This document shows, piece by piece, positions 1 to 64,000 of a stretch of 64,000 bases of DNA. A program made the position numbers and the translations under genes. The stretch is from Candidatus Omnitrophota bacterium (GTDB taxonomy: Bacteria > Omnitrophota > Omnitrophia > Omnitrophales > Aquincolibacteriaceae), in contig JAKJDL010000008.1 in the NCBI GenBank assembly GCA_022705945.1, positions 642 through 64,641 on the forward strand, read 5' to 3'. Numbering within the stretch: position 1 is the stretch's first letter; each line of letters opens with the position of its first letter. Below the pieces are notes generated by a model. It saw only the letters and a list, made by a program, of their open reading frames with translations, was not told where the DNA came from and made no database searches.

Positions 1-297
1 AAGCTGAAGGGCCCTCTCCTTATTAGGAGCTGGAGCCGCGTCAATAAGGGTATGGAAAGCGAATAAGTTCTTTTTCGGGGAAATCAGACTGCTTTCACTC
101 CCTTCCGGACGCCTCGGCAGCCATTTTGATGCGGACGAATCCGCCGTTGCCGTGCGGCAGATCGGAGGCTAGAATACGGCACTGTCCGGTATCAGGATCA
201 ACCTGTCCCCGATGTGTCCGATGCCGTTCATTTGAATCTGATGATTCCGGTATATTTTTGATATAATCACAATTACAACACGCGAGATGCTCCTGTT

Positions 298-1704
298 ATG
301 AAAACACTTAAAACGCCGATCATAATCGCCGCTATTTTAACCGGGGTAGCGATTTTTTTGCCCGCCCTCGGATTCACCTCGAAACAGGTTATTTCATCCG
401 TTGTTTTTTTAATGATTTTGTGCGGGACTCTTTTTTACTGGAAATTTCGGCTTGCTTTCGCCTTTACAGGCATCGCGGTGTTGCTTGGAACCAAGTTGCT
501 TGATGTGCCGCACGTGATAGAGTTCGCCGGTCTCGATATCATTTTGTTTCTTGTCGGCATGATGACGATCATCGGTTTTCTGGAAGAAAACCACTTCTTT
601 GAATATCTTGTCTCCCGGGTCGTGGATCGCGTTGGGGAGCGGCCCTATCTACTCATTTCCATATTGATGTCCATGGCTTTTTTTTCAGCGGCATTGGTTG
701 ACGAGGTCACCTCGATTTTATTCATGATGTCTACGGTTTTTCACATTACAAAGCGCTATAAAGTCAATCCCGTCCCGTTTTTACTTATGGTTGTTTTCGC
801 AACGAATATCGGAAGCAGTGCGACAGCCGTCGGGAATCCCATCGGTGTAATGATTGCCCTCCGCGCGCAGCTTACGTTTGTGGATTTTTTGAGGTGGGCG
901 GCTCCCATTTCACTGGCGTGCCTCGGGATAACAATCCTGCTGTCTTTCTTTTTGTTTAAGAAACCCATAGCGCAGCTAGAAGCGAACATGAAGAAAAAAG
1001 GTAATGAGCCGCATGAGCTTGAACGTGTTTCTTATACCAGGGCGGGTATTTACCGGAGCTGGATTCTTTTTTTAGCGACGGTAATTTGCCTTGTTTTACA
1101 CCACAGCATTGAGGAGGCGCTTCACCTCGAAAAAAACACTCTCCTGATCGGGACCGCATTATTCTTCGGGGGGATTTCTGTTTTTCTCAAGGGAAGTAAT
1201 GCGCGAGAGTTTTTCATGCGCCGTGTTGACTGGTGGACGCTCACTTTTTTTATGAGCCTGTTCGCATCCGTAGGAACGTTGAAATATGCGGGCGTCACAG
1301 AGCAGATTGCCAAGGGGATGATCCGGGCGGGCCAGGGGGGGAATTTTGTTCTTTTGAATATTTTTACGGCGGCCGTCTCGTTATTAACCGCTTTTATGGA
1401 CAATGTGCTGGCGGTAGCCACCTTCATCCCCATCCTTGCCGATATTCAAAAAATCGGGGTGTATATTTTCCCGTTTTGGTGGGCCATGCTTTTTGGCGGA
1501 ACCATGTTCGGAAACGCTACGGTAATCGGAAGTACCGCCAATATCGTTGCCGTGGGAATGCTCGAAAAGGATACCGGTGAACACATTAAATTTATGGATT
1601 GGCTAAAACCGGGCCTTGTTGTGTCTGTGGTTACCGTGGTTGTGGCCATGCTTCTGCTGTATGCCCAGTTTCACCTAATGCCCGGCGCTCCGTCAAAATT
1701 TTAA
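298..1704 (+). CDS. Polytopic anion permease, ArsB/NhaD/CitMHS-type (ion-transporter superfamily)
   Basis: 468-aa ORF, about 10-12 hydrophobic helices, and a GSSATAVGNPIGVMIA motif typical of ArsB/YbiR-like permeases. No search was run. Confidence 0.55.
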   Translation: MKTLKTPIIIAAILTGVAIFLPALGFTSKQVISSVVFLMILCGTLFYWKFRLAFAFTGIAVLLGTKLLDVPHVIEFAGLDIILFLVGMMTIIGFLEENHFFEYLVSRVVDRVGERPYLLISILMSMAFFSAALVDEVTSILFMMSTVFHITKRYKVNPVPFLLMVVFATNIGSSATAVGNPIGVMIALRAQLTFVDFLRWAAPISLACLGITILLSFFLFKKPIAQLEANMKKKGNEPHELERVSYTRAGIYRSWILFLATVICLVLHHSIEEALHLEKNTLLIGTALFFGGISVFLKGSNAREFFMRRVDWWTLTFFMSLFASVGTLKYAGVTEQIAKGMIRAGQGGNFVLLNIFTAAVSLLTAFMDNVLAVATFIPILADIQKIGVYIFPFWWAMLFGGTMFGNATVIGSTANIVAVGMLEKDTGEHIKFMDWLKPGLVVSVVTVVVAMLLLYAQFHLMPGAPSKF

Positions 1705-1879
1705 CTCCCTCAGAAGCCACCTGCCGGTTGCCCCGTGGAATTTAAAACATTTCCGGGATTTTGCTCCCGAAATTGTTCCGCGGTTTTAGGGAGCGAAAGT
1801 CGGACGGACGGGAAGCCCTGTGCGCCTGTCGCATTTTATTCCTCGCTATTTCCGCCCATTCCTTCTATACTCCCCCTCT

Positions 1880-3130
1880 ATGCATCAACATCCCGCAAGT
1901 GAACCGCCCGTCCAGGCGAGCTTCTACGGCCTCGGTATCGCTCCGCAAATGCTCGAAACCCTGACCAGGCATAATTTCAAGGTCCCGACACCCATCCAGC
2001 AGAAGGCCATCCCCATCGCCATCGCCGGGAAGGACGTTGTCGGCATCGCCCAGACCGGTACCGGTAAGACAATGGCTTTCGGTATCCCGATGATCCAGCG
2101 CCTTGCCGCGAAAGAAGGCCGGGGACTGATCCTCGTCCCGACCCGCGAGCTCGCGCTCCAGGTCCACCAGAGCCTTCATAAGCTCTCGCCGAACACGAAA
2201 TACGCCGTCCTGATCGGCGGCGCGTCGATGCACAACCAGATCCAGGAACTCCGGCGCCATCCGCGCATCATAATCGCGACGCCGGGCCGTCTGATCGATC
2301 ATATGGAACAGCGCTACGTTTTTCTGGATGAGGTGAAGATCCTCGTTCTCGACGAAGCGGACCGGATGCTCGACATGGGCTTCGCACCGCAAATCAACAT
2401 CATCCTGAAAAAGATCCCGCGCGACCGTCAGACGATGCTTTTTTCGGCCACCATGCCGGACCAGATCATGAGGATCGCGGCCCGGCACATGAAACTGCCC
2501 GTTTCGATCGAGATCGCGAAATCCGGCACCGTCGCGGAAAAGATCACGCAGGAGGTTTTCATCGTCAAGAAGGAGGCAAAACGCCAGCTCCTGCAGAAGA
2601 TCCTCGCCCAGTATCACGGAACCGTTCTCATTTTTTCGCGCACGAAGATCAACGCGTGGAAAATCACGAGGGCGATCCGCGACATGGGCCACAAGGCGGC
2701 CGAGATCCACGCGGACCGCACACTCGGCCAGCGCCGGGAGGCGCTCGACGGCTTCAAGTCCGGAAAATATCGCATTCTCGTCGCGACCGACATCGCCGCG
2801 CGCGGGATCGACGTCCGGGGGATCGAGCTGGTCATTAACTACGACCTCCCGGACGAGGCGGAGAATTATGTTCACCGGATCGGCCGCACGGGCCGGATCG
2901 GGCACAAGGGACACGCCATCTCGTTCGCGACACCCGAGCAGGGCAAGGAGGTCAAGAACATCGAGAAGCTCATGCGCATGGCGATTCCGATTTCGGAACA
3001 TCCGGAGATGCCTCTCGAAAAACTTATCGATGTCAAACCGCAGGTCGTCGCTTCCTTCTCGGGCCGCCACTTCAGCCGCGGCCGCCGCTCCCGCGGATTC
3101 ATCTCCTCCGCCTTCCGCAAATCCCGATAA
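1880..3130 (+). CDS. DEAD-box ATP-dependent RNA helicase
   Basis: Motifs AQTGTGKT (Walker A), PTRELA, DEAD (VLDEADRMLDMGF), SAT (FSATMP), HRIGRTGR and an Arg-rich C-tail. The ORF is open from 1820; the ATG at 1880 (MHQHP...) is the more plausible start. Confidence 0.85.
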   Translation: MHQHPASEPPVQASFYGLGIAPQMLETLTRHNFKVPTPIQQKAIPIAIAGKDVVGIAQTGTGKTMAFGIPMIQRLAAKEGRGLILVPTRELALQVHQSLHKLSPNTKYAVLIGGASMHNQIQELRRHPRIIIATPGRLIDHMEQRYVFLDEVKILVLDEADRMLDMGFAPQINIILKKIPRDRQTMLFSATMPDQIMRIAARHMKLPVSIEIAKSGTVAEKITQEVFIVKKEAKRQLLQKILAQYHGTVLIFSRTKINAWKITRAIRDMGHKAAEIHADRTLGQRREALDGFKSGKYRILVATDIAARGIDVRGIELVINYDLPDEAENYVHRIGRTGRIGHKGHAISFATPEQGKEVKNIEKLMRMAIPISEHPEMPLEKLIDVKPQVVASFSGRHFSRGRRSRGFISSAFRKSR

Positions 3131-3263
3131 CGGAAAGACTTGCCCAGAGGCAGAGAAGGCCTCAGGTTTCCCGGAGGATTTTTATTCTCCCTTCCCTGCC
3201 GAGATGTTACACTAACCGCCTTCCCAAAGCATTTTGACACCTGAATTGAAGGAGGACATTCTG

Positions 3264-4013
3264 ATGTATAAACTCGTTTTGATCCGTCACGGCGAAAGCA
3301 CTTGGAACAAAGAGAACCGGTTCACCGGCTGGACCGACGTTGACCTCTCCGAAAAAGGTCTCGGGGAGGCCAAGGAGGGCGGCGCGCTGCTCAAAAAAGA
3401 AGGCTACACTTTTGATATCGCTTACACGTCCGTCCTGAAACGCGCGATCCGGACCCTCTGGAACGTGCTCGACCGGATGGACCTCATGTGGATCCCGGTC
3501 GTCCGCGACTGGCGTCTCAATGAGCGCCATTACGGAGCGCTCCAGGGCCTCAACAAATCCGAAACGGCCGCGAAATACGGCGAAGCCCAGGTCAAGATCT
3601 GGCGCCGGAGCTACGACACCCCGCCGCCCGCGCTCGAAGCGAACGATCCCCGGTCCCCGGCTTTCGACCCGCGCTACAAAAACCTCAAAGCAAATGAATG
3701 CCCCCTCACGGAATGCCTGAAGGACACCGTCGCGCGCGTAATCCCTTTCTGGAACGACACGATCGCTCCGGCCATCAAGTCGGGCAAGAAAGTCCTCGTC
3801 GCGGCGCACGGCAACAGCCTGCGGGCCATGGTGAAGTTTCTCGATAACATCCCGGAAAGCGAGATCGTCGAGCTCAACATCCCGACCGGTATGCCGCTCG
3901 TCTACGAGCTCGACAAAGACCTGAAGCCGATCAGGCACTACTACCTCGGTGATCCGGAAAAGGTCAAGGCGGCAATGGAAGCCGTCGCGAACCAGGGCAA
4001 GGCGAAAAAGTAA
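3264..4013 (+). CDS. gpmA: 2,3-bisphosphoglycerate-dependent phosphoglycerate mutase
   Basis: N-terminus [28 protein letters not shown] with catalytic His in RHGES. GGAGGA RBS 8 nt upstream of the 3264 ATG. About 250 aa, typical for GpmA. Confidence 0.9.
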
Positions 4014-4033
4014 CCCGGGTCTCGCGATCTGTT

Positions 4034-4090
4034 AAAGCGGGACGCCCGGGCAAGTACCGGGAGAAAAGTCCCGAGTCTCTTTTTTTTAGG
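4034..4090 (+). terminator. Candidate rho-independent terminator after gpmA
   Basis: GC stem cgggac...gtcccg followed by the T-run tctcttttttttt, about 20-70 nt after the gpmA stop. Confidence 0.4.
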
Positions 4091-4275
4091 AGAAATTGTA
4101 CCGGTCTTCCGACGGAGATCATAAGCGCGACGGGCAAATTCTCTAGCCGGTTCCTTGACAATCCTCCGGATAAAACGGCTGTTTTTGCGGTGAGATTTAT
4201 TTTCTGACTTGCGGTTGTTTTTCTGCTGACCAAACAGGACTTCCTGCTTCCGGAGATTCCGAAGCCCTCCGTGCC

Positions 4276-5421
4276 CTAACGGATCCCGGGCGTTTCCGTC
4301 TTTTGAAGCAGGAATCCGAAAACATCCTCCGGGAGAAACTTTCCCTTGGCTGTGAGCCGGATCGCGTCGCCGGCGCTCTCCAAAAAACCGGTCTCAAGAA
4401 GCTCGCGGACCCGTTCCCCGATTCTGGGATAAAGAGCCGGAAAATCGGCCGGAATGACCCCGCCGCTTAGTCTGAGCCGCATCGCAAAACTTTCGGTCTC
4501 TTTTTCCTCATCGGTTAAAACGTCTTCGATATCGTTCGTCCAGTCCCCCGCCTCGCATTTCCGGAAATAATTCTTCATGTCGCGCGCAAACTGGCAGCGG
4601 ACACCATTCAGATAGGAAAAAGAGCCGGGTCCGAGACCGAGGTATTCCCCGTTACGCCAGTAGATCAGGTTGTGTTTCGACGCGAATCCCGGTTTCGCGA
4701 AATTCGAGATTTCGTAATGCTCGTATCCGGCGCTTTCCAGCAGGCTGATCGCTGTCCCATACATCGCCGCATGGACATGTTCGGCGGGAAGATCGAGCCT
4801 GTTCTGATTTTTGAGTTCCCCGAAAACCGTTTCTTCATGGACCTCGAGGTCGTAAAGCGAAACTTGAGACACCTCAAGCTCGACCGCGCGGGCGATCGAA
4901 TTCCGGAAGTCTTCGTGCGTCTGGCCCGGAATCCGCAGCATGAGATCCAGGCTGATGTTCGAGATCCCGGCGCGGCGGATCTTGTCCAGGGTGACGATCG
5001 TGTCGTGCGCGCGATGACGCCGTCCGAGCCGTTCGAGCAGGCAATCTTCAAAGGACTGCGCCCCCAGGCTGACCCGGTTCACGCCAAGCACCCGGAAAAG
5101 ATCAAGCTTCTCGTCGTCCCCGTCCCCGGGGTTCCATTCGAAGGTGATCTCGGCAACGGTGCCGATCTCAAATGCATCGCGGACTCTATTGATGAGGCGG
5201 GTGATTTCTCCGACGGTCAGAAATGACGGAGTGCCGCCGCCAAGATAGAGGGAGTCGAATGCAAGCCTGCCGTATTTTTTATGGGCATGATCAATCTCGT
5301 TGAAGAGGCATTCGAAAAAACCCTTCCGCACCTCCGGTGCCGGATCCGGAATCGAAATGAAATTGCAATAGCGGCATCGTCCGCGGCAGAACGGAATGTG
5401 GATATAAAGCCCTTTAGTCAT
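4276..5421 (-). CDS. hemW: Radical-SAM heme chaperone HemW / oxygen-independent coproporphyrinogen-III oxidase-like
   Basis: CRGRCRYCNF (CxxxCxxC radical-SAM cluster motif) near the N-terminus, HemN-like length. The likely start is MTKGLYIHIPFC at 5421 rather than the ORF-track start at 5466. Confidence 0.8.
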   Translation of the reverse strand: MTKGLYIHIPFCRGRCRYCNFISIPDPAPEVRKGFFECLFNEIDHAHKKYGRLAFDSLYLGGGTPSFLTVGEITRLINRVRDAFEIGTVAEITFEWNPGDGDDEKLDLFRVLGVNRVSLGAQSFEDCLLERLGRRHRAHDTIVTLDKIRRAGISNISLDLMLRIPGQTHEDFRNSIARAVELEVSQVSLYDLEVHEETVFGELKNQNRLDLPAEHVHAAMYGTAISLLESAGYEHYEISNFAKPGFASKHNLIYWRNGEYLGLGPGSFSYLNGVRCQFARDMKNYFRKCEAGDWTNDIEDVLTDEEKETESFAMRLRLSGGVIPADFPALYPRIGERVRELLETGFLESAGDAIRLTAKGKFLPEDVFGFLLQKTETPGIR

Positions 5422-5544
5422 GGGAAGATTATACTCCCGATGTCGGTCACAAAACCACAACGGCACAAGGCCGCAAGGGCGACGTCCGGCGGGAAATGGG
5501 CTGGTTTTTTCCGTCGGTCCCGGTAATCGGTTTCGGAACCCCTT

Positions 5545-6441
5545 CTATTTTAAGGGGAGTTTATCGAGGGCGAGAAAGATCCCTTCGAGGATTGCTTCCG
5601 GCCGCGGCGGACATCCCGGCACGTAAACGTCTACCGGCACGCAGCGGTCCACACCGCCCGTTACCGCGTAATTTTCATTAAAGATTCCGCCCCCCACGGC
5701 GCAGCTCCCGCATGCCACAACCAGCTTCGGAGAAGGTGCGGCTTCGTAAGTTTTCACAAGCGCGAGTTCCATCTGCCGCGTCACCGGACCTGTCACAAGA
5801 AGCATGTCCGCATGCCTCGGGGAAGCGACGAAGTGTACTCCGAACCGCTCCGCGTCATAGAAAGGATTGGAAAGGTTCACGGCCTCCACCTCGCATCCGT
5901 TGCAGGACCCCGCGTCAACCTCCCGGATATGAAGCGAACGCCCGAAGAGGTGCCGGATCCTATCCTTGAGTTTGCGTCCGATGTCCTCAACCGAAAGATG
6001 TCCCGCAAAATCTCCCCCGGAAAAATCCCGGTCGTTTTCCGCCGGAGTTTTTACGGGCAATGCGTCCCCGGAAATAAAGAGCTTGTCCTTCCGGCACTCC
6101 TGCAGAGGAAAAAGAAGGTCTTGCCGCAGTTCTTTTTTTGTCCGCGCCGCGAATTTGAATTTCCCGTTAAAAGAGATCGCTTGATGGGGGCAAGCCGGCC
6201 CGCAGAGCGCACAGAAGATGCAGTCGCCGTAAGAAACGCGGAAGGTTCGCCCGGTTCCGTCTTTGTCGATCATCGCGAGGGCGCTTGACGGACAGGCCGC
6301 GACACATTGCCCGCAGCCCGTGCATTTGGCCGGATCAATCACGGGTGCTCCCGAAAATCCTCCGGGTGCCTCCGCGGCTTGCGGCGCATAAGGGATCGTT
6401 ACTTTGCCTGTTTTTATATTTTTCTTAAGGATTCTGAACAT
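5545..6441 (-). CDS. Fused 2x[4Fe-4S] ferredoxin (HycF/NuoI-like) plus NuoB/hydrogenase small-subunit-like (HycG-like) protein
   Basis: N-terminal half: CTGCGQCVAACP and CIFCALCGPACP ferredoxin motifs. C-terminal half: GSCNGC...ACGSCAVGGG...VPGCPPRPEAILEG, the NuoB/HycG cluster-binding motifs. Confidence 0.75.
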   Translation of the reverse strand: MFRILKKNIKTGKVTIPYAPQAAEAPGGFSGAPVIDPAKCTGCGQCVAACPSSALAMIDKDGTGRTFRVSYGDCIFCALCGPACPHQAISFNGKFKFAARTKKELRQDLLFPLQECRKDKLFISGDALPVKTPAENDRDFSGGDFAGHLSVEDIGRKLKDRIRHLFGRSLHIREVDAGSCNGCEVEAVNLSNPFYDAERFGVHFVASPRHADMLLVTGPVTRQMELALVKTYEAAPSPKLVVACGSCAVGGGIFNENYAVTGGVDRCVPVDVYVPGCPPRPEAILEGIFLALDKLPLK

Positions 6442-6450
6442 GTTTTGTCC

Positions 6451-8028
6451 TCAACGATCATTCCCGGAATACGACAGGTTCATGCTTTTATTGATGAGCG
6501 GAAAATCCGGGATGATATTCTCGAGTACCGCGTACTCGATCAGCGGCCAGTTCGCGAAAGACGGCGACTGGACCTTCCAGCGGACGATATTTCCGTCTCT
6601 GCCCGTTTCAACCCAGTGAAAACATTCGCCGCGAGGCGATTCCGTATAGCCCAGAGCGCTCCGAAACGGCCGGAAAGGCTTCGGAGCTCCGCACAAAGGA
6701 CCCGCCGGCATTGTCTGAAGGGCGTCATGGATCAACCTGAAGGATTCACAGACTTCCCGGACTTTCACTTTCATGCGGCTTTCGACATCGCCGTCGGTAA
6801 AAACCGGCACCCTGAATAAAAGATCCTTATACGCGGCGTAGGGGTGTTCGCGCCGCATGTCCCGGTCCACGCCGGACGCTCTCGCAATCGGCCCCACCCC
6901 TCCCAGGGCCTCGACCACTTCCTTTTTGAGTGCTCCCGTAATCTCGATTCTGTCCATGAGAGAATCCATCTGCCAAAGAATCCGGATCGTTTCGTCGAAA
7001 TCTTCCTTGATCTTCCCAATCTCGCCGAGAAGCCATTCTTTTTGTTCCTCCGTGATATCGCGGCGGACGCCGCCCAAAGCGGCCACGGACCGCAAAAGCC
7101 GTGTCCCCGTCAGCCGTTCGTTCGCACGCAAAAGGGTTTCTTTCAGGCGCATGAGCTGGCTCGCGCCGAAACTGAACGCGACATCCAGAGAAATCCCCGC
7201 AATATCGCTCATGTGATTATGAATCCGTTCCATTTCAAGGAAAATAACGCGGAGAAACCGGGCCCGAGGAGGAACCTCGATCTCTCCGAGGTTTTCGAGA
7301 GCCTGCGCGCACGCGACGGCGTGGGCCAGGGAGTTGTCCCCCGAGATCCTCTCGGCAAGACAAAGAAGATGGTCCGGTTTTTTCCCTTCACCCGCTTTTT
7401 CCGTGCCTTTGTGCGTGTAAAAATGCCGGATCTCAAGCTTGAGAATGCTTTCTCCGGCGCAGGAAAACCGGAAATGTCCCGGCTCGATGATGCCGGCGTG
7501 GACCGGTCCTACGGGGATCTCGAAGATCCCTTCCCCCTCGACGCGCTCAAAAATATAATCTCCAGCGACCCTGGGGATCTTCTGACGACCGTCGAAATCC
7601 TTTCTTAACGGAAAAATCCCCGGGGGCCAATCCTCGTGAAGCACAAGCCGCCTTGGATCCGGATGGCCCGCGGCGACAAGGCCCAGCATATCCTGGACTT
7701 CCCGCTCCTGCCAGTTCGCCTGCGGCAGGAAACGGCTCAGGGACGGGAACCGGGGATCTTTTTCTTCGACCCTCGTTTGCACGATCAGGAACCGGTCCTC
7801 ATGAGCGAAGGAAAAAACATAGTAAAGACTGAAAAACCCGTTTTCTTTTCTCGTGTCGGAACCGGAAAGAAAAAGGAAGCGCATTGCGAAAGTCCCGATA
7901 AGGAACTCCGCGACCCTCACGATCGAATCTTTGGCGACAAGCACATGCCATTGCCTCGCGGATTCTTCCCAATGCTTTTGGACCACACCGCCAAACTTTT
8001 CTTTTAACATTTCCGGGACCGGCTTCAT
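6451..8028 (-). CDS. NuoC-NuoD fusion / group-4 hydrogenase large-subunit homolog (HycE-like) lacking the [NiFe]-binding cysteines
   Basis: N-terminal NuoC-like region (MKPVPEMLKEKFGG...), then a NuoD/HycE-like core (GPVHAGIIEPGHFRF...ERISGDNSLAHA...). The start ATG at 8028 overlaps the upstream stop (ATGA). The C-terminus NLSYSGNDR replaces the DPCxSCTDR nickel site. The N-terminal RxCGxC site reads FRFSCAGES. Confidence 0.8.
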   Translation of the reverse strand: MKPVPEMLKEKFGGVVQKHWEESARQWHVLVAKDSIVRVAEFLIGTFAMRFLFLSGSDTRKENGFFSLYYVFSFAHEDRFLIVQTRVEEKDPRFPSLSRFLPQANWQEREVQDMLGLVAAGHPDPRRLVLHEDWPPGIFPLRKDFDGRQKIPRVAGDYIFERVEGEGIFEIPVGPVHAGIIEPGHFRFSCAGESILKLEIRHFYTHKGTEKAGEGKKPDHLLCLAERISGDNSLAHAVACAQALENLGEIEVPPRARFLRVIFLEMERIHNHMSDIAGISLDVAFSFGASQLMRLKETLLRANERLTGTRLLRSVAALGGVRRDITEEQKEWLLGEIGKIKEDFDETIRILWQMDSLMDRIEITGALKKEVVEALGGVGPIARASGVDRDMRREHPYAAYKDLLFRVPVFTDGDVESRMKVKVREVCESFRLIHDALQTMPAGPLCGAPKPFRPFRSALGYTESPRGECFHWVETGRDGNIVRWKVQSPSFANWPLIEYAVLENIIPDFPLINKSMNLSYSGNDR

Positions 8029-9500
8029 GAGATCGGACCTCCGCCGGCCACGCGGCTTGCCTGCTGAAGCAACTGCTGGAACGGACCCGGGACATAAAAA
8101 CCGGTCACCAGGATCACGATGAGACCCGCCACCAGAACGCTGTCCATGAGGAGACTTTTTTTGAGGACGGCCGGATTTTCGGGAACACCCAGCGTCATCT
8201 GGCTCGCGTGTTTCAGGAAACCGATAAAAACAAGCGAGAGCAGGATAAGGAGCAGGGCGCACGCAACGAATTTTTTCGCCGAAAATCCGGCGGCCAGGAT
8301 AAGGAATTCACTGACAAAAATGCTGAAAGGCGGCATCCCCGCGATGGCCAGGGCCCCGAGAAAGAAGACGATACCCAGGAGCGCCCTCTTCCGGAAAACG
8401 CCCCTCACCTTTTCGATCTCCTTGGTCTGAAAAAGGTAAAGCAGGTGGCCGGAACTGAAAAAGAGCAGTGATTTTGTGAACGCGTGGTTCACGATGTGAA
8501 GGAGCGCGCCGTAAATCCCGAGCGCGCCGCCGAATCCCAATCCCACGGCCGCGAGCCCCATATGCTCGACACTCGAATACGCCAGGAGGCGTTTGTAGTC
8601 CTTCTGCTCAAGGATGAAAGGCACGGACACGGCCACCGAAAGCACTCCGAAGAAGACAAGGAGCGTGCCGGAGAACGAGGAGCCGGTGGCGGCGCTGGTC
8701 AGGATGTGGAACCTCAGGATCCCGAGGGTCGCACAGCTCAAAAGTACGCCGGAAAGGAGCGCGCTCACCGGGGCCGGCGCCTGGCTGTGCGCGTCCGGAA
8801 GCCAGGAATGGAACGGCGCGAGACCGGCCTTGGTGCCGTATCCCACGAGGATGAAAATGAAGGCAAGCCGGAGGACCCGCGGGTCCAGCTGACCGGCCCT
8901 GCTTAAAAGAAAGGTCCAATCGAGCAGCAACTCGCCTTCTCCCGCAGCGGCCTGCGCGATGGCGGAATAATAGACCAGGATGATCCCGAAAAGCGCGAGC
9001 GCGATCCCCACACTGCAAAGGATCAGATATTTCCACGCGGCTTCAATCGAGCTTCTCTTGTCATCCACGTTAACCAGGAACGCGGAAGCGAGCGTCGTTC
9101 CCTCGATCGCGATCCACATGATACCGAGGTTGTTGGAAAGAACGGTCAAAAGCATGGTGAAAAGAAAAAGGTGGAAAAAAAAGGCATACCGGCGGATCTT
9201 CGCGGGAGAAAGCACGGCGTCCTCCTTCCCGAAAATATATCCTCCCGCGTAAGCGGCCGAAAGCACGCCGACGCTCGTGATCAGCAACACAAAGACCGCG
9301 GACAAGGCATCCATCATGAGGTTCTTGCCGAACGCGAACACGCATTCCGGCCGATCGGGCGCAAACACAAAGAACCACGCCCCTACCGCGGAAAGCGCGG
9401 CGCCGGCCATGAACACAAGGCGCGTGATCCTTTTGGGACACGGAACCAGGCAGAGGAACGCAAAAACCAGCGGTGCCCAAAGCACCTTATCGATCGTCAT
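8025..9500 (-). CDS. Proton-pumping antiporter-like membrane subunit, NuoM/NuoN/HyfD-F family
   Basis: 491 aa and 13-14 predicted TM helices, with conserved antiporter-type stretches (WLPDAHSQAPAPVSALL). Part of the ATGA-coupled operon. Confidence 0.75.
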   Translation of the reverse strand: MTIDKVLWAPLVFAFLCLVPCPKRITRLVFMAGAALSAVGAWFFVFAPDRPECVFAFGKNLMMDALSAVFVLLITSVGVLSAAYAGGYIFGKEDAVLSPAKIRRYAFFFHLFLFTMLLTVLSNNLGIMWIAIEGTTLASAFLVNVDDKRSSIEAAWKYLILCSVGIALALFGIILVYYSAIAQAAAGEGELLLDWTFLLSRAGQLDPRVLRLAFIFILVGYGTKAGLAPFHSWLPDAHSQAPAPVSALLSGVLLSCATLGILRFHILTSAATGSSFSGTLLVFFGVLSVAVSVPFILEQKDYKRLLAYSSVEHMGLAAVGLGFGGALGIYGALLHIVNHAFTKSLLFFSSGHLLYLFQTKEIEKVRGVFRKRALLGIVFFLGALAIAGMPPFSIFVSEFLILAAGFSAKKFVACALLLILLSLVFIGFLKHASQMTLGVPENPAVLKKSLLMDSVLVAGLIVILVTGFYVPGPFQQLLQQASRVAGGGPIS

Positions 9501-9504
9501 CTCG

Positions 9505-10164
9505 TCATCCTTTTAAAGCGGTCATGTCATCCACGTTGATACTCTCGAAAGCGCCGCGGATCTTGAAAACAAAGATACCCATGATCAGCCCGGCGACCAG
9601 CACGTCAAAAAAGATCCCTATCTCGACCAGGAGCGGCATGCCAAAGGTCATCGTAACACCCATCAAAAAAAGACCGTTCTCGATCAGGAGCAGGCCGAGG
9701 ACTTGACTGATCGCCTTTTTTCGCGTCGTCATCATCAGCATACCGAAAAAAACGGTCGAGACCGCGAGGGGGATAAACTCGCCCAATGAGACCGGGTTCA
9801 GGATCTTGCCTTCCCTCGTCACATAGAACGAAACAAATACGAGCAGCACGGCCAGAAGGAGCGAGAACGGGATATTGATGTAGCTTTCGATCTCCTTGCG
9901 GATACCGAGCCGCAGAATGATCCGGAAAAAGACGTGCGGGATCACGATTGTTTTCAGAACAAGCGTCAGAACGGCCGAGACCATCAGGTGTTCGACGTGG
10001 TTTGTGGACGCAATCACGGCCGTAATCGCCGCGAGAAAGAACGAGTGGGTCGCATAAGCGCGTATGCACGCCCCGATCTGCGGGGACGCCAGCATCCAAA
10101 AGGAAGCGATCACGAGCATCATGCCGAGAAAATGTGTCAGTGAAACCGCGATGCTGTCGGTCAT
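9505..10164 (-). CDS. Small membrane subunit of hydrogenase-4/FHL-like complex (HyfE-like)
   Basis: 219-aa hydrophobic protein starting MTDSIAVSL. Its ATG at 10162-10164 overlaps the stop of the upstream gene. The longer ORF-track version (to 10905) is a frame artefact overlapping the neighbouring gene. Confidence 0.55.
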   Translation of the reverse strand: MTDSIAVSLTHFLGMMLVIASFWMLASPQIGACIRAYATHSFFLAAITAVIASTNHVEHLMVSAVLTLVLKTIVIPHVFFRIILRLGIRKEIESYINIPFSLLLAVLLVFVSFYVTREGKILNPVSLGEFIPLAVSTVFFGMLMMTTRKKAISQVLGLLLIENGLFLMGVTMTFGMPLLVEIGIFFDVLVAGLIMGIFVFKIRGAFESINVDDMTALKG

Positions 10165-11111
10165 AGCCCCCTCCCGATGATTAATTGCCCCAGAAGTGAA
10201 AGGATCGCCAGAACAAATGCGACGGCAAGCAGGTCCGGGGCCCTGAAAAGGCGCAATTTCGAAGAGTGGATCTCGATCCAGCCGACTACAAAGGCCAGAA
10301 TAAAAATTTTCGCGAGAAAGAAGACCAGCGAAAATCCAAGGGCCGGAAAATCCCCGGCCGCCGCAATCCCCCAGGGAAAGAAAAGATCCGCCAAAAGCGT
10401 CAGGAACACGAGCTGCTTGATCTGATGGCTCCATTCGATCAGGGCCAGGTAGCGGCCGGAATATTCGAGGATCATGGCTTCGTGAATCATGGTTAGCTCG
10501 AGGTGCGTGGCCGGATTGTCCAGGGGGATCCGTCCGCTTTCCGTAATCGTAACGATCAGGAGCGCACCGAAAGCGAGACTCGTGAAGAAAAGGACCTGCA
10601 TCGGAGGTTCGGAAGCAAAATACACAGACATGCTTTCCAGAGACAGTGTCCGGGCGCGAAAACTCAGGGCGAAAAATGCCAGCAGGAGCGCCGGTTCCGC
10701 GAGCGACGAAAGCGTCATCTCGCGGCTCGAACCCATGCCGCCGAATGTCGTTCCCGTGTCCAGAGCCGCGAGAGCCAGAAAAAACCGCCCCAGCGCCAGA
10801 AGATAAACAAAAAGGATCACATCTCCCGTAAAACCGAAGAGGGACCGCGTCCAGAGGACGGGAACCATCGATGCCGCCGCAAGAGTCGACGCGAAAAGGA
10901 CCCACGGCATCGCGTGGAAAATCCAGGATGCCGTTTCCGGGATCACCATGTCTTTGCGGAACAATTTCCAGAGGTCCGCATAGGCCTGGATGAGGCTGGG
11001 TCCCACACGGTTCTGGGAAGCCGCTTTCATTTTTTTGATGAACCAGCTCACGGCAGGCGCGAGCGCCATGAGAAAAAAGACCTGAAAAAGGGACAAAAGA
11101 ACGGCGCTCAT
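10161..11111 (-). CDS. NuoH/HycD-like membrane subunit
   Basis: 317-aa polytopic protein with a NuoH/HycD-like pattern (PLDNPATHLELTMIHEAMILEYSGRY). True start MSAVLLSLFQ at 11111 overlaps the upstream stop (ATGA). Confidence 0.7.
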   Translation of the reverse strand: MSAVLLSLFQVFFLMALAPAVSWFIKKMKAASQNRVGPSLIQAYADLWKLFRKDMVIPETASWIFHAMPWVLFASTLAAASMVPVLWTRSLFGFTGDVILFVYLLALGRFFLALAALDTGTTFGGMGSSREMTLSSLAEPALLLAFFALSFRARTLSLESMSVYFASEPPMQVLFFTSLAFGALLIVTITESGRIPLDNPATHLELTMIHEAMILEYSGRYLALIEWSHQIKQLVFLTLLADLFFPWGIAAAGDFPALGFSLVFFLAKIFILAFVVGWIEIHSSKLRLFRAPDLLAVAFVLAILSLLGQLIIGRGL

Positions 11112-13138
11112 GTCCGACCTCCGTAGAAAAGGAGAAGGAGGATCAGCGTCACGAAAATATAGCTCAGATAAAGCTGGATGTGCCCGGTCTGGATCTGTTT
11201 GGCTTTCCTGGAAAGTTCGGCGACAATGTCCGCGAGCGGCTGGTAGACCCATTCGTCGGCATGATGCGTGATTTTTGACTCAAAACGCTGGGTGGTCCGG
11301 AGCAGTTCGTGGCCTTCGTCCTCAAGCTCGACCCGGCTCGTCGGCTGATAAAGGAAAGAGAGGATCCGGCGCAAAGGTTTGGAATAACCCGTAGCCGTGT
11401 ATTGCATTCGCGGACTAAGCCGGGGCATCCCGCAGTCCCATCTCGGACCGATACGGAAAAGTTTTTTCCCGAGCAGAACCCGCAGGAGAACCATGCTGAC
11501 AACCATGAAACCCAAAAGGATCACGGCGACAAAAGCGGGGGAAAACTGGCTTGCGCCCGAGGGCGAGGTTAAAAAGAATTTCCGTACCACGGCGGCCATC
11601 GGAAGATCCGCTCCCGACAGTTCTCCGGCAATTCTGCCGAGAATCTTCACGATCCACGGTGCCGCAAGAGCCAGCCCGAAACAATTCACGGCCAGGATCC
11701 CCATGCCCGTCTTCATGGACCCGCTCACCTCGCGCGCTTCAGACGCGTGAGCGGAACGGTGCTGACCCAAAAAAGTGATCCCGAAGGCCTTCACAAAACA
11801 GGTGGCCGCGAGGGCGCCCGCGAGACCCAGAAGCGCGGCGAGGATCGGCGAAAAAGACCGTATGGTAACGTCCGCGCTTTCGGATCCCATAAGAAGCGCG
11901 ACAAAGGTCAGCCACTCGCTTACAAAACCGTTGAGCGGCGGAAGCGCGGAGATCGCTATGGCTCCGGTCAGGAAAAAAACTGCGGTCCATGGCATTTTCC
12001 GGATTAACCCCCCGAGATCTTCCATACTGCGCGTATGCACCGCGGAGAGGACGGCGCCGGAGCCGAGAAAGAGAAGGCCTTTGAAAAATGCGTGATTGAT
12101 TACGTGATAAAGCGCGGCCATCAGGGAAAATCCCGCGTAAAGAGGCTGGTGAAACGCCTTAAAAACAGCCGCCATCCCGACCCCAAGAAGGATGATCCCG
12201 ATATTTTCAATACTTGAAAAAGCGAGCAGTTTTTTCAGATCGTTTTCCATCAAGGCATACAGGATGCCGAGGAGCGTGGAAAGAACGGCCACCGCGAGGA
12301 TCGCATAGCCCCACCACACCGGCACCTCTCCCAGAAAATCAAAAAGGAATAGCAGGAGTGCGTAAACCGCGGTTTTGATCATCACACCCGACATGAGCGC
12401 CGAGATGTGACTCGGGGCCTGCGGGTGAGCCTGGGGCAGCCAGATATGGAGCGGAATCACACCGGCCTTGGTTCCGAAACCGATAAGCGCCGCGAGAAAG
12501 ATAGTGTTCCTGAGCCCCGGAGAAAGCGTCCCGGCGGCCGCCCGGAATGCTTCGAACGAGAAACTTCCGGCGTGCATGGAAAGGAGCCAGAATGCCGCGG
12601 CGATCAATGCCGTCCCGGCATGCGTCATGATGAGATACAGCATACCAGCCTTGCGGGCTTCGGGTTTTTCGTGTTCAAAGACAACAAGAAAATAGGACGC
12701 GAGCGACATCAGTTCCCAAAACATGAGGAAGTAAAAGGCGTTCCGGACGGTTACGACAAGCAGCATCGCCAGAATGAAGACGTTGTAGAAAAATCCGAGC
12801 AGCGCGATGTTCTTCCTGCCTCGGAACTCGCGGCGGGTATAACCGACGGCAAAAACAGAGGCCGCAAGCGAGATCGAGGAAATAACCAGTATGAAAAATG
12901 CGGAAAGGGGGTCGGCTGCGAATCGCAAAGGACCCACAGGGAGGCTCCCCCGCCATTCGACGGCCCAGGATGTGCCCGTCAGGAGAACGGAAAGCGAAAA
13001 AAGAACGCCCGCGGCGCTTGCAAGGACCGCAAAACCATGCGTTACGCGGTTTGCGTTCTCACCGCGCTGGTTAAAAAGAAAGCTCGCGATCCCTCCCAGA
13101 CAATGGGAAAGAACCTGTGTATAGAACAGTAATGCCAT
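11108..13138 (-). CDS. NuoL/HyfB-like antiporter membrane subunit (hydrogenase-4 component B-like)
   Basis: 676 aa, at least 14 TM helices, and an NuoL-family signature (HIWLPQAHPQAPSHISALMSG). First gene of the six-gene minus-strand module. Confidence 0.8.
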   Translation of the reverse strand: MALLFYTQVLSHCLGGIASFLFNQRGENANRVTHGFAVLASAAGVLFSLSVLLTGTSWAVEWRGSLPVGPLRFAADPLSAFFILVISSISLAASVFAVGYTRREFRGRKNIALLGFFYNVFILAMLLVVTVRNAFYFLMFWELMSLASYFLVVFEHEKPEARKAGMLYLIMTHAGTALIAAAFWLLSMHAGSFSFEAFRAAAGTLSPGLRNTIFLAALIGFGTKAGVIPLHIWLPQAHPQAPSHISALMSGVMIKTAVYALLLFLFDFLGEVPVWWGYAILAVAVLSTLLGILYALMENDLKKLLAFSSIENIGIILLGVGMAAVFKAFHQPLYAGFSLMAALYHVINHAFFKGLLFLGSGAVLSAVHTRSMEDLGGLIRKMPWTAVFFLTGAIAISALPPLNGFVSEWLTFVALLMGSESADVTIRSFSPILAALLGLAGALAATCFVKAFGITFLGQHRSAHASEAREVSGSMKTGMGILAVNCFGLALAAPWIVKILGRIAGELSGADLPMAAVVRKFFLTSPSGASQFSPAFVAVILLGFMVVSMVLLRVLLGKKLFRIGPRWDCGMPRLSPRMQYTATGYSKPLRRILSFLYQPTSRVELEDEGHELLRTTQRFESKITHHADEWVYQPLADIVAELSRKAKQIQTGHIQLYLSYIFVTLILLLLFYGGRT

Positions 13139-13333
13139 TGCTTCTCAAAACCACCTTAAGACCCTTGTCGTGATCCCTGCGGAGAACACTTGGATCTTTT
13201 GCTTTTCGCGGGTTTCCATGCGGCGAACCTTGCGGTTACACGAGGCTGAATTTTTTTATGTTTCGAAGAGCCCCCTGACAAAATTTACGGCCCGGCTTTC
13301 ATATATACAGGAAAAAAAAACGCTGTCAATGAA

Positions 13334-14551
13334 CTATTTGATCCCGAATCTCTCTCCCAAAATGCGCGAGACCAGCATGCTCGCAACGGTGTCGCCCGTG
13401 GAATTAACCATCGTGGCGGGAGGATCGATCAGCGTGCCGACCATGGAGATCAGCGGAAGCGCTTCGGCCGGAAATCCGTAGAGCGTCACGATCAGAAGCT
13501 CTCCCAGGAACCCGCCGCCCGGGATTCCGCTCATGACCATGCCGGAGAGCAGTGCGATGCCCACGGCCGTGGCATACGTCCCCCACCCGTGAAACGGTAA
13601 GCCAAAAAAAGCAAAAAGAAGCGAAATCTTCACGATCGCTCCCATACAGGTCCCGTCCATATGGATCGTGGCGCCCACCGGGATCACGATGCGGCTGACA
13701 TCCTTCGGCACACCGATCCGGTCCGCGGCTTCGAGGTTCGCGGGGACAGTGGCTACACTGCTCCCCGTCCCCCACGCGGTCAGCGCGGGAGGCATGATAT
13801 TCCCCCAGAAATCCCGGAACCCTTTTTTTCCCCCGGCTAGCCAGACGTAAAGCGATGAGCCCGCGAAAAAATAAAACAGCGCGAACGGATAATAAACCGC
13901 GATCACGCGAAAATAAGAGCCCGGAAGGTCCGGGCCGAGCGTCCCGACAAGGTGCGCGAAATAAGCCCCGAGTCCGACAGGCGCGTAGAACATGATGAGA
14001 TGGATTACTTTCATCATGACCTTGTTTCCCGCAGTCAGAAAATTCACGAATGGTTTTCCCTCTTCGCGCGCGAGCGATGCGGCAAGCCCGATCAGGATCG
14101 CAAAAACAATCAGGGCCGGCATATTCTGTCTTGAGAGCAGGTGCGCGAAATCCGGCACCGTGAATGCGCGCACGATCCGGGCCGTCGCGTTGTTCTGACG
14201 GAAATCCTCCGGAAGCTCGAAGATCGGATGCCCCAAAAGGACAGGCGGGAAAAGCTTTACTCCGAGGATCATCAGGCACGATGAGACGATCCCCGTCACG
14301 ACAAAGATCAGGATCATCCAGCCCATGATCTTTCCGAGCCGGCGGAGGTCGGACATTTCCGCGATCGCGGAGGAGATCGAAAAGAAAACAAGCGGGACCA
14401 CGGCCGTAAAGAGCAGGTTCAGGAAGACATCGCCAAGCGACTTCAGGACCGCCGATTTTTCCTTCAGCAAGATCCCGAGGCCCGCGCCGACGGCGACGGA
14501 GAAAATCAGCAGGATGGAAAAGGAGTAGTGCCTTAAAAAATGATGCTTCAC
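13334..14551 (-). CDS. Dicarboxylate/amino acid:cation symporter (DAACS; GltP/SstT/DctA family)
   Basis: 405 aa, with typical DAACS motifs and hairpin loops (e.g. AVVPLVFFSI). SstT-like length. Confidence 0.75.
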   Translation of the reverse strand: MKHHFLRHYSFSILLIFSVAVGAGLGILLKEKSAVLKSLGDVFLNLLFTAVVPLVFFSISSAIAEMSDLRRLGKIMGWMILIFVVTGIVSSCLMILGVKLFPPVLLGHPIFELPEDFRQNNATARIVRAFTVPDFAHLLSRQNMPALIVFAILIGLAASLAREEGKPFVNFLTAGNKVMMKVIHLIMFYAPVGLGAYFAHLVGTLGPDLPGSYFRVIAVYYPFALFYFFAGSSLYVWLAGGKKGFRDFWGNIMPPALTAWGTGSSVATVPANLEAADRIGVPKDVSRIVIPVGATIHMDGTCMGAIVKISLLFAFFGLPFHGWGTYATAVGIALLSGMVMSGIPGGGFLGELLIVTLYGFPAEALPLISMVGTLIDPPATMVNSTGDTVASMLVSRILGERFGIK

Positions 14552-14770
14552 ATACCCGTTCGCTCGGGACTATGGGTTCGGGACCCGAGTTGGTTCCCCG
14601 TTTAATCTTCCGCGAGGTACGAGCCCCGAGCGACGAGTCCCGTCTGTCGTGTTCAGGCAGACGCATTCTATGTGATTCTTCCGGCAAAATCAGCAATCTT
14701 CCACTCACCGCATCAAGACCGGGTCTTGGCAGGCGGTAAACTCACGGGGTTTTAATGCAAGATCCAAAAT
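14552..14770 (-). promoter_or_regulatory. Long GC-rich structured 5' leader upstream of the DAACS transporter (candidate riboswitch/attenuator)
   Basis: About 220-nt untranslated region with several complementary segments (cgggactcgtcgctcgggg / ccccgagcgacgagtcccg and others). The class is not identified. Confidence 0.25.
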
Positions 14771-15163
14771 CTAAAAAAAGATCCCCATCGTCATTAGCGC
14801 AAGACCAATCGCGGCAGTCGACAGCATTACCGCTTTCATGGCGAGTGGTTCAACCATCAGGGCCAGGATCATTTCCCGGTATTTCTTCCAAAAAAATGCG
14901 CCGCCCGCAACCTTGAGGAGGGTCAGGGTCATAACAAAGGTCACGACGAAACCCTCGCTGCTCATCTCCATGAAAAACATGGCCCACGTCCCCAAAACCA
15001 GGGCTGTCCAAACGACATTGATCCAGAGGACGTATTGCGGCCGTTTTTCGGGCATGACCCTGGGTATCAGGTTTTTCCAGATACCCGGCCAGAACGCGGC
15101 CAAAAATCCTCCAACAACCATCCCCCCGCCCAAAATGATGCTTAAATATTCGAAGAACATCAT
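14771..15163 (-). CDS. Hypothetical small membrane protein
   Basis: 130-aa ORF with 4 hydrophobic helices. No motifs recognised. Confidence 0.4.
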   Translation of the reverse strand: MMFFEYLSIILGGGMVVGGFLAAFWPGIWKNLIPRVMPEKRPQYVLWINVVWTALVLGTWAMFFMEMSSEGFVVTFVMTLTLLKVAGGAFFWKKYREMILALMVEPLAMKAVMLSTAAIGLALMTMGIFF

Positions 15164-15218
15164 TTAATCCCTTTAAGGCCGCAAGACACAAAGTCACGCG
15201 CCGCATGAAAGTTTTCCG

Positions 15219-15413
15219 TCATGTGTCCTTATGGCCCGTGGCTCGCGATCGTCTGTTCCGTCCTTCCATGATGAGTGTCACCCCGACCGAAAAAAAAGAA
15301 AGGAATCCGGCGAGCGCGAAGATTGGCTGTCTCAATGTTCCCGCCCAAAACGCGACCGCGATCAGCACCATCCCCGGAAGAAACCATTTAAGCCAATAGT
15401 CCGTCTTCGTCAT
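15219..15413 (-). CDS. Hypothetical small membrane protein (about 64 aa, MTKTDYWLKWFLPG...)
   Basis: Two predicted TM helices immediately downstream of the 2359-aa gene. The longer ORF-track version overlaps the giant gene's end. Confidence 0.25.
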   Translation of the reverse strand: MTKTDYWLKWFLPGMVLIAVAFWAGTLRQPIFALAGFLSFFSVGVTLIMEGRNRRSRATGHKDT

Positions 15414-15496
15414 GGTGACAGTCTGCCCTGCTTTCTCCTCCGGGTCAATGTTTCCTGACGGGAATAATCGTTTTTTGATCCCGCACTTTATGTGTT

Positions 15497-18400
15497 TTAA
15501 GCGGCGGAGGAGAGAGCGGAGTAAGCGGCATGAATTTCTGTCAGATAATTGCTGAGAAGCCGGCTTGTCGTGCGGACCTTCCCGAAAACCCTCGGCCCGC
15601 CGATCCAATCACGGACGGCGAAAAGGAGCGTGACGCCTTTTTGCGAGTGTTCGCGAGGCAGATCGTCATGGATAAGGTAGGATTCCTTCAGTTTCTCCGG
15701 CGCTACGGCATCCAGCCGGGCCGCAAATTCATCCAGGGTATCGACATTTTCCCGCGCATCAAAAACACATGTTCGTCCCGGATTTTTCAGAAGAAGTTCC
15801 CACGAGGCATTCTGGCGGGCTTCAACAATGATCCGGGATCTTCCCGCCGGCCTCCCCCGCGAACGACGATTCTGCGCCGCTTCCCTGATTAAACCGTTTT
15901 GAAACTCAAGCAATTTTTCTCGCGAAGCACCCGGCACCACAATTTGAATGAAAAGATCGTGAGATACCGCCAAATCCACAGCCTGTCTCACCGCGGGATG
16001 CGAAGGATCGATCATCTCCAAAATAACCGAGAGTTTATCCCCCGCATCCCGGGCTTTCACATCCTGAAAGATTATTTCCAGACCCCGGGTTGCGGCGTCG
16101 CTCTTATTCGCTGCGGAGCCCGATCCGACAAGCAGCGCGATCATTCTTTCGCGTCCCATTTCCAGAACTCTCGAATGACGGATCACTCCCCTCGCGGCAT
16201 TAACCGCTACTTGTCTTTCTGATTCGGCAAGCTCGGCACGCATTTGCTTTTCAGAACCTGTTTCACGGGTTTCGGAACGGGCGAGCTTTCCGTTCATCTT
16301 CAGCGGATCTCCCGTAATAGTTATTGAAAAATTACTTCCGAGGGAGCCCTTATCCGTGAGAAACCCGAGCTTTTCACCCCGAAGCAAATAGTTTTCATAA
16401 AAACGATCCGAGCGCTCCCAGTAGGAGGTCCAGACCAAATCCTTCTCGCCTTTGCGATACAACAAACTTAATACCGCGTCCATCAAAAAAACGCCCTTGC
16501 CCTTATCTCCGTCTTTTTTCGAGACAATTCGTTTGAGATTATTCAAAGAAAAAACCGTTGCCGGCCTTAGATGCGCAAATCCTCTAAGGTTATTCTTTTC
16601 GCCCAGCAACAACAGGGTCGTTGAAACGCCCCCGATGGCCCTGTCCCAATCCTCCTTGTTTCCAAAGGCTTCCCTGTCTTCAAAAGCGGCTCGCTCAAGT
16701 GCCGCGATCTCACCGGCAATATCGCTTTTTGCTTCCGCGGCCAACCTTATGCGGCCGAGGTCAACAATCGTTCCGAACACCGGATCGCTCGCGATAACAG
16801 ATTCGTCAGGGATTGCTAGTTCCGAAAGAGCACCGGCGGGCGGCCGGGGCACATCGGATCCATCCTTCCGAATCTCGCTTCGTTTGGCCGGACTTTCCGG
16901 AGAGGGGGCAAAAACCCACCGGAGCAGGGTGGTATTATCCGGCGCATATTCTCCTCCGGCAAATTCAATATAATCCTGCGCTCGCGCCGATCCCGAAGCG
17001 AGGTAGCGGATCCGTTCATCTTGTATCGTTTTAAGATCGCCGACGTGATAACCATGAATGCCATCGGTCGCAACAAGTATCTCTACCGAACTTTTCGCGC
17101 CTCTCAGATCCAGACGGGTGATGAAGGGTTTCGACACCAAAACCTTTCTGAAGCTTCTGTCACCGAAGGCTCGGGTCAGAGAAAAAAAATGGCGCGTGCG
17201 AAGGTTCATTAACCGCGGGACATTCGAGCTTTTAACTATTTTAAAACCGGGAGCAGAAAGCAGCGCGGGATCATCGCCGACGGTATGCTGAGGGAAAGAC
17301 AGAAACTCACGGTTGTCTTTCAGGACATAAACGGGAGAATCTCCGACAATCATCACGAAGAGGTCCTTTTTATTGTCGGGAACAAAAACCGCTGATAGCG
17401 TCGACCCGGAATCAAACCAAACCGTCAAAAGATGAAGTGTGCGGAATGTCCCGGAGAATGCCGCCCGGATATCACCTCCGCGCAGGAGAACCATAAATCT
17501 AAAAACGGGGGCGAGCAACAACTGAAGCAGTCTTGAGACGCGGGAGCCGTTATGCCCGTCCATAACGGCCATCAACCTCCCGGACGAAAGGAATCCGGGA
17601 ACCGCAACCCGGATCTCCTGATTTATAAAACGGTCCTCCTGATATTTTTTTAATCCCCGGGTTTGGGCCGACTGTGGAACTTCCCGTAACTCGGATCGCT
17701 TTATGACGGCTCCGTCGGGGTTGACCCAAAAGGTTTTGTAAATTTCTTCGTCCAAAAAATGATTGGATTTAACCCGAATGCGGCGGGCTCCGGTCTCATT
17801 ATCGGGCTTTCCGACGCTCACCGCGATCCCGATCATGTGGTCGTGATCATTATGAATTAGCACGGGACCAGAAAAACTTTCCCGAATCGTTTTCAAAAAA
17901 CCCTCTCTCGCCGATTCTCCCGCAGCGAAAAGATGCACTGCCGCTTTTTCTGTAATTCCTTTTTCCAAAAAAATTCTTTTGATGCTGGCAAGATACTCCT
18001 GAAGTTCCGGGTTCGAAATATAATTCCTGTCGCTGTTCCATGGCGAAATGTGCGCCGCACCCACCTTCCCATTTTCAAAAGCGAGAAGGAAAACGCATTG
18101 GCCTGACTGAAGTCCTCCGGAAGCAAACGGCTCATTATCATAAACCTGCAGCATATTCTCCCTGAGATAGCCCCTGATACCCTGGGGAAAGGGTATCCCC
18201 GCGGTGATGTCGTAAACAGGGTTTTCGGGATAATCATCCGGCGGTCTTTCACCCGTGATCATCTCTGTGATCAAATGTCCGAGAACCTTTACCGAGGGAT
18301 TCGTTTGGTAGCGAATAGCGCCGCAAATTTCAAGAAACATTACGGCCGAAAAACCGGTCAGGGCGGTCCGGTAAAGAATTTTCGGCAGCCGGGAAATCCG

Positions 18401-21400
18401 CGGCGAGATTATTTGTCTCAGTTCGCTTCGCCGCGGGTAATTCTTTCCTTCGGGCTCGAAAACAAAGCCCACCTGCCAGCCGCTGACACCGGAATCAAAA
18501 ACAGCTTGCCGTTCAAAAGGTTCCGTAAGCCGGAACCCATGCTTTTCAGCCTCATGAATAAAAAAATCCATCTGCTGAAGATCTTTGGCGGCGCGGATCC
18601 TTTCTTTTAAAAGCCATTCTCCCCTGCGAAAATTTTCTTCGAAGATCTTTAGAATTTCGGCGGTTTTTCCGGGATCCGGGGTGTCGCCGGAAGCGCTGAT
18701 GATAGTTTTGAAAATCTCCAGAACCCGCGAAAGAAAGGCAGCGGATAAAGGATCCTTTTCACCGAAAAACCATATTTCTGCCTGACGTTCGGCCGCCAGG
18801 ATTTTTAAGGTTCTGAGGCTTCTCAATATGCCGGAAAAGCCATTTGGGACATCCGGGGATTCAAGGAAAGCGTTGACGGCTTCAAGAAGACCGCTTTCCC
18901 TGATACGTTCGAATTGCTCCAGATCGATCTTGGCTTTTTCGATGATTCCCGAATCGGCGCGGTGCATGATAAAAAGAGCTCTTGCTCCTTTCTTCATGAC
19001 TCTGGTAAGTTTCAAGAGAACCTCCGCCTCGTTCATGTACTCCAGGGCGTATTGGCTGACCACCGCATCCAGATCTTTCGGGAGTTCCGTCAGGTCCAGA
19101 TCCTCACCCCGGGACCGGACAAAATGAACGCTCTCGGGAATATAATCCTTGCCGATATCCGCTCCGTCCAACGCCCAAAGCTCGAAGTTTTTCTTCGTCT
19201 GAAGCGCTTGCCGGGCAACAAAAAGATTTCCGGCACCGAGATCAAGGACCTTGGAGCCGACAGGAACTCCTTCAAAGAAGTTCTGCCAAAAAGCCCCATA
19301 GGCTTCCTGATGCCTTGCATCCAGAGAGGTTTCACGTTCTCCTGAAAAATGCTGTGTCCACCACAAAAAAGGTTTATCCAATGCGTGATTTTCGGTCTTG
19401 ATGGTCTGTGGAAGCGGAGACGGTTCCGGCTCACTTTGAACGGATCGAACCGCCTCCTCCGGACCGTGAGAAGAAGCAATCCGAAAATTGTTTAAAAAAT
19501 CCCGAACAAACGGGTTCGCCATCAGCTTTTCCATAGAAGAGGATATGTTGAAACTTTCCGTCAGAGACGCATCTGTGAGCTGCTTTTTCGTGAGAAAAAG
19601 AATCTCAGAGACCTCGCCTTGCCCTTTGATGCTCTTTTTCCATTTTTTAAGGCGTTTGATGAATTCAGAATAGTTTTTCCCCCGGGCATCGTCCAAAAAA
19701 ACCTTAAACTCTCTTATTGCCGAAATTTCACGGGGAGTCGGGATATAAACATAAAAACTGGTTCGTCGAGGCTCCCACTTTCTTCCGTCATCAAACATAC
19801 CACGCTCTCCGGCAAGAACGAGATTCCCTTCCGGCTGATAACCTTCACCCCAGATATGCGCCATCCCTGTCTCCTCGGAAATTTCCCTCAGGATTGTTGA
19901 ATCATAAGGGTTCTGGGCCCGGGAGTAAGTGCCGGGCTCTACCATACCTCCGAAAAATTTCATTTTTTGTTTGCCTTCGTTCTCGTGAGGTGAACGCATC
20001 AGAACAAATTCTTCGGTGTCCGGGATAAACAGAACTGCCTTGGCGTTGCGAAGCAAAACCTGTTTTCCCTCCTTCCGTTCCCTTTTAACCGAGCCGCTGA
20101 TAAATGTTCCATCCTCAAGAAAAACAAGATCGGCGACCCCGGCATCCAGGCTGCCGAGGATATGTTCTTCTCCGTTCGACATAACCTCTATCACTTCCAG
20201 ATGCCGGCCCGAAAGACGAAGCTCTCCCGAAAGAACTTTTTGAAGAAGCCGTGTCCGATGTTTCGGAAGGATCGGTGTTTTTGATGTCTTGCCAAGCACG
20301 CCAAGCTGATTGCGAAGCGTGAAATAATCGCGGGGGATTTTAAAAAGACGGGCAATTTTCTTTAACCATTTCCCGGGAGTTTTAAAAAAGAGAACAAGTC
20401 TTCCCCGGACGAATCTTTCTCTGAAATGACGAGGGAAAGAAAACTTGTCATTCGAAGCATTATCAAAGCCTCTCGCTTCGGCTCGGACGGAAACGGCTTC
20501 GCGAGATTCATAAATTGTTTTCGTGCCGCCGGGGACGGCAGAGGGCTCCGCTTGATCCCGATCCGCACCGGATTCTCCCGGGGATTTTTGGGAGGCGACC
20601 GATCTGATTTCATATCTGCCGGTTATTTTTTCCTTTTCATCGCGGAAATCTTCCGCACCCAAACCGGCCTTTCGGGCGTCCGCCGGGAGTTCTCCCCCTC
20701 CCCACGAAAAACCGTGGGCCGCCACCGCCGGGGACCTGAGGCGAGCGATCAACTCATGGTCAGGCACATCCCGGCTGCTGATTTTTTGAAGGGCTTCCCG
20801 AAATTTTTCGAAAAGATGATCAGCGGTAGCGGCGCCAAGGTCGTTTCGAAGATGGGCAAAACCTGCGCCGACGGAGGAGATTCGGATACTGGAAGGCATC
20901 GCCGTATTCCTGAAAGGCTTTTTCGGGGCTTCCTTGCTTTCCGAAAGAGGTTTGCATGTCCGTTCATTTTTAAACCCAAGCATGAGATCAAGATAAGGGC
21001 CCGGATTTTCCGGTTTTGTAATACGCGGTGAAACGCGAATATAAGAAACACCGTTTCTCCGAAATAATTCCGCAATTCCTCCGGAGTGGAATCCTCCCGT
21101 GACAAGAATGGCGTTGGATTCCTTGAGTAAGCGCATCTTCCTGAGCGTTTTATCAAATATTATTTGTTCACGTGCCGTAGCGGTTTTATAAAAACTGAGC
21201 GCGGCCGAAAAAGCCGCCTGAAGGCCGGGGGAAGAATGGAGGGCGGAAAATGGGGTTTTAACTTCACTGTTTCCCGCAGAATGCCATCCGCCATCCAGTT
21301 GCTGGTATTCCTCCCTCGTCATCTCCAGCGCAAAGAGTTTTTTCAGAAGTAGGTATTCCCTGTAGCGTTTTACAGTGTTTTGCTCCTCCCGGCTCGACGC

Positions 21401-22576
21401 GAGTTTATCGAGAATCATGCCGCGGAGCTTCGCGGTTTCTCTTAAAAGATCTTCCGCCTGAATCTCTGAGGAAAGAATCGAAATACCGGTCAACCGGGTC
21501 AAACAAGGGTATTCCTCGAACCGGAATCCCCTGGGCACGGCAACCGCGTAAAAAGTTTCGAGCTGGGTGCGGACATCAGAAACCCGGGAGGATGATGCCG
21601 GCCGCAAGACGGAGTCAAAGTCCCGAAAAAAATCGGTTAATTGTTTTTCTTCCAGCCAGGTTTTTAGTTTTTTTTCTTCGAATTGTTCGCTTCCATCCGT
21701 CCGATCGCCCTCTTTTTCAAGAGCTTTCAGCCTGAAAAACCGAACAAGCTGGGGCCAGTCGTATTGTTCCGCGGGATCAGAAAGATCGACTTTGAGGTAG
21801 CTGACGGCATCCTTCATCAATCTTTCCAAACCGGCAAAGCGCTGGTCCGCGATCTCTTCCCAAAAGGCCCACTCCTTAAAAAAAGCCCTGAGTTCAGGGT
21901 TAAATATCCGGGCAACTTCTCCCGAGATTTTAGTGCGAAGCTTTTTCAGAAAAAGATCCGCCTCCGCCTTGTTGGCGTAAACTTCCCTGAATTGTTCCAG
22001 GTTCTTTTTATAAAGAGCCAAATCTTCCGCCCCCCAAACAACAGGAAGGGTTTCACGGGCCGAACCTTGCTTCGCCGAAGCTGCCGCGGCAAGATCCAGC
22101 TCGACTCCTCCGGCAAGCCCCATGCGGTTAAGCTCGGCAAGAAACTTCATGTTAAGATCAGCGTCGTCAAAAAAATGAAGCGCTTCGGGATCCAGCTTCC
22201 GCCACGCGCCTTCCAGGAAGACCGTTTTCAAACCGTGGGTTCTTCGAAAATAACTTAAGAGTTTTTCAATATTAGCTTGCCCTTCCGGCTGGCCGTGAGC
22301 TTCCTCAATGTGGATAACAAACGGCACCGGGAAGGCCGCGGGAAGCTTTTGATGGAGAGGTTTAAAGCTCTCACGGATCATTCCGAAATCCGGAGGGACC
22401 AGGATTTCATCAATAAGGGAAGGGAGATTAACCTCTGCCCGCGGGCCTGAAACCTGGAGCGGAGCGGCAGCCTGCAAAACCGTGGTTGATGAAAAAATAA
22501 TCAGCATGGCAAAGCTGACCACGCGCAACCAAATATAAGCCGCCCCCTTGTTTATCAGCATAAACTTTTCTTCCAA
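15497..22576 (-). CDS. Giant secreted multidomain protein (2359 aa): signal peptide, shared N-domain, then Nudix, SAM-MTase, PP2C phosphatase and GNAT-like modules
   Basis: Uninterrupted 7.1-kb ORF with a signal peptide (MLINKGAAYIWLRVVSFAMLIIFSSTTVLQAAAP). The N-domain is homologous to those of the 7155-aa and 729-aa ORFs (HIEEAHGQ...NIEKLL; ILVTGGFHSGGIAELFRRNGVSYIRVSP). Nudix box GGMVEPG...ILREISEETG, MTase motif I VLDLGAGN, and PP2C motifs MDGHNGS/SGSTLS/VGDSPVY/LTRAFGD/VATDGI. Confidence 0.85.
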   Translation of the reverse strand: MEEKFMLINKGAAYIWLRVVSFAMLIIFSSTTVLQAAAPLQVSGPRAEVNLPSLIDEILVPPDFGMIRESFKPLHQKLPAAFPVPFVIHIEEAHGQPEGQANIEKLLSYFRRTHGLKTVFLEGAWRKLDPEALHFFDDADLNMKFLAELNRMGLAGGVELDLAAAASAKQGSARETLPVVWGAEDLALYKKNLEQFREVYANKAEADLFLKKLRTKISGEVARIFNPELRAFFKEWAFWEEIADQRFAGLERLMKDAVSYLKVDLSDPAEQYDWPQLVRFFRLKALEKEGDRTDGSEQFEEKKLKTWLEEKQLTDFFRDFDSVLRPASSSRVSDVRTQLETFYAVAVPRGFRFEEYPCLTRLTGISILSSEIQAEDLLRETAKLRGMILDKLASSREEQNTVKRYREYLLLKKLFALEMTREEYQQLDGGWHSAGNSEVKTPFSALHSSPGLQAAFSAALSFYKTATAREQIIFDKTLRKMRLLKESNAILVTGGFHSGGIAELFRRNGVSYIRVSPRITKPENPGPYLDLMLGFKNERTCKPLSESKEAPKKPFRNTAMPSSIRISSVGAGFAHLRNDLGAATADHLFEKFREALQKISSRDVPDHELIARLRSPAVAAHGFSWGGGELPADARKAGLGAEDFRDEKEKITGRYEIRSVASQKSPGESGADRDQAEPSAVPGGTKTIYESREAVSVRAEARGFDNASNDKFSFPRHFRERFVRGRLVLFFKTPGKWLKKIARLFKIPRDYFTLRNQLGVLGKTSKTPILPKHRTRLLQKVLSGELRLSGRHLEVIEVMSNGEEHILGSLDAGVADLVFLEDGTFISGSVKRERKEGKQVLLRNAKAVLFIPDTEEFVLMRSPHENEGKQKMKFFGGMVEPGTYSRAQNPYDSTILREISEETGMAHIWGEGYQPEGNLVLAGERGMFDDGRKWEPRRTSFYVYIPTPREISAIREFKVFLDDARGKNYSEFIKRLKKWKKSIKGQGEVSEILFLTKKQLTDASLTESFNISSSMEKLMANPFVRDFLNNFRIASSHGPEEAVRSVQSEPEPSPLPQTIKTENHALDKPFLWWTQHFSGERETSLDARHQEAYGAFWQNFFEGVPVGSKVLDLGAGNLFVARQALQTKKNFELWALDGADIGKDYIPESVHFVRSRGEDLDLTELPKDLDAVVSQYALEYMNEAEVLLKLTRVMKKGARALFIMHRADSGIIEKAKIDLEQFERIRESGLLEAVNAFLESPDVPNGFSGILRSLRTLKILAAERQAEIWFFGEKDPLSAAFLSRVLEIFKTIISASGDTPDPGKTAEILKIFEENFRRGEWLLKERIRAAKDLQQMDFFIHEAEKHGFRLTEPFERQAVFDSGVSGWQVGFVFEPEGKNYPRRSELRQIISPRISRLPKILYRTALTGFSAVMFLEICGAIRYQTNPSVKVLGHLITEMITGERPPDDYPENPVYDITAGIPFPQGIRGYLRENMLQVYDNEPFASGGLQSGQCVFLLAFENGKVGAAHISPWNSDRNYISNPELQEYLASIKRIFLEKGITEKAAVHLFAAGESAREGFLKTIRESFSGPVLIHNDHDHMIGIAVSVGKPDNETGARRIRVKSNHFLDEEIYKTFWVNPDGAVIKRSELREVPQSAQTRGLKKYQEDRFINQEIRVAVPGFLSSGRLMAVMDGHNGSRVSRLLQLLLAPVFRFMVLLRGGDIRAAFSGTFRTLHLLTVWFDSGSTLSAVFVPDNKKDLFVMIVGDSPVYVLKDNREFLSFPQHTVGDDPALLSAPGFKIVKSSNVPRLMNLRTRHFFSLTRAFGDRSFRKVLVSKPFITRLDLRGAKSSVEILVATDGIHGYHVGDLKTIQDERIRYLASGSARAQDYIEFAGGEYAPDNTTLLRWVFAPSPESPAKRSEIRKDGSDVPRPPAGALSELAIPDESVIASDPVFGTIVDLGRIRLAAEAKSDIAGEIAALERAAFEDREAFGNKEDWDRAIGGVSTTLLLLGEKNNLRGFAHLRPATVFSLNNLKRIVSKKDGDKGKGVFLMDAVLSLLYRKGEKDLVWTSYWERSDRFYENYLLRGEKLGFLTDKGSLGSNFSITITGDPLKMNGKLARSETRETGSEKQMRAELAESERQVAVNAARGVIRHSRVLEMGRERMIALLVGSGSAANKSDAATRGLEIIFQDVKARDAGDKLSVILEMIDPSHPAVRQAVDLAVSHDLFIQIVVPGASREKLLEFQNGLIREAAQNRRSRGRPAGRSRIIVEARQNASWELLLKNPGRTCVFDARENVDTLDEFAARLDAVAPEKLKESYLIHDDLPREHSQKGVTLLFAVRDWIGGPRVFGKVRTTSRLLSNYLTEIHAAYSALSSAA
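17027..17584 (-). other. PP2C-type Ser/Thr phosphatase module inside the 2359-aa protein
   Basis: Ordered PP2C motifs: AVMDGHNGSRV, DSGSTLSAVFV, VGDSPVYVL, LTRAFGD, ILVATDGIHGY. Confidence 0.7.
18932..19294 (-). other. Class-I SAM-dependent methyltransferase module inside the 2359-aa protein
   Basis: Motif I GSKVLDLGAGNLFVARQAL, then an acidic loop (WALDGAD) and motif IV-like VVSQYALEYM. Confidence 0.6.
19697..20044 (-). other. Nudix hydrolase module inside the 2359-aa protein
   Basis: GGMVEPGTYSRAQNPYDSTILREISEETGM matches the Nudix box GX5EX7REUXEEXGU. Confidence 0.7.
20987..22324 (-). other. Shared N-terminal domain (copy 2 of 3) within the 2359-aa protein
   Basis: Aligns by eye with aa 60-545 of the 7155-aa protein and aa 55-440 of the 729-aa protein. 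Conserved His motif plus the TGGFH[ST][DEG]G motif. Confidence 0.7.
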
Positions 22577-23075
22577 GTGCCTTTCCTTAAATGAGTTGAT
22601 CGTGGATTAAGGATAACATCCCGGTTTTTTCTTAGCAAATCGATTTAAAATGTCTTTATAACTAAACATAGCATTAAATAGCTTTGATGTTTAAAATTAT
22701 CTTTTTATTATCTTTTTTATGAATTTATATTTGAAATGGTTCTGTTTGATGGGTGTTTTCCGCCGGACTCCAAGAAAACAGATGCTGCGGCCCTGATCCC
22801 GTTTTTGTCTCCGAATCTCAAAATGTCGGTGATTTAACCTGGAAAAATCTCATGATATAATGCTGTCTCTCTGTGGTTGCCTTTCCCCTTGAGCGGGTGG
22901 GGCATATCCCGGAGTAATATCAATAGCTTGAACCGGCTTTGTTTATCTTTTAAACCTGATTTGCGTCTTGCTCATAACAAAATAGATGGCCCCTCGGGGT
23001 GAGTGGTTCGGAAGGTTTTCCCGACCCGCTCAAATGGATAAAGGAATCGGTTCTTTAACTCAGGAGGAATTTATT
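22577..23075. promoter_or_regulatory. AT-rich divergent intergenic/promoter island between the 2359-aa gene (-) and the SOD gene (+)
   Basis: About 500 bp with GC far below the window average (long A/T runs, e.g. ttatctttttattatcttttttatgaatttatatttgaaatgg). Flanked by divergently transcribed genes. Confidence 0.5.
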
Positions 23076-23654
23076 ATGTCGTTTGAACTGCCGAAACTGC
23101 CCTATGAACTGGAGGCGCTTTCACCTGCTCTTTCAAAAGAGGCTTTAGACTACCATTACGGCAAGCACCACCAGACTTATGTGACAAACCTCAACAAGTT
23201 GACCGAAGGAAAGCCCGAGGCCTCAAAGTCTCTCGAGGAATTGGTCAAAACCACCAGGGGCGGCATTTACAATAACGCCGCTCAGGTTTGGAACCATACT
23301 TTTTACTGGAACTGTTTGAAACCTCAGGGGGGAGGCGTCCCTTCCGGAACGCTCGCTGATGCCATCAACGCATCGTTCGGAAGTTTTGAGGAGTTCAAAA
23401 CCTTTTTCTCAAACGCGGCCCTGACCCTTTTCGGATCCGGCTGGATCTGGCTCGTGAAAGACGAGGATGGATCTCTCGGGGTCGAATCACTTTCCAATGC
23501 CGGCAATCCCCTTGTCAATAATCAGAAGCCGCTCCTCACGATCGATGTCTGGGAGCACGCCTATTACATTGATTACCGGAATGCGCGGGCAAAATATATC
23601 GAGGCTTTCTGGACCGCGGTGAACTGGGATTTTGTCGCATCTCAGCTCGGGTAA
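23076..23654 (+). CDS. Fe/Mn-family superoxide dismutase
   Basis: MSFELPKLPYELEALSPALSKEALDYHYGKHHQTYVTNLN... and C-terminal DVWEHAYYIDYRN, the metal-ligand His/Asp motifs. AGGAGG RBS 7 nt upstream. Confidence 0.9.
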   Translation: MSFELPKLPYELEALSPALSKEALDYHYGKHHQTYVTNLNKLTEGKPEASKSLEELVKTTRGGIYNNAAQVWNHTFYWNCLKPQGGGVPSGTLADAINASFGSFEEFKTFFSNAALTLFGSGWIWLVKDEDGSLGVESLSNAGNPLVNNQKPLLTIDVWEHAYYIDYRNARAKYIEAFWTAVNWDFVASQLG

Positions 23655-23727
23655 AACACGCCTGTCGCCTATATAGCTTACAGCTGAAAAGGTTTTTTTC
23701 TGCGGGCTGAAGGCTATGGGCAGCCGG

Positions 23728-24222
23728 CTAGTTAAGGGCTGACTCCATTCGAAGAACTGCCTTTTCAGCCAGCGTGTATTGAGGGTTTTGTTCCAGGGCG
23801 TGGCGATACGCGTCCAGCGCCTTGAGCCAGTCTCCCCGGTGCTCCCAGACCCGGCCCAAGTTATACCAGGCATAAAAACGACCGTCATAGCGCTCGGCCA
23901 CCGTGGCTTTTTCGATCCATCCAGCGGCTTCTTCCCACCGTCCCGTTTCTATCAGATAGGCGCCGATATCATTGTAGGGGTTTCCGTAATCAGGATCGAG
24001 GCGGATCGCTTTTTCACACTCTCTTATCGCATCCCCGTATCGGCCTTTGAGGCTGTAGGCCCACCCCAAAAAATTATGGGCCTCTGCGGTCGGATTAAGC
24101 TCTATGGATTTTAAATAAAGAGCGATTGCCTCATCGATCCGCCCGACCATCTGATGGTCATAGGCTTCGGTCAGGAGCCGCTGGGCTTCTTCCTGTTTAT
24201 CCCCGGGGTCAAATTCTGTCAT
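23728..24222 (-). CDS. TPR-repeat protein
   Basis: Several 34-aa TPR units (AIALYLKSIELNPTAEAHNFLGWAY...; AIRLDPDYGNPYNDIGAY...; ALDAYRHALEQNPQY). The start is taken at MTEFDPG to avoid overlap with the MBL gene. Confidence 0.65.
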   Translation of the reverse strand: MTEFDPGDKQEEAQRLLTEAYDHQMVGRIDEAIALYLKSIELNPTAEAHNFLGWAYSLKGRYGDAIRECEKAIRLDPDYGNPYNDIGAYLIETGRWEEAAGWIEKATVAERYDGRFYAWYNLGRVWEHRGDWLKALDAYRHALEQNPQYTLAEKAVLRMESALN

Positions 24223-24241
24223 GGATCTTTCCTCAGGCGGG

Positions 24242-24856
24242 TTATCCTCCCGTCCAAGCCTTCTGCATGAACGGGTTGTTTCTTTTTTCGATGCCGATCG
24301 TTGAGCTTGAGGCTTCGCCATAGGCGTGTCCGGAGTAAACCCTGATTTTTTCATCCAGCCCGGAGAGCCGCTTCAGACTCTTTGCCATTTTTCGCTCATC
24401 CCCCCCGGGAAGATCGCAGCGGCCGCAGGCACCGGGGAAAAGGGTGTCCCCCGACAAAAGAATATCCCCCGACAAAAAACATTGCGCTCCCTCCGTATGC
24501 CCGGGCGTGTGGAGAACTTCCAGCTCGACTTCCCCGATCCGGATCTTCATGCCGTCATGCGTTTCGACAATATGCTCCGTAAATTCTTTCAGATATTTCG
24601 CCTCATCTTTATGAACGTAGATCTTGCATCCGGTTTTCCGGATCAGCTCCTCCACTCCGTTCGCGTGGTCAAAATGAGTGTGGGTCAGGAGACCGGCCGT
24701 GATTTTCATCCCGTCGGCTTCGGCTTTCCTTAAAACGGAACCCACATCCCACGCCGGATCAACCATGGCACACTGTTTGCTTTTTAGATCCCCGATCAGG
24801 TAAACAAAGTTGGCCATGTGCCCGACTTCGAGCTGTTTGAAATAAAGATTATTCAC
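24242..24856 (-). CDS. MBL-fold metallo-hydrolase (glyoxalase-II-like)
   Basis: HTHFDHANG (HxHxDH), LHTPGHTEG and SGDTLFPGACGRCD motifs. Confidence 0.8.
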   Translation of the reverse strand: MNNLYFKQLEVGHMANFVYLIGDLKSKQCAMVDPAWDVGSVLRKAEADGMKITAGLLTHTHFDHANGVEELIRKTGCKIYVHKDEAKYLKEFTEHIVETHDGMKIRIGEVELEVLHTPGHTEGAQCFLSGDILLSGDTLFPGACGRCDLPGGDERKMAKSLKRLSGLDEKIRVYSGHAYGEASSSTIGIEKRNNPFMQKAWTGG

Positions 24857-25343
24857 AGCAACAGCATCCGGTTTTTTTGACTTTTTCGTAGTAAATCACT
24901 TCGAGCACAGGGTCGTCCTGGAGTTTGAGCCGCTTCTTTTCGGTAAATACGGGCGGGATCTCCGGATAAAGGACATCGCCGTCATAATCGGCATGGATAC
25001 GGGTCAGATAAATGCCGTCTACAAGATCGATCGTGGTCCGATACAGCTCGGCGCCTCCGATGATAAAGCTGTCCTTCGTCCGGACATGCTTCAAAGCTTC
25101 TTCAAGCGAAGTGAAATAGGTCTGCCCGGGATAAGGGTTCTGTCCGCTCCGGTCAAGAACGATATTGTCACGTCCGGGAAGGGCCTTGCACCCGAGGCTT
25201 TCGAACGTTTTAAGCCCCATAATCACCGTTTGACCAAGCGTGGTCGCTTTAAAATGCTGAAGATCCCTGGGAAAATGCCAGGGAAGCCGGTTGGCCCGTC
25301 CAATAACACGATTGTTCGCAACGGCAACGATGTGAAAAAGCAT
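24849..25343 (-). CDS. folA: Dihydrofolate reductase
   Basis: MLFHIVAVANNRVIGRANRLPWHFPRDLQHFKATTLGQTVIMGLKTFESLG, a classic DHFR N-terminus. AGGAGG RBS. About 164 aa. Lies downstream of thyA. Confidence 0.85.
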   Translation of the reverse strand: MLFHIVAVANNRVIGRANRLPWHFPRDLQHFKATTLGQTVIMGLKTFESLGCKALPGRDNIVLDRSGQNPYPGQTYFTSLEEALKHVRTKDSFIIGGAELYRTTIDLVDGIYLTRIHADYDGDVLYPEIPPVFTEKKRLKLQDDPVLEVIYYEKVKKTGCCCCE

Positions 25344-25417
25344 AAAACAAACCTCCTGAATTATTCTGAAGCGTTGTTCACAAACACAAAATAATACCAA
25401 ACGCCCCGTCTTGAGCG

Positions 25418-26212
25418 TCAAACCGCAACCGGCGCTTTGATCGCCGGGTGAGGATCGTAGCCCTCAAGCGAGAAGTCCTCATACTTGAATTCAAAAAGAT
25501 TGCTTACTTCCGGGTTCAGTTTCATCCGCGGAAGCGCCCTGGGTTCGCGGGAAAGCTGAAGGTTCACCTGCTCCCTGTGATTCGAATAGATGTGGACATC
25601 CCCGAAGGTGTGAATAAATTCTCCCGGCTTAAGTCCGGTTACTTGCGCCATCATCATGGTAAGAAGCGAATATGAAGCGATGTTAAAGGGAACTCCGAGA
25701 AAAACATCGGCACTGCGCTGGTAAAGCTGGCAGGAAAGACGCCCGCCGGCAACATAGAACTGAAAAAAGGCATGGCACGGCATCAAAGCCATTTGATCAA
25801 GGTCCCCGGCATTCCAGGCGCTGACGATGATCCGGCGGCTGTCCGGGTTTTCTTTTATCGCCTCAACGGCTTGGGTGATTTGATCGATCCGGCGGCCGTC
25901 CGCGGCCTCCCAAGAACGCCACTGCTTTCCGTAGACGGGCCCGAGATCCCCGTTCGCGTCAGCCCATTCATCCCAAATCGTCACCCCGTTATCTTTCAAG
26001 AACCTGATGTTCGTGTCGCCGCGAAGCATCCAGAGAAGTTCGTAGGTCACCGATTTCATATGAACTTTTTTGGTCGTAAGAAGCGGAAAGCCTTCCGAAA
26101 GATCAAAACGCATTTGATAGCCGAAAACACTGACCGTCCCGGTCCCCGTCCGGTCCTTTTTTTCATGGCCGTGATCGAGGATGTGCCGGAGGAGATCGAG
26201 ATATTGCTTCAC
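25418..26212 (-). CDS. thyA: Thymidylate synthase
   Basis: 264 aa. [15 protein letters not shown]...[18 protein letters not shown]...[14 protein letters not shown]... and the catalytic region [10 protein letters not shown]. Confidence 0.95.
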
Positions 26213-27234
26213 GGGATCACCGCCTTGTCTTCCGCTGTTTCCTTCACGAATTTGTCATTGGTCACATTCAGATCTTCAAAATAGTGGCCGTTCAGCCTGA
26301 AAACCTGGGGGGAACCTTCCTTTTTAACAAAAAACAAATAATCTTTTGCATCCTTCGCCCCGGCAAAAAGGACGGTTTCTTTTTCCCCCGATGTCACCGA
26401 AAGTTCCCAGACGGGGCTCTCAAGACCGTAACGCTTCCCGTTGGGATCGGCAACCCCTTGAGCCCGGATACTGTTCAGGGTTGCGATGAAACGCAGGATC
26501 TTGTCAGGATCGGCGGGCAAAGCTTCCTTGGGCCCTTTCAACTTCCACCGGCCGGAACCCGGTTCATCGGTCGGTTCCCGTTCAACTCCCGCGACAAGGC
26601 TTGTGACGCCATCCTTCAGGCGTTTCACCGTAATTTTCCGGACCTGAGCGGCATCAAGCCTGAAAAGCGAAAGGTCGGCCCAAAAATCGGGGACAGGAAC
26701 GGATTCTTCAAGTCCCATAAAAAGGCCTAACAGGTGATCCAGCTTTGCGTCCGTATAAAAGATGTCCCCGCGGCCCGTTTGACGTATAAAAAAACTTGAG
26801 TGTCCGGGCTGGCGGGTCCCGATTTTCAGATCAAGAAGGGGCCGGGATAAAGCATCCGTCACGAGGACGGAAAAAGACTCTTCGTCGGTAATACCAAAAT
26901 CCCCGAAAGCCTCTTCCTCGGAGCTTCTCAGGTCTCCCCGCAAATCACCCAACACGGCGAGAAGCGCGTCAACCCTTGCTTCATCGGCCCGGGCTCCCCA
27001 AAGATTTTTGACATGCCACAAATCTTTTTCTTTATAAAGTTCGATAAGCTCCGGTTCGGTTCCTTTTCCGATAAGGATCTTGCCGGCCGTGGATGGATCA
27101 AACGGTGAAGAGAATCGGCCGTAAAGCTCGCGGCTCCGGGCAAAGTCCATCCGGTTCGAAAAATTTCGCGCGAGAAGGGCCGCGGCCAATATCCCAAGAA
27201 TTGCCGTTAAAATCAGAATTTGTCTGCGAGTCAT
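26209..27234 (-). CDS. Membrane-anchored DUF4340-like protein (accessory to GldG-type ABC systems)
   Basis: N-terminal TM anchor followed by a soluble domain. Sits directly downstream of the fused ABC-2 permease/GldG gene with a 4-nt overlap. The family assignment is from memory of gene context only. Confidence 0.45.
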
Positions 27235-27243
27235 AATAAACGA

Positions 27244-29748
27244 TTACGAAAGGTTTTTTAGATATCGCTGGCGAATCCGGCCGCGAAAATAGAAGTGAAG
27301 GAATCCCGCGATGGCGATCAAAAACGGAACGCATAATGTCGTAAAAAAACGCCAGAAGAGTTTCGCCGCGCGCGATACCTTGGGAAGAGCCCGGCTCACC
27401 GTACCCTTGGAGCGAATGCCTATCAGATCGTCTCCCAGGGTCAGGATATCGATTGAGTTAATAAAAAACGCCATATGCCCCCCGCCCTGGATCAGCTGTT
27501 TTTGAAAAGGCGTCGCGGCCCCTATCAAAACAAGTTTCCCCGGAGCCTGCCTGAGCGGTTCTTCTTCAATCGCCGGTTTTTGTTCCGGGATTTCACCCTC
27601 CCCTTCGATTTCGCTGTCCTTTTCATCAGCCCATCCGGGCGTTCCGATACCTTGAAACGCGTCGGCAAACTGCCCCTGCGCAAACACCGCCAACGGGAAA
27701 GGCCCGCCGGGACTCTGCGGCCCACGCAAAAGCTCCTGCGGCAGCATAACGGGAGATTTGAAAGGAACGGTCCACGAATCCCGGGAGGAAGAAAGAAGCG
27801 TTTCCACTTTAAGGTTTTGTGAAGCTATCCTGGCCTGATCCAGAACGAGAGCGCTCCCCCAAAGATAAAAAAAGGCCGGCAGCTGGGAAGTGATCGAAAC
27901 CTTTGAGTTCATCTCGGACGGAGTCAGAACAATTTGGATGGGAAGTCGGACGGGAAAGCTTGTTTCAAAAAAACCGGACCGTCCCCCCGCGACGTTGACC
28001 GCTTCATTCTGCTCGTCCCCAAGGACCCGTGTATCGACCTTGAATCCCCAGGCTTCAAGCAAACCGTTTACCTCCGGTTTCTTTTCATTCGGGACAAGCT
28101 CAAGATCGCCCCGCGAAGGCTTGTAATTGAACTCGTAATTCTGGACCGCCATAAAAACTGATCCCCCCTGAACCAGGAACCGGTTGATCTCGTATTTTTG
28201 TCTCGGCGTCAACTCGACCGGTCCGACCAGCGCCAGGGTTTTTGTTCCTTCGGGGATTGACGATTGTTCAGACAGATCGATCCGGACAGCGGGATAGCCT
28301 TCATATTTAAGCCCCATTTCAAGAAACTCATAGGGATCGTCCTTGAAGCTCTGCTGAAGATCTCCCCCGGCTCCCAGTTGCTCCAGAAGCGCGATCAGGT
28401 TGGGATCAATACTTCGCATTTCAGACGGCGCGACAACGGCGACTTTGGGTATCTCGGGCAAAGTCATCCGGTAGATCTTCGATACGAGAGAGTATTCGAG
28501 CTCTTCAAGATTCCCGGGATAGATCCTTGCAAGAACCTCATCAGCTTTTTCGCGGTAAGAAATGCTGATCGCCGAATAGATCAGCTTAACGCCAAGCTCA
28601 TCCGACTGGACGGATTCCATCTGGAAAGGAACGATGCCTTTTTGGGCGAGCTGTTGTTCTTTCGTTTCCTCCCCGGAATCGCTTCCGTCAACGACCTCTG
28701 CCGCGTCCATGATATGGACTTTGTATTGGAGACGCCCGTTGGAAGCGATTCGGAGCTCGTCAAGCTTGTCCCGGACATCCTGCTCAAGGGTCTTCATTGA
28801 GGTCGGCATTTTTTCCCGGGAAGACACATAGTAGCGGACCGTTGCCGGCGACGGAAGCCCCCGGAGGATCTTTCGGGTTGATTCTGAGATCGTATAAATC
28901 TTTCCGTCCGTCAAATCGAATCTGCCGAGGGGAAGCTCGCGGGCCAGGCCGTTGGCGGCAAGAAAAATTGCACCGCATATCACCGCCGCCGTTGAAAAGA
29001 TCGAAGCCGCTCCGGGCCGCATCCTTCCTTCGATCCAGAACCCGTTCAGGACAAGACAAACCACGATCCCCGTTAAAAAATAAACGAGATCACGATTGTC
29101 CACCACCCCCTTTGCAAAGGAATCGAAGTGGCCGGCCGCGCCCAAAGTGTTTTTCAAAAAACTTCCGAGACCGCTCACCCACCCGTCCAGCGGAACCGCG
29201 ATAAAATCCGTCCCGGCAAGATAAAATCCGAAACAGATCATCATGCTGAGGATAAAAGCCACGATCTGATCACGGCAAAAACCCGATATGAGTATCCCGA
29301 TCGCCAGAAAAAATCCGCCGAGCATTGCGGCGCCCATATACCCGCCGGCGATCGCGCCGAGATCCGGACGTCCGAGAACGGCCAGCATGACCGGGACGGG
29401 CGCGGTACAAAACAAGGCGAACGCGTAAAAACAAAAGCTGGCGAGAAACTTTCCGGCAACCAGATCGAACGGGGCTATGGGAAACGTCAGAAGCAGTTCC
29501 TGGGTATTCCCCCGCTTTTCCTCCGCCCAGAGTCTCATGGAAACGGCGGGGAGAAAGACGCAAAGAATCATCGGGAGCCCGTAGAAAAAAGACCTCATGT
29601 CGGCCCGCCCGATTATGAAAAACTGGGTCATGAAAAGACCGCCGTTCAGGAGCGTGAAGATGATCAGAAAAATATAGGCGATCGCGGAATTGAAATACCC
29701 GCCGAGCTCCTTGGCAAAAATGATCCCGAGGTTCCTGAACCGGTTCAT
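27244..29748 (-). CDS. Fused ABC-2 type permease (GldF-like) plus GldG-like auxiliary component
   Basis: 834 aa. The N-terminal about 250 aa hold 6 TM helices (ABC-2 permease). This is followed by a large extracytoplasmic domain and a C-terminal TM (GldG architecture). Start overlaps the ABC ATPase stop. Confidence 0.65.
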   Translation of the reverse strand: MNRFRNLGIIFAKELGGYFNSAIAYIFLIIFTLLNGGLFMTQFFIIGRADMRSFFYGLPMILCVFLPAVSMRLWAEEKRGNTQELLLTFPIAPFDLVAGKFLASFCFYAFALFCTAPVPVMLAVLGRPDLGAIAGGYMGAAMLGGFFLAIGILISGFCRDQIVAFILSMMICFGFYLAGTDFIAVPLDGWVSGLGSFLKNTLGAAGHFDSFAKGVVDNRDLVYFLTGIVVCLVLNGFWIEGRMRPGAASIFSTAAVICGAIFLAANGLARELPLGRFDLTDGKIYTISESTRKILRGLPSPATVRYYVSSREKMPTSMKTLEQDVRDKLDELRIASNGRLQYKVHIMDAAEVVDGSDSGEETKEQQLAQKGIVPFQMESVQSDELGVKLIYSAISISYREKADEVLARIYPGNLEELEYSLVSKIYRMTLPEIPKVAVVAPSEMRSIDPNLIALLEQLGAGGDLQQSFKDDPYEFLEMGLKYEGYPAVRIDLSEQSSIPEGTKTLALVGPVELTPRQKYEINRFLVQGGSVFMAVQNYEFNYKPSRGDLELVPNEKKPEVNGLLEAWGFKVDTRVLGDEQNEAVNVAGGRSGFFETSFPVRLPIQIVLTPSEMNSKVSITSQLPAFFYLWGSALVLDQARIASQNLKVETLLSSSRDSWTVPFKSPVMLPQELLRGPQSPGGPFPLAVFAQGQFADAFQGIGTPGWADEKDSEIEGEGEIPEQKPAIEEEPLRQAPGKLVLIGAATPFQKQLIQGGGHMAFFINSIDILTLGDDLIGIRSKGTVSRALPKVSRAAKLFWRFFTTLCVPFLIAIAGFLHFYFRGRIRQRYLKNLS

Positions 29749-30479
29749 GAAGGCACCTGTTCCGGCGCGAGAAGCTTGATGAAAACATCTTCAAGGGAAC
29801 CGTTGGGGCATCCGGCCCGGTGGGAAAGCTCCTGGCGGGTCCCGCTTGCGACCAGCTTTCCTTCGTTGATAATAACGATCCTGTCCGCCAAGACTTCAAC
29901 TTCCTGAAGAATATGCGTGGAAAAAAGAATGGTCCTGTTCCGGGCAAGGCTCTTGATAAGGGAACGGACCCCAAGGATCTGGATCGGGTCAAGACCGGAA
30001 GTCGGCTCATCCAGGATCAAAACCCCGGGATCGTGGATCAAGGCCTGTGCCAGACCTGTTCGTTGGCCGTATCCCTTGGAAAGCTCGTTAGTGGGCTGTT
30101 TCCAGACCTTCCTGAGCTGGCAAGCGTCCATAACCCACGCCATCCTCTCTCTTAATCGGGCGCCCGAAAGACCCCGTGCCGCGCCGACAAACCTCAAATA
30201 CTCCTCCACATTCATATACCCGTAAAGAGGCACCGTTTCAGGGAGGTAGCCCATGCGTTTACGGACTTCCACAGGGTTTTTGATGATGTCGATCCCGTCC
30301 ACAATTGCGCGGCCGGAGGTCGGATAAAGATAGGTCGTAAGAATCCTCATGGCCGTCGTCTTCCCGGCACCGTTCGGCCCGAGAAGGCCGAGAATCTCTC
30401 CGGGATTCGCCCGGAAAGAAACACCGGAAAGGGCCGTGATGTGCCCGTATTTCATGGTGAGATCTTTAACGTCGATCAT
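29745..30479 (-). CDS. ABC transporter ATP-binding protein (GldA-like)
   Basis: Walker A GPNGAGKTT, signature LSKGYGQRTGLAQAL, Walker B ILILDEPTSGLD, and an H-loop. Confidence 0.85.
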   Translation of the reverse strand: MIDVKDLTMKYGHITALSGVSFRANPGEILGLLGPNGAGKTTAMRILTTYLYPTSGRAIVDGIDIIKNPVEVRKRMGYLPETVPLYGYMNVEEYLRFVGAARGLSGARLRERMAWVMDACQLRKVWKQPTNELSKGYGQRTGLAQALIHDPGVLILDEPTSGLDPIQILGVRSLIKSLARNRTILFSTHILQEVEVLADRIVIINEGKLVASGTRQELSHRAGCPNGSLEDVFIKLLAPEQVPS

Positions 30480-30548
30480 GAAAATCCCTGCGATAAGTTG
30501 TAAGTGTCAGGCGGTAAGCATCGCCTTTGCTTATCACCTGCCGCGAAT

Positions 30549-31232
30549 CTACCGCCTGCGCCCGAAGATCCTCAGGAGGAACAGGAACATGTTGATGAAG
30601 TCCAGATAAAGCGTCAAAGCGCCGAGAATCGCGTATTGGGACGGAACCGCGCCGGCGTTCTGATGTATCCATTTAAGCTTCTGTGTGTCATAAGCCGTCA
30701 AACCGATAAAAACCGCCACCCCTGCGTAAGAAAGGATCCAGTAAAAGGCGGGCGTCTGGAAAAAAAGGTTCACGATGCTCGCGATGATGAGCCCCCAAAG
30801 GGCCATCCCGCAAAAACTTCCGATCGAAGTCAGGTCCTGCTTGGTGACCCATCCGTAGAGGCTGACGCCGGCAAAGGTTGCGGCCGCGATGAAAAAAGCC
30901 AGGGAGATCGAGGTTGCCGTGTAGTAAAGAAAGATCCCGGAAAGCGTCACGCCGTTCAGCGCCGAATAGATCATGAATCCCGCGGTCGCGGCTTGGAAAG
31001 AGATTTTCCGGATATTTGCCGAGAGCCAGAAAACGATCCCGAGCTCCGCGATAAAGAAAAGCCACATCCCCCCCTTGATGAGGAATTGCAGGAACGTGGC
31101 ATTAAGAAGCGTCATGAATGCCATCACCCCCGAAAGTCCGAGACCCAGGGTCATCCAAAAATAAACGCGCTGGATAAATGTGGACAAAGTGGCTTCACCC
31201 GGATAAGAGCGGATGTTTTGGTTCGGATTCAT
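30549..31232 (-). CDS. Bax-inhibitor-1/YccA family membrane protein
   Basis: 227 aa, 7 TM helices, with the N-terminus typical of BI-1/YccA (MNPNQNIRSYPGEATLSTFIQRVYFWMTLGL). Confidence 0.75.
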   Translation of the reverse strand: MNPNQNIRSYPGEATLSTFIQRVYFWMTLGLGLSGVMAFMTLLNATFLQFLIKGGMWLFFIAELGIVFWLSANIRKISFQAATAGFMIYSALNGVTLSGIFLYYTATSISLAFFIAAATFAGVSLYGWVTKQDLTSIGSFCGMALWGLIIASIVNLFFQTPAFYWILSYAGVAVFIGLTAYDTQKLKWIHQNAGAVPSQYAILGALTLYLDFINMFLFLLRIFGRRR

Positions 31233-31370
31233 GACAGGCCTCCCTGAAAACAGTTTTCGCCCGGCTCTGCTTTTTTAGGGTTGAGTCCGGACAATTTCTT
31301 GAGTGAACAGAAACGATTCTGGGGACATTTTAACCAAAAAAGACCCAACATACAACGCACAACGAGGCCG

Positions 31371-31781
31371 CTAATTTTCAGGCCGTGTATTCTCTTGAAG
31401 AATCTGGGAAGCGTCGGGAGAAACGGAGGACGCCAGGAATTCCTTGACCTTCCGCGCCGGTTTGGCCAGGACGGCCTTCTCTCCCCGCTCCACGATCGGG
31501 CGCTGGAGAAGATCCGGATAAATCACGATAAGGTCAAGCAACTGTTCCTCCGTCAGGTTTTTTTCCGCAAGCCTGAGGTCCCGATAAACCTGTTCTTTCG
31601 TCCGGACAAGATCCTTCAAGCTTGTTCCGAGTTTTTGCGCAAGCTCCCGGAGTTTTGTTTTCGGAACGGGAGCCGTGTAATAGTCGACCGATTCAAAATC
31701 AACATTGGCATCCTTAAGAATCTGACAGACTTCCTTACAAGTGGAGCAGGCCGGTTTTTGATAGATCGTGATTTTATCCAT
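31371..31781 (-). CDS. ArsC/Spx-family (YffB-like) thioredoxin-fold protein
   Basis: MDKITIYQKPACSTCKEV, the CxxC-type N-terminal motif of the ArsC/Spx family. About 136 aa. Confidence 0.7.
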   Translation of the reverse strand: MDKITIYQKPACSTCKEVCQILKDANVDFESVDYYTAPVPKTKLRELAQKLGTSLKDLVRTKEQVYRDLRLAEKNLTEEQLLDLIVIYPDLLQRPIVERGEKAVLAKPARKVKEFLASSVSPDASQILQENTRPEN

Positions 31782-31857
31782 TTTTAAATCCTTTCGAACC
31801 GGGTGACGAACGGCGGAAGGCGGAGAACCTAAAAACCGAAACTCCGTTCACCGTTCG

Positions 31858-32367
31858 TTATCCCGCTTTTAAAAAATACAGCCCCACATAGACTTTAGGA
31901 TCGACAAGAAACCCTTTTTGGGTCATAGTCCCAAGCCAAACTTCCGCTTCGGTCAAAGGGACCTCGTGAACGGTGATCGCCTCGCTCTCGTCCCCGCCGC
32001 CGGAATGTTTTTTAACAAGACCGGTCGCCGCATAAAAAGTGAGAATCTCGGAGCTTAACCCGCTTGAAACGGGCCCTTCGGTGATCCACTCGAGTTTCCC
32101 GGCTTCATACCCCGTTTCTTCGAGAAGTTCCCGCCGGGCCGCGGCTTCCATGGTTTCGGCATCTTGTGCGGTCTTGTCGTTCACGAGCCCCGCGGGCCAT
32201 TCGATCACGTTGGCCCGGACCGGGCGGCGGAACTGTTCGACAAAAACAGCTTTCCCCTCTTTTGTAACCGGCACGATCACGACGATCCCGCTACAGTTTG
32301 TCCGCCGGACATATTCCCACCGATCTTCCTCCATCAAATCCAGATATTTCCCTTTATAGAGAATCAT
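31858..32367 (-). CDS. Nudix hydrolase (ADP-ribose pyrophosphatase-like)
   Basis: Nudix box in GLVNDKTAQDAETMEAAARRELLEETG. Start taken at MILYKGKY. Confidence 0.8.
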   Translation of the reverse strand: MILYKGKYLDLMEEDRWEYVRRTNCSGIVVIVPVTKEGKAVFVEQFRRPVRANVIEWPAGLVNDKTAQDAETMEAAARRELLEETGYEAGKLEWITEGPVSSGLSSEILTFYAATGLVKKHSGGGDESEAITVHEVPLTEAEVWLGTMTQKGFLVDPKVYVGLYFLKAG

Positions 32368-32456
32368 GCTATTCGGGCCTCTGTTCAATTTTATTTCCAA
32401 CAATCACTTGCGGCCTATCGGGTTTTCCGTTCGACGCGCAGGACTTGTCCGGGCCT

Positions 32457-34154
32457 TTATATTGCGGCGGCTCCGTAGGTGTCTCCCCGCAGATCGCTTT
32501 CCGCGATCATTCTACCAGAATCCGTTTCAAAACAGATCATTTGTCCGTTCCCGAGAAAGTCCCGGGCGTGCACTTTGTGCCCCCAAAGCTCCAGCTGGAC
32601 GCGCCAAACCTCTTCATCATAAAGCTGTTTTTCAATCACCATCCCTTCCGGGCGATTGAAAACGCGCGGAATCTCCAGAACGCCTTCGCAAGGCACCTTA
32701 AAGTCTGTTCTTTGCAAGAAAACATTAAGGTTGGTTACAAAAGATTCCGGACCGTCCGAAGCATTCAGGCTTAAAACCGGTCTCCCGTCCTTTAGGACAA
32801 GGACCGGCGCAAAATAATTTTTGGGCCGCTGGCCGGGGGCGGGAGCGTTCGGAAAGTCAGGGTCCGAAATCAGGGATGCGTCCCTGTCAAACCCAAGCAA
32901 AAGATTGTTGAGAAAAAGACCGGTCCCGGGGATTATCCTCCCCGTCCCGAATGCATCACCCAGGCTTGAGGAATAATTGACAACATTCCCGTTCCGGTCA
33001 GCGATCAGAATCGAGGCGGTCAGCTGCTTCGAAACAGGAGTTTGCCCTTCGGTTTTTCTGGCGGAGCGGGAAGCCCTGTTCAAATCAATTTTTTCCGCCT
33101 GCCGCCGGGTCCATTCTTCGGAAACAAATTCGGCAACCGGCAGGTCAAAAATATCGGGGTCCCCTATTTTCGCATCGGCCGACGATGCGTTCTTTATGGT
33201 CTCGGCAACCAAATGGATCGCTTCCGGTCTTCCCGCATAGCCGGAAACATCAAACCTGTTCAGGATATTGCACGATTGAAGAAACAATAATCCCGACGCC
33301 GAAGGCGGGCTTGCGGTAAAAACATCATATCCCCGATAAACTCCGTAAAGAGCGCTCCGTTTCTCGACCGAATAAGATCCCATGTCTCCCGGACTGATCT
33401 TCCCGGAAAGAGGAAGTGCTTCTTGCGCGGTTTTAACAACGGCGGTCGCGAGCTCTCCCTTATAGAAAACTTCCCATCCTTTTTTCTGGATAAGCCGTAA
33501 CGTCCGGGCAAGATCCGGCTGTAGGATTTTGTCCCCTGCCCTGACAAGTATCCCGTTCTTGAAAAAAACAGACCGGAAGTGAGGCTGAACGGCAAGCTCC
33601 CCCATGTCCGACTGCAAAGCCTCTGCCAGCTCCTCGGAAACGGTCACGCCGTTTTCGGCCATCACAGCCGCAGATTCAAGGAGTTCGGCAAAAGAAAACC
33701 GGCCGCTCCCGTAGCGCGAGTGGACCTCGGCAAGCAGTTTCGGGACCCCCGGCACCCCGGATGAAATGCCGCTTTTCCTCAATTCCTGATAAGAAACCGG
33801 CCTTAAAAAAAGATCCCGGGAAAATCCGGAAGGAGACAAAACGGCCCCGTCAAAATAGAGTATCCGGCGCAGAGCGCTATCGTAATAAAGAAGCGCCGCC
33901 CCGCCCGTAATCCCGCTTGATTGCGGAGCCACAACATTCAAAACCGCCTGCGCGGTTACAAGGGCATCGACCGCGGTTCCTCCCTTTTCGAGAACCTCGA
34001 TTGCTGCCTGGGTCGCCCGCGGATCGGATGTCACGGCAGCGATCTTTGACCCGGTCGCGGCACCGCAAGGGAGAATATTGAGAAAAAAACAGAAAGGGAT
34101 CAGCGCAAGAAAGATTAAACCGGCAAAATGGGGGTGTTTAAAATCCCGAATCAT
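32457..34154 (-). CDS. ggt: Gamma-glutamyltranspeptidase
   Basis: Signal peptide, and LTASILIADRNGNVVNYSSSLGDAFGTGRIIPGTGLFLNN aligns with the GGT catalytic-Thr region (TTHFSVVD...GSGVVVPGTGIILNNEM). Start at 34154 (MIRDFKH). Confidence 0.8.
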   Translation of the reverse strand: MIRDFKHPHFAGLIFLALIPFCFFLNILPCGAATGSKIAAVTSDPRATQAAIEVLEKGGTAVDALVTAQAVLNVVAPQSSGITGGAALLYYDSALRRILYFDGAVLSPSGFSRDLFLRPVSYQELRKSGISSGVPGVPKLLAEVHSRYGSGRFSFAELLESAAVMAENGVTVSEELAEALQSDMGELAVQPHFRSVFFKNGILVRAGDKILQPDLARTLRLIQKKGWEVFYKGELATAVVKTAQEALPLSGKISPGDMGSYSVEKRSALYGVYRGYDVFTASPPSASGLLFLQSCNILNRFDVSGYAGRPEAIHLVAETIKNASSADAKIGDPDIFDLPVAEFVSEEWTRRQAEKIDLNRASRSARKTEGQTPVSKQLTASILIADRNGNVVNYSSSLGDAFGTGRIIPGTGLFLNNLLLGFDRDASLISDPDFPNAPAPGQRPKNYFAPVLVLKDGRPVLSLNASDGPESFVTNLNVFLQRTDFKVPCEGVLEIPRVFNRPEGMVIEKQLYDEEVWRVQLELWGHKVHARDFLGNGQMICFETDSGRMIAESDLRGDTYGAAAI

Positions 34155-34203
34155 TGATCCGCTCAGGACATTTTGGGGATCGGGACCCAAGGTGAACGGC
34201 TTC

Positions 34204-35145
34204 CTACCTTGAAAGGACTTTTCTGGCGGCCGAAACAATATAGGGAGCCGTAAGACCGTATCGCTCGAGCAGTTCTTCGGATTTTCCGGATTCGGCAAAT
34301 GTGTCCCGGATCGCGACAAATTCCATCCTGCAGGGATGATGGGCCGAAAGGAATGCGGCGACCGCGCTCCCGAGACCGCCCCAGATTTGGTGTTCTTCCG
34401 CGATCACAAATTTCCCCGTTTTTTTTGCTTCCTCAAGAAGGACTGCCTTATCCAGCGGTTTGACGGTGTGCATATCGATCACGGACGCCTGAACTCCTTC
34501 CTTCGAAAGCGTTTCGGCGGCGTCAAGAGCTTCGGCAACCTCAAAACCGTTGGCAATAATCGTGAGGTCTTTGCCGTCGCGGAGACGCACGGCCTTCCCG
34601 ATCTCAAACTTTGTGGACTCCCGGTGGACGATCGCCGCTTTGGGCCTTCCGGTCCTCATATAAACCGCTCCCTTATGCTTTGCCATTTCGCGGACCAGGG
34701 CACGGGTGGAAATTTCGTCGCAGGGGACGATCACCGAAAAATAAGGAAGGCTTGTCATAAGGGCGATGTCCTCGATCGACATCTGAGAGGCGCCGTCTTC
34801 CCCGACGGTGATCCCCCCGTGGGATCCGACAAGCTTCACATTCAGCTCGGAAAAAGCGATGCTCATGCGAAACTGATCAAACCCCTTGGAGACCAAAAAA
34901 GAGGCAAAGCTTGAAGCAAAAGGAATTTTCCCGCACATGGCAAGCCCCGCCGCCACACCGGCAAGATTCGCCTCCTGGATCCCGACATTGAAAAAACGTT
35001 CCGGGTATTTTTCCGAAAAAAAGACGGATTTCGTGGATTTGGAAAGATCGGCATCAAGCACCACAACATTGCGGTCCTCCGCCCCGATCTCAACCAGGGT
35101 TTCCCCGTAGGCGTCGCGCGTGGCCTTCCCCATTTTGCGTTCCAT
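34204..35145 (-). CDS. Transketolase, C-terminal (pyrimidine-binding) subunit
   Basis: MERKMGKATRDAYGETLVEIGAEDRNVVVLDADLSKSTK...FFNVGIQEANLAGVAAGLA is the split-transketolase B subunit pattern. Confidence 0.9.
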   Translation of the reverse strand: MERKMGKATRDAYGETLVEIGAEDRNVVVLDADLSKSTKSVFFSEKYPERFFNVGIQEANLAGVAAGLAMCGKIPFASSFASFLVSKGFDQFRMSIAFSELNVKLVGSHGGITVGEDGASQMSIEDIALMTSLPYFSVIVPCDEISTRALVREMAKHKGAVYMRTGRPKAAIVHRESTKFEIGKAVRLRDGKDLTIIANGFEVAEALDAAETLSKEGVQASVIDMHTVKPLDKAVLLEEAKKTGKFVIAEEHQIWGGLGSAVAAFLSAHHPCRMEFVAIRDTFAESGKSEELLERYGLTAPYIVSAARKVLSR

Positions 35146-35969
35146 TATTTGAGCTCCTCCAGGGCACGGGCTACTTCATCCGGTGTCGGCGCGACTCCGT
35201 GAAAATGATTGTTCCCTTCCATGAAGCTGACGCCTTTCCCTTTCACTGTATGAGCCACGATCATGACCGGCTGATCCTTTACGGTCTTCGCGCTTTCAAC
35301 GGCCCGGAGGATCGCTCCAAAGTCATGCCCGTCGATTTCAAGGACATGCCATCTGAAAGATTTCCATTTGTCAACGACCGGCTCCATATCACAGATTTCT
35401 TTCGTGGAGCTGTCGAGCTGGTATTTGTTGTAATCGAGGAAAGCGATCAGGCGGTCGACTTTATGATGTGCGGCCATCGCGGCGGCTTCCCAGGTCTGAC
35501 CTTCGTTCATCTCACCGTCGCTTGTGATCACGTAGGTATAATAATCTTTCTGATCGAGCCGGCGCGCGAGCGCGATCCCGACACCGATGGAAAGGCCCTG
35601 GCCGAGGGAACCCGTCGAAGCCTCAATCCCGGGAAGTTTTCTGCGATCAGGATGTCCTTGCAAGGGGCTTCCCAGTTTCCGGAAATCCGTAAGAGTTTCA
35701 GGGTCAAAATATCCCGCCTCCGCCAGCACCGCGTAAAGAGCCGGTGACGCGTGCCCTTTGCTCAGGACCAAGCGGTCCCGGTCGGCCCAGTCGGGCGTTT
35801 TGGGGTCATGGTTCATTTGATTAAAGTAAAGGGCCACAAGCATTTCGGTGCAGGAGAGGGATCCTCCGGGATGCCCCGAAGCGGCAGCGCCGGTCATCTC
35901 GACAATATGGCGGCGAATAATTTTTGCCTTGGCCTTAAGTTCCTCGACGGAAAGTCTCTTCATTGACAA
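35145..35969 (-). CDS. Transketolase, N-terminal (TPP-binding) subunit
   Basis: GHPGGSLSCTEMLVALYF...DRLVLSKGHASPALYAVL...TGSLGQGLSIGVG are TPP-binding motifs. Stop overlaps the start of the C-terminal subunit. Confidence 0.9.
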   Translation of the reverse strand: MSMKRLSVEELKAKAKIIRRHIVEMTGAAASGHPGGSLSCTEMLVALYFNQMNHDPKTPDWADRDRLVLSKGHASPALYAVLAEAGYFDPETLTDFRKLGSPLQGHPDRRKLPGIEASTGSLGQGLSIGVGIALARRLDQKDYYTYVITSDGEMNEGQTWEAAAMAAHHKVDRLIAFLDYNKYQLDSSTKEICDMEPVVDKWKSFRWHVLEIDGHDFGAILRAVESAKTVKDQPVMIVAHTVKGKGVSFMEGNNHFHGVAPTPDEVARALEELK

Positions 35970-36151
35970 ATGAGTGCCCTAGATGTTGATTGTCCCGGGG
36001 GATAAGACAGCCGAGTTTATCCGCTTTCCCCATAAGCGTCAATGTTAAAAATACTCCAAAAGGCGTAAAACGCCCTTTGATTTTGGGGAGGAGATACCGG
36101 CCTCCCCTGACGAAGATTGCGGACGGTCACTCGGCATGATATTCTTATGCC

Positions 36152-37276
36152 ATGCCTCAAGAACATCTCCTGATTATCGGGAGCAGTGAACAAAATCCCG
36201 ACCTCTTCTACGCGACAAAATTTATCGCACCGGATCCTTTCGTTTTCCTCCGCATCAGAGGGCGGAAATATATTTTGATCAGCGATCTTGAGATCGACAG
36301 AGCCAGGAAACAGGCATCCGTCCATTCCGTAGTCAGCACATCTTCTCTTGCGGGGCGGTTTAGAAAAAAATTCGGCCGGGTCCCTTCACTTTCCGATCTT
36401 GTCATGTTGTTCCTTAAAGATCACAGGGTTAAGGCGCTGACGATTCCTTCGGACTTTCCGTATTCTCTCGCGCTTAATCTCAAAAAGGGCGGGATCCGTC
36501 TCGCATGCGCAAAAATACCGTTTTTCCCCGATCGTATGAAAAAAACCGGTACGGAAATCTCCGCTATTGTCCGGGCCTTGCGCGCTACCGAAAAAGCCAT
36601 GGCCGAAGCGGTAAAGATCCTTCGCGCTTCGACGATCCGGAAGGGGTTGCTTTATTCGGACGACACCCCGCTGACAAGCGAATCGCTTCGCCGCGTCATT
36701 CATCACACGCTTCTGGAGCATGACTGCTCCGGAGAACGGACGATCGTGTCTTGCGGCCGGCACTCGATCGATCCCCACGATCAGGGATCGGGACCGCTTC
36801 GGGCGAACAAGTCGATTATTTTCGACATCTTCCCGAGGGATTGCCGTTCGCTTTATTACGCCGATTTCTCAAGAACCCTCGTCAGGGGAAAGGCTTCCCC
36901 CAAACTCCGGGCCATGTTCAAATCGGTCTCGGAAGCCCAGGAAATCGCATTCGGATTGATCCGGGACGGGGTTCCTTCCGGAAAAATCCACAATGCGGTC
37001 CTAAAGCATTTTGAAAAATCCGGTTTTGAGACGGGGTTAAAAAACGGCCGGATGCAGGGGTTTTTTCATTCAACGGGCCATGGACTCGGGCTTGAAGTCC
37101 ACGAGCCGCCGTGCATCGGCCCGGGTGAGGACATCCTGAAAAAGGGCCATGTGGTGACCGTAGAACCGGGACTCTACTACCAGGGGGTCGGAGGGGTGCG
37201 GCTCGAGGATCTCGTTTTGGTCACAAAAAACGGTTGCAGGAACCTAACTCGTTTCCCTAAATTCCTTGAAATTTAA
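36152..37276 (+). CDS. M24-family metallopeptidase (Xaa-Pro aminopeptidase/prolidase-like)
   Basis: Creatinase-N-like N-terminus, then pita-bread metal ligands (DIFPRD...HSTGHGLGLEVHEPP...VTVEPGLYYQGVGGVRLED). Confidence 0.85.
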   Translation: MPQEHLLIIGSSEQNPDLFYATKFIAPDPFVFLRIRGRKYILISDLEIDRARKQASVHSVVSTSSLAGRFRKKFGRVPSLSDLVMLFLKDHRVKALTIPSDFPYSLALNLKKGGIRLACAKIPFFPDRMKKTGTEISAIVRALRATEKAMAEAVKILRASTIRKGLLYSDDTPLTSESLRRVIHHTLLEHDCSGERTIVSCGRHSIDPHDQGSGPLRANKSIIFDIFPRDCRSLYYADFSRTLVRGKASPKLRAMFKSVSEAQEIAFGLIRDGVPSGKIHNAVLKHFEKSGFETGLKNGRMQGFFHSTGHGLGLEVHEPPCIGPGEDILKKGHVVTVEPGLYYQGVGGVRLEDLVLVTKNGCRNLTRFPKFLEI

Positions 37277-37289
37277 GAAGCCGGTATCC

Positions 37290-37335
37290 GGGGTCCGGGG
37301 TCTTCCGGAGAACTTTTTTTATTTTGCTTTGTGAT
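37290..37335. terminator. Candidate bidirectional terminator between convergent genes
   Basis: Short hairpin tccgg-ggtctt-ccgga followed by gaactttttttatttt, between the + M24 gene and the - small ORF. Confidence 0.3.
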
Positions 37336-37609
37336 ATTTAACGGCTACGGCAACCACTGCCGTAAAAAAAACGAGATTGGTCCACCCAAAAAGCCGGAAA
37401 GCGATATCGCTGGATCGCAGGGCCGCCGGACTCATCAGAAGGATGCATCCCCATACTCCGAAAAGCCAGAAAAGACTAATGTCGCCCGCCGATTTTCTCT
37501 TCGCGATCCTGACGATAAGGAAGATATTGAAAAACGGCATACAAAATCCGGCGGCGGCGCCGAGAAATGTCCAGAGTTTCGCTATTATTCCGGGATCCTG
37601 AAAGTCCAT
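37319..37609 (-). CDS. Hypothetical small membrane protein (96 aa)
   Basis: Three hydrophobic helices. No motifs recognised. Confidence 0.35.
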   Translation of the reverse strand: MDFQDPGIIAKLWTFLGAAAGFCMPFFNIFLIVRIAKRKSAGDISLFWLFGVWGCILLMSPAALRSSDIAFRLFGWTNLVFFTAVVAVAVKYHKAK

Positions 37610-37610
37610 A

Positions 37611-38210
37611 TCAGCGGAGTTGATCTTCGAGTTTGGAAGCTAACGCGTCAATCTGCTTGATCACGTAATCGGGGACAAGGTCTTCATTCTCGAGCTGGGT
37701 TTTTGCCCCGTTCAAAAAACCGATCAGTCGCCTGATCACGGCATTGCGCTTGACCTCCTTGGCTTCGGGAGTGTCCTTTGGCTTCGTTTCAGCAACAATC
37801 GCCTTCACCTTCGCGCGCACATCCTTGTATTCCCTGGCTTCATCAAGAACCTCATGGCGCAGTTCCGCGAACTCTTTTACGGGAATATTCTTGTTCTGTT
37901 TCGCAAGACGAAGGAGGTTTACGGATTCATAATCCGGGATCTTTTTAGGCTCCTCCTCGGCCGCATATTCCGGCTTCACCATCCTCGGCTCTTCTCTCTC
38001 AAGAAAACAATAGGACTTCAGGAGTTTGGAAGCGGTCGCTTCCCGTATTTTAAGCTCCTTGACGCAGTAAGCCTCAAATGTCATATAGCCCCATTCCTTA
38101 AACATCCTGTTCTTGGAAATGGCGAAAAGATATTGCCCGAGCTCAATCCAGGACGCCTTGTGGCGTCGCGCTACATCAGCCGTTTTTTCGCGTAATTCGT
38201 CGTTGGACAT
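37611..38210 (-). CDS. Hypothetical protein (199 aa, charged/helical)
   Basis: ORF ends 1 nt before the downstream small ORF. No family recognised. Confidence 0.4.
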   Translation of the reverse strand: MSNDELREKTADVARRHKASWIELGQYLFAISKNRMFKEWGYMTFEAYCVKELKIREATASKLLKSYCFLEREEPRMVKPEYAAEEEPKKIPDYESVNLLRLAKQNKNIPVKEFAELRHEVLDEAREYKDVRAKVKAIVAETKPKDTPEAKEVKRNAVIRRLIGFLNGAKTQLENEDLVPDYVIKQIDALASKLEDQLR

Positions 38211-38292
38211 AAAATCCCGTCTCCCGGAACAGGGGGCTTGAAACTCGCTTTAAAACCGCAATTCCGCAGAACGGGTTCCGAACCCTGATCTT

Positions 38293-39264
38293 CTAAATGA
38301 ATTTCAACTCCACTTTCCGTGGAATGATGCCGTGCCTGTGAGCTTCGTCCAGCAACCGCCGGAACCCTGCCTCGCCGTCGGCTCCGATATCGACCGTCCG
38401 CTCGTTCACATACATCCCGACGAACCGGTCGTTCAGATCCCAGGGCGTACCGCGCCCGAATTGGAGCGCGTATTTTAACGCGTCTTCGCGGTGATTCAAG
38501 GCATATTCGATGCTCTCTTTGAAAAGCGCCGAGAACTCCCGCATCGTCTGTTCTCCGAGGTCTTTGCGGATCACATCGACGCCGAGCGGGAGCGGCAGGC
38601 CCGTTTTCCCGTGCCACCACTCGCCCAGATCCAAGACCTTCCCGAGACCGTGCGCTTCGTGGGTGATCTGACCTTCGTGGATCACGAGACCATAGTCTGC
38701 TTCGCCGGATTTCACGGCATCGAAAATCTTGTCAAAAGGAACAAGCACTGTTTCAAAGTCACGCACAATGTCAGCTTCAGCGGTCGCCGCATAAAGCTGA
38801 AAAACCAGGTAGGCAGTGGTAAGCTTGCCGGGAACTGCAACTCTGGGTTTGGCCGCACGACACGGGCCGAACGCCTCATGAAGGTTTCCGCCGCGGGGCT
38901 TTGTGGCCCGGCGGCTTGCGGCAACAAGTATGGGGCCGTAATTGTCGCCCACGCTCGCGCCCGAGCGCATGACGGCATAACTTTCCGCCAGATAAGCGTA
39001 TGCGTGACAGGAAACGGCGGTTACTTCTAAGGGAACTGGCGGATTTTCAGGGACCGGCTCTCTCGCCGTCTCTTTCCGAAAATCAGCCTGCCCCTTTCCC
39101 AGCGCCCTTTGATTGAGCGACTCGATGTCCTCGATCACATGCTCGATCTTGAAACCGCGCATCGGGATTTTTTCGTGCGCGAGTGCGTAGAACATGAATG
39201 CGTCGTCCGCGTCAGGGCTGTGGCCTACTCTTATCAATCCGGGAGATGTCTTCATGGTAGGCAT
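38293..39264 (-). CDS. MqnA/MqnD-family protein (futalosine-pathway menaquinone biosynthesis, periplasmic-binding-like fold)
   Basis: IRVGHSPDADDAFMFYALA near the N-terminus and overall about 320 aa resemble the MqnA/MqnD (VitK2_biosynth) family. Called from memory without a search. Start at 39264 or 39255. Confidence 0.5.
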   Translation of the reverse strand: MPTMKTSPGLIRVGHSPDADDAFMFYALAHEKIPMRGFKIEHVIEDIESLNQRALGKGQADFRKETAREPVPENPPVPLEVTAVSCHAYAYLAESYAVMRSGASVGDNYGPILVAASRRATKPRGGNLHEAFGPCRAAKPRVAVPGKLTTAYLVFQLYAATAEADIVRDFETVLVPFDKIFDAVKSGEADYGLVIHEGQITHEAHGLGKVLDLGEWWHGKTGLPLPLGVDVIRKDLGEQTMREFSALFKESIEYALNHREDALKYALQFGRGTPWDLNDRFVGMYVNERTVDIGADGEAGFRRLLDEAHRHGIIPRKVELKFI

Positions 39265-39304
39265 TATACCCGCAAATCCGGGATTCGTCCCCCGGGGCCT
39301 AATA

Positions 39305-42300
39305 TTATGCCGATCGCGCCGTCGCGAGATACCCGGCCTGCATCCGCTCAACGAGCTGGCTCACGCCGGCCACGCGTAGAAAGCTCGCGAACTTTTGAGG
39401 CGTCATGACCGAAATGTCGGAAAGCCGTTTCACCAGTTCTTCGGGAAGCGTTTCGGCACCCCACACCATCGCCCTGAGATTCAATTCGCGGCCGCGGGCT
39501 TCCCTGCCCAGGAGTTTTCTCGCATCATCCAAGTGATCGGCCTGAAGAAGGAGGGGCCGGTTGGCTGGGGAGAGCTGGGCAAGAAAGCCGCGATCCGCTG
39601 AGCTGAGTTCGCTCTCGCTCGCGAGCACAATGATCCGCGTGCCGCTGAAGACTTTCTGGACCGCCAGAAGCGCCTTCTGATCGAACGCGAAAGATTTTGT
39701 AAGAATGAGGGCATCCATCCCTTCGACCGTCCTGAAAGCTATTTTGCGGGCATCGGCATAACGTTTTTCTTCCGGTTCCGTCACGGGAGCCGCAAGCACG
39801 TCATCCGGTGTCTCCGCGGCCTGCGCGACAGGAACCACCGCATTCACGATGAGCTTGACAGCGTTCGCGCCAAACGCATAAGGCACGAGCGACACGATGC
39901 CATCCGTAAGTTTTTCCGTGACGCCGAGGAAACCCCGCAGAGTTCCGCCGCCGAGACGGATATTCTCCGGAATGAACGTCTCCGGATCCGCAAAAACCAG
40001 CCGTGTCTGACCCGGCTCTGCCTGCGAGCGCGTCTCGGACCGGACAGGAACTGCGGATTTCTGCCGATACCGTGTTGGTTTGCCGGAAACCGGAACCGGG
40101 CGGTCAAAAGTCGCACTGTCGCCAAGGGCCATCTGAAAGTCTTTTTGAAATTTGTTCAAAGCTTTTTTCAGGCTCCCCCATGTGACCGGGTCTTTGGGAA
40201 GATTCTCCGGAATCCGGACTATCTCCTTGTAAAACCCGCGGAGGACTTTCACGGCGTCGGATTCGCGGCCATAGTTCAGAGAAGCCGACGTTACCATCGG
40301 AACAAAAACATCCCCGCACAACATGAAAAGATCTCGAAGCATGTTCGGGTCAAGCTTCCCAAACTCCTTCCATCCCGATTCCTCCATCTCAAGCAATTCA
40401 CGGTAGTCCGCACCGGCCAGCGCGCGCGGATAATCGCGCGGCAGTCGCGGATAATCCCTCGATGCTTCCTGATTCAGATAATAAAGTTTCCCGAAAAAGC
40501 CCCGGATCAGCCGACGGGACGGGTCATTCATCCCGGGATACCGGCTTTCCATTGTGTCGGTGAGAAGCCGGACAATAAAATGCACCCCCGGTGCGAGATT
40601 TTCCTCCGGCACCGGCTGGGAATAGAAGGAGCGGCCCCAAAAACCCTTTTCCGCAAGCGCTTTAAGATTCGCCTGGGAAATGTTGCCTTTGTTCTTCGCG
40701 TTTCTAGAGCCCCGTAAAACAAACGGCGCGGTTCGCCCCGGCAAGGCCTCGGAAATACTCTCTTCCAATCGGCCCCGCAAAGTTTCATCGACCGGGAGCG
40801 TCTCACCGGAAACAGTCGCGGAGGCGGAAACCTCTGCCGTTGCGGACGCTTCTTCCGGAACGATAGGGGCAGAAAGACCGACCGCCCCGCGATCAAGGAT
40901 CCTCAAAACAGAGCCCTCGAAATCCCAGAAACCGAGCGTCTTGCCCCAGGCAAGAAGGTGGACGGCCATGTCCTTCGGAATCCCGTAACGGGACGCATTC
41001 AGACGAAGGTCTTCCGCTATATCGGGAGGAACTTCTCCCTCCCAGGAGGAGACCCAACTCCGAACCGCTTTCGTGATGAACGGCTGTTGTTCCCGAATAT
41101 AATCCGCCCTGAAACTAACCGTGAGCAATGCGTTCCGGAACGGCACCCGGATTTGCGTATGCTCAAACCGGACACCGTTCTTCATTGTCAGAATAGACTG
41201 GGCATAAATCTGATTGAACATTTTCCTTGTTTGTTCGACAGATAGCTGTTCCCGGCCCGATCGCGCTTCCGCGCGTAGTGGGACAGCCGCAACGTTTGGC
41301 ACAACAATCGGCGTTTCGGCCACATCTGCTGCCGACGCGATAGCCGCATCCGATATCTCAACAGCCCCCGCACGAAGCTCCGAACGGTTCACTCCCACCG
41401 GCACCATCTGAAGGACCTGAAACCGCCATCCCGGCTGCCGGATCCCCGCCGGATCCTTACGTCTGACCACGGGTATCCCCGTTCTCCAGCCTTCTTTGAG
41501 AAGCGCGGAAAGCGTATGTTTCTTTTCGTAGACTTGCCCCAGAATAAGATCGCGAGCCTGATAGATCATCTCCGGCAAGAGACCCAGCGTTGAGATACTG
41601 CCGATCCCGAACCAAACCTTCCCCTCATCCTTATTGTAAGGAGTTTTCGCAAAATGGATCGGGATTACGACATGACGTTTTTGTTCGAGTCCGCCGGTTT
41701 CTTCTTTAAGCGTCCTGGAGATCACAATGGCCGTACCACGGCTGGCATCGTTGAAAAAAACCTCTCCTCTTTCAAAAAGATCTTTCACTGCCGGATCCCG
41801 CATGACGCTCTTGAGGGCCCGGTAAACCTCCCGGGATTCTTCCTCCGGCCCTTCCCAGTCTTTCATGTCTTCGAGAAGTTCCGGTACAAGCGCCGAGATA
41901 AAGGCCATCACGGGACGAACACCTTCCGCGCCGAAAAGCTCTATCGCCGTATCCCGTCCGATCCCGGAAACAGCCTGGAGATGCGTTTTGAGCTCTTCCG
42001 GTCCCCGGTGCTGGTAATAGGTCACCATTTTCTTCAGCCAATAGACCCTCGGCTTTTGCTGGCGCAATTGCTCTCCCGGTTCGCCGGAAACAAGCGCGCG
42101 AAGATCGTCCAGGATGAGAGATGCCAACTGCTTCCTTTTTTCTTCCGGTTTCATCTCGCCCGCGGCCCGGAGTTTCAGGATCTGAATATCGGGAGACGGC
42201 ACCCCGACCGGCAGAGTTCCCTGCGCGAGCATCCAGAAGGGATAAGGCTTCCGGTCCTCGCCCATCCCGTAGACCTCTCCCGTGATCGCATTGAGGACCT

Positions 42301-45300
42301 GATAGGTCATCGTCGCCGATTCCGGATCGGTCTGGCCCGTAAGCCATTCGAACTCTTTCTGCCCGTAAAATTGTCCCCAGGCCTTTGACTCGCCTCCGTC
42401 AATGCCGGGATATTTCGGTTCGCCCAGATTCAGCGCAACGATATACCTGTCCGCGCCTTCCTGAACGGCAAACCCCGCCAGGCTTTTATTCATGGAACCG
42501 AACCGCCGTCCGTTGGTTTCAAGATAGAAGAAGAGGTTCTGCCGAAACAGGTCGTTCTTGAAAAGCGATTCATACTCTTTGCTGCGGGAATGAATATACC
42601 CCTTCAGGACATTCCCCGATAACGTGACAACAAAGCTGTCCAGGAGCCGGAGCGCCGCAAGGTTGGCTTTCACTTTTTCCAGAAGATCCGTAGCAGCCTC
42701 CGCCCGGGACTTCAGGCGGAGCATTTCCTTATAAAGATCCGGTATCTCTCTCTCGAATCCCTCGAGATAACGGAATATCCTGGCGAAGATATCCTCCTTG
42801 CCGGCGTGATACGCCACCGAACGGTAACCGTCCGCGGCATGAGTTCGTATTCGGCGCGCGCTTTCAACAAAGGCGAGCGGTCCCGGGGGAGCGATCTCAA
42901 GCGCGTTGGGAGATTCATTTCTCCAGACGAATCCGGTATCATCGCCCGCTCTTTGGGAAAGAAACCTCAGAGCGCTTTCGGGAGAAAGCCCCGGCTTTTC
43001 CAGCAGGGCTTTTTCCTCTCCGGATTTTACGACTGTCCTCTGCCAAAGTTTTATGTGCGCCCGCGCCTGGCTTTTTTCCATATCCGCGACGGGAGAGGAC
43101 CGGAGAGCTTTCCATATGAGATCCCGACGCGACGAAGATAACCGGTAGCGTTCCCGGAGTTCGGCAAGGGCACCGGCCAGAGAATCCGCGGACGGCGGAC
43201 GCGCGTTCACGGTCTGAATCTTTCCGTCCACAACGGTATTGAGAACGAACTTGCCGTCGCCCGCCGCGGCGTATTCCACCAGAAAACCATTGGTGATCTT
43301 CCAGGCGCCGGCGTGAAGTTTTCCGGCAAGCTCCTCATAGGTAACATGCTCTTTGAAGATATTCACTTCGCGGCCGGTCGCAGATTCTGTGATTGTGAAC
43401 AGTTCCGGCTCCGCGCCGCCCCAAACGCCGATCAGGGCCGCGCCATTCGGAAGCCCCTTCATCATGCTGGTGGCCGAAGCTTCCAGGATTTCATAAGAAA
43501 GCATTACGCTCGCGGAGATCCCCTGGAAAATAACCGGCGCGACTTCAATGTTGTAGTTCTCGATCGTCGCAAATTTATCTTCAAGGCCAAGCTCCCGCAC
43601 CAAATCCTGGATCTCCAGAAACAAGCCGTGCGCATCTTTGCCGAACTCGCGCCCGCCTATGACCGCCCGGGCAGCGTTCTTCTTGTACCATTCCAGCCTT
43701 GCCGGGTCAGCCTTGAGCGCCCGGAGAACCTCGATCCATTTGTCCGGTCCCTTGTAGGAAACCTGGCGTCGCACGTTGGAAACGATCGGAGTCTTGAGAA
43801 ATTCCCGGCTAAGCGCCTGAACCCTGCGATCCGCCAAAAGCGCGGCCCATTCGTTTTCATTTTCAAGCGCGCCCCGGATACGGCGGTTGAGATCCGCCAG
43901 AAGCCGGTCGCCATAAACCTCCGTGAGCCCGAACTCTTCCCGATACGCTTTCATTGCCTGATCGAACCATGCGGGACGGTTTTGACTTTCTTTAAGCCAC
44001 AGCATCAACCGACCGGTCAAAAAGGCTTTAATGACCTCTGTTCTCTCCTTAAATTCACTCAGAAGAAGTGCCTGGGCAGGTTCGCTGAGCTTCGCAAAGA
44101 GGACCCTGTCATCCGATGCGGGGTCCATCCCGAGCTTCTTTTTATAGCTGTCGGTCAATCCCCGAAGGAGCGGTGACTGCCACTGTTCGAGCAGGACCCC
44201 GTTCGTGCTCCGGAGCCCGTCCTCGTTGTAGCTGTCCACCACATCGGCATAGCCGGGCATCACGCCGCCCGTGACGGCAGGCGTGTGTTCATACAAGGCG
44301 ACCCCGGTAACAAGGTCAAATGTCATCCCCGCCGCATCCGTGACACTGATCTTTCCGTTCCGGACGATATAGGGCCGCAGTGCCCTAGAATATCCCAGCA
44401 CCTCCAGAGAAGCCTCTTCAGGCTGATAGATCGTCGGCGTGAAGACAGAGTGGTTTATGTGATGGTGAAGCGCGTCCGGCAGAAGAGGCGTCGGCAAGCT
44501 GACAAAAACCTCATTGTCCACAAAGAGAATCTTCTTCTTGGCCACTCCTTGCTCCTGAAGTTTCAACGTCAGAAGCTCGGTAACTTTCCGGTAAACCCCC
44601 ATTTGCAGGTCGCGCCAAAGATTGGGGGCTCCATAAGGAGCATCGGGATAAACCTCGTCGAAGATCTGGACCTTCTTTCCATAATCATCAATGTAAAAAG
44701 CCTCGATATAAAAATTCGGCATACCCCCGACCGAAGTCTCGGTCGGATAAACCTTGACCCTGATCTCGCGGTCAACCGCTTCCCGGGCTTGCTGGAGTCG
44801 TTTCCTGTATAAAGCATCGCCGGTCCGGCTGATCCACTCGTCGGCTTTCGTGCGAAACTCATCGCCGGCATCCAGAGAGAAACTCAGCCGAAATCCCGGA
44901 TCTTCGGTCAGAACTTCGCGAAGATAATCCCCCAGCGTCTTTTTGCCGCTCACCACCTCTTCCGGAAGGTCTTTGGCGTAAGCCTGCCCCTTGATCTCGT
45001 CATAGATCACGTTCACGGCAAAGACATCTATGTTCTTTTTTTTCGGAGCTCCAAAATTCTTTTGCCAGGAGGGGAAAAGATCGTGCATCAGGGCTCCTAG
45101 GCCTCCGGTCATCGTAGTGGCCGCGACCAGTCCCGCGATCTCTTCGCCGAACTTCGCTTTAAGCTTTTCCAAAATATCACGCGACAACCCGGCCTCAAGC
45201 TGGCGGGAAATGACAGTATAATTCCCAAGTTCCGGGGCATTCTTCGTCGCCCAGGAGCGCATCTCGGAGCGGGAAGATCTTGAAAAAGCGACGGCGAGTA

Positions 45301-48300
45301 CAGCGGCTCCGCCGACAGGTCCGGAAAAATCGGCGAATCCCATCACCGGTGAGGCATGTTTTTTCATCAAGCCGTCCCGCCTGCTCGGCGCGTATCCCTT
45401 GTCAATCCCCGCTTCGCGGACCTCCGACCGGCCCAGGGCCGATAGGGCGCTTTCGATACGCACTAACCGGGGTTCTTCTTTCCGGGCCTTTTCAAGCTGT
45501 TCCAGAAGATAGCGCCGGGTCTCTTCATCGATCTTGGCGAGCGATCTTAAATGCTTTGTGAGTAACGCCCTGACCAAAGACTCTCTCCGTGAGGACCGGA
45601 TGGCCCGAACAACATGGTCGACCGCTTCCCTGGCAGTATAGCCGGCTTTCATCAGCTCATCCGCGGGATCTTTTTGCTTCCGTGCCCTGTGGATCGCGGA
45701 AGCCACTTCCAGGGTCCGGATCTCGGGGACCGGCTCCTCGCCAAGGACATTCATCCATCCGCTCATGTACCGGTTGCGCGCCACATCGATCCATCGCGCG
45801 TCCTGCGTCAACAGCTGATATTGCACTTCCCGCCACGCGGGACGGTCATACCGGTAAACGTCATACATTTTCATTAGCGAACTCAACCAGTAAACGGGGT
45901 TAAAAACCTTGAACCCTTCCGTCAGTTCCCCGCGGGTGACCAGCTTGTCCGCCAGTCCATCCACGTCCCGGAGATGACGCATGATCCCGTTGGCCGCAGC
46001 CTCTTTATCGCTAAGACCGCACGGTTCAAAGGTAGACGGCATATCGAACAGGTCCGAACCGCCATAGATCAAATCGTACATTTCCTCGGTCGTTTTGATG
46101 AAACTCGGCCGGAAATAAACCCGTCCGGAGAAAAGGGACGCAATTTCATTAAATCCTTTTTCGTAGCTGGAGCCCTTTTCCACGCTCCCGGCCACCACAA
46201 ACCGCACATCCGGATGAAGAATGAGCATCACGTCCAGGGCTCTCAAAGCCTCCATCCCGTGCTCTTTGGCAAATTCCCTGAGCGTCCGGGCCTGGGCTTC
46301 CGTCAGCTGGATCCGCACATCCGGATCCGCAAAAAGGTTCCGCATCGGAACCGCCTGCTCGTTGATATTGCCGGACAAACGGAACGGAGGATGCTGCGGG
46401 TTGAGACGCAGACCGTTTGGATCCCTGACCGTCCAGACTTCGGCAAGGAGCAGGTGATGTCCCTTTTGCATGTCGATCCGGTGGAGCATGGAATGCACAA
46501 AAACACGGTCCGGGTCCCCCGCCAGACCTGTCTTCTCCAGCAAAACGCGCCGGGCGACCGGCTGAAGATAATCCAGGACCACTTTCGCGAGCATCCGGCG
46601 ATCACGCTCGTGACCGATCTCCATGAAACTTTTGACAAATCTCGAGGGGTTCCTGACCACCTTCCCAAGATATTCCCGGAACCCTTCCATGCCCGGCTCC
46701 CAGTCCGGGTTTTTCAGATCTGATCGCATTTTTTCAAGCACTCGGGCATCATGAAACCAGCGGTGCAGGAAATCCCTCTGCTGGGTAACAACCTCGATAC
46801 CGTTCGGAATTCCGGTATATCGCCCAAGGCTGTCCTTGTATTGAAGCTCACCGGTCAATCCTCCGAATTCGTTCCAGTAATCATTGTCCAGGCTACGGTC
46901 GTGATACCCTTTCGATACCGTTACGGCCAGGTCCGATGTCTTGAGCGCCGTGAAGCTCGGATTGATGATTCCCCAAATCCCCGGAGCGAAAAGGACATCC
47001 CAGTCTTCCTGTGCGCTTAGTCCGAGGTCATGATAGACCATGGCATTACGCCGGCGTGTTTGTTCGTCGGTAAGGTGTTTTGTCTTCCAATCGTTGCTGA
47101 TATAAACCCAACCCTGATAATCCCGGTGAAGGTTATGGAATATCGAGGTAACGCGGGTTCGGCGAAAGTGCGGGTCCCGCTTCAGGTCTTTCAGCGCGGG
47201 AGCAATGCGGTCCCGGCCTTCCAGGTAAGCTTTCAGGTAGGCCGACGGCCAGTCATTGGTCTGGATGACATCAGGGTGGATGTTCGCCTCGCGAAGAGCA
47301 AGAAGAGCTCCGAGCGAAAGCGCCCTGGCGAATCGAAGCTTGAAGTTGTCCGCCCCGTGATACCCGCTGGGGTCTCCGGACCATCTGCCTCGCAGTCTCG
47401 GAAAAACCGTGTCGTTCATCAGCCCAAGGACCCGGACCCCCCTGATCTTGGTCTTGAAAATCATCAGGTCCTCGTACTGAACGGTTCCGCCGTTATCATA
47501 CGGAACCGGCGCCACGCGCCCTGTGTCTCTGAACCCGTATTGCTTAATCACATCCGCTTTGTTGTGGGAATAGATCGGGGCAACCAGCGTGACATTTACG
47601 CCAAGATGGGCCAACGTCAACGCCAGCTCCGAAACGGCCTTGGCCAGCCCGCCCGTTCCTTCGGTCCACAGGCTTTCGGGACTCACGAGCACCACTTCGC
47701 CGACGGAAGAACTCTGAAGAACCTTGATGGCATCTTCGCTCATTGCGGGATCGCTTTCCTGGTCTTCGACCGCCATACTGACGAGGAACTCACGGATCTC
47801 GTCCTTAAGCTCCGGTTTCAGAACCATAACGTCCCGGAAAACCATCGCGAGGTTCCCCAGATCCAGCCGGCCGCCCGAGGCGCGGATAATCCCGGAAAAT
47901 AACCGGAAAAGCGTCTTGAACTCACGATAACCGCTTTCAAACGCCCTGACGATCTCCCCGGAGACAAAACTATACCTGAACCTGTCCTCAACGCCGTAGC
48001 GGCGGTAGCGCTGAAGCGAATCCTTCAGAAGTTCACGGTAACCGGGCTCACCGGCAAGAGGTAATTTTCCCGAGATTTTCCGAAGGTGATAGATTTTTAT
48101 TTTACCGGACCGGAGAGGATCACGCGGGCCCAGCCCCAAATGCCGCATGGCATTCCCGGTCAGGATCAAAGGTTCCCCCGGATTGCGTACATTTACAGAA
48201 ATGTCCTCACTGTCATGGACCTTGATGAACTCAAACACATCTTCGGGCTGAACTAACAGGATTTTTTCTTTTTCCCCGAAAACCCGTTCCGGAATAAAGT

Positions 48301-51300
48301 TGATGTCGGCGGCAGACGGAGCGCCGGTATGTTCCAGCATGAGAAGAAACCCGTCGCCGCCAAGCTGAAGGGCATGAGCGCGCACCCGGCTATGTCCGAC
48401 ATCCAACGGAATGATGCCGCTTCCGGCTTCAACATCAAGCCGGCGGGCGGCCATCCGGTCGACCGTTTCTTGAAGCTCTTCCTCCGTCACTCCCCCCCGA
48501 ACTTCCGAGCGAAGGGAAAGACTTTCATCTTTTGCACCGACCCGTAATTCGGTACGCATGCCAGAGTTTGCGGCATCTCGATCCACGGGGTGGGGGGCGG
48601 CCGGATCGCGGGACATAAGCGGCAGGCTCCCGGCATAAACATCCCCCGTACCAAAATCCACGGTCAAAAGATCCCCTTCACGTAACTGCCCTCCCCCGAG
48701 CATCACGCTTCCGTCCCGGAGGACGTTAAGACCCTGCACGCTGACCACGGTGGGAATTTTGTCGTAGTTGGCTACCACCGCGGCATGCGAACTCAAACCT
48801 CCCTGGGAGGTTAAAAGCATGAGTCTTTTCCCGACGGTCCCGAGTATGCGATTGGCATTAATAAGGTCCGGAGTATCTTCGGGCGTCGGGAAAGCGCTGA
48901 CAAGAATCAAGGCTTCCACCCCTTTCTGCCTGGCCACGCGTTCCACCAAATCCCCCCGGAGTATTTCGGAGGATTTCAGCGCAACCATCCCCCGCAAGGC
49001 CCCCTCGTTCCCGTAGGCGACATTGCCGTGTCCTTCCGGAATCTGAGAAATTCTTTCGCGGTCCAAAAGCGGAAAGTTTTCCGTATTCCCGACCCTGTGA
49101 TCACTGCCCGTTTGGAGGAGGTACAGTTTTTTGTTTTCAACGGTGAACTCCACCATTTGGGGAACGCCAAAATATTCGGCCAGAAGATTGGTGCCCGCTT
49201 TTAACTTCTCATAAATCTCGGGGTTTATGCGCTGTAAGGATCCGATCGGCTCTGTTTTGCCGCGCCCCTGCATGAGATTCATGCCTCCCGAAGAAAAAAC
49301 AACGTCCCCGCCAAAGGACAGTTCACCCGAGTGAGGATCGTGAGACGTGGCAACCCCCGCGCCGGAATGTTCGTTCAGATCCCCAAAAACATAGGCCTGC
49401 ACGATCACAGGTGTTGACCATGCGTCTGAAATGTTTTTTTCTTTCCGATAGCGACTCGCCTTGGAGTTTCCCCAAGATTCGAAAGTCTTCTCGATCAAAA
49501 AATAAAGTTGTTGGTTCGGGTCCCGGTATAAAGTTTCAAACCTCTCTTTCACACCGTAACGCTCCATGATCCCATAGGCTTCCTGCACCATTTCAGAAAG
49601 ATCCGACTCCCGAAGCTCTCTCCATTTCAGGTTTTTACCATCCCCAAGGAACCGGTTCATCAAAGCTTCAAATTCGTCGTGAGGAACACCCAAACTCGTG
49701 GCCATTGATTCCACAAAACCGAGAAAGGCCCTGTAACCGGATTGAACTCCTCTTGTTTCCAGAACATACTCCAGAATTTCGGGAGTGAACCCCACCGCCA
49801 CGGCCGTTTCAAAAATCCCCGGCATGATAAAGACGGCTCCGGACCGGACCGCGAGAAAAAGAGGTTCGCCATCCTCTTTAAACAGAGGGGTCGGGGCCAT
49901 GCCATAGCGAACGGGGTGCCCCTTCTTCTTGGACCATTCTTCTTCGAGTCTTCGAAGGTGTTCTTGAACGGCTACCTGGAACTGCTCCGGAAATTGTTCG
50001 TAAAAACGATACCGCCCGACATAGGAGGGGATCACAAAAGCGCTCGGAACCGGAAGGCCCAAGGCGTCCATTTCCCCCAAATAGCATCCTTTTCCGCCAT
50101 AGGTCTTTCGTTTGTGCGGCTGGTGGTTAAACCGGGGATCACCGATGTGAGCGATCTCCCCGAACGGTTCCTTTGCTTTTTGCTTGATAAAGTTCCGGTG
50201 CGCCTCGGGGTTGACCGGTTTATCGGGATTCTGGTTCGCCTGGAGCTGCGCTTTGTTTTTAAGTTGTTCGAGAAGATTAATGGCGGCCACCGAGAAGAAT
50301 TTTTCTTTGCGGATCAGGGCAATGGCACGCTCATGCCTCTCATGGTCTTCGCCGTAAAGGGATTTCCCGGCCAAATGATATTGAGAAATCCATCGGGAAA
50401 ACTCCTGCTGGATTCCTCTTTGCATGACATTGATCACATCCAGAAGTTGGCTATAACTCAGCTCCGAATCATTCAGAAGGTCGGACCACTGAGCCGTGTA
50501 CCTTGTGATGAATCCGCTGTCAAACAGTTCATCGGTCAGTTCCGCCATCAGCATCAGCGCATCCCGAAAATCGGCATCGGTTTCTCCCCATTCTTGCAGA
50601 AAAGCTCCGAGCGACAAATTCAACATTTGTCCCAGAGAACGGTCAATCACATAGAGCTCATGCACAAGCCGAGGGTCATTCGCGTTTTCCAGAATTTCTG
50701 TGACCGTCCGCCGCGCGGCAATGATTTGCCTTGTCTTCTCAAAAGGAGATTGCTCATAAGCATCCACAACAAGCTGCAACGCCTTTTCCAGGGAGGGAAG
50801 CTCCTTTACGGTTTGGGTCTGAAGCCAACGTCCGAAAAGGTCGGGTCTGGAAGTCCCTTCAAAAAGGGCGACCAGAGCCTGCTCCAATTTTTTTACATTA
50901 GAATAAATTTCGTTCTCATTCCGTTCGTCATTCGTCATGGAAGCCAGCTCTGCCCGAAGCTCTCGTTCCCGATCGTGTAAAAAGATCCACTCCCGCTGGA
51001 TCGCGCTCTCGTCGCCTGTGCTCAAAAACTCCAGAAAAGCCTGGACTTTGGGGAGCACTTCGTAAGAGAAAGAAGGCCCGTGGAGGGTTTCGCGGATTTT
51101 CATTGAGAACTGGGTGTGGATCAATAATCGCTCGTCCAGGTCTTCTGCTATTCCCCATAGCACGCTATAGAGGTTAAAAAAGGTATCTGCTGCCGCCGAG
51201 TAGGGCAACGAAAGCACAAGCTCTTTAACAGGGCGTCTCAGGGGTTTTGGGGTTTTGGCAAGAAGCTGCGCAGCAAGGTGTCCGGCCTGTTCGGCAAGAT

Positions 51301-54300
51301 CGCTGGGATACTGATCATAATCGCGTGAATGGTTGAGGCGAAGCGTTTTTTTCTTTTCTCTCAAAAGGAGACTCAGCTGGAAGATCAGATCCAGGTTGGC
51401 GGTCAGGTCCCCCTGCTCCAGAATCCACCGGATCGCCGCAAATGCATCGCCCCAGGTCTTGATTCCCCGAATGTCCGGCATATCTTCCCGCGCTTCCGAG
51501 CGGATAGCCGCACCGCCGTGTGAAACGGTTTTGAGGAATTCGCCGAGAGGCATCCCGGATTCCAGGGAAAGGTTTTCCGGGAGAGCGGCGCCGGTCGCTC
51601 TCGAGATCCATCCGGCAAAAACCCTTTGGATTATAATTTTTTTCCCGGGGTGAAAACCTCCTGGCCCGGACAGCTTCCCGAGAATGTTGATCAATTGCAG
51701 GGCTGCCTTTTTCTGTTTTACGGCGTCTTGAAAAATCTCCCGGGGCGTCTCGACAAGAAGCCAGCCTTCCGGTTTGTGCGCATCTCCGCCTCCCATCGCG
51801 AAAAGGATACCGGCCTCGTGCTCTTTCTTGTCCGCTTCCGCATAATTTGCCTTCCGGGCATGAATCAGACCCGGCTTTATTTCAATACCGGACTCATCGT
51901 GAGCATGCGTGTACGTGGAAAAGCCCGCTCCCCTGAGAAGAAGGATGCTCAAGGGATTGGCTTGAAGATGCATCCTGTTCGCCCCATCCATCCGGACGCT
52001 GAAGCTGACGCTCCTGTTTTCCTCTTGCTCTTCGGCCGAAAGGGCCCTATCCGTATTCAGCTCGATCATGGCCTGCACGGGAGTTATCGTGCCCAGGCGT
52101 TTCTTAATGCGTCTCAAGATCTCCTGGCTGATTCTGAGCTGGATACTGCGGTCAAATTTATAAGGATCAATCCACTGATACCGGACAAACTCATGAAATG
52201 TTTTCCCCGCCGGCGGCTCGCTATCGGTCCCCGTAACCTCATTTGTCCCGGCATAGAAACAGAGCATCTTCCAGGCCATGAGCGCTTCGTCCGAAGAAGG
52301 ATCATCCTTGGCGATCTCAAAATAGACCCGCACGATCTCCTGCATATGTTTTTCGAGCTCCGCCTGGCCGCAGATCAAAAACTCCGTCCCTTTCTCTTCA
52401 GAAAGCTGAAACCCTTTTTCTTTTAGATAGGTAACGGCGATCCTGCGCCCTAAAAGCTCGCGAAGATTTTGAAGGTCCTTCGAGAGGCGTCTCTTCTCAT
52501 AACCCGGATCGTCCGTCAAATATTTCAACCGGAAATACATATCGATCTCGGCACCCGTCAACGACCGGACCATCCAGCGGTTGTCTTTTATCGTAACGGC
52601 TCCATGTCTGTCGTTAGAGCGGATCGATTTCATCGTTTTTTCCGAGGACGTTCCCGGGGCAAGAAGCCACTGATAAAATTTTTCGCGAGTTTCGGAACGC
52701 CGTGCTGAACTATATGGCAAAGACTCTGCCGCCGCGGAGACAAAAGCTCCGGAGGCGAAAGCCCGGACCTCGGAACGCCCTGATATCTTTTTACACATTT
52801 CAATAAGCGCTGTCGTCGACTGGTCATGACCGGTGACCTCGGCACCGGCCGGAAGCTGGGGAAGGATATTTTTGGCAAGCAATTTCCCTAGCTGAACACC
52901 CCACTGATCAAAGCTATAGACATTCCAGATCACCCCCTGGACGAAGATCTTGTGCTCATACATCGCAATAAGAGCGCCAAGAACCCTCGGCGTCAACTTC
53001 CTAAAAAGGAAAGTATTGGTGGGATGATTCCCTTCAAAGACTTTATGCGGAGCAAGCTTTTTAGCTTCTTCCGGCGTTTTTCCGTCACGAAGAAGCTGCT
53101 GATACGCCTCCTCGCGGGTCTGGCCCGACATGAGAGCCTCGGTTTGGGCGATGGCATTCGCGATTAATTTATCCTGGTGATCTCCCAACGGATAATGGCT
53201 TGAAGCCGCCAGCAAAAAGTCCGCCGGGATCAGCTTGGTCCCCTGGTGGATCAACTGGAAGAAAGCGTGCTGCCCGTTGGTGCCGGGCTCCCCCCAGATA
53301 ACAGGGCCCGTTTGCCAGCGCACGCGCTTGCCGTCCCGGGTAACGGTCTTGCCGTTGCTTTCCATATCCGCTTGCTGCAGATAGGCTGGAAGACGACGGA
53401 GCGACTGGCTGTAAGGAAGTATCGCGTAGGTTTGGGCGCCAAAAAAATTGTTGTACCAGATCCCGAAAAGCGCCAATAGCACGGGGAGATTTTCTTTCAA
53501 AGGCGCCTTCCGGAAATGTTCATCCATGTCATAGGCGCCCCGGAGAAGCTCCTCGTAATTATCATATCCGATGAAACAGGCAACCGACAATCCGACGGCA
53601 GACCAGAGAGAATAACGCCCGCCGACATAATCCCAGAAGCGGAACATGTTCCGGGTATCGATCCCGAAACCCGTGACCCTTTCTTCCGACGTTGAAACCG
53701 CCACAAAATGCCTCGCGACAAACGAGGGATCCCCGGCTTTTTCCAGAAACCACTCCTTCGCGGTCGCGGCATTCGTAAGGGTTTCCTGGGTGTCGAATTG
53801 TTTCGAGGCGATAATGAAAAGCGTCGTTTCGGGATCAAGCCCTTCCAGCGTCTCCGCAATATGCGTTCCGTCCACGTTCGAAACGAAATGCACGCGAAGA
53901 TCTGGACGCGCCTGGTAGGGCTTGAGAGCTTCCGCCGCCATCATCGGCCCGAGGTCCGAGCCTCCGATCCCTATATTCACGATATCCGTGATGGGCTTGC
54001 CCGTGTACCCCTTCCACCGGCCGGAAATGATCTTCTCGGAAAAATCCTTCATCTGCCTCCGGACTTTCCGGATCTCCGGCATCACATCACGGCCGTCCAG
54101 CATCACAGGCCGGTCTGAAAAGTTCCGGAGCGCGGTGTGAAGCACGGCCCGCCCTTCGGTCCCGTTGATCCTCGCGCCTTCAAACATCATCCGGATCGCA
54201 CGCGGCACTTCCGTTTCCTCCGCAAGCCGAAGAAACTCCTCAACAACATTGTCCGTCAAGCGGTTCTTTGAAAGATCGGCAATGATTTCTTCGCCGTTTC

Positions 54301-57300
54301 CGAGAACGACCTCATGCGTATATTTTTCCGCCCGGCGGGGATCAAGGGAAAAGATGTTTCTCAGATGCAGCTTGCGAACATCCCTGAAAATTTTCTTGAG
54401 CGACCTCCAGGCTTCCGTTTCGGTCGGATCATAACTCGGGAACACCTCGCCTGAAGAAAAATCCTTCTTTCCCGCGGGAATCTCGGAACGGGCTTCGGAG
54501 CGGGCCGCCGAAGATGCTTCAAGTTCATTCTCAAGCAGAGCGGTATCATTCCAGCGAAACGCTCTTCCGTTGATCACGATTTCGCGTTTTCCCTGAGACC
54601 TTGCCTTGACATTGCTTGTGGCGAGACCTTCCAGAAGCTCGCCCCGGCTTGTCGCAAAGAAATTCTTTCCGTCGATCATGACACCGATCTTTCGCGCGTT
54701 CACTTTCCAAACGATCACTTTGCGTGTCTCGGAGCGGGAAACAACAAGATCCGGGAACCATGCGTGGAATTCACCTTCCGTATATTCCCCGGCGGGGTCC
54801 CTGGCCCAAACATCCATATCTTCCGGCGCGGTTAAATGGATGAAATTTCTTCGCACATCAAGTCGTCGCCCTGTCAGACCGAGCGCGGGATCATTCCGGA
54901 AAGCGCGGGCACGCAAACTGTCGGGGTGCTTTACTGCAGCGTCTTTCGGGTCCGTTTCACCTGCAAATTCATCCTTCATCTGCTGGAGCGTAGACGCATC
55001 CGCCGCAAAAGGGTCCTTCTTGAGCCAGATCGCAATGGTAGGCGTTTCGGCCCCGGTAAAATCTTCGGCAAGTGCGGGAAAAAATGCGTTGTAAGCGGGG
55101 ACTGTTTTTCCGCGATAGGCTACCGGAATATAGTCTTCGTCAGGCAAAGAGAGAAGCCCGATGCGAAAAGCCCTGGGACCCTTTCCAAGCTTTTTGACCT
55201 TGCTCATTCCAAAAGGCGCATCCCAAATACTTGCCAGATGTTCCGGCGACAAGCCTGTTTTTTCCATAAGTTCGTTCGCCGAAAACGCAAGCTGGTCCCC
55301 GGGAACAATTTCTTTTGAAAAATCAAGAACCGCCAGATGCTCTTTGACCGCAGTCCGCTCCTCGTCGTTCAAGGCCTTGTCTCCCAGGGTGGCGACTGCC
55401 GCGTGACGAGAATAATGTTCCCCGAGAACATCTTCCCCGCGAATAGTCCCGGCATCCACCACGCGAACGGCATTGGCGAAATAACCGCGTTTTCCGGCCG
55501 CGCCGAGAACCTCGACGATCGTTTTTTCCGTGATCGTCCCGACAGAAGGCTTAATCAAAAGCACGAGGCTGTCTTTCATATCAGGGTCCTGAAGGCGACG
55601 GCCATTCCCGAAATCCACATAGCCGGTCGTTCCCTCCTTATACAATGCGAACGCTTCAGCTGCGATCTTCTCGGCTGTTCGCATTTCGGAACGGTGCTTT
55701 CCGGTCATTATCTGAAACACCGCCAGCCGGGCATTTGGAATATCAAGAGGTAAAACCCGCTTCTTCCCGGACATCCGGGAACTCATTCCGCTTACGGTAA
55801 CCCCCAAGACTCCCGCGCCCGCGCTTCTCAGTTTGTTCAAAAATTCCGGGATTTTCCGGCCCGAACGGGTTTCCGAGCCGGCAGCCGCAGTATCCGTTCT
55901 TGTTTCCGAACGCGCCCAGTCGGTCAGAATGGAACTTAACGCCTTGACATGATCCCCCGTCACAACATAAGACAAACCGCCGCCGTGGGGATTGATCGTC
56001 GCCATCATCGGTTTTTCAAAAACCCCGGCAATCACGCCGTCTGCTTTCATTTGATCCAGAACGTCTTTAGACTTCACCGCACTCTGAGAGTTCGTCCAAA
56101 AAACCACCGGAGTCTGAAACCCGTTCCGGTCAAGCGCCCGCCACATGCTCTCATGCCACCGCGCTTGATCACGACGTCCCGCATAGTCATCAAAACCGGC
56201 CAGAACCAGGTCGAAGGGACGGCTCGCCAGCGCCAGCCAGAGATCTTCCCGCTGAAAAGAAAGGTCGATCGTTTCAATCGTCGCGGCCGGGCTGATAGCC
56301 TGGGCCAGCTGGCGAAGCGACGTTGCGCCGGCTTTTGTATCCGCAACAAGAATTCTTTTGATCCACGGGAACGCATCCATCGAAAGCGGTGTTATATTTT
56401 TCGCCTCCTCTTTTCCTTTTTCGGAAGCCGAGCTGTCACCGCCCTCGCGCGCTTCACTGCGGGTGAGGCCGGTGTCCGGAATGATTTCGATCCATTCAAC
56501 GTTACTGATATCCGGGATCCTCGCTTGCCGGCTCAGCTCATCCACGGTCACAAAACCAAGAACTTCCTTATAAGCTCCTACTGTGATCTGATAAGTGATC
56601 TCCCGGTGCCGAGGACGCACCAGGACAAGGGTCCCATGAAGCGCTTCCTCAGTAACGCCTTGCGCCTTGAGGAAATCCGAGATTTTTCCGCGGCTATCTC
56701 CGATCAACTCTTTCGAAAAGCGCCGTGTCGGAACTTCCGGACGACCTTGTCCGGTCCTGAAGATCTCATCCTCTCCCCTTGTTTCCGAGCGGACAACCGG
56801 AGCTTTTATTCTGGTCAAAAAGTCCTGTGCGGAAAAAAGCCCGTTGGCGCCCTTGCGGCCTCCGGACACAAGCGGCTCCGACAGGAACCGTCCCGCGGTT
56901 TTTCTCACTCCTTGATCCGGATGATTCCTCGCGACGGCTCTGAGCCGGGCACGCACCATTGCCTCGCTTACCTTCTCCCCGCGAACCTCCGAGCGACCGT
57001 CAACCAAACTCCCGCCGTCTCCGCGGCTTAGATCCAAACGCTTCGGACTGCCCGGCGCCCGCAGTGCTTTCCGTGAAGGTCGTGGGGGAGCTTTTTGCCG
57101 AAGTCGAATTTTATCGATTGTCCGCAGCAATTCGCTCCTCTCGGCTTCCGAACCGTTTACTTTTAAAACTTCCCGCTCCGCCGCGTCCAAGGCTTGACGG
57201 ATTCTGGGATCTTCCTGCAGCCCCTCCATTTCGCGGACAACGTCCGTTGCCTCAGACCACTTCCGAGCACCTGCCTGCCTGTCAAGCGCCTTGACCAGCC

Positions 57301-60300
57301 TGGGTATTTCGATGCGGTCTCTGAAAAAACCCCCGACAGAAGCGGGCATTCTGTTGCGGGAAAACTGAACGGAAAACAAAATGAGGGCTCCTGCGGCCAG
57401 GAATCCGGCCCAGCGGAGTCTCCGGTTGGGAGCGTCCTTTCGTGACGGGATCCCGCCGAGAATGGCTTCTATGGAATAGACCAGCAGAGGTCCCGTCAAA
57501 GCAAGCATCCATGCACCATCATGATGCATCCCGGCCCTCGAAACATGGGGGCTAAAAAAGACCCTTATCGCAAAGAACACGACGGCGGCAGCGCTATAGG
57601 TCAATCCGAAAAAAGCGCTGATCCCTATCACCGGATCCCTCTCTTCCGGCTGCTCGTCCGGAACGGGCGGCATGTCCGGCCATTGAATGACGGGCGCGGC
57701 TTCTTTCCGGGCTTTCAACAGATCGGCAAGAATCCAGGGGGTCATTATCGGCGAAAAAAGAATCCCTATCATCTTCAAAAATCCGGGGACAAACAAAGCG
57801 CTCAAAAAAACAATCCCCGCACTGAAAAAATAGGCTCTTAGCACATTCACGACAAAGGGGTACTGCGAGGCATACCAGGGGAAAAGGAACAAGCCCGCGA
57901 GGCCAAGAAACAGCGCGGCACCTCCCAGATAGGCAATCCCTCCTTCCGTATCCAGCTTTTTCTCCGAGGTCATGAAAAATGACGGCATGAAAAAAAACGC
58001 CAGAAGAACCGCTACGCCGAGAGCAATTCGTTTTTTAAACACTCTGTCCCTCTGGGACGGCGAAGAAGCGGCAACCTCCCGAAGCGTCGGGCCATAATCA
58101 ATGAGACCGCTCCCCAGGAGACCCTGATCGAACAAGGGATCCTTGATCGGGTCCGCATGGCGACGGATAACATTCAAAATTTCCAGGGTTGAAAGATTTG
58201 GATTAAACTCCAGGATCCGCGCGATCATCCCTGCGACCCGGGCCGAAGCAATCGATGTCCCCGCAACCTCAAACGAAGTTACTGAAAAAAAGTTGTTTTC
58301 TTGCAGAAAGTCGCGTCCGGAGGCACAGATATGAACGTGGGACCCGAAATTCGAACGAGCCTCCTTTCCGCGCGGCGTTGCATCGCCGACGCCGATCACG
58401 CCGTCAAACGCCGCCGGGAAATTAGGGTTGCCGTCCGGAATGTTCCCGGCCGCCGCCACCAGGATCGCCCCCGCGTCCGCAAGCCGGCCTATCAAGATCT
58501 TCTCCTCTTCGGTATAAAACTTTCCGCCAAAACTCATGTTCACGACAACGCGTCGGTCAGGATTTGCCTTCATAAAATCCAAAACCGTTCCGAGGGCCTT
58601 GTAATAGCGACCGATGTCGACTTGCCCGGACACCGGGTTGACTACAGCGATTGAAATCACTTCAGCGCTAGGCGTCGATTGCCTGAGCACTTTGGCCACG
58701 ATGCTCCCATGATCCACTCGGGTTTCCTCGTCCCCGCGGACAGGGCCTTCCACAAAAGAGCTTTTTATGCCCGTGTCGAGTACAAAAACAGCAACGAGGT
58801 CCTTCTGCGATGCGGCGACAACCTGCATGGGTAAACCGGTCAACGCCGCAGCCAAGACTACCATTCTGAAAATCCTTAAAAAACTCCCTGACATTTCCGC
58901 AAAGGGCCGGGTTCTTCCGGAACGAGTACGCGTCTCGGCCCGCGAGGCGGTGCCGTCTCCGCCTTTCCAGATGCTACGCTCGACTTCCGGTTGCCGGGCA
59001 GTAGCGGATACGGGAAGGGCGCTCCGCGCGGAAACTAAAAACTGCTGTTGCAGATACCGCTGCCCGACTTCCGCAAGAAATTGCGCGTCGCTTCTAAGGG
59101 GCGGCGCCTGCTGGCTTCGTGCGATATCGCTTCCGAGAAGCACGTTCAGATAGTTTTTCCGGTCATCGATGCCTGCCTTGCCGATCTGCGGCGTGATACC
59201 GATATATGTTGCGCCGGAAGCGGTGATTTTTTCTTTCAAACCGTCCGTGTGAAATCCTCCGGTCACAAGTACCGCTCGCGGTTTTTTTGACGATTTAAGC
59301 CGGGCGAGGGAATTGCGGAACATGATGTCCTCGCGCTCGATAGCAGCCGCATAGAAATCGAGCGCTTTCTGAAAAAGCACCCTGATTTCCCGCGCGGAAC
59401 TCGCCTCCCGGCCGTTGGGCCGGGTCCCGAGTCCCCTGACAAGTTTTTCGGGAGTTATTCCCCGCGATTTGACTTGCTGATATTCTTCCCGGCTCAGTTC
59501 GAGATTAAAAAGTTTCCTCAAAAGCCGGTATTCGCGGAGCGCGGCGGCAAGGCGCTTTTCTTCCGGTGTCACAGCGAGTTTTTCGATGATCAGCTTCGTA
59601 AGCGATTCGATCTCTTTCCGGAGCGCGTCGCCCCCGATCTCCGACATGAGGATGATCTGCTGGATGTACAAGCGGAGGTTCGGATAGGGATCGAACGAGA
59701 AATCGGGCGGAAGGGCGTCGAGCAGGCGCTCGAAAACAAAGCGAGTTTTATAAACCGGGAGATCGTGTTTCGCGGCAGATTCGAAAATTTGCTCAATCTC
59801 TCTCAAAAGGGTCTCGGAACCCGTCGCCCGGGACTCGTTTTGATTTCTCGTTTTTCGATCCCCTGGTTCCGAGGAACTGGTTTCAAGTTTTTGGATAGCA
59901 TTCAAAAATTCCTGTTTCTCCTTCTCAACCTTCGCCGCGTCGATCTTCCCGCCGATCTTTCCCAACCGGAAATAACGGACAAGAACAGGCCAGTCCGTTT
60001 GAGCACGAACGTCCTTGAGATCGACAGGTGCATTTTCATCCGTCGTCCGCCCTCCGTCATTCCATACCGGGTTTTTAAAGGCCGCTGTCTTCAGCACCTC
60101 CAGCCAATCCCCGAGCGGAAGGCGCTCTTCATCGAAATCGGTATAACGGATGAGAAATTCGCGGAGATCTTTATTGAGGGAGATGCCGGCCTGCTTTTGC
60201 CATGCAATGCGTTTGGCGGACAAAAATTTCGAAATTGTTTTGCGGCTCTGATAGACCTTGCGAAATGCGTCGAGACCGGCGCGATACGCTGCGGCTTCTT

Positions 60301-60772
60301 CAACTCCGTAGCCTTTCATGGCGCCGGCCGATTCCATTAAATAAGCTTCCGCTCCGGTAAGTTCGGCAACGCGCAGCAGCCGGTCGTTGATGGTGCGGCG
60401 GAGTTCGGCGTCTCCTCCCGAAAGGTCTATCGAATCGGGACGGAGCTCATAACCTGCGCCCTCCAGATAAACTTCCTTGATATTATAATTTTCACTGAGG
60501 AACCGCAGGATGTCCCTGATGTTCTTCTGGGCATCATAATTGGCGTGAGCTTCCTGGACATGAAGAAGAACCGGAGCGTTCGGACTGCCGAAAATGATCT
60601 CGTGAACTTTGCCTAGCTCGGCCGGAATCTCGAAGTTCTGGACCTGGTTTGCGTGAGCCAGCACTTCCGTCGCGGCATAAGCAAGAGGAGACGGAGTGAG
60701 GGTGTTGGTCGTAAAAAAAGTAACGGCAATCAACCCGGCCAGAAGTCTTTTGATCTTCTTTGAGTAGCTCAT
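39305..60772 (-). CDS. Giant multidomain secreted/membrane polyprotein-like protein (7155 aa): signal peptide, shared N-domain, S8 subtilisin, TM block, receiver-like domain, phosphoglucose isomerase, PPDK-type dikinase module, GT5 glycogen synthase, GT35-like glucan phosphorylase and further unassigned modules
   Basis: Single uninterrupted 21,468-nt ORF. GAGG RBS upstream of the ATG at 60772. Signal peptide [33 protein letters not shown]. Domain motifs are listed in the sub-features below. Confidence 0.85.
43553..45175 (-). other. Alpha-glucan phosphorylase (GT35)-like module, aa about 5200-5740
   Basis: [41 protein letters not shown] resembles the GGLGxLAGD...LxGVGLLY N-terminal block of bacterial/archaeal alpha-glucan phosphorylases. 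Weaker than the other calls. Confidence 0.45.
45923..47701 (-). other. Glycogen/starch synthase (GT5)-like module, aa about 4358-4950
   Basis: [40 protein letters not shown] (the KTGGL-type ADP-glucose motif) ... [10 protein letters not shown] ... [34 protein letters not shown] (the PSRFEPCGL...GGLADTV block). Confidence 0.75.
48638..50110 (-). other. PPDK/PEP-synthase-type nucleotide-binding domain plus phospho-histidine swivel domain, without a PEP/pyruvate TIM barrel (dikinase-like), aa about 3555-4045
   Basis: [25 protein letters not shown]; [25 protein letters not shown]; [31 protein letters not shown] (PPDK_N blocks); then [25 protein letters not shown] (PEP-utilising His domain). No PEP-binding barrel is recognisable afterwards. 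Confidence 0.7.
52853..54400 (-). other. Complete glucose-6-phosphate isomerase (PGI) module, aa about 2125-2640
   Basis: [94 protein letters not shown] and [15 protein letters not shown] are the conserved PGI blocks, in order. Confidence 0.85.
56003..56359 (-). other. CheY-like receiver-type domain (possibly degenerate), aa about 1472-1590
   Basis: [11 protein letters not shown]...[10 protein letters not shown]...[10 protein letters not shown]...GVFEKP mirrors the receiver beta-strand/Asp/Thr/Lys layout. The acidic pocket is partly substituted. Confidence 0.35.
57338..58030 (-). other. Multi-pass transmembrane block (about 6-8 helices), aa about 915-1145
   Basis: Consecutive about 20-aa hydrophobic stretches ([18 protein letters not shown]; [20 protein letters not shown]; [19 protein letters not shown]; [21 protein letters not shown]; [22 protein letters not shown]; [15 protein letters not shown]). 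Confidence 0.65.
58088..58810 (-). other. Subtilisin-like serine protease (peptidase S8) module, aa about 655-895
   Basis: Catalytic-triad motifs in order: Asp in [10 protein letters not shown], His in VDHGSIVA, oxyanion Asn in NMSFGG, and Ser in [11 protein letters not shown]. Confidence 0.8.
59138..60595 (-). other. Shared N-terminal domain (copy 1 of 3), aa about 60-545 of the giant protein
   Basis: [22 protein letters not shown] and [29 protein letters not shown], conserved with the 2359-aa and 729-aa paralogs. Confidence 0.7.
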
Positions 60773-60781
60773 GACCTCGTC

Positions 60782-60819
60782 TTGGAACTGATCTTCTTTT
60801 TTGGAACTGATCTTCTTTT
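60782..60819. repeat. Perfect 19-bp tandem duplication (ttggaactgatcttctttt x2) in the 5' leader of the 7155-aa gene
   Basis: Read directly: 60782-60800 and 60801-60819 are identical. They lie 10-48 nt upstream of the start codon on the coding strand, just before the GAGG RBS. Confidence 0.8.
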
Positions 60820-60965
60820 AAAGTGAACTGGAGAAAACTCACGGAAAAGGTAACACAACTTGGTCAAATTTCAAGCGTTTGAAAAAGTTTTTATCAAAGT
60901 TTGTTTTGATGTTTTCTTTTTAGTTTTAACTATTTTTAGTTTGTTATATTTTGCTATAATCCACA

Positions 60966-61040
60966 ACCCACCCACTCCAACACCGGGACTTAGGCCCGGG
61001 TCTTGGGGTGGGTGGGTTTCGGGGGTGGGGCGGAGGGTGT
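60966..61040. promoter_or_regulatory. GC-rich palindrome (aacccacccac...gtgggtgggtt with inner ccggg/cccgg stem) followed by G-tract cluster (candidate G-quadruplex) in the divergent promoter region
   Basis: Read directly. The outer arms 60966-60976 and 61008-61018 are reverse complements, as are the inner arms 60984-60988 and 60995-60999. Then ggggtgggtgggtttcgggggtggggcggagggtg. Confidence 0.5.
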
Positions 61041-61050
61041 CGTGGATTCG

Positions 61051-61090
61051 TTATGGATATTATGGATATATGGGTACATGGATATTAGCA
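61051..61090. repeat. Clustered TATGGATAT direct repeats (3-4 copies) upstream of the 729-aa paralog
   Basis: ttatggatattatggatatatgggtacatggatatt, about 170 nt upstream of the 61262 start. Possible transcription-factor binding array. Confidence 0.45.
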
Positions 61091-61261
61091 ATACAGTGAC
61101 AATTCTACGCAGTGATGGTTCCATGTTGCCTATGCGGAATTTCTCGGTTACAGTTACATATACTTTTACTTTATGTTTTGTCCATGCTGTTTGTTTTGCT
61201 CGCAACGCTTGTTGATTCGCAAAAAATTTCCGCGGGCGGCACCGCATCATAAAGGACCAAG

Positions 61262-63451
61262 ATGAATAAAATCCTCCGTCTTTCGATTTTCCTGATCCCG
61301 GCATTATTCGCACCGGGACATCTCCGGGCAGAAACTCCGGCAGCTCCGGACAATGGAAACATGTCGATTGATTGCCTTTCCGTGCCTGACGAGATCGGGA
61401 GAATTAAAGAAAGATTCAAGGGCTCTTTGCCGCGGACTGTCATCCAGATCCAGGATGTGCATGCCCATGCTGTCGCGCAGGAAAATATAGCGGCGATTCT
61501 TACGCGTCTCAAGACCGTTTTCCGGGTTGACCGGGCCGCGCTTGAAGGCGCCTGGATCTCCACTTCCCTTCCCAAAAGCCGTTCTCTCCCCTCTTCGCGC
61601 GAAAAACAGCTTCTTGCAAGAACCTTGATGGAGGAAGCCCTTCTGTCGGGTCCCGTTTACGCCGCGATCCTTTCCCCCTCCCCGATCACTCTCGTCGGCA
61701 TCGAGGATGAAACCCATTATGAAAAAAATCGTCGTCTCTATCTGGAGCATTCCAAGGTCAGGGCGACCATTGCCGAAAAGCTGGCCGTTTACCTTGATCG
61801 GTTGAAACATTCGCAGAAAACCCTGTGGAATCCGGAGCTATCGGCTTTTTATAAACTTCTCGACAGTTATTACATGAAAGGCGATCTTTCCGTTTATCTC
61901 CCGGGGGCATTAAAAGTTTCAGAGGCGCACCGGATCGATCTTTCGGATCTGGAGCAGATCGCGCTCGTCAGGAAGATCACGGCTCTTGAGAAACAGCTTG
62001 AGCGGGAACGCTTTGAAAAAGAAACGAAACAGCTGCTGCGCGAATATAAAAACATGCCTTATACCCTTGAAGAGCTTATCCGTGGCGGACGAATACCCGA
62101 CGAAAAACTGGGTTTTTATCCGGAGATCAAAAAAATTCAGGCTCTCATAAAACTCAGGGATTCCCTCTTGACCGCTCAGCTTTGGCTTGAGCTGGAAACA
62201 ATGGCACAGCGCATCGCAGATTCCCTGATCAAAAACAAGGACGAAAACGAGCTTTGGCAAAAAACAAGGCGCTTTTATCCGGTTCAAGGTGTTCTGTTCC
62301 TGGAGGCAACCCCGGACACTCTCGTTTTTCTTGAAAAAAATCTTGTCGCCGTCCGTGAGGATATGACCGAGGCCGGGCTCTCCGAAGAATTCGGGCTTTC
62401 CCTCGCTTTCTACGCGGCCGTCAAAGAGCGCGACGAAATTTTCGCGAACAAGTTGCTGACAGACCCGTCCCTGCAGGGAACGGTTGCGATAGTCACGGGA
62501 GGATTTCATACCGAAGGTCTCTCCCGCAAATTCCGGGATGCCGGCATCTCTTACATCACGATCTCACCGGAACTTGGTGACGGAGTATTCGATAAGCTTC
62601 TTTATGAGAAGCGATTGACGGAACCTTTAGTAACGGCCGGACAGGCTTCTTCCGTATCCGCGGCTCCCTTCACCGCCAGTCAGACTCTCTCCGAGCTTAG
62701 GAACCGCCTTGCCCGGGCAGATGAACGCTTCCCGCCGAGCCTGGATGTCCTTCTGGAAACCAAAAACATCCTCACTGCCGTCGGCGTTTACAAAGGCGAT
62801 GTTCCTCTCTCCGGCTTGAAAAAATCCGCTTCGTCTTCTTATTCGCAGGGGCCGGACTCCCCGGCCGATGTTTCGAGAAAATCATTAGCCTTGTTTTCGG
62901 CCGAATCTTTTATTCGGCAGTCCAGGGATTCGCAGCTGGCCGAAATCCGCGCGTGGATGGAAAAATCCGGTCGGGCGGATTCCAGGGCCATGCTCGCCGC
63001 GGAAACGGAAGCGATGAAAAAACTTTTAGAAAATCCCGTTTCGGAAGCGTTGTTTGACCGGATGATTGAAGCCGGGGACATCCTCGCCCTCGCTCAAAAC
63101 CGGACTATCGATCCCGCTCGGCTCCCCGACCGGCTTGTTTTTTCGAAGGGCGTCGAACGTTTTGAGGTCCGCAACGAGGATCCTTCGCTTCCGGATATCG
63201 AGGTCCTGCTTCAGGGAACTCCCCGTTTTAAACGCTTCGCCCAGAAATATCCGTTTGCGATCATGAAATCCGGCTACGCGAACGAAAGGTTCGTCGTTCT
63301 CCCGGAATCCCCTGCCGCGCTTGTTCTTTACCGGCTTATCGCGCTGGACGCGGGGCTCTACAGGGCCGCAAGAAATCCGGAGTTCGTGAAATTGCTGGAG
63401 GGGCTTGTAGCCGAGATCCTGTCGAGCGGGATCGTGGAACGGGCCGCTTAA
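61262..63451 (+). CDS. Secreted paralog (729 aa) consisting of the shared N-domain plus an about 290-aa uncharacterised C-terminal tail
   Basis: Signal peptide MNKILRLSIFLIPALFAPGHLRA. IQIQDVHAHAVAQENIAAIL and AIVTGGFHTEGLSRKFRDAGISYITISP are conserved with the two giant proteins. AAGGA RBS upstream. Confidence 0.8.
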   Translation: MNKILRLSIFLIPALFAPGHLRAETPAAPDNGNMSIDCLSVPDEIGRIKERFKGSLPRTVIQIQDVHAHAVAQENIAAILTRLKTVFRVDRAALEGAWISTSLPKSRSLPSSREKQLLARTLMEEALLSGPVYAAILSPSPITLVGIEDETHYEKNRRLYLEHSKVRATIAEKLAVYLDRLKHSQKTLWNPELSAFYKLLDSYYMKGDLSVYLPGALKVSEAHRIDLSDLEQIALVRKITALEKQLERERFEKETKQLLREYKNMPYTLEELIRGGRIPDEKLGFYPEIKKIQALIKLRDSLLTAQLWLELETMAQRIADSLIKNKDENELWQKTRRFYPVQGVLFLEATPDTLVFLEKNLVAVREDMTEAGLSEEFGLSLAFYAAVKERDEIFANKLLTDPSLQGTVAIVTGGFHTEGLSRKFRDAGISYITISPELGDGVFDKLLYEKRLTEPLVTAGQASSVSAAPFTASQTLSELRNRLARADERFPPSLDVLLETKNILTAVGVYKGDVPLSGLKKSASSSYSQGPDSPADVSRKSLALFSAESFIRQSRDSQLAEIRAWMEKSGRADSRAMLAAETEAMKKLLENPVSEALFDRMIEAGDILALAQNRTIDPARLPDRLVFSKGVERFEVRNEDPSLPDIEVLLQGTPRFKRFAQKYPFAIMKSGYANERFVVLPESPAALVLYRLIALDAGLYRAARNPEFVKLLEGLVAEILSSGIVERAA

Positions 63452-63484
63452 AACCGCCGCGCAAGCGGCGGGCGGAGTCAAACG

Positions 63485-63937
63485 TCATCCGGTGATTTTC
63501 TCGGCTCTTTCCTTCCAGTTCAAAAGCGTCGCCGAAAAACTCTGGTCCAGAATATCCCGGACTTTCTGCTCCCCGAGAAGCATCCCCGCGACGCCGAGGT
63601 CCCACTCGACTCTGACTGAAACTTCAACGGCTTCCTCTTTTTTCCCGAAAGCATGAGTCCGTTTCATGATACCGTTCATGGGGAGTTTGCTTTCGATCAC
63701 GGCGCGCTCCATCGGTTCCCACACGGTGATCTCATTCTCGGTTTCGAGATGCTGGCGGCCAAACTCGCAGGACTCGCGCCATCGCAACCCCTTCCCTTCC
63801 GTGACAGCTCCGGTCCGCTCGCTTTCCTTGACACCGTCGATCCATTCCGGCATACGCTTCACGTCGGCCAGGAGTCCCCATACGGCTTCAATCGGGGCAT
63901 TGATCAAAATAGATTTAGTAAGTAGATGCATAAACAC
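63485..63937 (-). CDS. SRPBCC (Bet v1/polyketide-cyclase-like) family protein
   Basis: 150 aa. N-terminal INAPIEAVWGLLADVKRMPEWIDGVKE is typical of the SRPBCC/polyketide_cyc2 fold. Confidence 0.55.
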   Translation of the reverse strand: MFMHLLTKSILINAPIEAVWGLLADVKRMPEWIDGVKESERTGAVTEGKGLRWRESCEFGRQHLETENEITVWEPMERAVIESKLPMNGIMKRTHAFGKKEEAVEVSVRVEWDLGVAGMLLGEQKVRDILDQSFSATLLNWKERAEKITG

Positions 63938-64000
63938 CGCAAGACAACGGATTGGGGACGGAGGAAGTCGATAGACTGAATCTTGCGCTACCCGCTATCC

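Follow-up and report, generated by a model that had tools for sequence, protein, structure and literature searches.

The window, a 64-kb stretch of DNA from an uncultured Omnitrophota bacterium, carries on its minus strand a compact operon of six co-directional genes (A to F, called as ORFs at 13138..5545) encoding, in that order, HyfB-like, HycD/NuoH-like, HyfE-like, HyfF-like, HycE-like (NuoC plus NuoD) and HycF-plus-HycG-like subunits. ORF calls and matches in Pfam, NCBIfam and the PDB bear out the original prediction of six minus-strand genes for a module resembling complex I and hydrogenase-4. All six ORFs are intact and each has a Shine-Dalgarno-like sequence. Neighbouring frames share 4-nt ATGA overlaps at A/B (11111-11108), B/C (10164-10161) and D/E (8028-8025), exactly where they had been described, but three rather than the claimed four of the five junctions are of this kind, C/D and E/F being separated by 4 and 9 nt respectively. 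At the C stop codon there is also an ATGA string (9508-9505), but its ATG is not in the reading frame of D, whose start lies at 9500. The whole interval is best read as a single translationally coupled operon for an Ehr-type (energy-converting-hydrogenase-related) complex, in the layout EhrABCDLS or HyqBCEFGI.

Genes A to D, all on the minus strand, encode the membrane subunits. Gene A (ehrA-like, 11108..13138, 676 aa) is an antiporter-like subunit of the HyfB/NuoL type, matching Pfam Proton_antipo_M (6.9e-55), the NCBIfam model 'hydrogenase 4 subunit B' (NF005086; 738 bits, above the cut-off of 667), E. coli HyfB (41% identity) and, as best PDB match, HycC (5e-70); it has the TM5 Glu (FWELMS), the HAFFK Lys and the TM7 Lys (GTKAG), where HycC has Leu. 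Gene B (ehrB-like, 10161..11111, 316 aa, as in its Omnitrophota relatives) is of the HycD/HyfC/NuoH type (Pfam NADHdh, 1.5e-41; 38% identity to E. coli HyfC), with HycD as best PDB match (2.6e-39) followed by Mbh subunit M (1.4e-30), and in alignment it keeps the carboxylates common to HycD (SSRE, AEP, ITESGRIPLD, LEYSG). Gene C (ehrC-like, 9505..10164, 219 aa) is a small HyfE-like subunit with a full-length match, below the cut-off, to the NCBIfam 'hydrogenase 4 membrane subunit' (HyfE) model (9.6e-27), a weak match to Pfam Oxidored_q2 (NuoK-like) and 26% identity to E. coli HyfE. Gene D (ehrD-like, 8025..9500, 491 aa) is a second antiporter-like subunit, of the HyfF/NuoM type (Proton_antipo_M, 2.7e-53; NCBIfam HyfF models, up to 493 bits; 48% identity to E. 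coli HyfF), in whose sequence the TM5 Glu (IAIEGT), TM7 Lys (GTKAG) and HAFTK Lys can be read. Those canonical charged residues that were checked are therefore kept in the HycD-like and both full antiporter-like subunits.

At the other end of the operon, gene F (ehrS-like, 5545..6441, minus strand, 298 aa) encodes a fused iron-sulfur subunit in which a linker connects a HycF/NuoI-like 2x[4Fe-4S] domain (aa 1-117; 6441..6091) with a proximal [4Fe-4S] domain of the HycG/NuoB-like kind (aa ~150-298; 5994..5548). It matches Pfam Fer4 families and Oxidored_q6 (7.7e-33) and, in the PDB, MbhJ (2.1e-46), HycG (2.2e-42) and, over aa 1-117, HycF (8.5e-19); identity to E. coli HycF is 37% over aa 1-117 and to HyfI/HycG 46% over aa 149-298. 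Two CxxCxxCxxxCP motifs (C40/43/46/50 and C74/77/80/84) and the proximal-cluster ligands C180, C183, C247 and C277 give 8 + 4, or 12 of 12, Fe-S cysteines when aligned to HycF, HycG and MbhJ, and the CNGC...CGSC...GCPP pattern already read as intact falls on the cluster ligands of MbhJ and HycG. The peripheral arm thus keeps a full chain of three clusters, of which the HycF-like domain carries two [4Fe-4S] clusters and the HycG/NuoB-like domain the proximal [4Fe-4S] one.

Gene E (ehrL-like, 6451..8028, minus strand, 525 aa) encodes the large subunit, NuoC-like over about aa 1-160 and NuoD/HycE-like over about aa 165-525 (Pfam Complex1_30kDa, Complex1_49kDa and NiFeSe_Hases). Its best PDB match is HycE (7z0s_E; 9e-96, aa 8-525), it scores 330 bits with HycE and 146 bits with NuoCD, and it is 35% identical to E. 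coli HycE. An AF2 model has 7z0s_E as its top Foldseek match (TM 0.79), although the pocket-forming loops at aa 124-205 and 492-525 have pLDDT below 50 and are unreliable; the HycE fold is retained. Fusion of NuoC and NuoD is the normal state in HycE and HyfG, and the HycF-HycG fusion is common to other family members, so that both fusions noted in the original prediction are real and their implied novelty is not upheld.

It is the former [NiFe] site that sets this subunit apart. In the phmmer alignment to 7z0s_E, the L1 motif RVCGICGFAH of HycE corresponds to ERISGDNSLAH (aa 226-236; 7321..7353, minus strand), with Ser229 and Asn232 for the two cysteines, and the L2 motif DPCYSCTDR to the C-terminal NLSYSGNDR (aa 517-525; 6454..6480, minus strand), with Ser519 and Gly522. 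The C-terminal replacement had been recognised correctly, but the N-terminal site had been placed at FRFSCAGES (aa 186-194; 7447..7473, minus strand), which aligns to HycE FRLFVDGEN and belongs to a beta1-beta2 hairpin (GPVHAGIIEPGHFRF...) common to true group-4 hydrogenases, GPVHAG.IEPGHFRF being conserved in cysteine-free and cysteine-containing relatives alike. The loss of nickel cysteines stands, therefore, and the count rises: where at least three of four were thought to be gone, all four are replaced in the alignment to HycE (Ser229, Asn232, Ser519 and Gly522). An offset or frameshift does not account for this, as neither [DE][PL]CxxC nor RxC[GS]xC was found in the six frames of the window, and homologues of equal length (525 aa) end at the identical residue. 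HycE and HyfG run 32 residues past the point where E stops; this extension is also missing from a [NiFe]-containing sister clade, so its absence is not specific to Ehr.

What replaces the cysteines is itself conserved. ER[IV]SGD[NH] is found in 120/120 of the best homologues and NLSYSGNDR in all 119 of the 120 that have that end, and the motifs are near-invariant both in these closest homologues (50-80% identity) and in about 69 of 80 related loci from many phyla, which indicates purifying selection on the new site and not decay. Asp231 is a new conserved residue (94% of 79 cysteine-free sequences), and S229, D231, K207 and D282 tell Ehr from NiFe sequences. Asp282 aligns with complex I Nqo4 Asp139, where E. 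coli NuoCD also has Asp and [NiFe] enzymes have Gly or Phe; the quinone ligand Nqo4 Tyr87 aligns with Gly230, and no clear equivalent of complex I His38 was found in the alignment of E. By these alignments the [NiFe] pocket has been rebuilt as a conserved polar site of Ser229, Asp231, Asn232, Ser519 and Gly522 with Lys207 and Asp282.

The best 120 homologues of E come from Omnitrophota and Methanoperedens-type archaea. Omnitrophota relatives (74-80% identity) have the same six genes at the same lengths, including the HycF-HycG fusion (299-302 aa), and the closest relatives outside the phylum are Methanoperedens/ANME-2d and Methanomassiliicoccales archaea (50-55% identity), an archaeal sister clade with the same gene set and separate Fe-S genes (112 and 160 aa, overlapping by 4 nt). 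NCBI pipelines label homologues of E 'NADH-quinone oxidoreductase subunit C'. Lineages that are called Ehr in the literature, AOA, Nitrospira, CPR and Acidobacteria among them, show this gene order and the cysteine-free site as well. A rough neighbour-joining tree places E inside the cysteine-free radiation together with AOA, Nitrospira and CPR sequences, which have been named Ehr (PMC10432482, PMC10284858, PMC7304191), and has a [NiFe]-retaining clade, including a Desulfotomaculum sequence (L015), within the radiation and HycE/HyfG outside it; this picture agrees with published work (PMC3569383, PMC10284858). That [NiFe]-retaining sister clade (Thermincola, Desulfotomaculum, Peptococcaceae, Ectobacillus) has the A-B-C-D-E-F order, large subunits 43-46% identical to E that likewise lack the extension and, in several members, the HycF-HycG fusion, but unlike the window it keeps CG[AV]C and ELCY[AS]CxDR. 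Judging by these motifs its members are probably true hydrogenases, as the D. ruminis enzyme has been described (PMC3569383), and probably the 'group 4f'-like enzymes placed beside Ehr in the literature.

Among characterised systems, E. coli hydrogenase-4 (HyfBCEFGHI core) and hydrogenase-3/formate hydrogenlyase (HycCDEFG; PDB 7Z0S) provide, for every subunit, the best homologue that is solved or annotated, with HycC, HycD, HycE, HycF and HycG as top or near-top PDB matches. Gene order is as in E. coli hyf, but the window lacks HyfA/HycB, HyfD, HyfJ/HycH, HycI and an FdhF partner, its HyfH and HyfI equivalents are fused, and its large subunit has gained conserved Asp231, Asp282 and Lys207 while missing the four cysteines and the 32-residue extension. 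Complex I (NuoB, NuoCD, NuoH, NuoL/M/N) shares common ancestry, the L-shaped design and a large subunit without a NiFe site; the window, however, has neither the NuoEFG input module nor the NuoA/J/K/N set, its small subunit has the hydrogenase-type CxxC where complex I has a tandem CC, and in sequence Hyc/Hyf are much nearer to it than Nuo is. The same six-gene module (NuoL-like, NuoH-like, HyfE-like, NuoM/N-like, large and small subunits) makes up the Ehr complexes of Geobacter, D. ruminis, AOA, comammox Nitrospira and CPR, and the layout is published for Ehr and Hyq (PMC7894505, PMC3569383, PMC3357923), including Geobacter sulfurreducens EhrA-1/EhrC/EhrL/EhrS (GSU0739-45; PMC7894505) and Desulfotomaculum ruminis Desru_3260-3265 (PMC3569383). 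Likeness to Geobacter Ehr rests on this layout, the window sequence itself grouping with the AOA, Nitrospira and CPR lineages. Many Ehr clades (Nitrospira, Rokubacteria, AOA) lack the full HycF-type 2x[4Fe-4S] domain that the window keeps fused to its small subunit. With four of four nickel ligands missing, Fe-S ligands intact and gene set and order matching, the Ehr-like reading of the original prediction is strengthened, and its remark that the substrate is unknown still holds in the literature searched, reviews up to 2023 calling Ehr function unknown (PMC10432482, PMC10284858).

Neither NuoEFG, FdhA, FpoF nor Hdr genes are adjacent in the window or in close relatives, nor do they recur (in at least 3 loci) among 80 related loci; soluble ferredoxin docking on the HycF-like domain, or a donor like it, is therefore the simplest input. 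Ferredoxin is an established soluble donor to Ech and Mbh. As the best explanation of the locus as a whole, we consider it probable that this Ehr-type complex is a ferredoxin-linked, ion-translocating oxidoreductase with menaquinone guessed as its acceptor, the ferredoxin-linked, ion-translocating chemistry being the most likely mechanism. Production or splitting of H2 by [NiFe] chemistry would be impossible for it. Low-potential ferredoxin would most likely exchange electrons at the HycF-like domain, whence they would pass through the three clusters to an acceptor at the interface of the large, small and HycD-like subunits, and this step would be coupled to translocation of H+ or Na+; alternatively the complex may run in reverse, membrane potential driving ferredoxin reduction. 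Menaquinone is a best guess and not a finding, prompted by an MqnA/D-family gene elsewhere in the window (38293..39351; PF02621, 1.2e-64) and by the complex I-like Asp282. A full menaquinone pathway would take more than this single Mqn-family gene.

Alternatively, the operon might supply just the membrane part of a larger enzyme, with the electron-input unit encoded elsewhere; formate dehydrogenase is the published candidate. For Margulisbacteria and Saganbacteria a complex of formate dehydrogenase with Ehr has been put forward as a hypothesis (PMC6349859). In Geobacter, Ehr subunits reach higher abundance on formate (PMC7894505), and FdhF is the partner of the ancestor-like complexes Hyc and Hyf. 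We nonetheless think this improbable: HycB/HyfA, the bridge to FdhF, is absent; no FdhA, NuoE/F, HycB/HyfA-type connector or other oxidoreductase lies beside the operon in the window or in five relatives, three of them Omnitrophota and two archaeal; and clustering of flanking ORFs at the 80 loci (families common to at least 4 loci) gave nothing beyond an ArsR-type regulator (13 loci), one further antiporter-like subunit (8 loci) and generic genes. Direct reduction of a soluble or sulfur-type acceptor at the proximal cluster has been proposed for Thermococcales Mbs/Mbx, and it would suit the present complex in that Mbs and Mbx are group-4-derived, have lost hydrogenase chemistry and have kept ion pumping. 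Homology to chains of PDB 6u8y, which we take to be the Mbs complex of Thermococcales, can be detected (6u8y_L, 1.8e-25; 6u8y_J, 9.3e-27), but this similarity is far weaker than that to HycE, HycG or MbhJ, the membrane arm is Hyf-like and not Mrp/Mbx-like, and the window holds no pointers to sulfur metabolism, all of which makes such an acceptor unlikely. Mbx is mentioned in PMC6349859.

Another proposal is that the complex moves ions as a transporter or antiporter without any redox function, its hydrogenase-like cap being a mere remnant. In 12 of the 80 related loci every small-subunit cluster cysteine is gone while the large-subunit pocket and membrane genes are kept, so the scaffold can persist without electron transfer; clades of this kind, which retain the SGD/SY[SA]G pocket, occur in Methanosarcina, Dehalogenimonas and CPR, and Ehr clades without Fe-S ligands are likely to be non-redox ion transporters or antiporters. 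The window's own clade, by contrast, retains 12 of 12 Fe-S cysteines throughout, and Fer4 and NuoB-type genes are kept in Omnitrophota relatives and the archaeal sister clade alike; such retention is hard to explain without a role in electron transfer, and for this operon the proposal is improbable.

The complex might also still metabolise H2 at a non-canonical active site, as has been claimed for the cysteine-less Hyq of Azorhizobium caulinodans (hyqRBCEFGI), a proposed H2:quinone oxidoreductase of the nif regulon whose six-subunit B-C-E-F-G-I set is also present here. HyqG is a fused NuoC::NuoD without both CxxC motifs and HyqI has four N2-type cluster cysteines (PMC3357923); hyq deletion impaired diazotrophic growth, read by the authors as lost H2 recycling (PMC2650096, PMC3357923), and E retains two residues of the beta1-beta2 loop of hydrogenases, Glu182 and His185. 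No HycF-like ferredoxin subunit is listed among the Hyq proteins, in contrast to the HycF-like domain of the window. Support for Hyq is, however, genetic and physiological, H2:quinone activity being claimed on these grounds and not from purified enzyme (PMC2650096, PMC3357923), and its authors call an Ni,Fe site 'uncertain, if not unlikely'. HyqG reportedly conserves three other cysteines, whereas no invariant large-subunit cysteine was found in the window and its clade; Asn and not Cys follows Gly522; and the 64-kb window contains no hyp or hycI maturation genes. We know of no H2-activating chemistry with a Ser/Asp/Asn pocket, and hold this reading to be very unlikely. Decay of a hydrogenase-4 operon, or a frameshifted or mis-called ORF, is scarcely credible and is rejected: the missing cysteines and nothing else speak for it, and it is refuted by conservation (near-invariant replacement residues in 120 homologues, identical gene lengths at 74-80% identity), by six intact ORFs with Shine-Dalgarno-like sequences and three ATGA couplings, and by the lack of a NiFe motif in any frame of the window.

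For the favoured ferredoxin-linked, ion-translocating oxidoreductase, quinone cannot be the universal partner across the family, since CPR bacteria also have Ehr complexes (PMC7304191), as do Riflemargulisbacteria, where quinone biosynthesis was not found (PMC6349859). Persistence of the pocket in clades that have lost the cluster cysteines suggests that its role may not be electron acceptance. The operon is a further example of the widespread Ehr family, already a known puzzle, here in an Omnitrophota lineage.

The six co-oriented genes that occupy positions 13138 to 5545 of the window on the minus strand very probably encode an energy-converting-hydrogenase-related (Ehr) complex and not a hydrogenase. 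Open reading frames A to F bear out the six-gene module of the original prediction, and their subunit identities are concordant whether drawn from Pfam, NCBIfam or PDB matches or from BLAST run directly on the hyf, hyc and nuo loci of E. coli. Gene A (13138..11108, 676 aa) is HyfB-like, with 41% identity to E. coli HyfB and a score above the NCBIfam HyfB cut-off; gene B (11111..10161, 316 aa) is HyfC/HycD/NuoH-like; gene C (10164..9505, 219 aa) is HyfE-like; and gene D (9500..8025, 491 aa) is HyfF-like, with 48% identity to E. coli HyfF. Gene E (8028..6451, 525 aa), the large subunit or EhrL, is HycE/HyfG-like (35% identity) and carries a NuoC-like followed by a NuoD-like domain, and gene F (6441..5545, 298 aa) is a fused Fe-S subunit in which residues 1-117 resemble HycF (37%) and residues 149-298 HyfI/HycG (46%). 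The operon thus retains the Hyf core and the hyf gene order, lacks HyfA, HyfD and HyfJ, and joins HyfH to HyfI in one protein.

The genes are tightly packed, if somewhat less uniformly than first proposed: of the four ATGA start/stop overlaps predicted among the five junctions, those at A/B, B/C and D/E stand, giving a true count of three, while C/D is separated by 4 nt and E/F by 9 nt. An ATGA string at 9508-9505 spans the stop codon of C with its ATG out of frame with D (start 9500), and is probably the source of the fourth. Shine-Dalgarno-like GGAGG, GAGGA or AAGGA motifs lie a few bases 5' of each start, with a GGTGG-like stretch before gene A. The choice of start codons is further supported by Omnitrophota relatives (74-80% protein identity), which keep the same genes and the same three overlaps, with gene lengths that are identical or close to it (D 490-519 aa, A 676-704 aa). 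Scanning 5200-13500 for promoters and terminators yielded counts near shuffled expectation and no convincing signal of an operon boundary. On the loci compared, neither of the two fusions is a distinguishing novelty. NuoC and NuoD are normally joined, as in HycE, HyfG, HyqG and E. coli NuoCD. Omnitrophota relatives keep HycF and HycG fused (299-302 aa), and in the archaeal sister clade the two are encoded by distinct genes (112 and 160 aa) with a 4-nt overlap; the HycF-HycG fusion was rejected as a new feature, being common in related loci, [NiFe]-retaining ones included.

Assignment to Ehr begins with the nickel site. Protein E aligns over residues 8-525 with HycE of the solved E. coli formate hydrogenlyase (7Z0S chain E; phmmer E = 9e-96, against 5.6e-47 for MbhL), such that HycE RVCGICGFAH at the N-terminal cysteine motif (L1) pairs with ERISGDNSLAH (aa 226-236) and DPCYSCTDR at the C-terminal motif (L2) pairs with NLSYSGNDR (aa 517-525), as had been proposed for the C-terminus. 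All four [NiFe] cysteines are replaced, by Ser229, Asn232, Ser519 and Gly522, a stronger result than the 'at least 3 of 4' predicted. The N-terminal site had been misplaced: FRFSCAGES, originally read as the RxCGxC counterpart, aligns with HycE FRLFVDGEN within a beta1-beta2 hairpin (GPVHAGIIEPGHFRF) common to true group-4 hydrogenases. The alternative that a frameshift conceals intact ligands is eliminated by the absence of an L1- or L2-type motif from every reading frame of the 64-kb window. Protein E stops at ...SGNDR, and HycE and HyfG run on for 32 residues more; absence of this extension was rejected as an Ehr marker, since the [NiFe]-retaining sister clade also lacks it. The fold itself is confirmed by Foldseek comparison of an AF2 model of E, whose top match is 7z0s_E (TM 0.79). 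Built from a 13-sequence alignment, the model has a pLDDT of 70, falling below 50 at aa 124-205 and 492-525, the loops of the former NiFe pocket. Neither PDB sequence nor Foldseek comparison found a solved structure closer than HycE.

Across relatives the altered pocket is maintained. In all of the best 120 database homologues of E (50-80% identical; named Candidatus Omnitrophota, then Methanoperedens/ANME-2 archaea) the motifs ER[IV]SGD[NH]S..[HN] and [NSG]LSY[SA]G[NS]D[RMIL] are present, a pattern of sequence conservation indicating that the replaced nickel pocket is under selection and not decaying. In a pattern-seeded scan, GTDB representative genomes yielded at least 598 relatives, of which 80 loci, holding no Omnitrophota genome or Geobacter, were analysed. 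A cysteine-free pocket (SG[DTV]x / SY[SAT]Gx[D]) occurs in 69 of these 80, L2 being unresolved in two loci, and CG[AV]C / ELCY[AS]CxDR is retained in the other 11, from Thermincola, Ectobacillus, Peptococcaceae, Desulfotomaculum, some Chloroflexota, a Negativicutes, a Gemmatimonadales and a Myxococcales MAG. Comparison of the two sets singles out Ser229, Asp231, Ser519, Gly522, Lys207 and Asp282 as Ehr-specific positions, with Arg in place of Lys207 in hydrogenases and NuoCD, and Gly in place of Asp282 in most hydrogenases of the compared set. Ehr is widespread, and was seen in Omnitrophota, ANME-2d/Methanoperedens, Methanomassiliicoccales, ammonia-oxidising archaea (AOA), Nitrospira, Acidobacteria, Rokubacteria, Chloroflexi, CPR bacteria and Firmicutes; the literature also records it in AOA, Nitrospira and CPR (PMC10432482, PMC10284858, PMC7304191).

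The A-B-C-D-E-F order is likewise conserved through Archaea and many bacterial phyla. In a rough neighbour-joining tree of the large subunit (no bootstrap, rooted on E. coli NuoCD, and built without Geobacter EhrL, Ech, Mbh or Mbx sequences), HycE and HyfG fall outside a large radiation holding the window, in which the window and its Omnitrophota relatives are sister to a Methanoperedens/ANME-2d/Methanomassiliicoccales clade, alongside AOA, Nitrospira, Acidobacteria, Rokubacteria, CPR and Firmicutes clades and the [NiFe]-retaining clade. Ehr complexes are often seen as an evolutionary link from membrane hydrogenases to complex I, and to our knowledge no substrate has been shown for any of them. 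By the family definition as relayed in papers citing Marreiros et al. 2013, the window matches Ehr in its large-subunit homology to group 4 [NiFe]-hydrogenases and its missing L1/L2 CxxC motifs; its operon also has NuoB/HycG-like, NuoH-like and Mrp/NuoL-type antiporter-like subunits, with junctions that are 4-nt overlaps or gaps of at most 9 nt. Loss of the nickel ligands, matching gene set and order, and a position in the cysteine-free radiation of the rough tree together support the Ehr interpretation originally offered. Complexes of this kind in AOA, Nitrospira, CPR, Geobacter and Desulfotomaculum have been named 'Ehr' with their function called unknown, and the family has been placed near group 4f hydrogenases, with D. 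ruminis EhrL keeping four cysteines (PMC10432482, PMC10284858, PMC7304191, PMC7894505, PMC3569383, PMC6349859).

Another named system is the Azorhizobium Hyq 'endo-hydrogenase' (hyqRBCEFGI), whose published description gives a layout as in the window and a HyqG lacking both CxxC motifs, so that the HyqBCEFGI set is matched; by the same description, expression is NifA-dependent and HyqG has three family-conserved cysteines, Cys258, Cys491 and Cys497 (PMC3357923). The clade of the window has no invariant cysteine in its 13-sequence alignment, and the residue after Gly522 is Asn. Of the complex I residues at the quinone site (T. thermophilus Nqo4 numbering), Asp139, a key coupling residue, corresponds to Asp282, Tyr87 stands opposite Gly230 and His38 opposite Ile181, with His185 in the same loop as a candidate equivalent; matches to NuoE, F, G and A are absent among the six genes (Pfam, NCBIfam), and the operon has neither a NuoEFG input module nor a NuoA/J/K/N set. 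A group 4a hydrogenase (Hyc/Hyf) differs further in that the window lacks the four cysteine ligands, the HycE/HyfG C-terminal extension that a HycI-type protease cleaves off and, within the 64 kb, genes for the HycB/HyfA connector to formate dehydrogenase, HycI and Hyp. The 13-subunit Mbx/Mbs type with its Mrp-type arm is dismissed by a membrane arm that is Hyf-like and by far weaker matches to the presumed Thermococcales Mbs structure 6u8y (E, 6u8y_L 1.8e-25 against HycE 9e-96; B, 6u8y_M 2.9e-07 against HycD 2.6e-39). The operon is therefore a well-conserved Ehr in Omnitrophota and a further member of a known, functionally unsolved family.

Outside the nickel pocket the residues checked are intact. 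The HycF-like domain of F holds two CxxCxxCxxxCP motifs (C40/43/46/50 and C74/77/80/84), and alignment to MbhJ and HycG agrees with the prediction of intact small-subunit Fe-S cysteines, the proximal-cluster ligands being C180, C183, C247 and C277. Subunits A and D carry the antiporter-type TM5 Glu, TM7 Lys and HAF(F/T)K Lys, with the TM7 Lys kept in A where HycC has Leu, and B retains the carboxylates common with HycD. At the level of sequence, then, the operon gives no sign of lost electron-transfer or ion-translocation capacity. Elsewhere in the family the wire itself appears to be lost: among the 80 loci analysed of at least 598 matches, 12 keep the pocket with a small subunit devoid of all four proximal-cluster cysteines (L068 and L076, Methanosarcina; L078, Dehalogenimonas; L036, L045 and L065, CPR; L032, L056, L060, L062, L066 and L077). 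A degraded motif of this kind reads GSDNSTE...GDDAC...PGNPP, with the SGD/SY[SA]G pocket and membrane genes intact, and no HycF-like domain was detected in the 12 loci; together these losses imply a non-redox role for such variants. Any functional hypothesis must account for this gradient of cofactor loss across the Ehr family.

The gene neighbourhood offers no dedicated source of electrons. Formate dehydrogenase, NuoEFG, FpoF, Hdr, HycB/HyfA and hyp/hycI genes are absent from the 64-kb window and from the flanks of the operon in five relatives, three from Omnitrophota and two archaeal. When flanking ORFs of the 80 loci (of at least 598 matches) were clustered and families in at least four loci considered, the recurrent ones were an ArsR-type regulator in 13 loci, an additional antiporter-like subunit in 8, and generic genes. 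An electron-input module of the kind that the original prediction proposed to seek elsewhere in the genome was not among them, and the published FDH-Ehr idea gains no support from synteny. Upstream of the operon lies a Na+:dicarboxylate-type symporter gene (13334..14551) and, past it and two short ORFs, about 2.4 kb from the operon, a 2359-aa ORF (15497-22576, minus strand) whose only matches are to PP2C phosphatase and, weakly, to a methyltransferase, most of its length being unannotated. A HemW-type radical-SAM heme-chaperone gene (4276..5466, minus strand; TIGR00539, 273 bits) follows 79 nt downstream, and then phosphoglycerate mutase, DEAD-box helicase and CitMHS transporter genes. HemW-type genes recur 1.7-4 kb downstream of the operon span in two Omnitrophota contigs (L081, 13212-14354; L083, 15494-16630), accompanied by PNPOx, rubrerythrin and phosphoglycerate mutase genes, and the proximity is probably mere conserved synteny.

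Several features of the surroundings deserve record in their own right. The ArsR/HTH_5-family gene (~360 aa), found with Ehr operons of Acidobacteria, Rokubacteria and Chloroflexi upstream of gene A (L010, L014, L018, L027, L031, L039, L049, L050, L054, L058, L061, L069 and L079; position checked in L054), may be a dedicated Ehr regulator, and has no counterpart in the window. An Fe/Mn superoxide dismutase gene (22986-23654, plus strand), together with the rubrerythrin near Ehr operons in Omnitrophota relatives, points to exposure to oxygen, or tolerance of it, in a type of lineage that is generally regarded as anaerobic. Omnitrophota are known to carry giant genes, and a single 7155-aa ORF (39305-60772, minus strand) is an unusual multi-enzyme giant protein, in which a phosphoglucose isomerase domain of full length (PF00342, 740 bits) stands beside subtilase, PPDK-like, PEP-utilising, starch-synthase-type GT5 and GT1 glycosyltransferase domains.

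The groundwork for a mechanism is an intact three-cluster wire, a nickel-free pocket that is conserved, and coupling residues preserved in each of the three membrane subunits checked. Ferredoxin is the established donor of Ech and Mbh, and by analogy the simplest input would be a soluble donor that docks at the HycF-like domain. Electrons from reduced ferredoxin would pass through the two [4Fe-4S] clusters and the proximal [4Fe-4S] cluster to an acceptor at the EhrL/EhrS/EhrB interface (E, F and B), and their transfer would be coupled to H+ or Na+ translocation via EhrB/C and the two antiporter-like subunits, or all would run in reverse. Ferredoxin-linked, redox-driven ion translocation of this sort is the reading we favour, with moderate confidence.

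The identity of the acceptor is a more speculative matter. Menaquinone is our best guess, albeit a doubtful one, and is preferred because of the complex I-like Asp282, an MqnA/MqnD-family futalosine-pathway gene in the window (38293..39351, minus strand; PF02621, 1.2e-64) and the menaquinone pathways described in some Velamenicoccia by an Omnitrophota survey (PMC10066038). The MqnA/D-family gene suggests that the organism makes menaquinone, though it has no NCBIfam equivalog match and the remaining pathway genes are not in the window. Against a quinone stand the lack of a counterpart to Nqo4 Tyr87 in E, the presence of Ehr in CPR (PMC7304191) and in Riflemargulisbacteria, where a quinone pathway was not found (PMC6349859), and an AF2 model that is unreliable at the pocket loops. 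The 12 of 80 loci (of at least 598) that keep the pocket without small-subunit cluster cysteines also count against it, and raise the prospect that the pocket may serve proton or ion coupling and not substrate reduction. Less probable still, and something of a long shot, is that the rebuilt pocket (Ser229, Gly230, Asp231, Asn232, Ser519, Tyr520, Ser521, Gly522 and Asn523, with Lys207 and Asp282), which is near-invariant from Omnitrophota to Methanoperedens and adjoins the intact wire, constitutes a genuinely new catalytic or coupling site. Such a site might bind a substrate or cofactor so far unlinked to complex I-type machines, or load protons under redox gating and so power pumping, while electrons exit elsewhere.

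The locus leaves the question of the Ehr substrate unsolved, and its value lies in the caution it urges over 'complex I' and 'hydrogenase' labels. Annotation pipelines name its homologues 'NADH-quinone oxidoreductase subunit C' or 'Ni,Fe-hydrogenase III large subunit', and the Omnitrophota survey used PF00346 to score 'respiratory complex I' (PMC10066038), a criterion under which operons of this type would be counted as complex I, given that EhrL of the window reaches 149 bits against a cut-off of 24. The closest homologues outside Omnitrophota, named Candidatus Methanoperedens, ANME-2 or 'uncultured archaeon' (proteins P0062, P0064, P0065, P0116 and P0118; loci L088, L089 and L001), fare similarly: they bear the label 'Membrane-bound hydrogenase subunit alpha' or 'NADH-quinone oxidoreductase subunit C' and have none of the four [NiFe] cysteines. 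An 'Ech hydrogenase' is discussed as a ferredoxin sink in metabolic models of Methanoperedens (PMC4683180); should that 'Ech' be the locus seen here, it would be an Ehr rather than a hydrogenase. Reconstructions of metabolism that credit such loci with H2 production or NADH oxidation are probably mistaken. The comparative data single out Asp231, Asp282 and Lys207 as testable residues, along with subfamilies suited to experiments, and were the rebuilt pocket indeed a new site, the Fe-S-complete subfamily, with all cofactors but NiFe, would be the best entry to Ehr function.

Follow-up and report, generated by a model that had tools for sequence, protein, structure and literature searches.

Proteins A, B, and C, encoded by three open reading frames (ORFs) in the 64,000-nucleotide stretch of DNA analyzed here (the window), are members of one very large, unannotated modular protein family in which a common N-terminal domain (the head) precedes variable cargo. 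We propose, with a probability of roughly 0.55 for the reading as a whole, that the head belongs, as a very divergent member, to the TIKI/TraB-PrgY/GumN/ChaN/erythromycin-esterase (Ere) fold superfamily and is an exported, active His/Glu hydrolase at the front of modular polyproteins, which it possibly processes. Each chain runs from a Sec-type signal-peptide-like N-terminus through one head and variable enzyme modules to an [SA]A end. The head would be active as a peptidase or esterase outside the cytoplasmic membrane, and the cargo would be a polyprotein whose native-size enzyme modules are parted by R-S-E-x-R as a processing or junction site. Because no other catalytic domain is common to all members, the head is the first candidate for an enzyme recognizing the RSExR junctions.

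A common N-terminal head in front of unrelated cargo

The sequence-only reading had described ORFs of 7155, 2359, and 729 aa that open with a colinear domain and are unrelated thereafter. All three ORFs were present exactly as described (Table 1), and full-length pairwise BLASTP bore out both the colinearity and the divergence. One colinear HSP was obtained per pair, each of them N-terminal: A 18–559 with B 9–563 (28% identity, E = 2e-49), A 34–519 with C 15–438 (24% identity, E = 1e-18), and B 44–572 with C 36–482 (24% identity, E = 2e-13). These comparisons returned no further HSPs or internal repeats in A, B, and C, and the similarity of the heads was not of the low-complexity kind. These alignments identify the heads as true homologues and the remaining parts as unrelated. 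In A, the signal-peptide-like N-terminus is followed by the head and by cargo that includes a PP2C domain and weakly matches a methyltransferase. In B, it is followed by the head, an S8 peptidase, a hydrophobic cluster, and phosphoglucose isomerase (PGI), PPDK-like dikinase, glycogen synthase, and phosphorylase-like modules, and in C by a divergent head and a 277-aa tail. B and C are divergently transcribed, with a spacer of 489 bp.

Table 1 Coordinates of the features of proteins A, B, and C in the window.
Feature	Position	Strand	Details
Protein A ORF	15497..22576	-	2359 aa; five RSExR; C-terminal end ...SSAA
Head of A	20942..22408	-	residues ~57-545
PP2C phosphatase domain of A	17057..17593	-	residues 1662-1840
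Protein B ORF	39305..60772	-	7155 aa; 17 RSExR; C-terminal end ...ARSA
Signal-peptide-like N-terminus of B	60671..60772	-	residues 1-34
Head of B	59123..60637	-	residues 46-550
First RSExR-type motif of B, RAETR	58928..58942	-	residues 611-615; ~60 residues past head
Subtilase (Peptidase_S8) of B	58148..58714	-	residues 687-875
Hydrophobic cluster of B, 6-7 transmembrane-like segments	57362..58042	-	residues ~911-1137
RSEAR of B	54488..54502	-	residues 2091-2095; 10 residues ahead of PGI unit
Complete phosphoglucose isomerase unit of B	52787..54460	-	residues ~2105-2662
RSEVR of B	52763..52777	-	residues 2666-2670; 4 residues past PGI unit
PPDK-like nucleotide-binding and mobile phospho-histidine domains of B	48644..50113	-	residues ~3554-4043
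Glycogen/starch synthase-like GT5 and GT1 region of B	45953..47695	-	residues ~4360-4940
C-terminal module of B	39308..40042	-	residues 6911-7155; begins RSETR, ends ...YLATARSA
Protein C ORF	61262..63451	+	729 aa; zero RSExR; C-terminal end ...ERAA
Head of C	61373..62617	+	residues ~38-452; H, E, GGFH kept

Further copies of the head proved abundant. An exhaustive HMMER search with the head recovered 9,594 cluster representatives at E ≤ 1e-3, 6,212 of them with E ≤ 1e-30, and species-representative genomes contained at least 569 head loci, nearly all in Omnitrophota and often several per genome. Besides Omnitrophota, the hosts include a few MAGs that are labelled differently or belong to other PVC-group lineages, the closest head loci belong to Omnitrophota MAGs, and no head copies were found on viral contigs. 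Among the 150 best family members, the head was always at the extreme N-terminus and occurred once per protein; the median head start was residue 4. Residues 1–550 of A and B were spanned by ca. 235 sampled relatives, compared with only 0–16 for each later 100-residue bin.

Architecture of the head and its proposed superfamily placement

The head comprises ca. 500 aa in A and B and ca. 415 aa in C, in which a helical insert is shorter. Both conserved blocks quoted earlier are real: H[VI]Q[ED]AH...AQxNI lies at B 71–85 and (A/I)(L/I)VTGGFH...SYIxI(S/T)P at B 500–528, with ca. 430 residues between them. In 136 family members, H76, E104, G105, G156, E158, R266, E387, Y474, R480, G505-G506-F507-H508, and P528 (B numbering) were invariant. 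The B head has an α/β fold with a central parallel sheet similar to that of solved superfamily members; its core strands (54–60, 68–74, 100–103, 153–156, 499–505, and 522–528) are split by the helical insert at ca. 160–495. H76, E104, E158, R480, and H508 are residues of catalytic type, as assigned from their conservation.

The head could not be placed in a known family by the earlier reading, and no curated sequence family takes it. Sequence comparison of the head with Pfam, NCBIfam, and PDB gave nothing significant, with zero matches to PF01963 and the Ere family, PDB profile searches returned nothing relevant, and the best profile score was 21 bits against the PF04187 cut-off of 27.7. Pfam ChaN (Tiki superfamily) matched 18 of 72 heads weakly (best E = 0.0014) and the insert-deleted head with E = 3.8e-4 on the R...GxxH block, and hhalign against the TraB alignment gave 25% probability, the maximum of the hhalign runs, at the C-terminal motif only. 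The R480/GGFH block is the one aligned by both hhalign and Pfam ChaN.

The suggested resemblance to the TraB/GumN/TIKI/Ere group holds in motif order, spacing, invariant residues, and fold, but not as a significant sequence match or in Foldseek, which returned nothing for the head at E < 0.2. PrgY reads EIILVGTAH21...DVVCLE44...ERD..IGQAHLRG and B reads VLLHVQEAH76...EVYLE104...ERE..TGGFH508TDG, with the common order strand-xxAH, strand-E, and R-[ED] followed by strand-GxxH. H76 directly follows the strand 68–74 and E104 follows strand 2; both are 100% conserved (136 heads), and their spacing of 28 residues equals that of Bcr135 H85/E113 and RRSP H3902/E3930 (PMC6254334). E158 follows strand 3, and R480 and G-G-F-His508 lie at strand 4, where R480-[ED]481 and G505-G506-F507-H508, corresponding to the Arg-acidic pair and the second G-x-x-H, are 100% conserved in the same heads. 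In contrast to the G-x-x-H of the superfamily, the first motif of the head is Q-[DETS]-A-H, so that the Gly of PrgY G-T-A-H is missing from Q-x-A-H, and only 58% of heads have an acidic residue at the position of the RRSP-type first Glu. A helical lobe is inserted in the core of the head as in Ere enzymes; unlike in superfamily members, this conserved insert spans ca. 330 residues with its own invariant Q258, R266, E378, and E387, and the head always stands N-terminally in long multi-enzyme proteins, behind a signal-like peptide. The conserved residues suggest that the head is an active hydrolase.

RSExR junctions, cargo, and alternative readings

RSExR occurred 17 times in B and five times in A (0.33 and 0.16 expected, respectively), and 1,114 times in the family sample compared with 22 in shuffles, an enrichment of ca. 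50-fold in cargo. RSEMR (527-fold over expectation) and RSEVR (226-fold) were by far the top k-mers, and 22 of the 26 six-frame matches in the window were in frame in A or B, with varying codons. Nine copies were present in 235 heads versus 2.1 per 1000 aa of cargo, and the first copy usually lies 60–200 aa after GGFH. As would be expected of a processed polyprotein, this short site recurs at module boundaries. It flanks the native-size PGI of B (2105–2662; motifs at 2091 and 2666), which aligns end to end with PDB PGI chains (740 bits), and the 272-aa module of A containing PP2C (RSELR at 1627 and RSEIR at 1899); in B, the PPDK-like module is bounded by motifs at 3091 and 4088 and the GT5/GT1 module by motifs at 4088 and 5115. 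Motif-bounded segments of B recur at different positions in other members, again flanked by the motif and free of it internally, and the C-terminal module of B also terminates many other family proteins. On the evidence of these recurrences, RSExR delimits cassettes shuffled between family members. The C-terminal [SA]A was present in A, B, C, and 21 of 30 complete relatives versus 0 of 28 other window genes.

This placement is consistent with cleavage at RSExR, possibly by the head itself. Against this reading, no TIKI-family protease is known to have RSExR specificity, C has a head and zero motifs, and in the split operons L079 and L080 heads are present and the cargo proteins lack RSExR. A different protease might process RSExR, namely an S8 subtilase, a C39 peptidase found near some N-termini, or an enzyme encoded elsewhere, with the head having an unrelated hydrolytic job such as that of a glycan/lipid esterase or N-terminus trimming like that of TIKI on Wnt. 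An S8 peptidase directly follows the head in B, Ere-type relatives are esterases, a D-x-L-R-like motif is common to four split-operon cargo proteins just after their signal peptides, and West-Roberts et al. proposed C39 or S8 cleavage of giants (10.1101/2023.11.21.568195). Nevertheless, S8 is absent from A, C, and nine other scanned members although A bears the motif, and no domain other than the head occurs in every motif-bearing protein. We regard this alternative as rather improbable.

The sequence-only reading had proposed a delivery or anchoring head with swappable payloads. The constant head and variable payload hold family-wide, while the delivery or anchoring role is kept here only as a rival, which we regard as unlikely. 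The head would then have no catalytic role: as a module for delivery, docking, or anchoring, it would direct cargo to the envelope, a secretion route, or the surface of prey, or it would bind a ligand in the way that ChaN binds haem. RSExR would serve as a flexible linker or for docking rather than for cleavage. ChaN and PMT C1/C2 are superfamily members that are not enzymes, and the best weak Pfam signal of the head is ChaN, a haem-binding lipoprotein. The constancy of the head before variable payloads, the lipobox-like LLAC in the L080 head, the large conserved helical insert, which could serve as a binding surface, and the composition of C, a head and tail without junction motifs to process, also fit this alternative. 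However, the 100% invariant residues of the head are the catalytic ones of Ere, RRSP, and TIKI, which non-enzymatic members such as PMT have lost (PMC6254334). Toxin, immunity, adhesin, and repeat domains were not found, nor were secretion-system genes nearby within the window.

Export, on the preferred reading of an exported hydrolase head, is suggested by the N-termini. The signal peptides claimed earlier appeared as signal-peptide-like N-termini in A, B, and C, but as judged by eye and rule of thumb: all three have a basic n-region, a hydrophobic stretch of ca. 12 residues, and a small-residue c-region, and F19 of B is kept in 90% of the family. Against export stand an internal signal-like segment of B (ca. 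615–655, ahead of the S8 domain) and its 6–7 hydrophobic segments; a crude hydropathy scan found no hydrophobic clusters after the N-terminus in A and C. The cargo enzymes are PGI, PPDK-like dikinase, glycogen synthase GT5/GT1, phosphorylase, PP2C, and methyltransferase, joined in relatives by PGM, GHMP kinase, and the glycolytic enzymes PFK, aldolase, GAPDH, and TIM. PGI, dikinase, glycogen synthase, and SAM methyltransferase normally need cytosolic cofactors, which also counts against export.

The proteins might instead be membrane-tethered cytoplasmic multi-enzyme "metabolons", with the hydrophobic N-terminus as an uncleaved anchor, RSExR as a linker or regulatory (e.g., phosphorylation) site, and head and cargo facing the cytoplasm, where PGI, dikinase, glycogen synthase, PP2C, and methyltransferase meet their substrates. 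Classic cytosolic enzymes as cargo, including the very well conserved PGI and the PFK, aldolase, GAPDH, TIM, and PGM of relatives, agree with such an arrangement, as do the PP2C phosphatase in A together with the Ser found at the motif Ser position in 80% of copies. We nonetheless consider it quite unlikely: many TIKI-superfamily members are extracytoplasmic, in the split operons every glycolytic fusion protein begins with a signal-like segment of its own, and basic residues, the hydrophobic stretch, and then a P-A-P-A-x-A-like region form the layout of a cleavable signal, N-in/C-out. In its favor, a 2026 preprint interprets nearly half of long Omnitrophota proteins as anchored in the inner membrane with cytoplasmic domains (10.64898/2026.06.07.730766).

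The polymorphic-toxin, effector, or giant-adhesin family proposed earlier was not supported: the paralogues do combine a conserved N-terminal domain, in the position of a trafficking domain, with C-terminal regions that are unrelated, but the cargo is metabolic and signaling, the genes surrounding A, B, and C are housekeeping, scanned members yielded no domains of toxin, immunity, adhesin, or repeat type, no variable C-terminal toxin with an adjacent immunity gene was seen among cargo domains and neighbors, and viral-contig copies were absent.

Comparison with known systems

Giant multi-enzyme Omnitrophota proteins have already been described, with N-terminal regions lacking identifiable domains and with unknown cleavage points (10.1101/2023.11.21.568195; 10.64898/2026.06.07.730766). 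The head family, head fold, RSExR junction motif, and [SA]A end are absent from both papers; the RSExR motif and [SA]A-COOH end are new here. B shares with the Archaeovorin-type and "multi-enzyme metabolic" giants its phylum, signal peptides, clusters of transmembrane segments, and an S8 peptidase close to the N-terminus, and the present family shares GT5 glycogen-synthase-like, GT1, glucose-phosphate isomerase, PPDK, PGM, and methyltransferase cargo with them. B combines its Omnitrophota origin with a domain repertoire of GT5/GT1, sugar-phosphate enzymes, and PPDK and with a peptidase in its N-terminal part. It is smaller (7,155 aa) than these giants, has no SecA_DEAD match at E ≤ 0.01, and, instead of numerous transmembrane helices along the protein, has one cluster at 911–1137 in the crude hydropathy scan.

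Like MARTX toxins and viral polyproteins, B is one very long chain of independent functional modules with an in-chain protease domain and short recurring junction sites. MARTX differs in its cysteine protease domain, Leu-X sites, type I secretion, and toxic effectors, and carries the TIKI-family RRSP effector as cargo, not as processing enzyme, whereas the present family has a universal N-terminal TIKI-like domain, metabolic cargo, and a cleavage that we only infer. Chlamydia, of the PVC group, exports glycogen-metabolism enzymes and phosphoglucomutase (PMC4829429, PMC9251005), although as separate proteins via type III secretion signals and without a head, giant fusions, or a junction motif. 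As a precedent, it shows that a host-dependent PVC bacterium can place housekeeping enzymes of glucan and sugar-phosphate metabolism outside its cytoplasm (PMC4829429, PMC9251005).

The head domain and its family

The three ORFs of proteins A, B, and C, for which the sequence-only reading had proposed a colinear N-terminal domain, were confirmed (table), and both conserved blocks quoted for that domain were found in the sequences. Full-length all-against-all BLASTP gave exactly one colinear HSP for each pair, each time N-terminal (A–B, E 2e-49, 28% identity over ~550 residues; A–C, E 1e-18; B–C, E 2e-13), confirming the common domain, hereafter the head. Outside the N-terminus, the same comparison detected neither similarity among A, B, and C nor internal repeats. 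The E-values and the invariant polar residues rule out a chance or low-complexity origin of the similarity.

At each N-terminus, basic residues lead into ~12 hydrophobic ones and then a region of small residues (AYA-A in B), a layout that, as a rule of thumb, would be that of a cleavable Sec signal peptide. The leaders of B and the family are unusually conserved for a signal peptide, with F19 in 90% of members and, after it, T-[QNTS] and P-A-P-A-x-A in that order; a dedicated recognition step may lie behind this conservation. B carries a second signal-peptide-like segment, directly past its first site of the RSExR type (a pentapeptide recurring in the cargo, i.e., everything C-terminal of the head) and ahead of an S8 subtilase, as if a formerly separate secreted protease gene had been fused in. 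Because of this segment, the topology of B is ambiguous.

B and C are adjacent and divergent. Around A, B, and C lie ordinary chromosomal genes, encoding a Mrp/hydrogenase-like complex, SOD, thymidylate synthase, DHFR, an ABC transporter, GGT, transketolase, an M24 peptidase, and menaquinone synthesis. The strongly positive AT skew in part of the window coincides with a minus-strand operon for Mrp/NADH-dehydrogenase-like membrane subunits and an SDF symporter, and is probably a codon-composition effect of membrane proteins.

Exhaustive HMMER with a seven-sequence profile detected 9,594 cluster representatives of the head family at E<=1e-3 and 6,212 at E<=1e-30. The exhaustive search was needed because a word-index protein search, including one with a 72-sequence profile, yielded only 7–9 relatives. 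In the 150 best hits, from proteins of 358 to 7,818 aa, the median start of the head is residue 4, with one copy in each protein; secondary HMM hits were insignificant, and a second internal copy was rejected. A scan of one genome per species gave at least 569 loci with a head, so extra copies, whose absence from related genomes had been envisaged as a counterargument, do exist. Nearly all titled locus records are Omnitrophota metagenome-assembled genomes (MAGs), and a single genome often has several copies, in some cases as tandem neighbors. The label Planctomycetes or Deltaproteobacteria is attached to a few loci, and Ca. Auribacterota, also of the PVC group, contributes one protein; the viral contigs scanned contained no head relatives. 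On this distribution, the window almost certainly derives from Omnitrophota. Tandem head-bearing gene pairs were seen in three loci. In two others (L070 and L075), a single in-frame TAG interrupts one long head-bearing ORF, which resumes past it in the same frame; possible explanations for this TAG are an error of sequencing, a pseudogene, readthrough, and recoding.

Coordinates of proteins A, B, and C, their features, and loci of relatives (L) in other MAGs
Feature	Position	Strand	Remark
Protein A	15497-22576	minus	2359 aa
Protein B	39305-60772	minus	7155 aa
Protein C	61262-63451	plus	729 aa
C-terminus of A	15497-15520	minus	SSAA
C-terminus of B	39305-39331	minus	ARSA
C-terminus of C	63425-63451	plus	ERAA
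Leader of B	60671-60772	minus	
Second signal-peptide-like segment of B	~58808-58930 (residues ~615-655)	minus	41 residues
Spacer between B and C	60773-61261		489 bp
AT-skewed region	8001-16000		0.25 and 0.16
Head core strands, AlphaFold models	B residues 54-60, 68-74, 100-103, 153-156, 499-505, 522-528		
S8 subtilase	B residues 687-875		
Hydrophobic segments, clustered	B residues 911-1137		6-7 segments
Complete PGI	B residues ~2105-2662		740 bits
PPDK-like nucleotide-binding and phospho-histidine domain	B residues 3554-4043		
Glycogen/starch-synthase GT5 and GT1	B residues 4360-4940		
Last module of B	B residues 6911-7155		~245 aa; starts at motif
RSExR motifs in B	B residues 611, 1260, 1328, 1438, 1621, 1694, 2013, 2091, 2666, 2692, 3091, 4088, 5115, 5168, 6463, 6500, 6911		
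RSExR motifs in A	A residues 698, 1383, 1627, 1899, 2100		
Tandem gene pair, L031	3231-7919 and 9941-15673		
Tandem gene pair, L051	4456-9879 and 9980-18145		
Tandem gene pair, L066	13-3531 and 3643-7176		
In-frame TAG, L070	16874-16876		
In-frame TAG, L075	5523-5525		
Stand-alone-head locus, L079	9138-20009		
Stand-alone-head locus, L080	966-11469		

Fold and conserved residues of the head

Searches of the heads against Pfam and NCBIfam gave nothing significant, the only match (FasR, E 0.0065) being spurious, and sequence and profile searches against the PDB (3 and 72 sequences) gave only coiled-coil-like noise. The head thus lies outside known curated sequence families, as the sequence-only reading had held. 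AlphaFold models built from 7 sequences (pLDDT 74.5) and from 36 diverse heads (pLDDT 89.9, pTM 0.85) agree on a small alpha/beta core that an all-helical insert of ~330 residues interrupts. Among the top eight entries for the head model, a Rossmann-like methyltransferase was the only one outside the TIKI/TraB/Ere superfamily; Foldseek against the PDB placed the same entries near the top with no significant match.

Across 136 heads, the invariant residues follow the superfamily motifs in the correct order (B numbering): H76 directly after strand 1, E104-G105 at the end of strand 2, G156-x-E158 at the end of strand 3, R480-[ED] in the helix ahead of strand 4, and G505-G-F-H508 after strand 4. 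The insert has its own invariant residues (Q258, R266, E378, and E387) and is more than a loose linker. PrgY of plasmid pCF10, a TraB family member, reads EIILVGTAH21 ... DVVCLE44 ... ERD ... VIGQAHLRG, and the head of B shows the same pattern, VLLHVQEAH76 ... EVYLE104 ... ERE ... VTGGFH508TDG. The His-to-Glu spacing of 28 (H76/E104) is identical to that in Bcr135 (H85/E113) and RRSP (H3902/E3930) (PMC6254334).

Sequence methods back this placement only weakly. Sub-threshold matches to Pfam ChaN ("Tiki superfamily") occurred in 18 of 72 heads, with single matches to DUF5694 and DUF5682 in the same head block, and deletion of the insert raised the ChaN match only to 21 bits. In hhalign, the head scored 25% probability against the TraB alignment, in the R...GxxH block of the C-terminal motif only, and 6.8% against PrgY alone, again in that motif only; sequence profiles did not assign the head to the superfamily. 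From the modeled fold and the motif order, we place the head as a putative new family, highly divergent, that has the TIKI/TraB/Ere fold and retains an intact residue set of catalytic type. This supports the earlier hunch of a TraB/GumN/TIKI-like structure, with no significant sequence or Foldseek match.

Cargo, RSExR motif, and C-terminal ending

Residues 1–550 of A and B are covered by ~235 sampled relatives, whereas any later 100-residue bin is covered by 0–16; the proposal of a constant head with a variable payload is therefore correct family-wide. Besides the domains tabulated, B has a weak phosphorylase match. In the cargo of A, a PP2C domain and a weak methyltransferase match were found; against the PDB, this cargo gave no match. 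All that follows the head in C is a tail of 277 residues, for which no relatives were detected. Nine further members were mostly without Pfam matches, the exceptions being PPDK-like, PGM, methyltransferase, GHMP-kinase, MraZ-like, and MarC domains. The cargo found consists of metabolic and signaling enzymes, and does not support the toxin or adhesin role suggested earlier for the payload.

R-S-E-x-R is frequent in the 100 residues past the head. Counted as [RK][SA]E[LMIVTA]R against expectation from shuffling, it occurs 17 times in B (expected 0.33), 5 times in A (0.16), and not in C; a family sample of 644,487 residues has 1,114 copies versus 22 in shuffles (~50-fold). In the logo, R(98%)-S(80%)/A-E-[LVAMT]-R, small residues precede the motif and acidic ones follow it, with no other conservation. 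RSExR is by far the most over-represented cargo k-mer (RSEMR 527-fold, RSEVR 226-fold over expectation). Of 26 six-frame matches in the 64-kb window, 22 are in frame in A or B, and the other window genes have no in-frame match, which excludes a motif general to the proteome. A DNA-level repeat was also rejected: the codons differ between sites, and selection therefore acts on the peptide.

The motif is a feature of the cargo (2.1 per 1000 residues, versus 9 copies in 235 heads), and at least one copy is present in 172 of 210 proteins having at least 400 residues of cargo. The first copy usually lies 60–200 residues past GGFH, and the median spacing is 229 residues. Sites fall between domains, in B never within a Pfam envelope. 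The PGI unit of B, which aligns to PDB PGI residues 20–570, has RSEAR 10 residues before it and RSEVR 4 residues after it, and the PP2C domain of A lies within a 272-residue interval between two sites. Motif-bounded segments of B reappear in other members at very different positions, with the motif exactly at both projected ends and none inside; segment 5168–6463 is found in four relatives at 1154–2430, 1798–3074, 1633–2923, and 2322–3577. RSExR therefore marks the boundaries of shuffled cassettes, and is a candidate processing or junction site.

A, B, and C all end in [SA]A, as do 21 of the 30 head-bearing locus ORFs that have a genuine stop, the rest being masked, interrupted, or stand-alone heads; none of the 28 other window genes ends in this way. 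A is the last residue in 102 of 153 database proteins. Many relatives are also closed by the last module of B, and the extreme C-terminus is conserved independently of it. Jackhmmer kept the C-terminal modules of A, B, and C apart, with B-type tails in 33 of 118, A-type tails in 7, and the tail of C an orphan. The commonest ending, (A)RSA, is like the first half of the internal RSExR motif. Possible roles for this end are those of a sorting signal, of a degron, or of a mimic of a processed terminus.

Two MAGs with labels other than Omnitrophota (L079, Planctomycetales; L080, Deltaproteobacteria) encode the head as a stand-alone protein, 554 or 513 aa long, that starts with a signal-like N-terminus of its own, lipobox-like in L080. 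Immediately after each head are two large genes, whose products include class I aldolase, GAPDH+TIM+PEPCK, PFK, and GPI+GAPDH; each product again starts with a separate signal-like N-terminus, after which comes a D-x-L-R-like sequence, and RSExR is absent from these fusions. Since heads also occur unfused beside multi-enzyme genes, the head is an autonomous unit, and it travels with multi-enzyme sugar-metabolism proteins, fused or not.

A possible polyprotein system and known giant proteins

Taken together, the A/B/C homology, the fold class, the invariant His/Glu/Arg/His set, and the strictly N-terminal, single-copy head with a signal-like leader stand beside a cargo built of modules, in which one junction motif dominates, and a C-terminal ending that is conserved. 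One reading, to which we give a probability of about 0.25, is a phylum-wide polyprotein system of Omnitrophota. The giant proteins would be exported strings of native-size metabolic enzymes (glycogen, glycolysis, and signaling), joined at RSExR sites and ending in [SA]A. The junctions would be cut, or read in some other way, by the TIKI-like head at the N-terminus, and a shuffled enzyme toolkit would thereby reach a prey cell, the periplasm, or the cell surface.

Its parts differ in likelihood. Export of head and cargo is somewhat more likely than not. The cofactor needs of the cargo enzymes and the ambiguous topology of B speak against it, but Chlamydia, another PVC lineage, exports glycogen enzymes and PGM (PMC4829429, PMC9251005). 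A rival, and an unlikely one, is that the proteins form a cytoplasmic tethered metabolon. That the head is an active hydrolase has likewise odds a little better than even; a non-catalytic docking module is a rival of low probability. Proteolytic processing at RSExR is a tentative proposal, at slightly under even odds. That the head itself is the enzyme reading or cutting RSExR is doubtful, and is proposed because no other catalytic domain is shared by all motif-bearing proteins. Processing of the giants by a different protease, a rival of fairly low probability, would have a candidate in the S8 domain of B, which has no counterpart in A or in the nine further members scanned.

Giant multi-enzyme proteins of Omnitrophota are already known; they are among the longest proteins, described as poorly conserved and mostly unannotated, with processing not known, N-terminal regions without identifiable domains, and cleavage points not known (10.1101/2023.11.21.568195; 10.64898/2026.06.07.730766). 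In the curated libraries and literature searched, we found neither the head family and its TIKI/TraB/Ere placement nor the RSExR junction grammar and [SA]A terminus; no paper linked Omnitrophota with TraB, TIKI, or Ere, and searches for the pentapeptides returned only unrelated alginate-lyase motifs. With this family, the superfamily would gain a very large branch of divergent structure, and annotators have a marker for giant-protein genes and module boundaries. Whether the giants are cut, and by what, becomes directly open to experiment through three common elements: a universal N-terminal domain of catalytic type (at least 9,594 cluster representatives), one dominant motif at the junctions, and a C-terminal ending that is conserved. 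The cargo repertoire of the A/B family matches that of the "Archaeovorin" and "multi-enzyme metabolic" giant proteins of Omnitrophota.

Follow-up and report, generated by a model that had tools for sequence, protein, structure and literature searches.

Gene A, analysed here within a 64,000-nucleotide stretch of DNA (the window), originates from an anaerobic-digester metagenome-assembled genome (MAG) and is an uninterrupted single open reading frame that extends over positions 15497..22576 of the reverse strand when its 2359 codons are counted from a TTG. The ATG at 22561 is favoured by gene callers and by an upstream RBS-like GGAAG/AAGGA, and yields a product of 2,354 aa whose database entry, OQA57947.1 from Ca. 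Omnitrophica bacterium ADurb.Bin277, is titled "Protein phosphatase 2C". The same 2,354-aa product was found on four contigs, including the NCBI MAG contig MWBP01000003.1 and two unrelated Logan runs, and because the identical protein recurs in independent assemblies the ORF is not an assembly artefact. The surrounding genes are ordinary housekeeping genes with no secretion locus among them, the only protease gene nearby being of the M24 aminopeptidase type, and scans for promoters and terminators within the ORF gave no meaningful excess over shuffles. The features of A, and of a second and larger member of the same family (B) in the window, are as follows:

15497..22561, reverse strand: whole gene A, read from the ATG at 22561 to the stop codon at 15497-15499
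22460..22561, reverse strand: N-terminal signal-type or type II anchor helix, residues 1-34, core at about 14-32, preceded by K5 and R13 and followed by VLQAAAP
20972..22420, reverse strand: conserved N-domain, residues ~48-530, with a predicted TIKI/EreA/ChaN/TraB-superfamily alpha/beta core at about 60-180 and 480-530
22295-22303, 22211-22213, 21170-21172 and 21086-21088, reverse strand: candidate catalytic set, respectively E87-x-H89, E117, R464 and the H492 of TGGFH
20471..20485, reverse strand: junction RAEAR, residues 693-697, the first motif, in the linker after the N-domain
19817..20038, reverse strand: Nudix-like segment, Pfam match at residues 842-915 in a module of roughly 770-1030
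18431..19456, reverse strand: putative class-I SAM-methyltransferase module, residues 1036-1377
18416..18430, reverse strand: junction RSELR, residues 1378-1382
17699..18415, reverse strand: module of 239 aa without assigned function, residues 1383-1621
17684..17698, reverse strand: junction RSELR, residues 1622-1626
16883..17683, reverse strand: PP2C/PPM phosphatase module, residues 1627-1893
16868..16882, reverse strand: junction RSEIR, residues 1894-1898; RSEKR (P0001) and RAEAR (P0074) stand at the same place after PP2C
16280..16867, reverse strand: GNAT-like module, residues 1899-2094, a weak and transitive assignment
16265..16279, reverse strand: junction RSETR, residues 2095-2099; a motif stands at the same place before the C-terminal domain in six of nine relatives
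15500..16264, reverse strand: conserved C-terminal alpha/beta domain, residues 2100-2354
39305..60772, reverse strand: gene B, 7,155 aa (OQA57928.1), with the same leader and N-domain at 59084-60772
58148-58714, reverse strand: S8 subtilase of B
52802-54277, reverse strand: phosphoglucose isomerase (PGI) of B

By hydropathy, the leader of A has its hydrophobic residues at about 14-32 behind a positively charged N-flank, and the AF2 model places a helix at 7-32. An earlier reading, made from the letters alone (the sequence-only reading), had proposed a secretion signal here, and this feature is retained with either start codon. Both the n-region and the h-region of a Sec-type signal can be recognised in A, as in 148 of 170 relatives; the charge of the family leader is +3.25 in the N-flank versus -0.48 in the C-flank, and the N-flank is the more positive in 147 of 148 members. 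In the c-region of A (VLQAAAP) the Pro disfavours one possible cleavage site, and an uncleaved anchor is as possible as a cleaved signal peptide. No convincing transmembrane block was seen by hydropathy after the leader, in agreement with the absence of an obvious one already noted in the sequence-only reading.

The N-domain, or head domain, is the only module common to all family members. From its predicted structure and residue pattern we assign it to the TIKI/EreA/ChaN/TraB hydrolase superfamily, and a hydrolase activity is predicted. The AF2 model (pLDDT 84) has the alpha/beta core of this superfamily, a parallel beta-sheet with helices on both flanks, split by a helical insert of about 300 residues. 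The sequence holds the 2His/2Glu plus Arg set as defined for RRSP and Bcr135: H89, E117, R464, G489, G490 and H492 are invariant in 176-179 of the 179 family sequences, and position 87 is either E or D, giving a Glu/Asp-x-His motif. The distance from His to Glu is 28 residues in A, as it is in RRSP (H3902/E3930) and Bcr135 (H85/E113), and that from Arg to His is 28, compared to 29 in RRSP (PMC6254334). The sequence of the domain gave no match in Pfam, NCBIfam or the PDB, and a Foldseek search of the model against the PDB gave no significant match (best E 0.2), with the TIKI-type family leading among the matches that are not coiled coils. The alpha/beta core, the Glu-x-His...Glu...Arg...His set and its spacing are those of Tiki1/2, RRSP, TraB/PrgY, the erythromycin esterases, ChaN and HopBA1. 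The A head differs from these proteins in three ways: its sequence has no similarity that could be detected to a Pfam model or a PDB chain, it has the large insert, and, like every head of the family, it either shares a chain with a long modular cargo or is encoded next to one. Among the superfamily proteins, Tiki, TraB/PrgY and ChaN are associated with membranes or lie outside the cytoplasm. Tiki and RRSP are site-specific endopeptidases, whereas for the A head activity and substrate are at most predicted, and the fold does not imply peptidase activity because the superfamily also has esterases and a haem-binding protein. It should be noted that the sequence-only reading overlooked this universally shared and most informative part of the protein, which defines the family.

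Among the enzyme modules of A the PP2C phosphatase is the clearest. With the Pfam model PF00481 the whole protein reaches 30.8 bits and the isolated module 37.9 bits (E 2e-9), where the gathering score is 20.3, and a profile of three sequences matched 43 PP2C chains in the PDB (best E 4.6e-9). All of the motifs QEDRF, MDGHNG (DGHxG), VGDS, FGD, TDG and PDNTT are kept and are invariant across three homologous modules, of which that of P0001 is 47% identical to the A module, so that the metal-binding Asp motifs are all present and the PP2C named in the sequence-only reading withstands inspection of its catalytic residues. Residues 1036-1377 are probably a class-I SAM-methyltransferase: Methyltransf_11 reaches 18.5 bits, under the gathering score of 21.2, and the module profile matches YcgJ (E 3.4e-4) and an arsenite methyltransferase (E 7.8e-4) in the PDB, with a motif I, VLDLGAGNL, recognised by eye. 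The Nudix-like segment keeps an intact Nudix-box core, REISEETGM, but PF00293 scores 18.4 bits (gathering 21.1; E 0.002-0.012) over profile positions 7-67 only, the upstream Gx5Ex7 is non-canonical and displaced by an insertion, and the module has no match in the PDB. The GNAT-like module has no match of its own among Pfam HMMs or in the PDB; its assignment passes through a homologue in P0083 (E 6e-11), on which Acetyltransf_9 scores 24.1 bits (E 4e-5), just under the gathering score of 25, and hhalign picked the GNAT region of P0003 with an E of 0.53. Relatives of the A modules were found by phmmer inside the family set. For residues 1383-1621 no homologues were found besides fragments of the same protein, and a word-indexed search with the cargo residues 698-2354 likewise returned only a fragment of the same protein. 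The modules and motifs listed in the sequence-only reading have therefore been confirmed in part, the ORF, PP2C, leader and junction motifs holding well and the methyltransferase, Nudix and GNAT-like assignments being weaker. That reading also passed over the conserved C-terminal domain, which ends 15-20 residues before the stop in nine of the ten family proteins that carry it (the fragment of A itself included), in chains that end in ...[SQK]AA.

Between the modules lie copies of a five-residue motif, R[SA]ExR. The four RSE[LIT]R copies pointed out in the sequence-only reading do start at residues 1378, 1622, 1894 and 2095 (numbered from the Met), and together with RAEAR there are five motifs in A where 0.19 are expected (20,000 shuffles; Poisson P about 2e-6). 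None occurs in the 10,041 aa of the other ORFs of the window, and none lies between the Nudix-like segment and the methyltransferase of A. The proposal that RSExR is a junction element common to A and the 7,155-aa protein holds family-wide, as does its position at module boundaries. R[SA]ExR is about 30-fold enriched in family proteins; 42 of them contain 86 RSExR (about 3 expected) and 39 RAExR, with up to 20 motif copies in one protein versus 0.14 expected. Taken together, 72 N-domains contain a single copy, as compared with about 580 copies beyond them; in relatives the first copy lies at a median of 80 aa after the N-domain with a median spacing of 234 aa between motifs, and in 90% of motif-bearing members a copy directly follows the hydrolase-like head. 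Disorder-promoting residues are over-represented in the flanks (P about 1e-49), which form hydrophilic linkers at module boundaries, and the position of the motif is kept beside homologous PP2C, GNAT-like and C-terminal modules in proteins that are 25-47% identical. Lys in place of either motif Arg is essentially never accepted. Because the motif codons vary synonymously, selection acts on the peptide, and a nucleotide-level signal was rejected. A furin-like R-x-x-R reading was also discarded, the motif Arg standing at i and i+4, and Ser phosphorylation is unlikely to be the point of the motif, since about one copy in three has Ala instead of Ser. Other clades of the family have other recurrent junction motifs ([AQS]SLG, SGARLA and ARMA), and about 50 of 142 long members are without a recurrent junction motif, yet keep the catalytic residues of the head; neither the 'HIQDAHCNYEAQ' clade nor the members from Elusimicrobiota yielded a junction motif when one was sought. 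No columns of the head domain, such as acidic residues that could bind both Arg, co-vary with the motif class beyond the phylogenetic signal.

The family distribution was addressed with the N-domain. Its profile matched 10,362 cluster representatives, 7,315 of them at E<=1e-30, in proteins of up to 7,818 aa, and in all 150 matches listed the domain starts within the first ~50 residues. A scan of GTDB species genomes with a five-sequence alignment identified at least 426 copies, several per genome, and the match titles that name a phylum name Omnitrophota, the others being merely "uncultured bacterium"; a scan of the GTDB genomes with the whole A protein for close relatives found nothing. In all 40 first-round homologues only the N-terminal ~530 residues are common and the enzyme domains differ, the cargo of relatives including PGI (740 bits), PGM, NDK, transaldolase, GDH, ClpC and Lon. 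The head need not be covalently joined to the cargo, since certain contigs encode it as an ORF of its own further upstream. A belongs to a very large family of modular giant proteins that has no name yet. Its members come mainly from Omnitrophota and in some cases from Elusimicrobiota, and in them a Sec-type helix is followed by a TIKI-like domain of ~500 residues and by variable enzyme modules with R-[S/A]-E-x-R between them; in the subclade of A there is also a conserved C-terminal alpha/beta domain. B, deposited as "Glucose-6-phosphate isomerase", has 15 RSExR and 2 RAExR and the order leader, N-domain, S8 subtilase, transmembrane block, PGI, dikinase, starch synthase/GT1 and phosphorylase. 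Its description as a paralog of A applies to the first ~560 residues, which are 28% identical, beyond which nothing can be aligned. The S8 protease is present in two of 179 family proteins, and was consequently rejected as the general processing enzyme in cis.

Giant ORFs of Omnitrophota have been catalogued twice before, as "Archaeovorins" (West-Roberts et al., 2023; preprint 10.1101/2023.11.21.568195) and as "multi-enzyme metabolic clusters" (Nielsen & Lui, 2026; preprint 10.64898/2026.06.07.730766), and 94% of these giant proteins have a signal peptide or transmembrane helices (10.1101/2023.11.21.568195; 10.64898/2026.06.07.730766). The earlier preprint suspected cleavage and stated that the cleavage points were unknown (10.1101/2023.11.21.568195), while the later one makes no mention of cleavage (10.64898/2026.06.07.730766). 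They resemble A and B in phylum, in a single chain tiled with many unrelated enzyme domains, in the signal peptide or transmembrane helices, and in their domain sets, a methyltransferase/GNAT/Nudix/HD-type "module 1" and a starch synthase/GT1/PGM/PGI/dikinase "module 2". The catalogue thresholds of >=10,000 or >30,000 aa lie above the 2,354 aa of A and the 7,155 aa of B, and neither preprint reports a shared N-terminal domain, a TIKI-like fold or a junction motif. Searching the literature for polyprotein, Tiki or TraB together with Omnitrophota, we found no prior description.

Further parallels are offered by toxins and viruses. MARTX toxins are exported by type I secretion, with glycine-rich repeats at the N and C termini and an InsP6-activated C80 cysteine protease. 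They share with the family a very long secreted chain with several unrelated enzyme modules that act in the cytoplasm, and one MARTX effector, RRSP, appears from the model to have the same fold as the A head domain. The in-chain protease of MARTX frees the modules by cutting the linkers between them, as would be supposed for A. In contrast to MARTX, the candidate protease of A stands at the N-terminus, preceded by a Sec-type leader, and a specific motif of five residues marks the junctions; no C80 cysteine protease, RtxA glycine-rich repeats or type I secretion signal was matched in A by Pfam or NCBIfam at E<=1. The polyproteins of picornaviruses and potyviruses are encoded by a single ORF and give many mature products, with a short lineage-specific junction motif and a protease within the chain. 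A is similar in its single ORF, in a short lineage-specific motif at each junction and in a candidate in-chain protease, its products being predicted ones; unlike the viral genes it lies on a cellular chromosome among housekeeping genes, its cargo is metabolic or regulatory, its putative protease has an unrelated fold and its processing is a predicted one.

The reading that we prefer, with a probability of roughly 0.5, is that A is a polyprotein cut at its R[SA]ExR junctions, possibly by its own head domain; we infer the cleavage, the protease and the site of action alike. The leader would direct the chain to the membrane or across it; the head, first to emerge, would stay tethered, and the chain would then be cut at the junctions into separate enzymes. 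The cutter would most likely be the TIKI-like domain of the chain itself, acting in cis or on sister chains, because its superfamily includes the sequence-specific endopeptidases Tiki and RRSP. The predicted products of A are the head, a Nudix-like/methyltransferase piece, the 239-aa module, PP2C, a GNAT-like piece and the C-terminal domain, and these may act in the periplasm or at the cell surface, in a target cell, or in the cytoplasm after all. Some observations sit uneasily with this picture: the motif-free long members that nevertheless keep their catalytic head residues and the missing junction between Nudix and methyltransferase speak against a self-cut polyprotein, and enzymes that need SAM, acetyl-CoA or ATP are hard to rationalise outside the cytoplasm, which speaks against export. 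The paradox raised in the sequence-only reading, namely that a secretion signal precedes enzymes of the cytoplasmic type, is real, and with 147 of 148 relatives having the same charge-biased N-terminal helix it is general.

The weakest of the alternatives is that A is an artefact: its long ORF would be an assembly chimera or a series of pseudogenes fused together, or else the motif would be a nucleotide-level signal such as a recoding or RNA-processing site. Giant ORFs in MAGs merit suspicion, and one relative (L004) has a frame break between head and cargo; the identical product on four contigs, the thousands of relatives with the A architecture, the intact catalytic motifs and the free variation of the codons for the motif Arg, Ser and Glu have effectively refuted this reading already. 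That the junctions are cut by a separate protease acting in trans, either a subtilase like that of B or another protease encoded in the genome, appears improbable to us, and would leave the TIKI-like head with a role in esterase or peptide-trimming activity, anchoring, or membrane quality control. A shared trans-acting protease would account for the same motif in A and B when their heads are only 28% identical, an observation that also weighs against cutting in cis, and would be consistent with the nesting of the G-type member P0006 among R-type heads, with the apparently intact S8 domain right after the head of B and with the non-peptidases of the TIKI superfamily. The rarity of S8 in the family and the lack of any protease gene near A other than the M24 type argue against it, as does the head being the sole universal partner of the modular architecture with strictly conserved catalytic positions. 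It is also conceivable, although we doubt it, that the chain is never cut and represents a membrane-tethered multi-enzyme scaffold in which R[SA]ExR is a docking element for a partner or for the head, or a flexible or regulatory linker element. A motif in hydrophilic linkers would suit any short linear motif, a large motif-free clade has the same architecture, and both preprints on Omnitrophota giants treat them, absent cleavage data, as single polypeptides; two invariant Arg that do not tolerate Lys, lineage-specific alternatives and a copy after the head in 90% of motif-bearing members are instead the pattern of polyprotein cleavage sites, and the scaffold is further disfavoured by the contigs in which the head is encoded apart from the cargo.

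Cleavage is common to the polyprotein reading and to the one put forward in the sequence-only reading, namely a MARTX-like cocktail of effectors that is secreted, delivered to a prey or host (e.g., a methanogen) and processed there; the difference lies in the place at which the products would act. The target would be rewired by PP2C, Nudix, methyltransferase and acetyltransferase, and its reserves mobilised by the glycogen enzymes of B. The Sec-type leader of the family, the cofactors which these enzymes need and which a target cytoplasm would supply, and the anaerobic-digester origin of A are all in favour, and Omnitrophota have been proposed to be predators or episymbionts, with peptides of a giant ORF reported to be 3-fold higher in attached Velamenicoccus cells (PMC10066038). 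However, A was found to contain no toxin module, no module for translocation, pore formation or a secretion system, no RTX repeats and no C80 cysteine protease, its neighbours are housekeeping genes without a secretion locus, its relatives carry bulk housekeeping enzymes such as PGI, PGM, NDK, GDH, ClpC and Lon, and some members come from Elusimicrobiota. The interpretation of the modules as injected effectors is accordingly not supported and we regard it as unlikely, while the junction motifs and the secretion-signal paradox on which it was built do stand.

Returning to the polyprotein reading, its most far-reaching form, which we put forward only as a speculative extension, is a bacterial polyprotein delivery system in which a Sec-targeted and membrane-tethered TIKI-like endopeptidase would cut its own emerging chain at lineage-specific motifs and so free cytoplasm-type enzymes in fixed stoichiometry outside the cytoplasm. 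Release could take place into a periplasm or compartment of enlarged size, at the cell surface or inside a prey cell, and the set delivered by A would be regulatory (PP2C, Nudix, methyltransferase, GNAT-like) and that of B one for glycogen metabolism.

The junction motif would for the first time offer something concrete with which to ask whether these giant bacterial proteins are cut, and at which places, and the candidate cleavage sites, R[SA]ExR together with [AQS]SLG and others in sister clades, can be searched for directly in existing metaproteomes. The N-terminal TIKI-like domain provides a sequence-defined marker for a family of more than 10,000 protein clusters that as yet has no Pfam or NCBIfam model, and, as a candidate protease, comes with named catalytic residues. 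A secretion-type leader in front of cofactor-dependent cytoplasmic enzymes poses an unsolved problem of cell biology in a phylum of suspected predators. According to KO-based surveys, only 67 of the 176 complete genomes of Omnitrophota have PGI, and annotation of the family proteins module by module may change the picture of PGI in metabolic reconstructions of the phylum. If the delivery system were true, part of the "missing" central metabolism of Omnitrophota would be hidden in, and deployed through, such ORFs.

The gene of the protein under study, A, is a single uninterrupted minus-strand open reading frame that runs from a TTG at 22576 to 15497; an ATG lies five codons inside it (22561) with GGAAG/AAGGA-like purine runs upstream, and from this Met, where public gene calls start a protein of 2,354 aa, residues are numbered here. 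NCBI contig MWBP01000003.1 (GCA_002069035.1) and two independent Logan assemblies encode an identical protein, so the frame is real and intact and not a product of assembly. Its database entry, OQA57947.1, bears the name 'Protein phosphatase 2C' and is assigned to Candidatus Omnitrophica bacterium ADurb.Bin277. The genes around the frame are ordinary chromosomal housekeeping genes, with no secretion or toxin locus among them:

Mrp/group-4-hydrogenase-like cluster; dicarboxylate symporter
superoxide dismutase; DHFR; thymidylate synthase
ABC transporter; gamma-glutamyltranspeptidase; split transketolase
M24 peptidase; menaquinone biosynthesis

Pfam gave no match for a pair of small minus-strand ORFs shortly downstream of A (about 14771-15413) nor for the ORFs at 61262-63451 (+), 37611-38210 (-) and 3207-3938 (-); one Pfam-less ORF encodes a 729-aa protein adjoining the start of the gene for B, the second family member in the window. 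A strong AT skew at 8001-14000 (+0.23 to +0.26 on the plus strand) falls where the minus strand encodes polytopic membrane subunits (Proton_antipo_M, Oxidored_q2), and codon and amino-acid composition probably account for it.

Protein B (OQA57928.1; 7,155 aa; 39305-60772, minus strand) has been deposited merely as 'Glucose-6-phosphate isomerase' and is the same kind of object as A. Its features, with R[SA]ExR as the junction motif, are:

residues 1-563: leader and TIKI-like head
residue 611: first junction motif, RAETR
residues 687-875: S8 subtilase
residues 911-1137: block of about 7-8 hydrophobic helices
apparent glycogen toolkit: PGI (740 bits), PPDK_N/PEP-utilizer dikinase, GT5 starch synthase plus GT1, phosphorylase

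A and B can be aligned only over their first ~560 residues (28% identity); the sequence-only reading, which had called them paralogs, holds for this region only and had overlooked the domain within it. All 40 database homologues of A (1,400-4,100 aa, from Omnitrophota and Elusimicrobiota MAGs) likewise share only the N-terminal region, and after it they differ in their enzymes (PGM, GDH, NDK, transaldolase, PFK, ClpC, Lon, YvcK, DUF89, LOG and others). The sequence of this head domain found no match in Pfam, NCBIfam or the PDB. Alignment of 26 head domains identified invariant H89 (in hIQDAH), E117 (lEG), R464 and G489-G490-x-H492 (VTGGFH), and these key residues remain invariant in 176-179 of 179 sequences. 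The catalytic set of the TIKI superfamily has been described as Glu-x-His, Glu, His and a conserved Arg, with His3902/Glu3930 of RRSP and His85/Glu113 of Bcr135 each 28 residues apart (PMC6254334); the spacing of H89 and E117 in A is the same, and that of R464 and H492 is 28 as against 29 in RRSP (PMC6254334). On its fold and on these residues and spacings the head domain is placed in the TIKI superfamily as a branch of its own, new and highly divergent, in which the active-site residues are intact; it is predicted to be a hydrolase.

The size of the family was gauged with a head-domain profile: of 1.84 billion cluster representatives, 10,362 match at E<=1e-3 and 7,315 at E<=1e-30; the domain begins within the first ~50 residues in all 150 matches listed, in proteins of up to 7,818 aa. 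In GTDB species genomes, scanned with a sequence pattern, at least 426 copies were confirmed, several per genome, the phylum being Omnitrophota wherever the record title names one and the other records reading only 'uncultured bacterium'. Of 170 full-length members, 148 have a hydrophobic helix that begins near residue 11, with a mean charge of +3.25 on its N-flank and -0.48 on its C-flank (N-flank more positive in 147 of the 148), a bias which matches the orientation of a Sec signal peptide or a type II anchor. As had been described, A has this helix and no later transmembrane block, and many members have no hydrophobic segment besides the leader. There is a topological paradox, in which a secretion-type leader precedes enzymes needing SAM, acetyl-CoA, ATP or sugar phosphates; the same topological prediction has been made for the largest Omnitrophota proteins (10.64898/2026.06.07.730766). 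Two short contigs encode the head domain as an ORF of its own, immediately upstream of the cargo:

contig L004: head ORF 721-2469, ending in a stop codon; overlapping cargo ORF 2441-10469 in another frame
contig L005: head ORF 1274-2887; 100-nt spacer; PGM-like ORF 2988-4430 without a leader

The L004 cargo ORF (>2,676 aa) carries 11 R[SA]ExR motifs, and the frame break between it and the head reflects a frameshift, a programmed shift or a gene that is truly split. L005 belongs to a motif-less clade, and its sister proteins are head::PGM fusions.

The four RSExR motifs previously noted in A are present, together with a fifth junction motif, RAEAR, at residue 693 (five observed against 0.19 expected). 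A set of 42 family proteins contains 86 copies of RSExR, where about 3 would be expected, and 39 of RAExR; KSExK, KSExR and RSExK occur 0-1 times each, so both Arg are required. At least three copies follow the head domain in 69/177 proteins of a wider set, and single proteins reach up to 20 against 0.14 expected. In 72 motif-rich proteins the head domains contain a single copy, and about 580 copies follow them. Past the head domain, the first copy is reached after a median of 80 residues (within 200 residues in 90%), and the spacing of copies is domain-sized (median 234 residues, interquartile range 113-445). The flanks of the motif are rich in disorder-promoting residues and poor in hydrophobic ones (P about 1e-49). 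No motif interrupts any Pfam match in A or B; the enzyme part of B is divided by 15 RSExR and 2 RAExR, its PGI (2166-2657) being flanked by motifs at 2091 and 2666. The PP2C module is followed by a motif in A, P0001 and P0074, as is the GNAT-like module in A, P0080 and P0083; a motif precedes the C-terminal domain in 6/9 proteins. The Arg, Ser and Glu codons vary freely, placing the constraint at the peptide level, and none of the window's 26 other ORFs (10,041 aa) contains the motif. Sister clades carry other recurrent strings ([AQS]SLG, SGARLA, ARMA, and RAEVR- or RxELR-biased variants), and motif class largely tracks the head-domain tree (nearest-neighbour concordance 121/142). Junction strings in P0006, P0008, P0010, P0024, P0031 and others are [AG][AQS]SLG (often then x-E), SGARLA, ARMA and SEGR/SESR. 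A large clade including the Elusimicrobiota members has no junction motif, and no recurrent string was found in about a third of the long members.

Among the enzyme modules proposed for A, the PP2C phosphatase was confirmed: the isolated module scores above the Pfam gathering threshold (E 2e-9), retains QEDRF, DGHxG, GDS, FGD, TDG and DN, and in a profile with those of P0001 and P0074 matches 43 PDB PP2C chains (best 4.6e-9). The SAM-methyltransferase stays under gathering, but its profile matches PDB class-I methyltransferases (E 3e-4) and motif I is present. The Nudix assignment is weak, with 18.4 bits against a gathering threshold of 21.1, half of the model covered and no PDB match, although the REUxEExGU core is intact (REISEETGM) after a non-canonical upstream half. 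Between the genes of A and B lies that of a canonical, free-standing Nudix hydrolase (31858-32403, minus strand; Pfam E 5e-10), so this module is not the sole Nudix nearby. The GNAT-like module has no direct HMM or PDB match of its own, but a homologous module in P0083 is just short of gathering for Acetyltransf_9; hhalign selects the GNAT region of P0003, not significantly. The last ~225 residues of A (in the region 15500-16264, minus strand) form a domain recurring in 10 family proteins; in nine of the 10, among them a fragment of A itself, it ends 15-20 residues before the stop codon. The mediocre model of this domain matches generic Rossmann-like folds only. The chains that carry it (P0001, P0002, P0046, P0051, P0074, P0080, P0092, P0114 and A, whose end is ...ALSSAA) all finish in ...[SQK]AA-COOH, which resembles the recognition tails of the ssrA type or of tail-specific proteases.

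The overall pattern is that of polyprotein processing: the hydrolase-like head is strictly conserved, a short motif with two Arg comes directly behind it and again at each module boundary, sister lineages have motifs of their own, and heads can be encoded apart from their cargo. The head domain would be the processing enzyme, cutting the chain at the junctions, since no other component is universal and two sequence-specific endopeptidases belong to its superfamily; as it emerges first and would stay tethered by the leader, it could act as the chain emerges. We give about even odds (roughly 0.5) to the reading that the chain is cut at the junctions with involvement of the head domain. Junction cleavage by some protease is by itself somewhat likelier than this, and the head domain as that protease less likely, one rival being a separate protease; one preprint speculates on cleavage by C39 or S8 domains and states that the cleavage points are unknown, and an S8 subtilase follows the head domain, as in B, in only 2/179 members. 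The chain could instead be an uncut tethered scaffold, with the motif as a docking or linker element. Effector delivery, as the sequence-only reading had suggested, is a further candidate reading, compatible with cleavage, that would add a target cell.

MARTX toxins and viral polyproteins are the closest functional analogues of A, in which no C80 protease, RTX repeats or type I secretion signal was detected and which does not qualify as a MARTX toxin. Giant Omnitrophota proteins made up of many enzyme domains, the sets of A and B among them, are the subject of two preprints (10.1101/2023.11.21.568195; 10.64898/2026.06.07.730766), and A is a member of this known, unexplained class at smaller size. 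Both preprints are silent on a shared N-terminal domain and on junction motifs, and no prior description was found in the literature on polyprotein, Tiki or TraB in Omnitrophota; the family-defining TIKI-like head, the junction motif and the C-terminal domain are new. The overall observation of the sequence-only reading was largely right, and the finding is broader and more interesting than the one it reported. The enzymes of B after the helix block look like a glycogen toolkit, and PGI was recovered by KO-based annotation in only 67/176 complete Omnitrophota genomes (10.64898/2026.06.07.730766). Whole-protein KO thresholds may overlook enzymes that are part of giant ORFs such as B, and the apparent glycolysis gaps of Omnitrophota may therefore be annotation artefacts.
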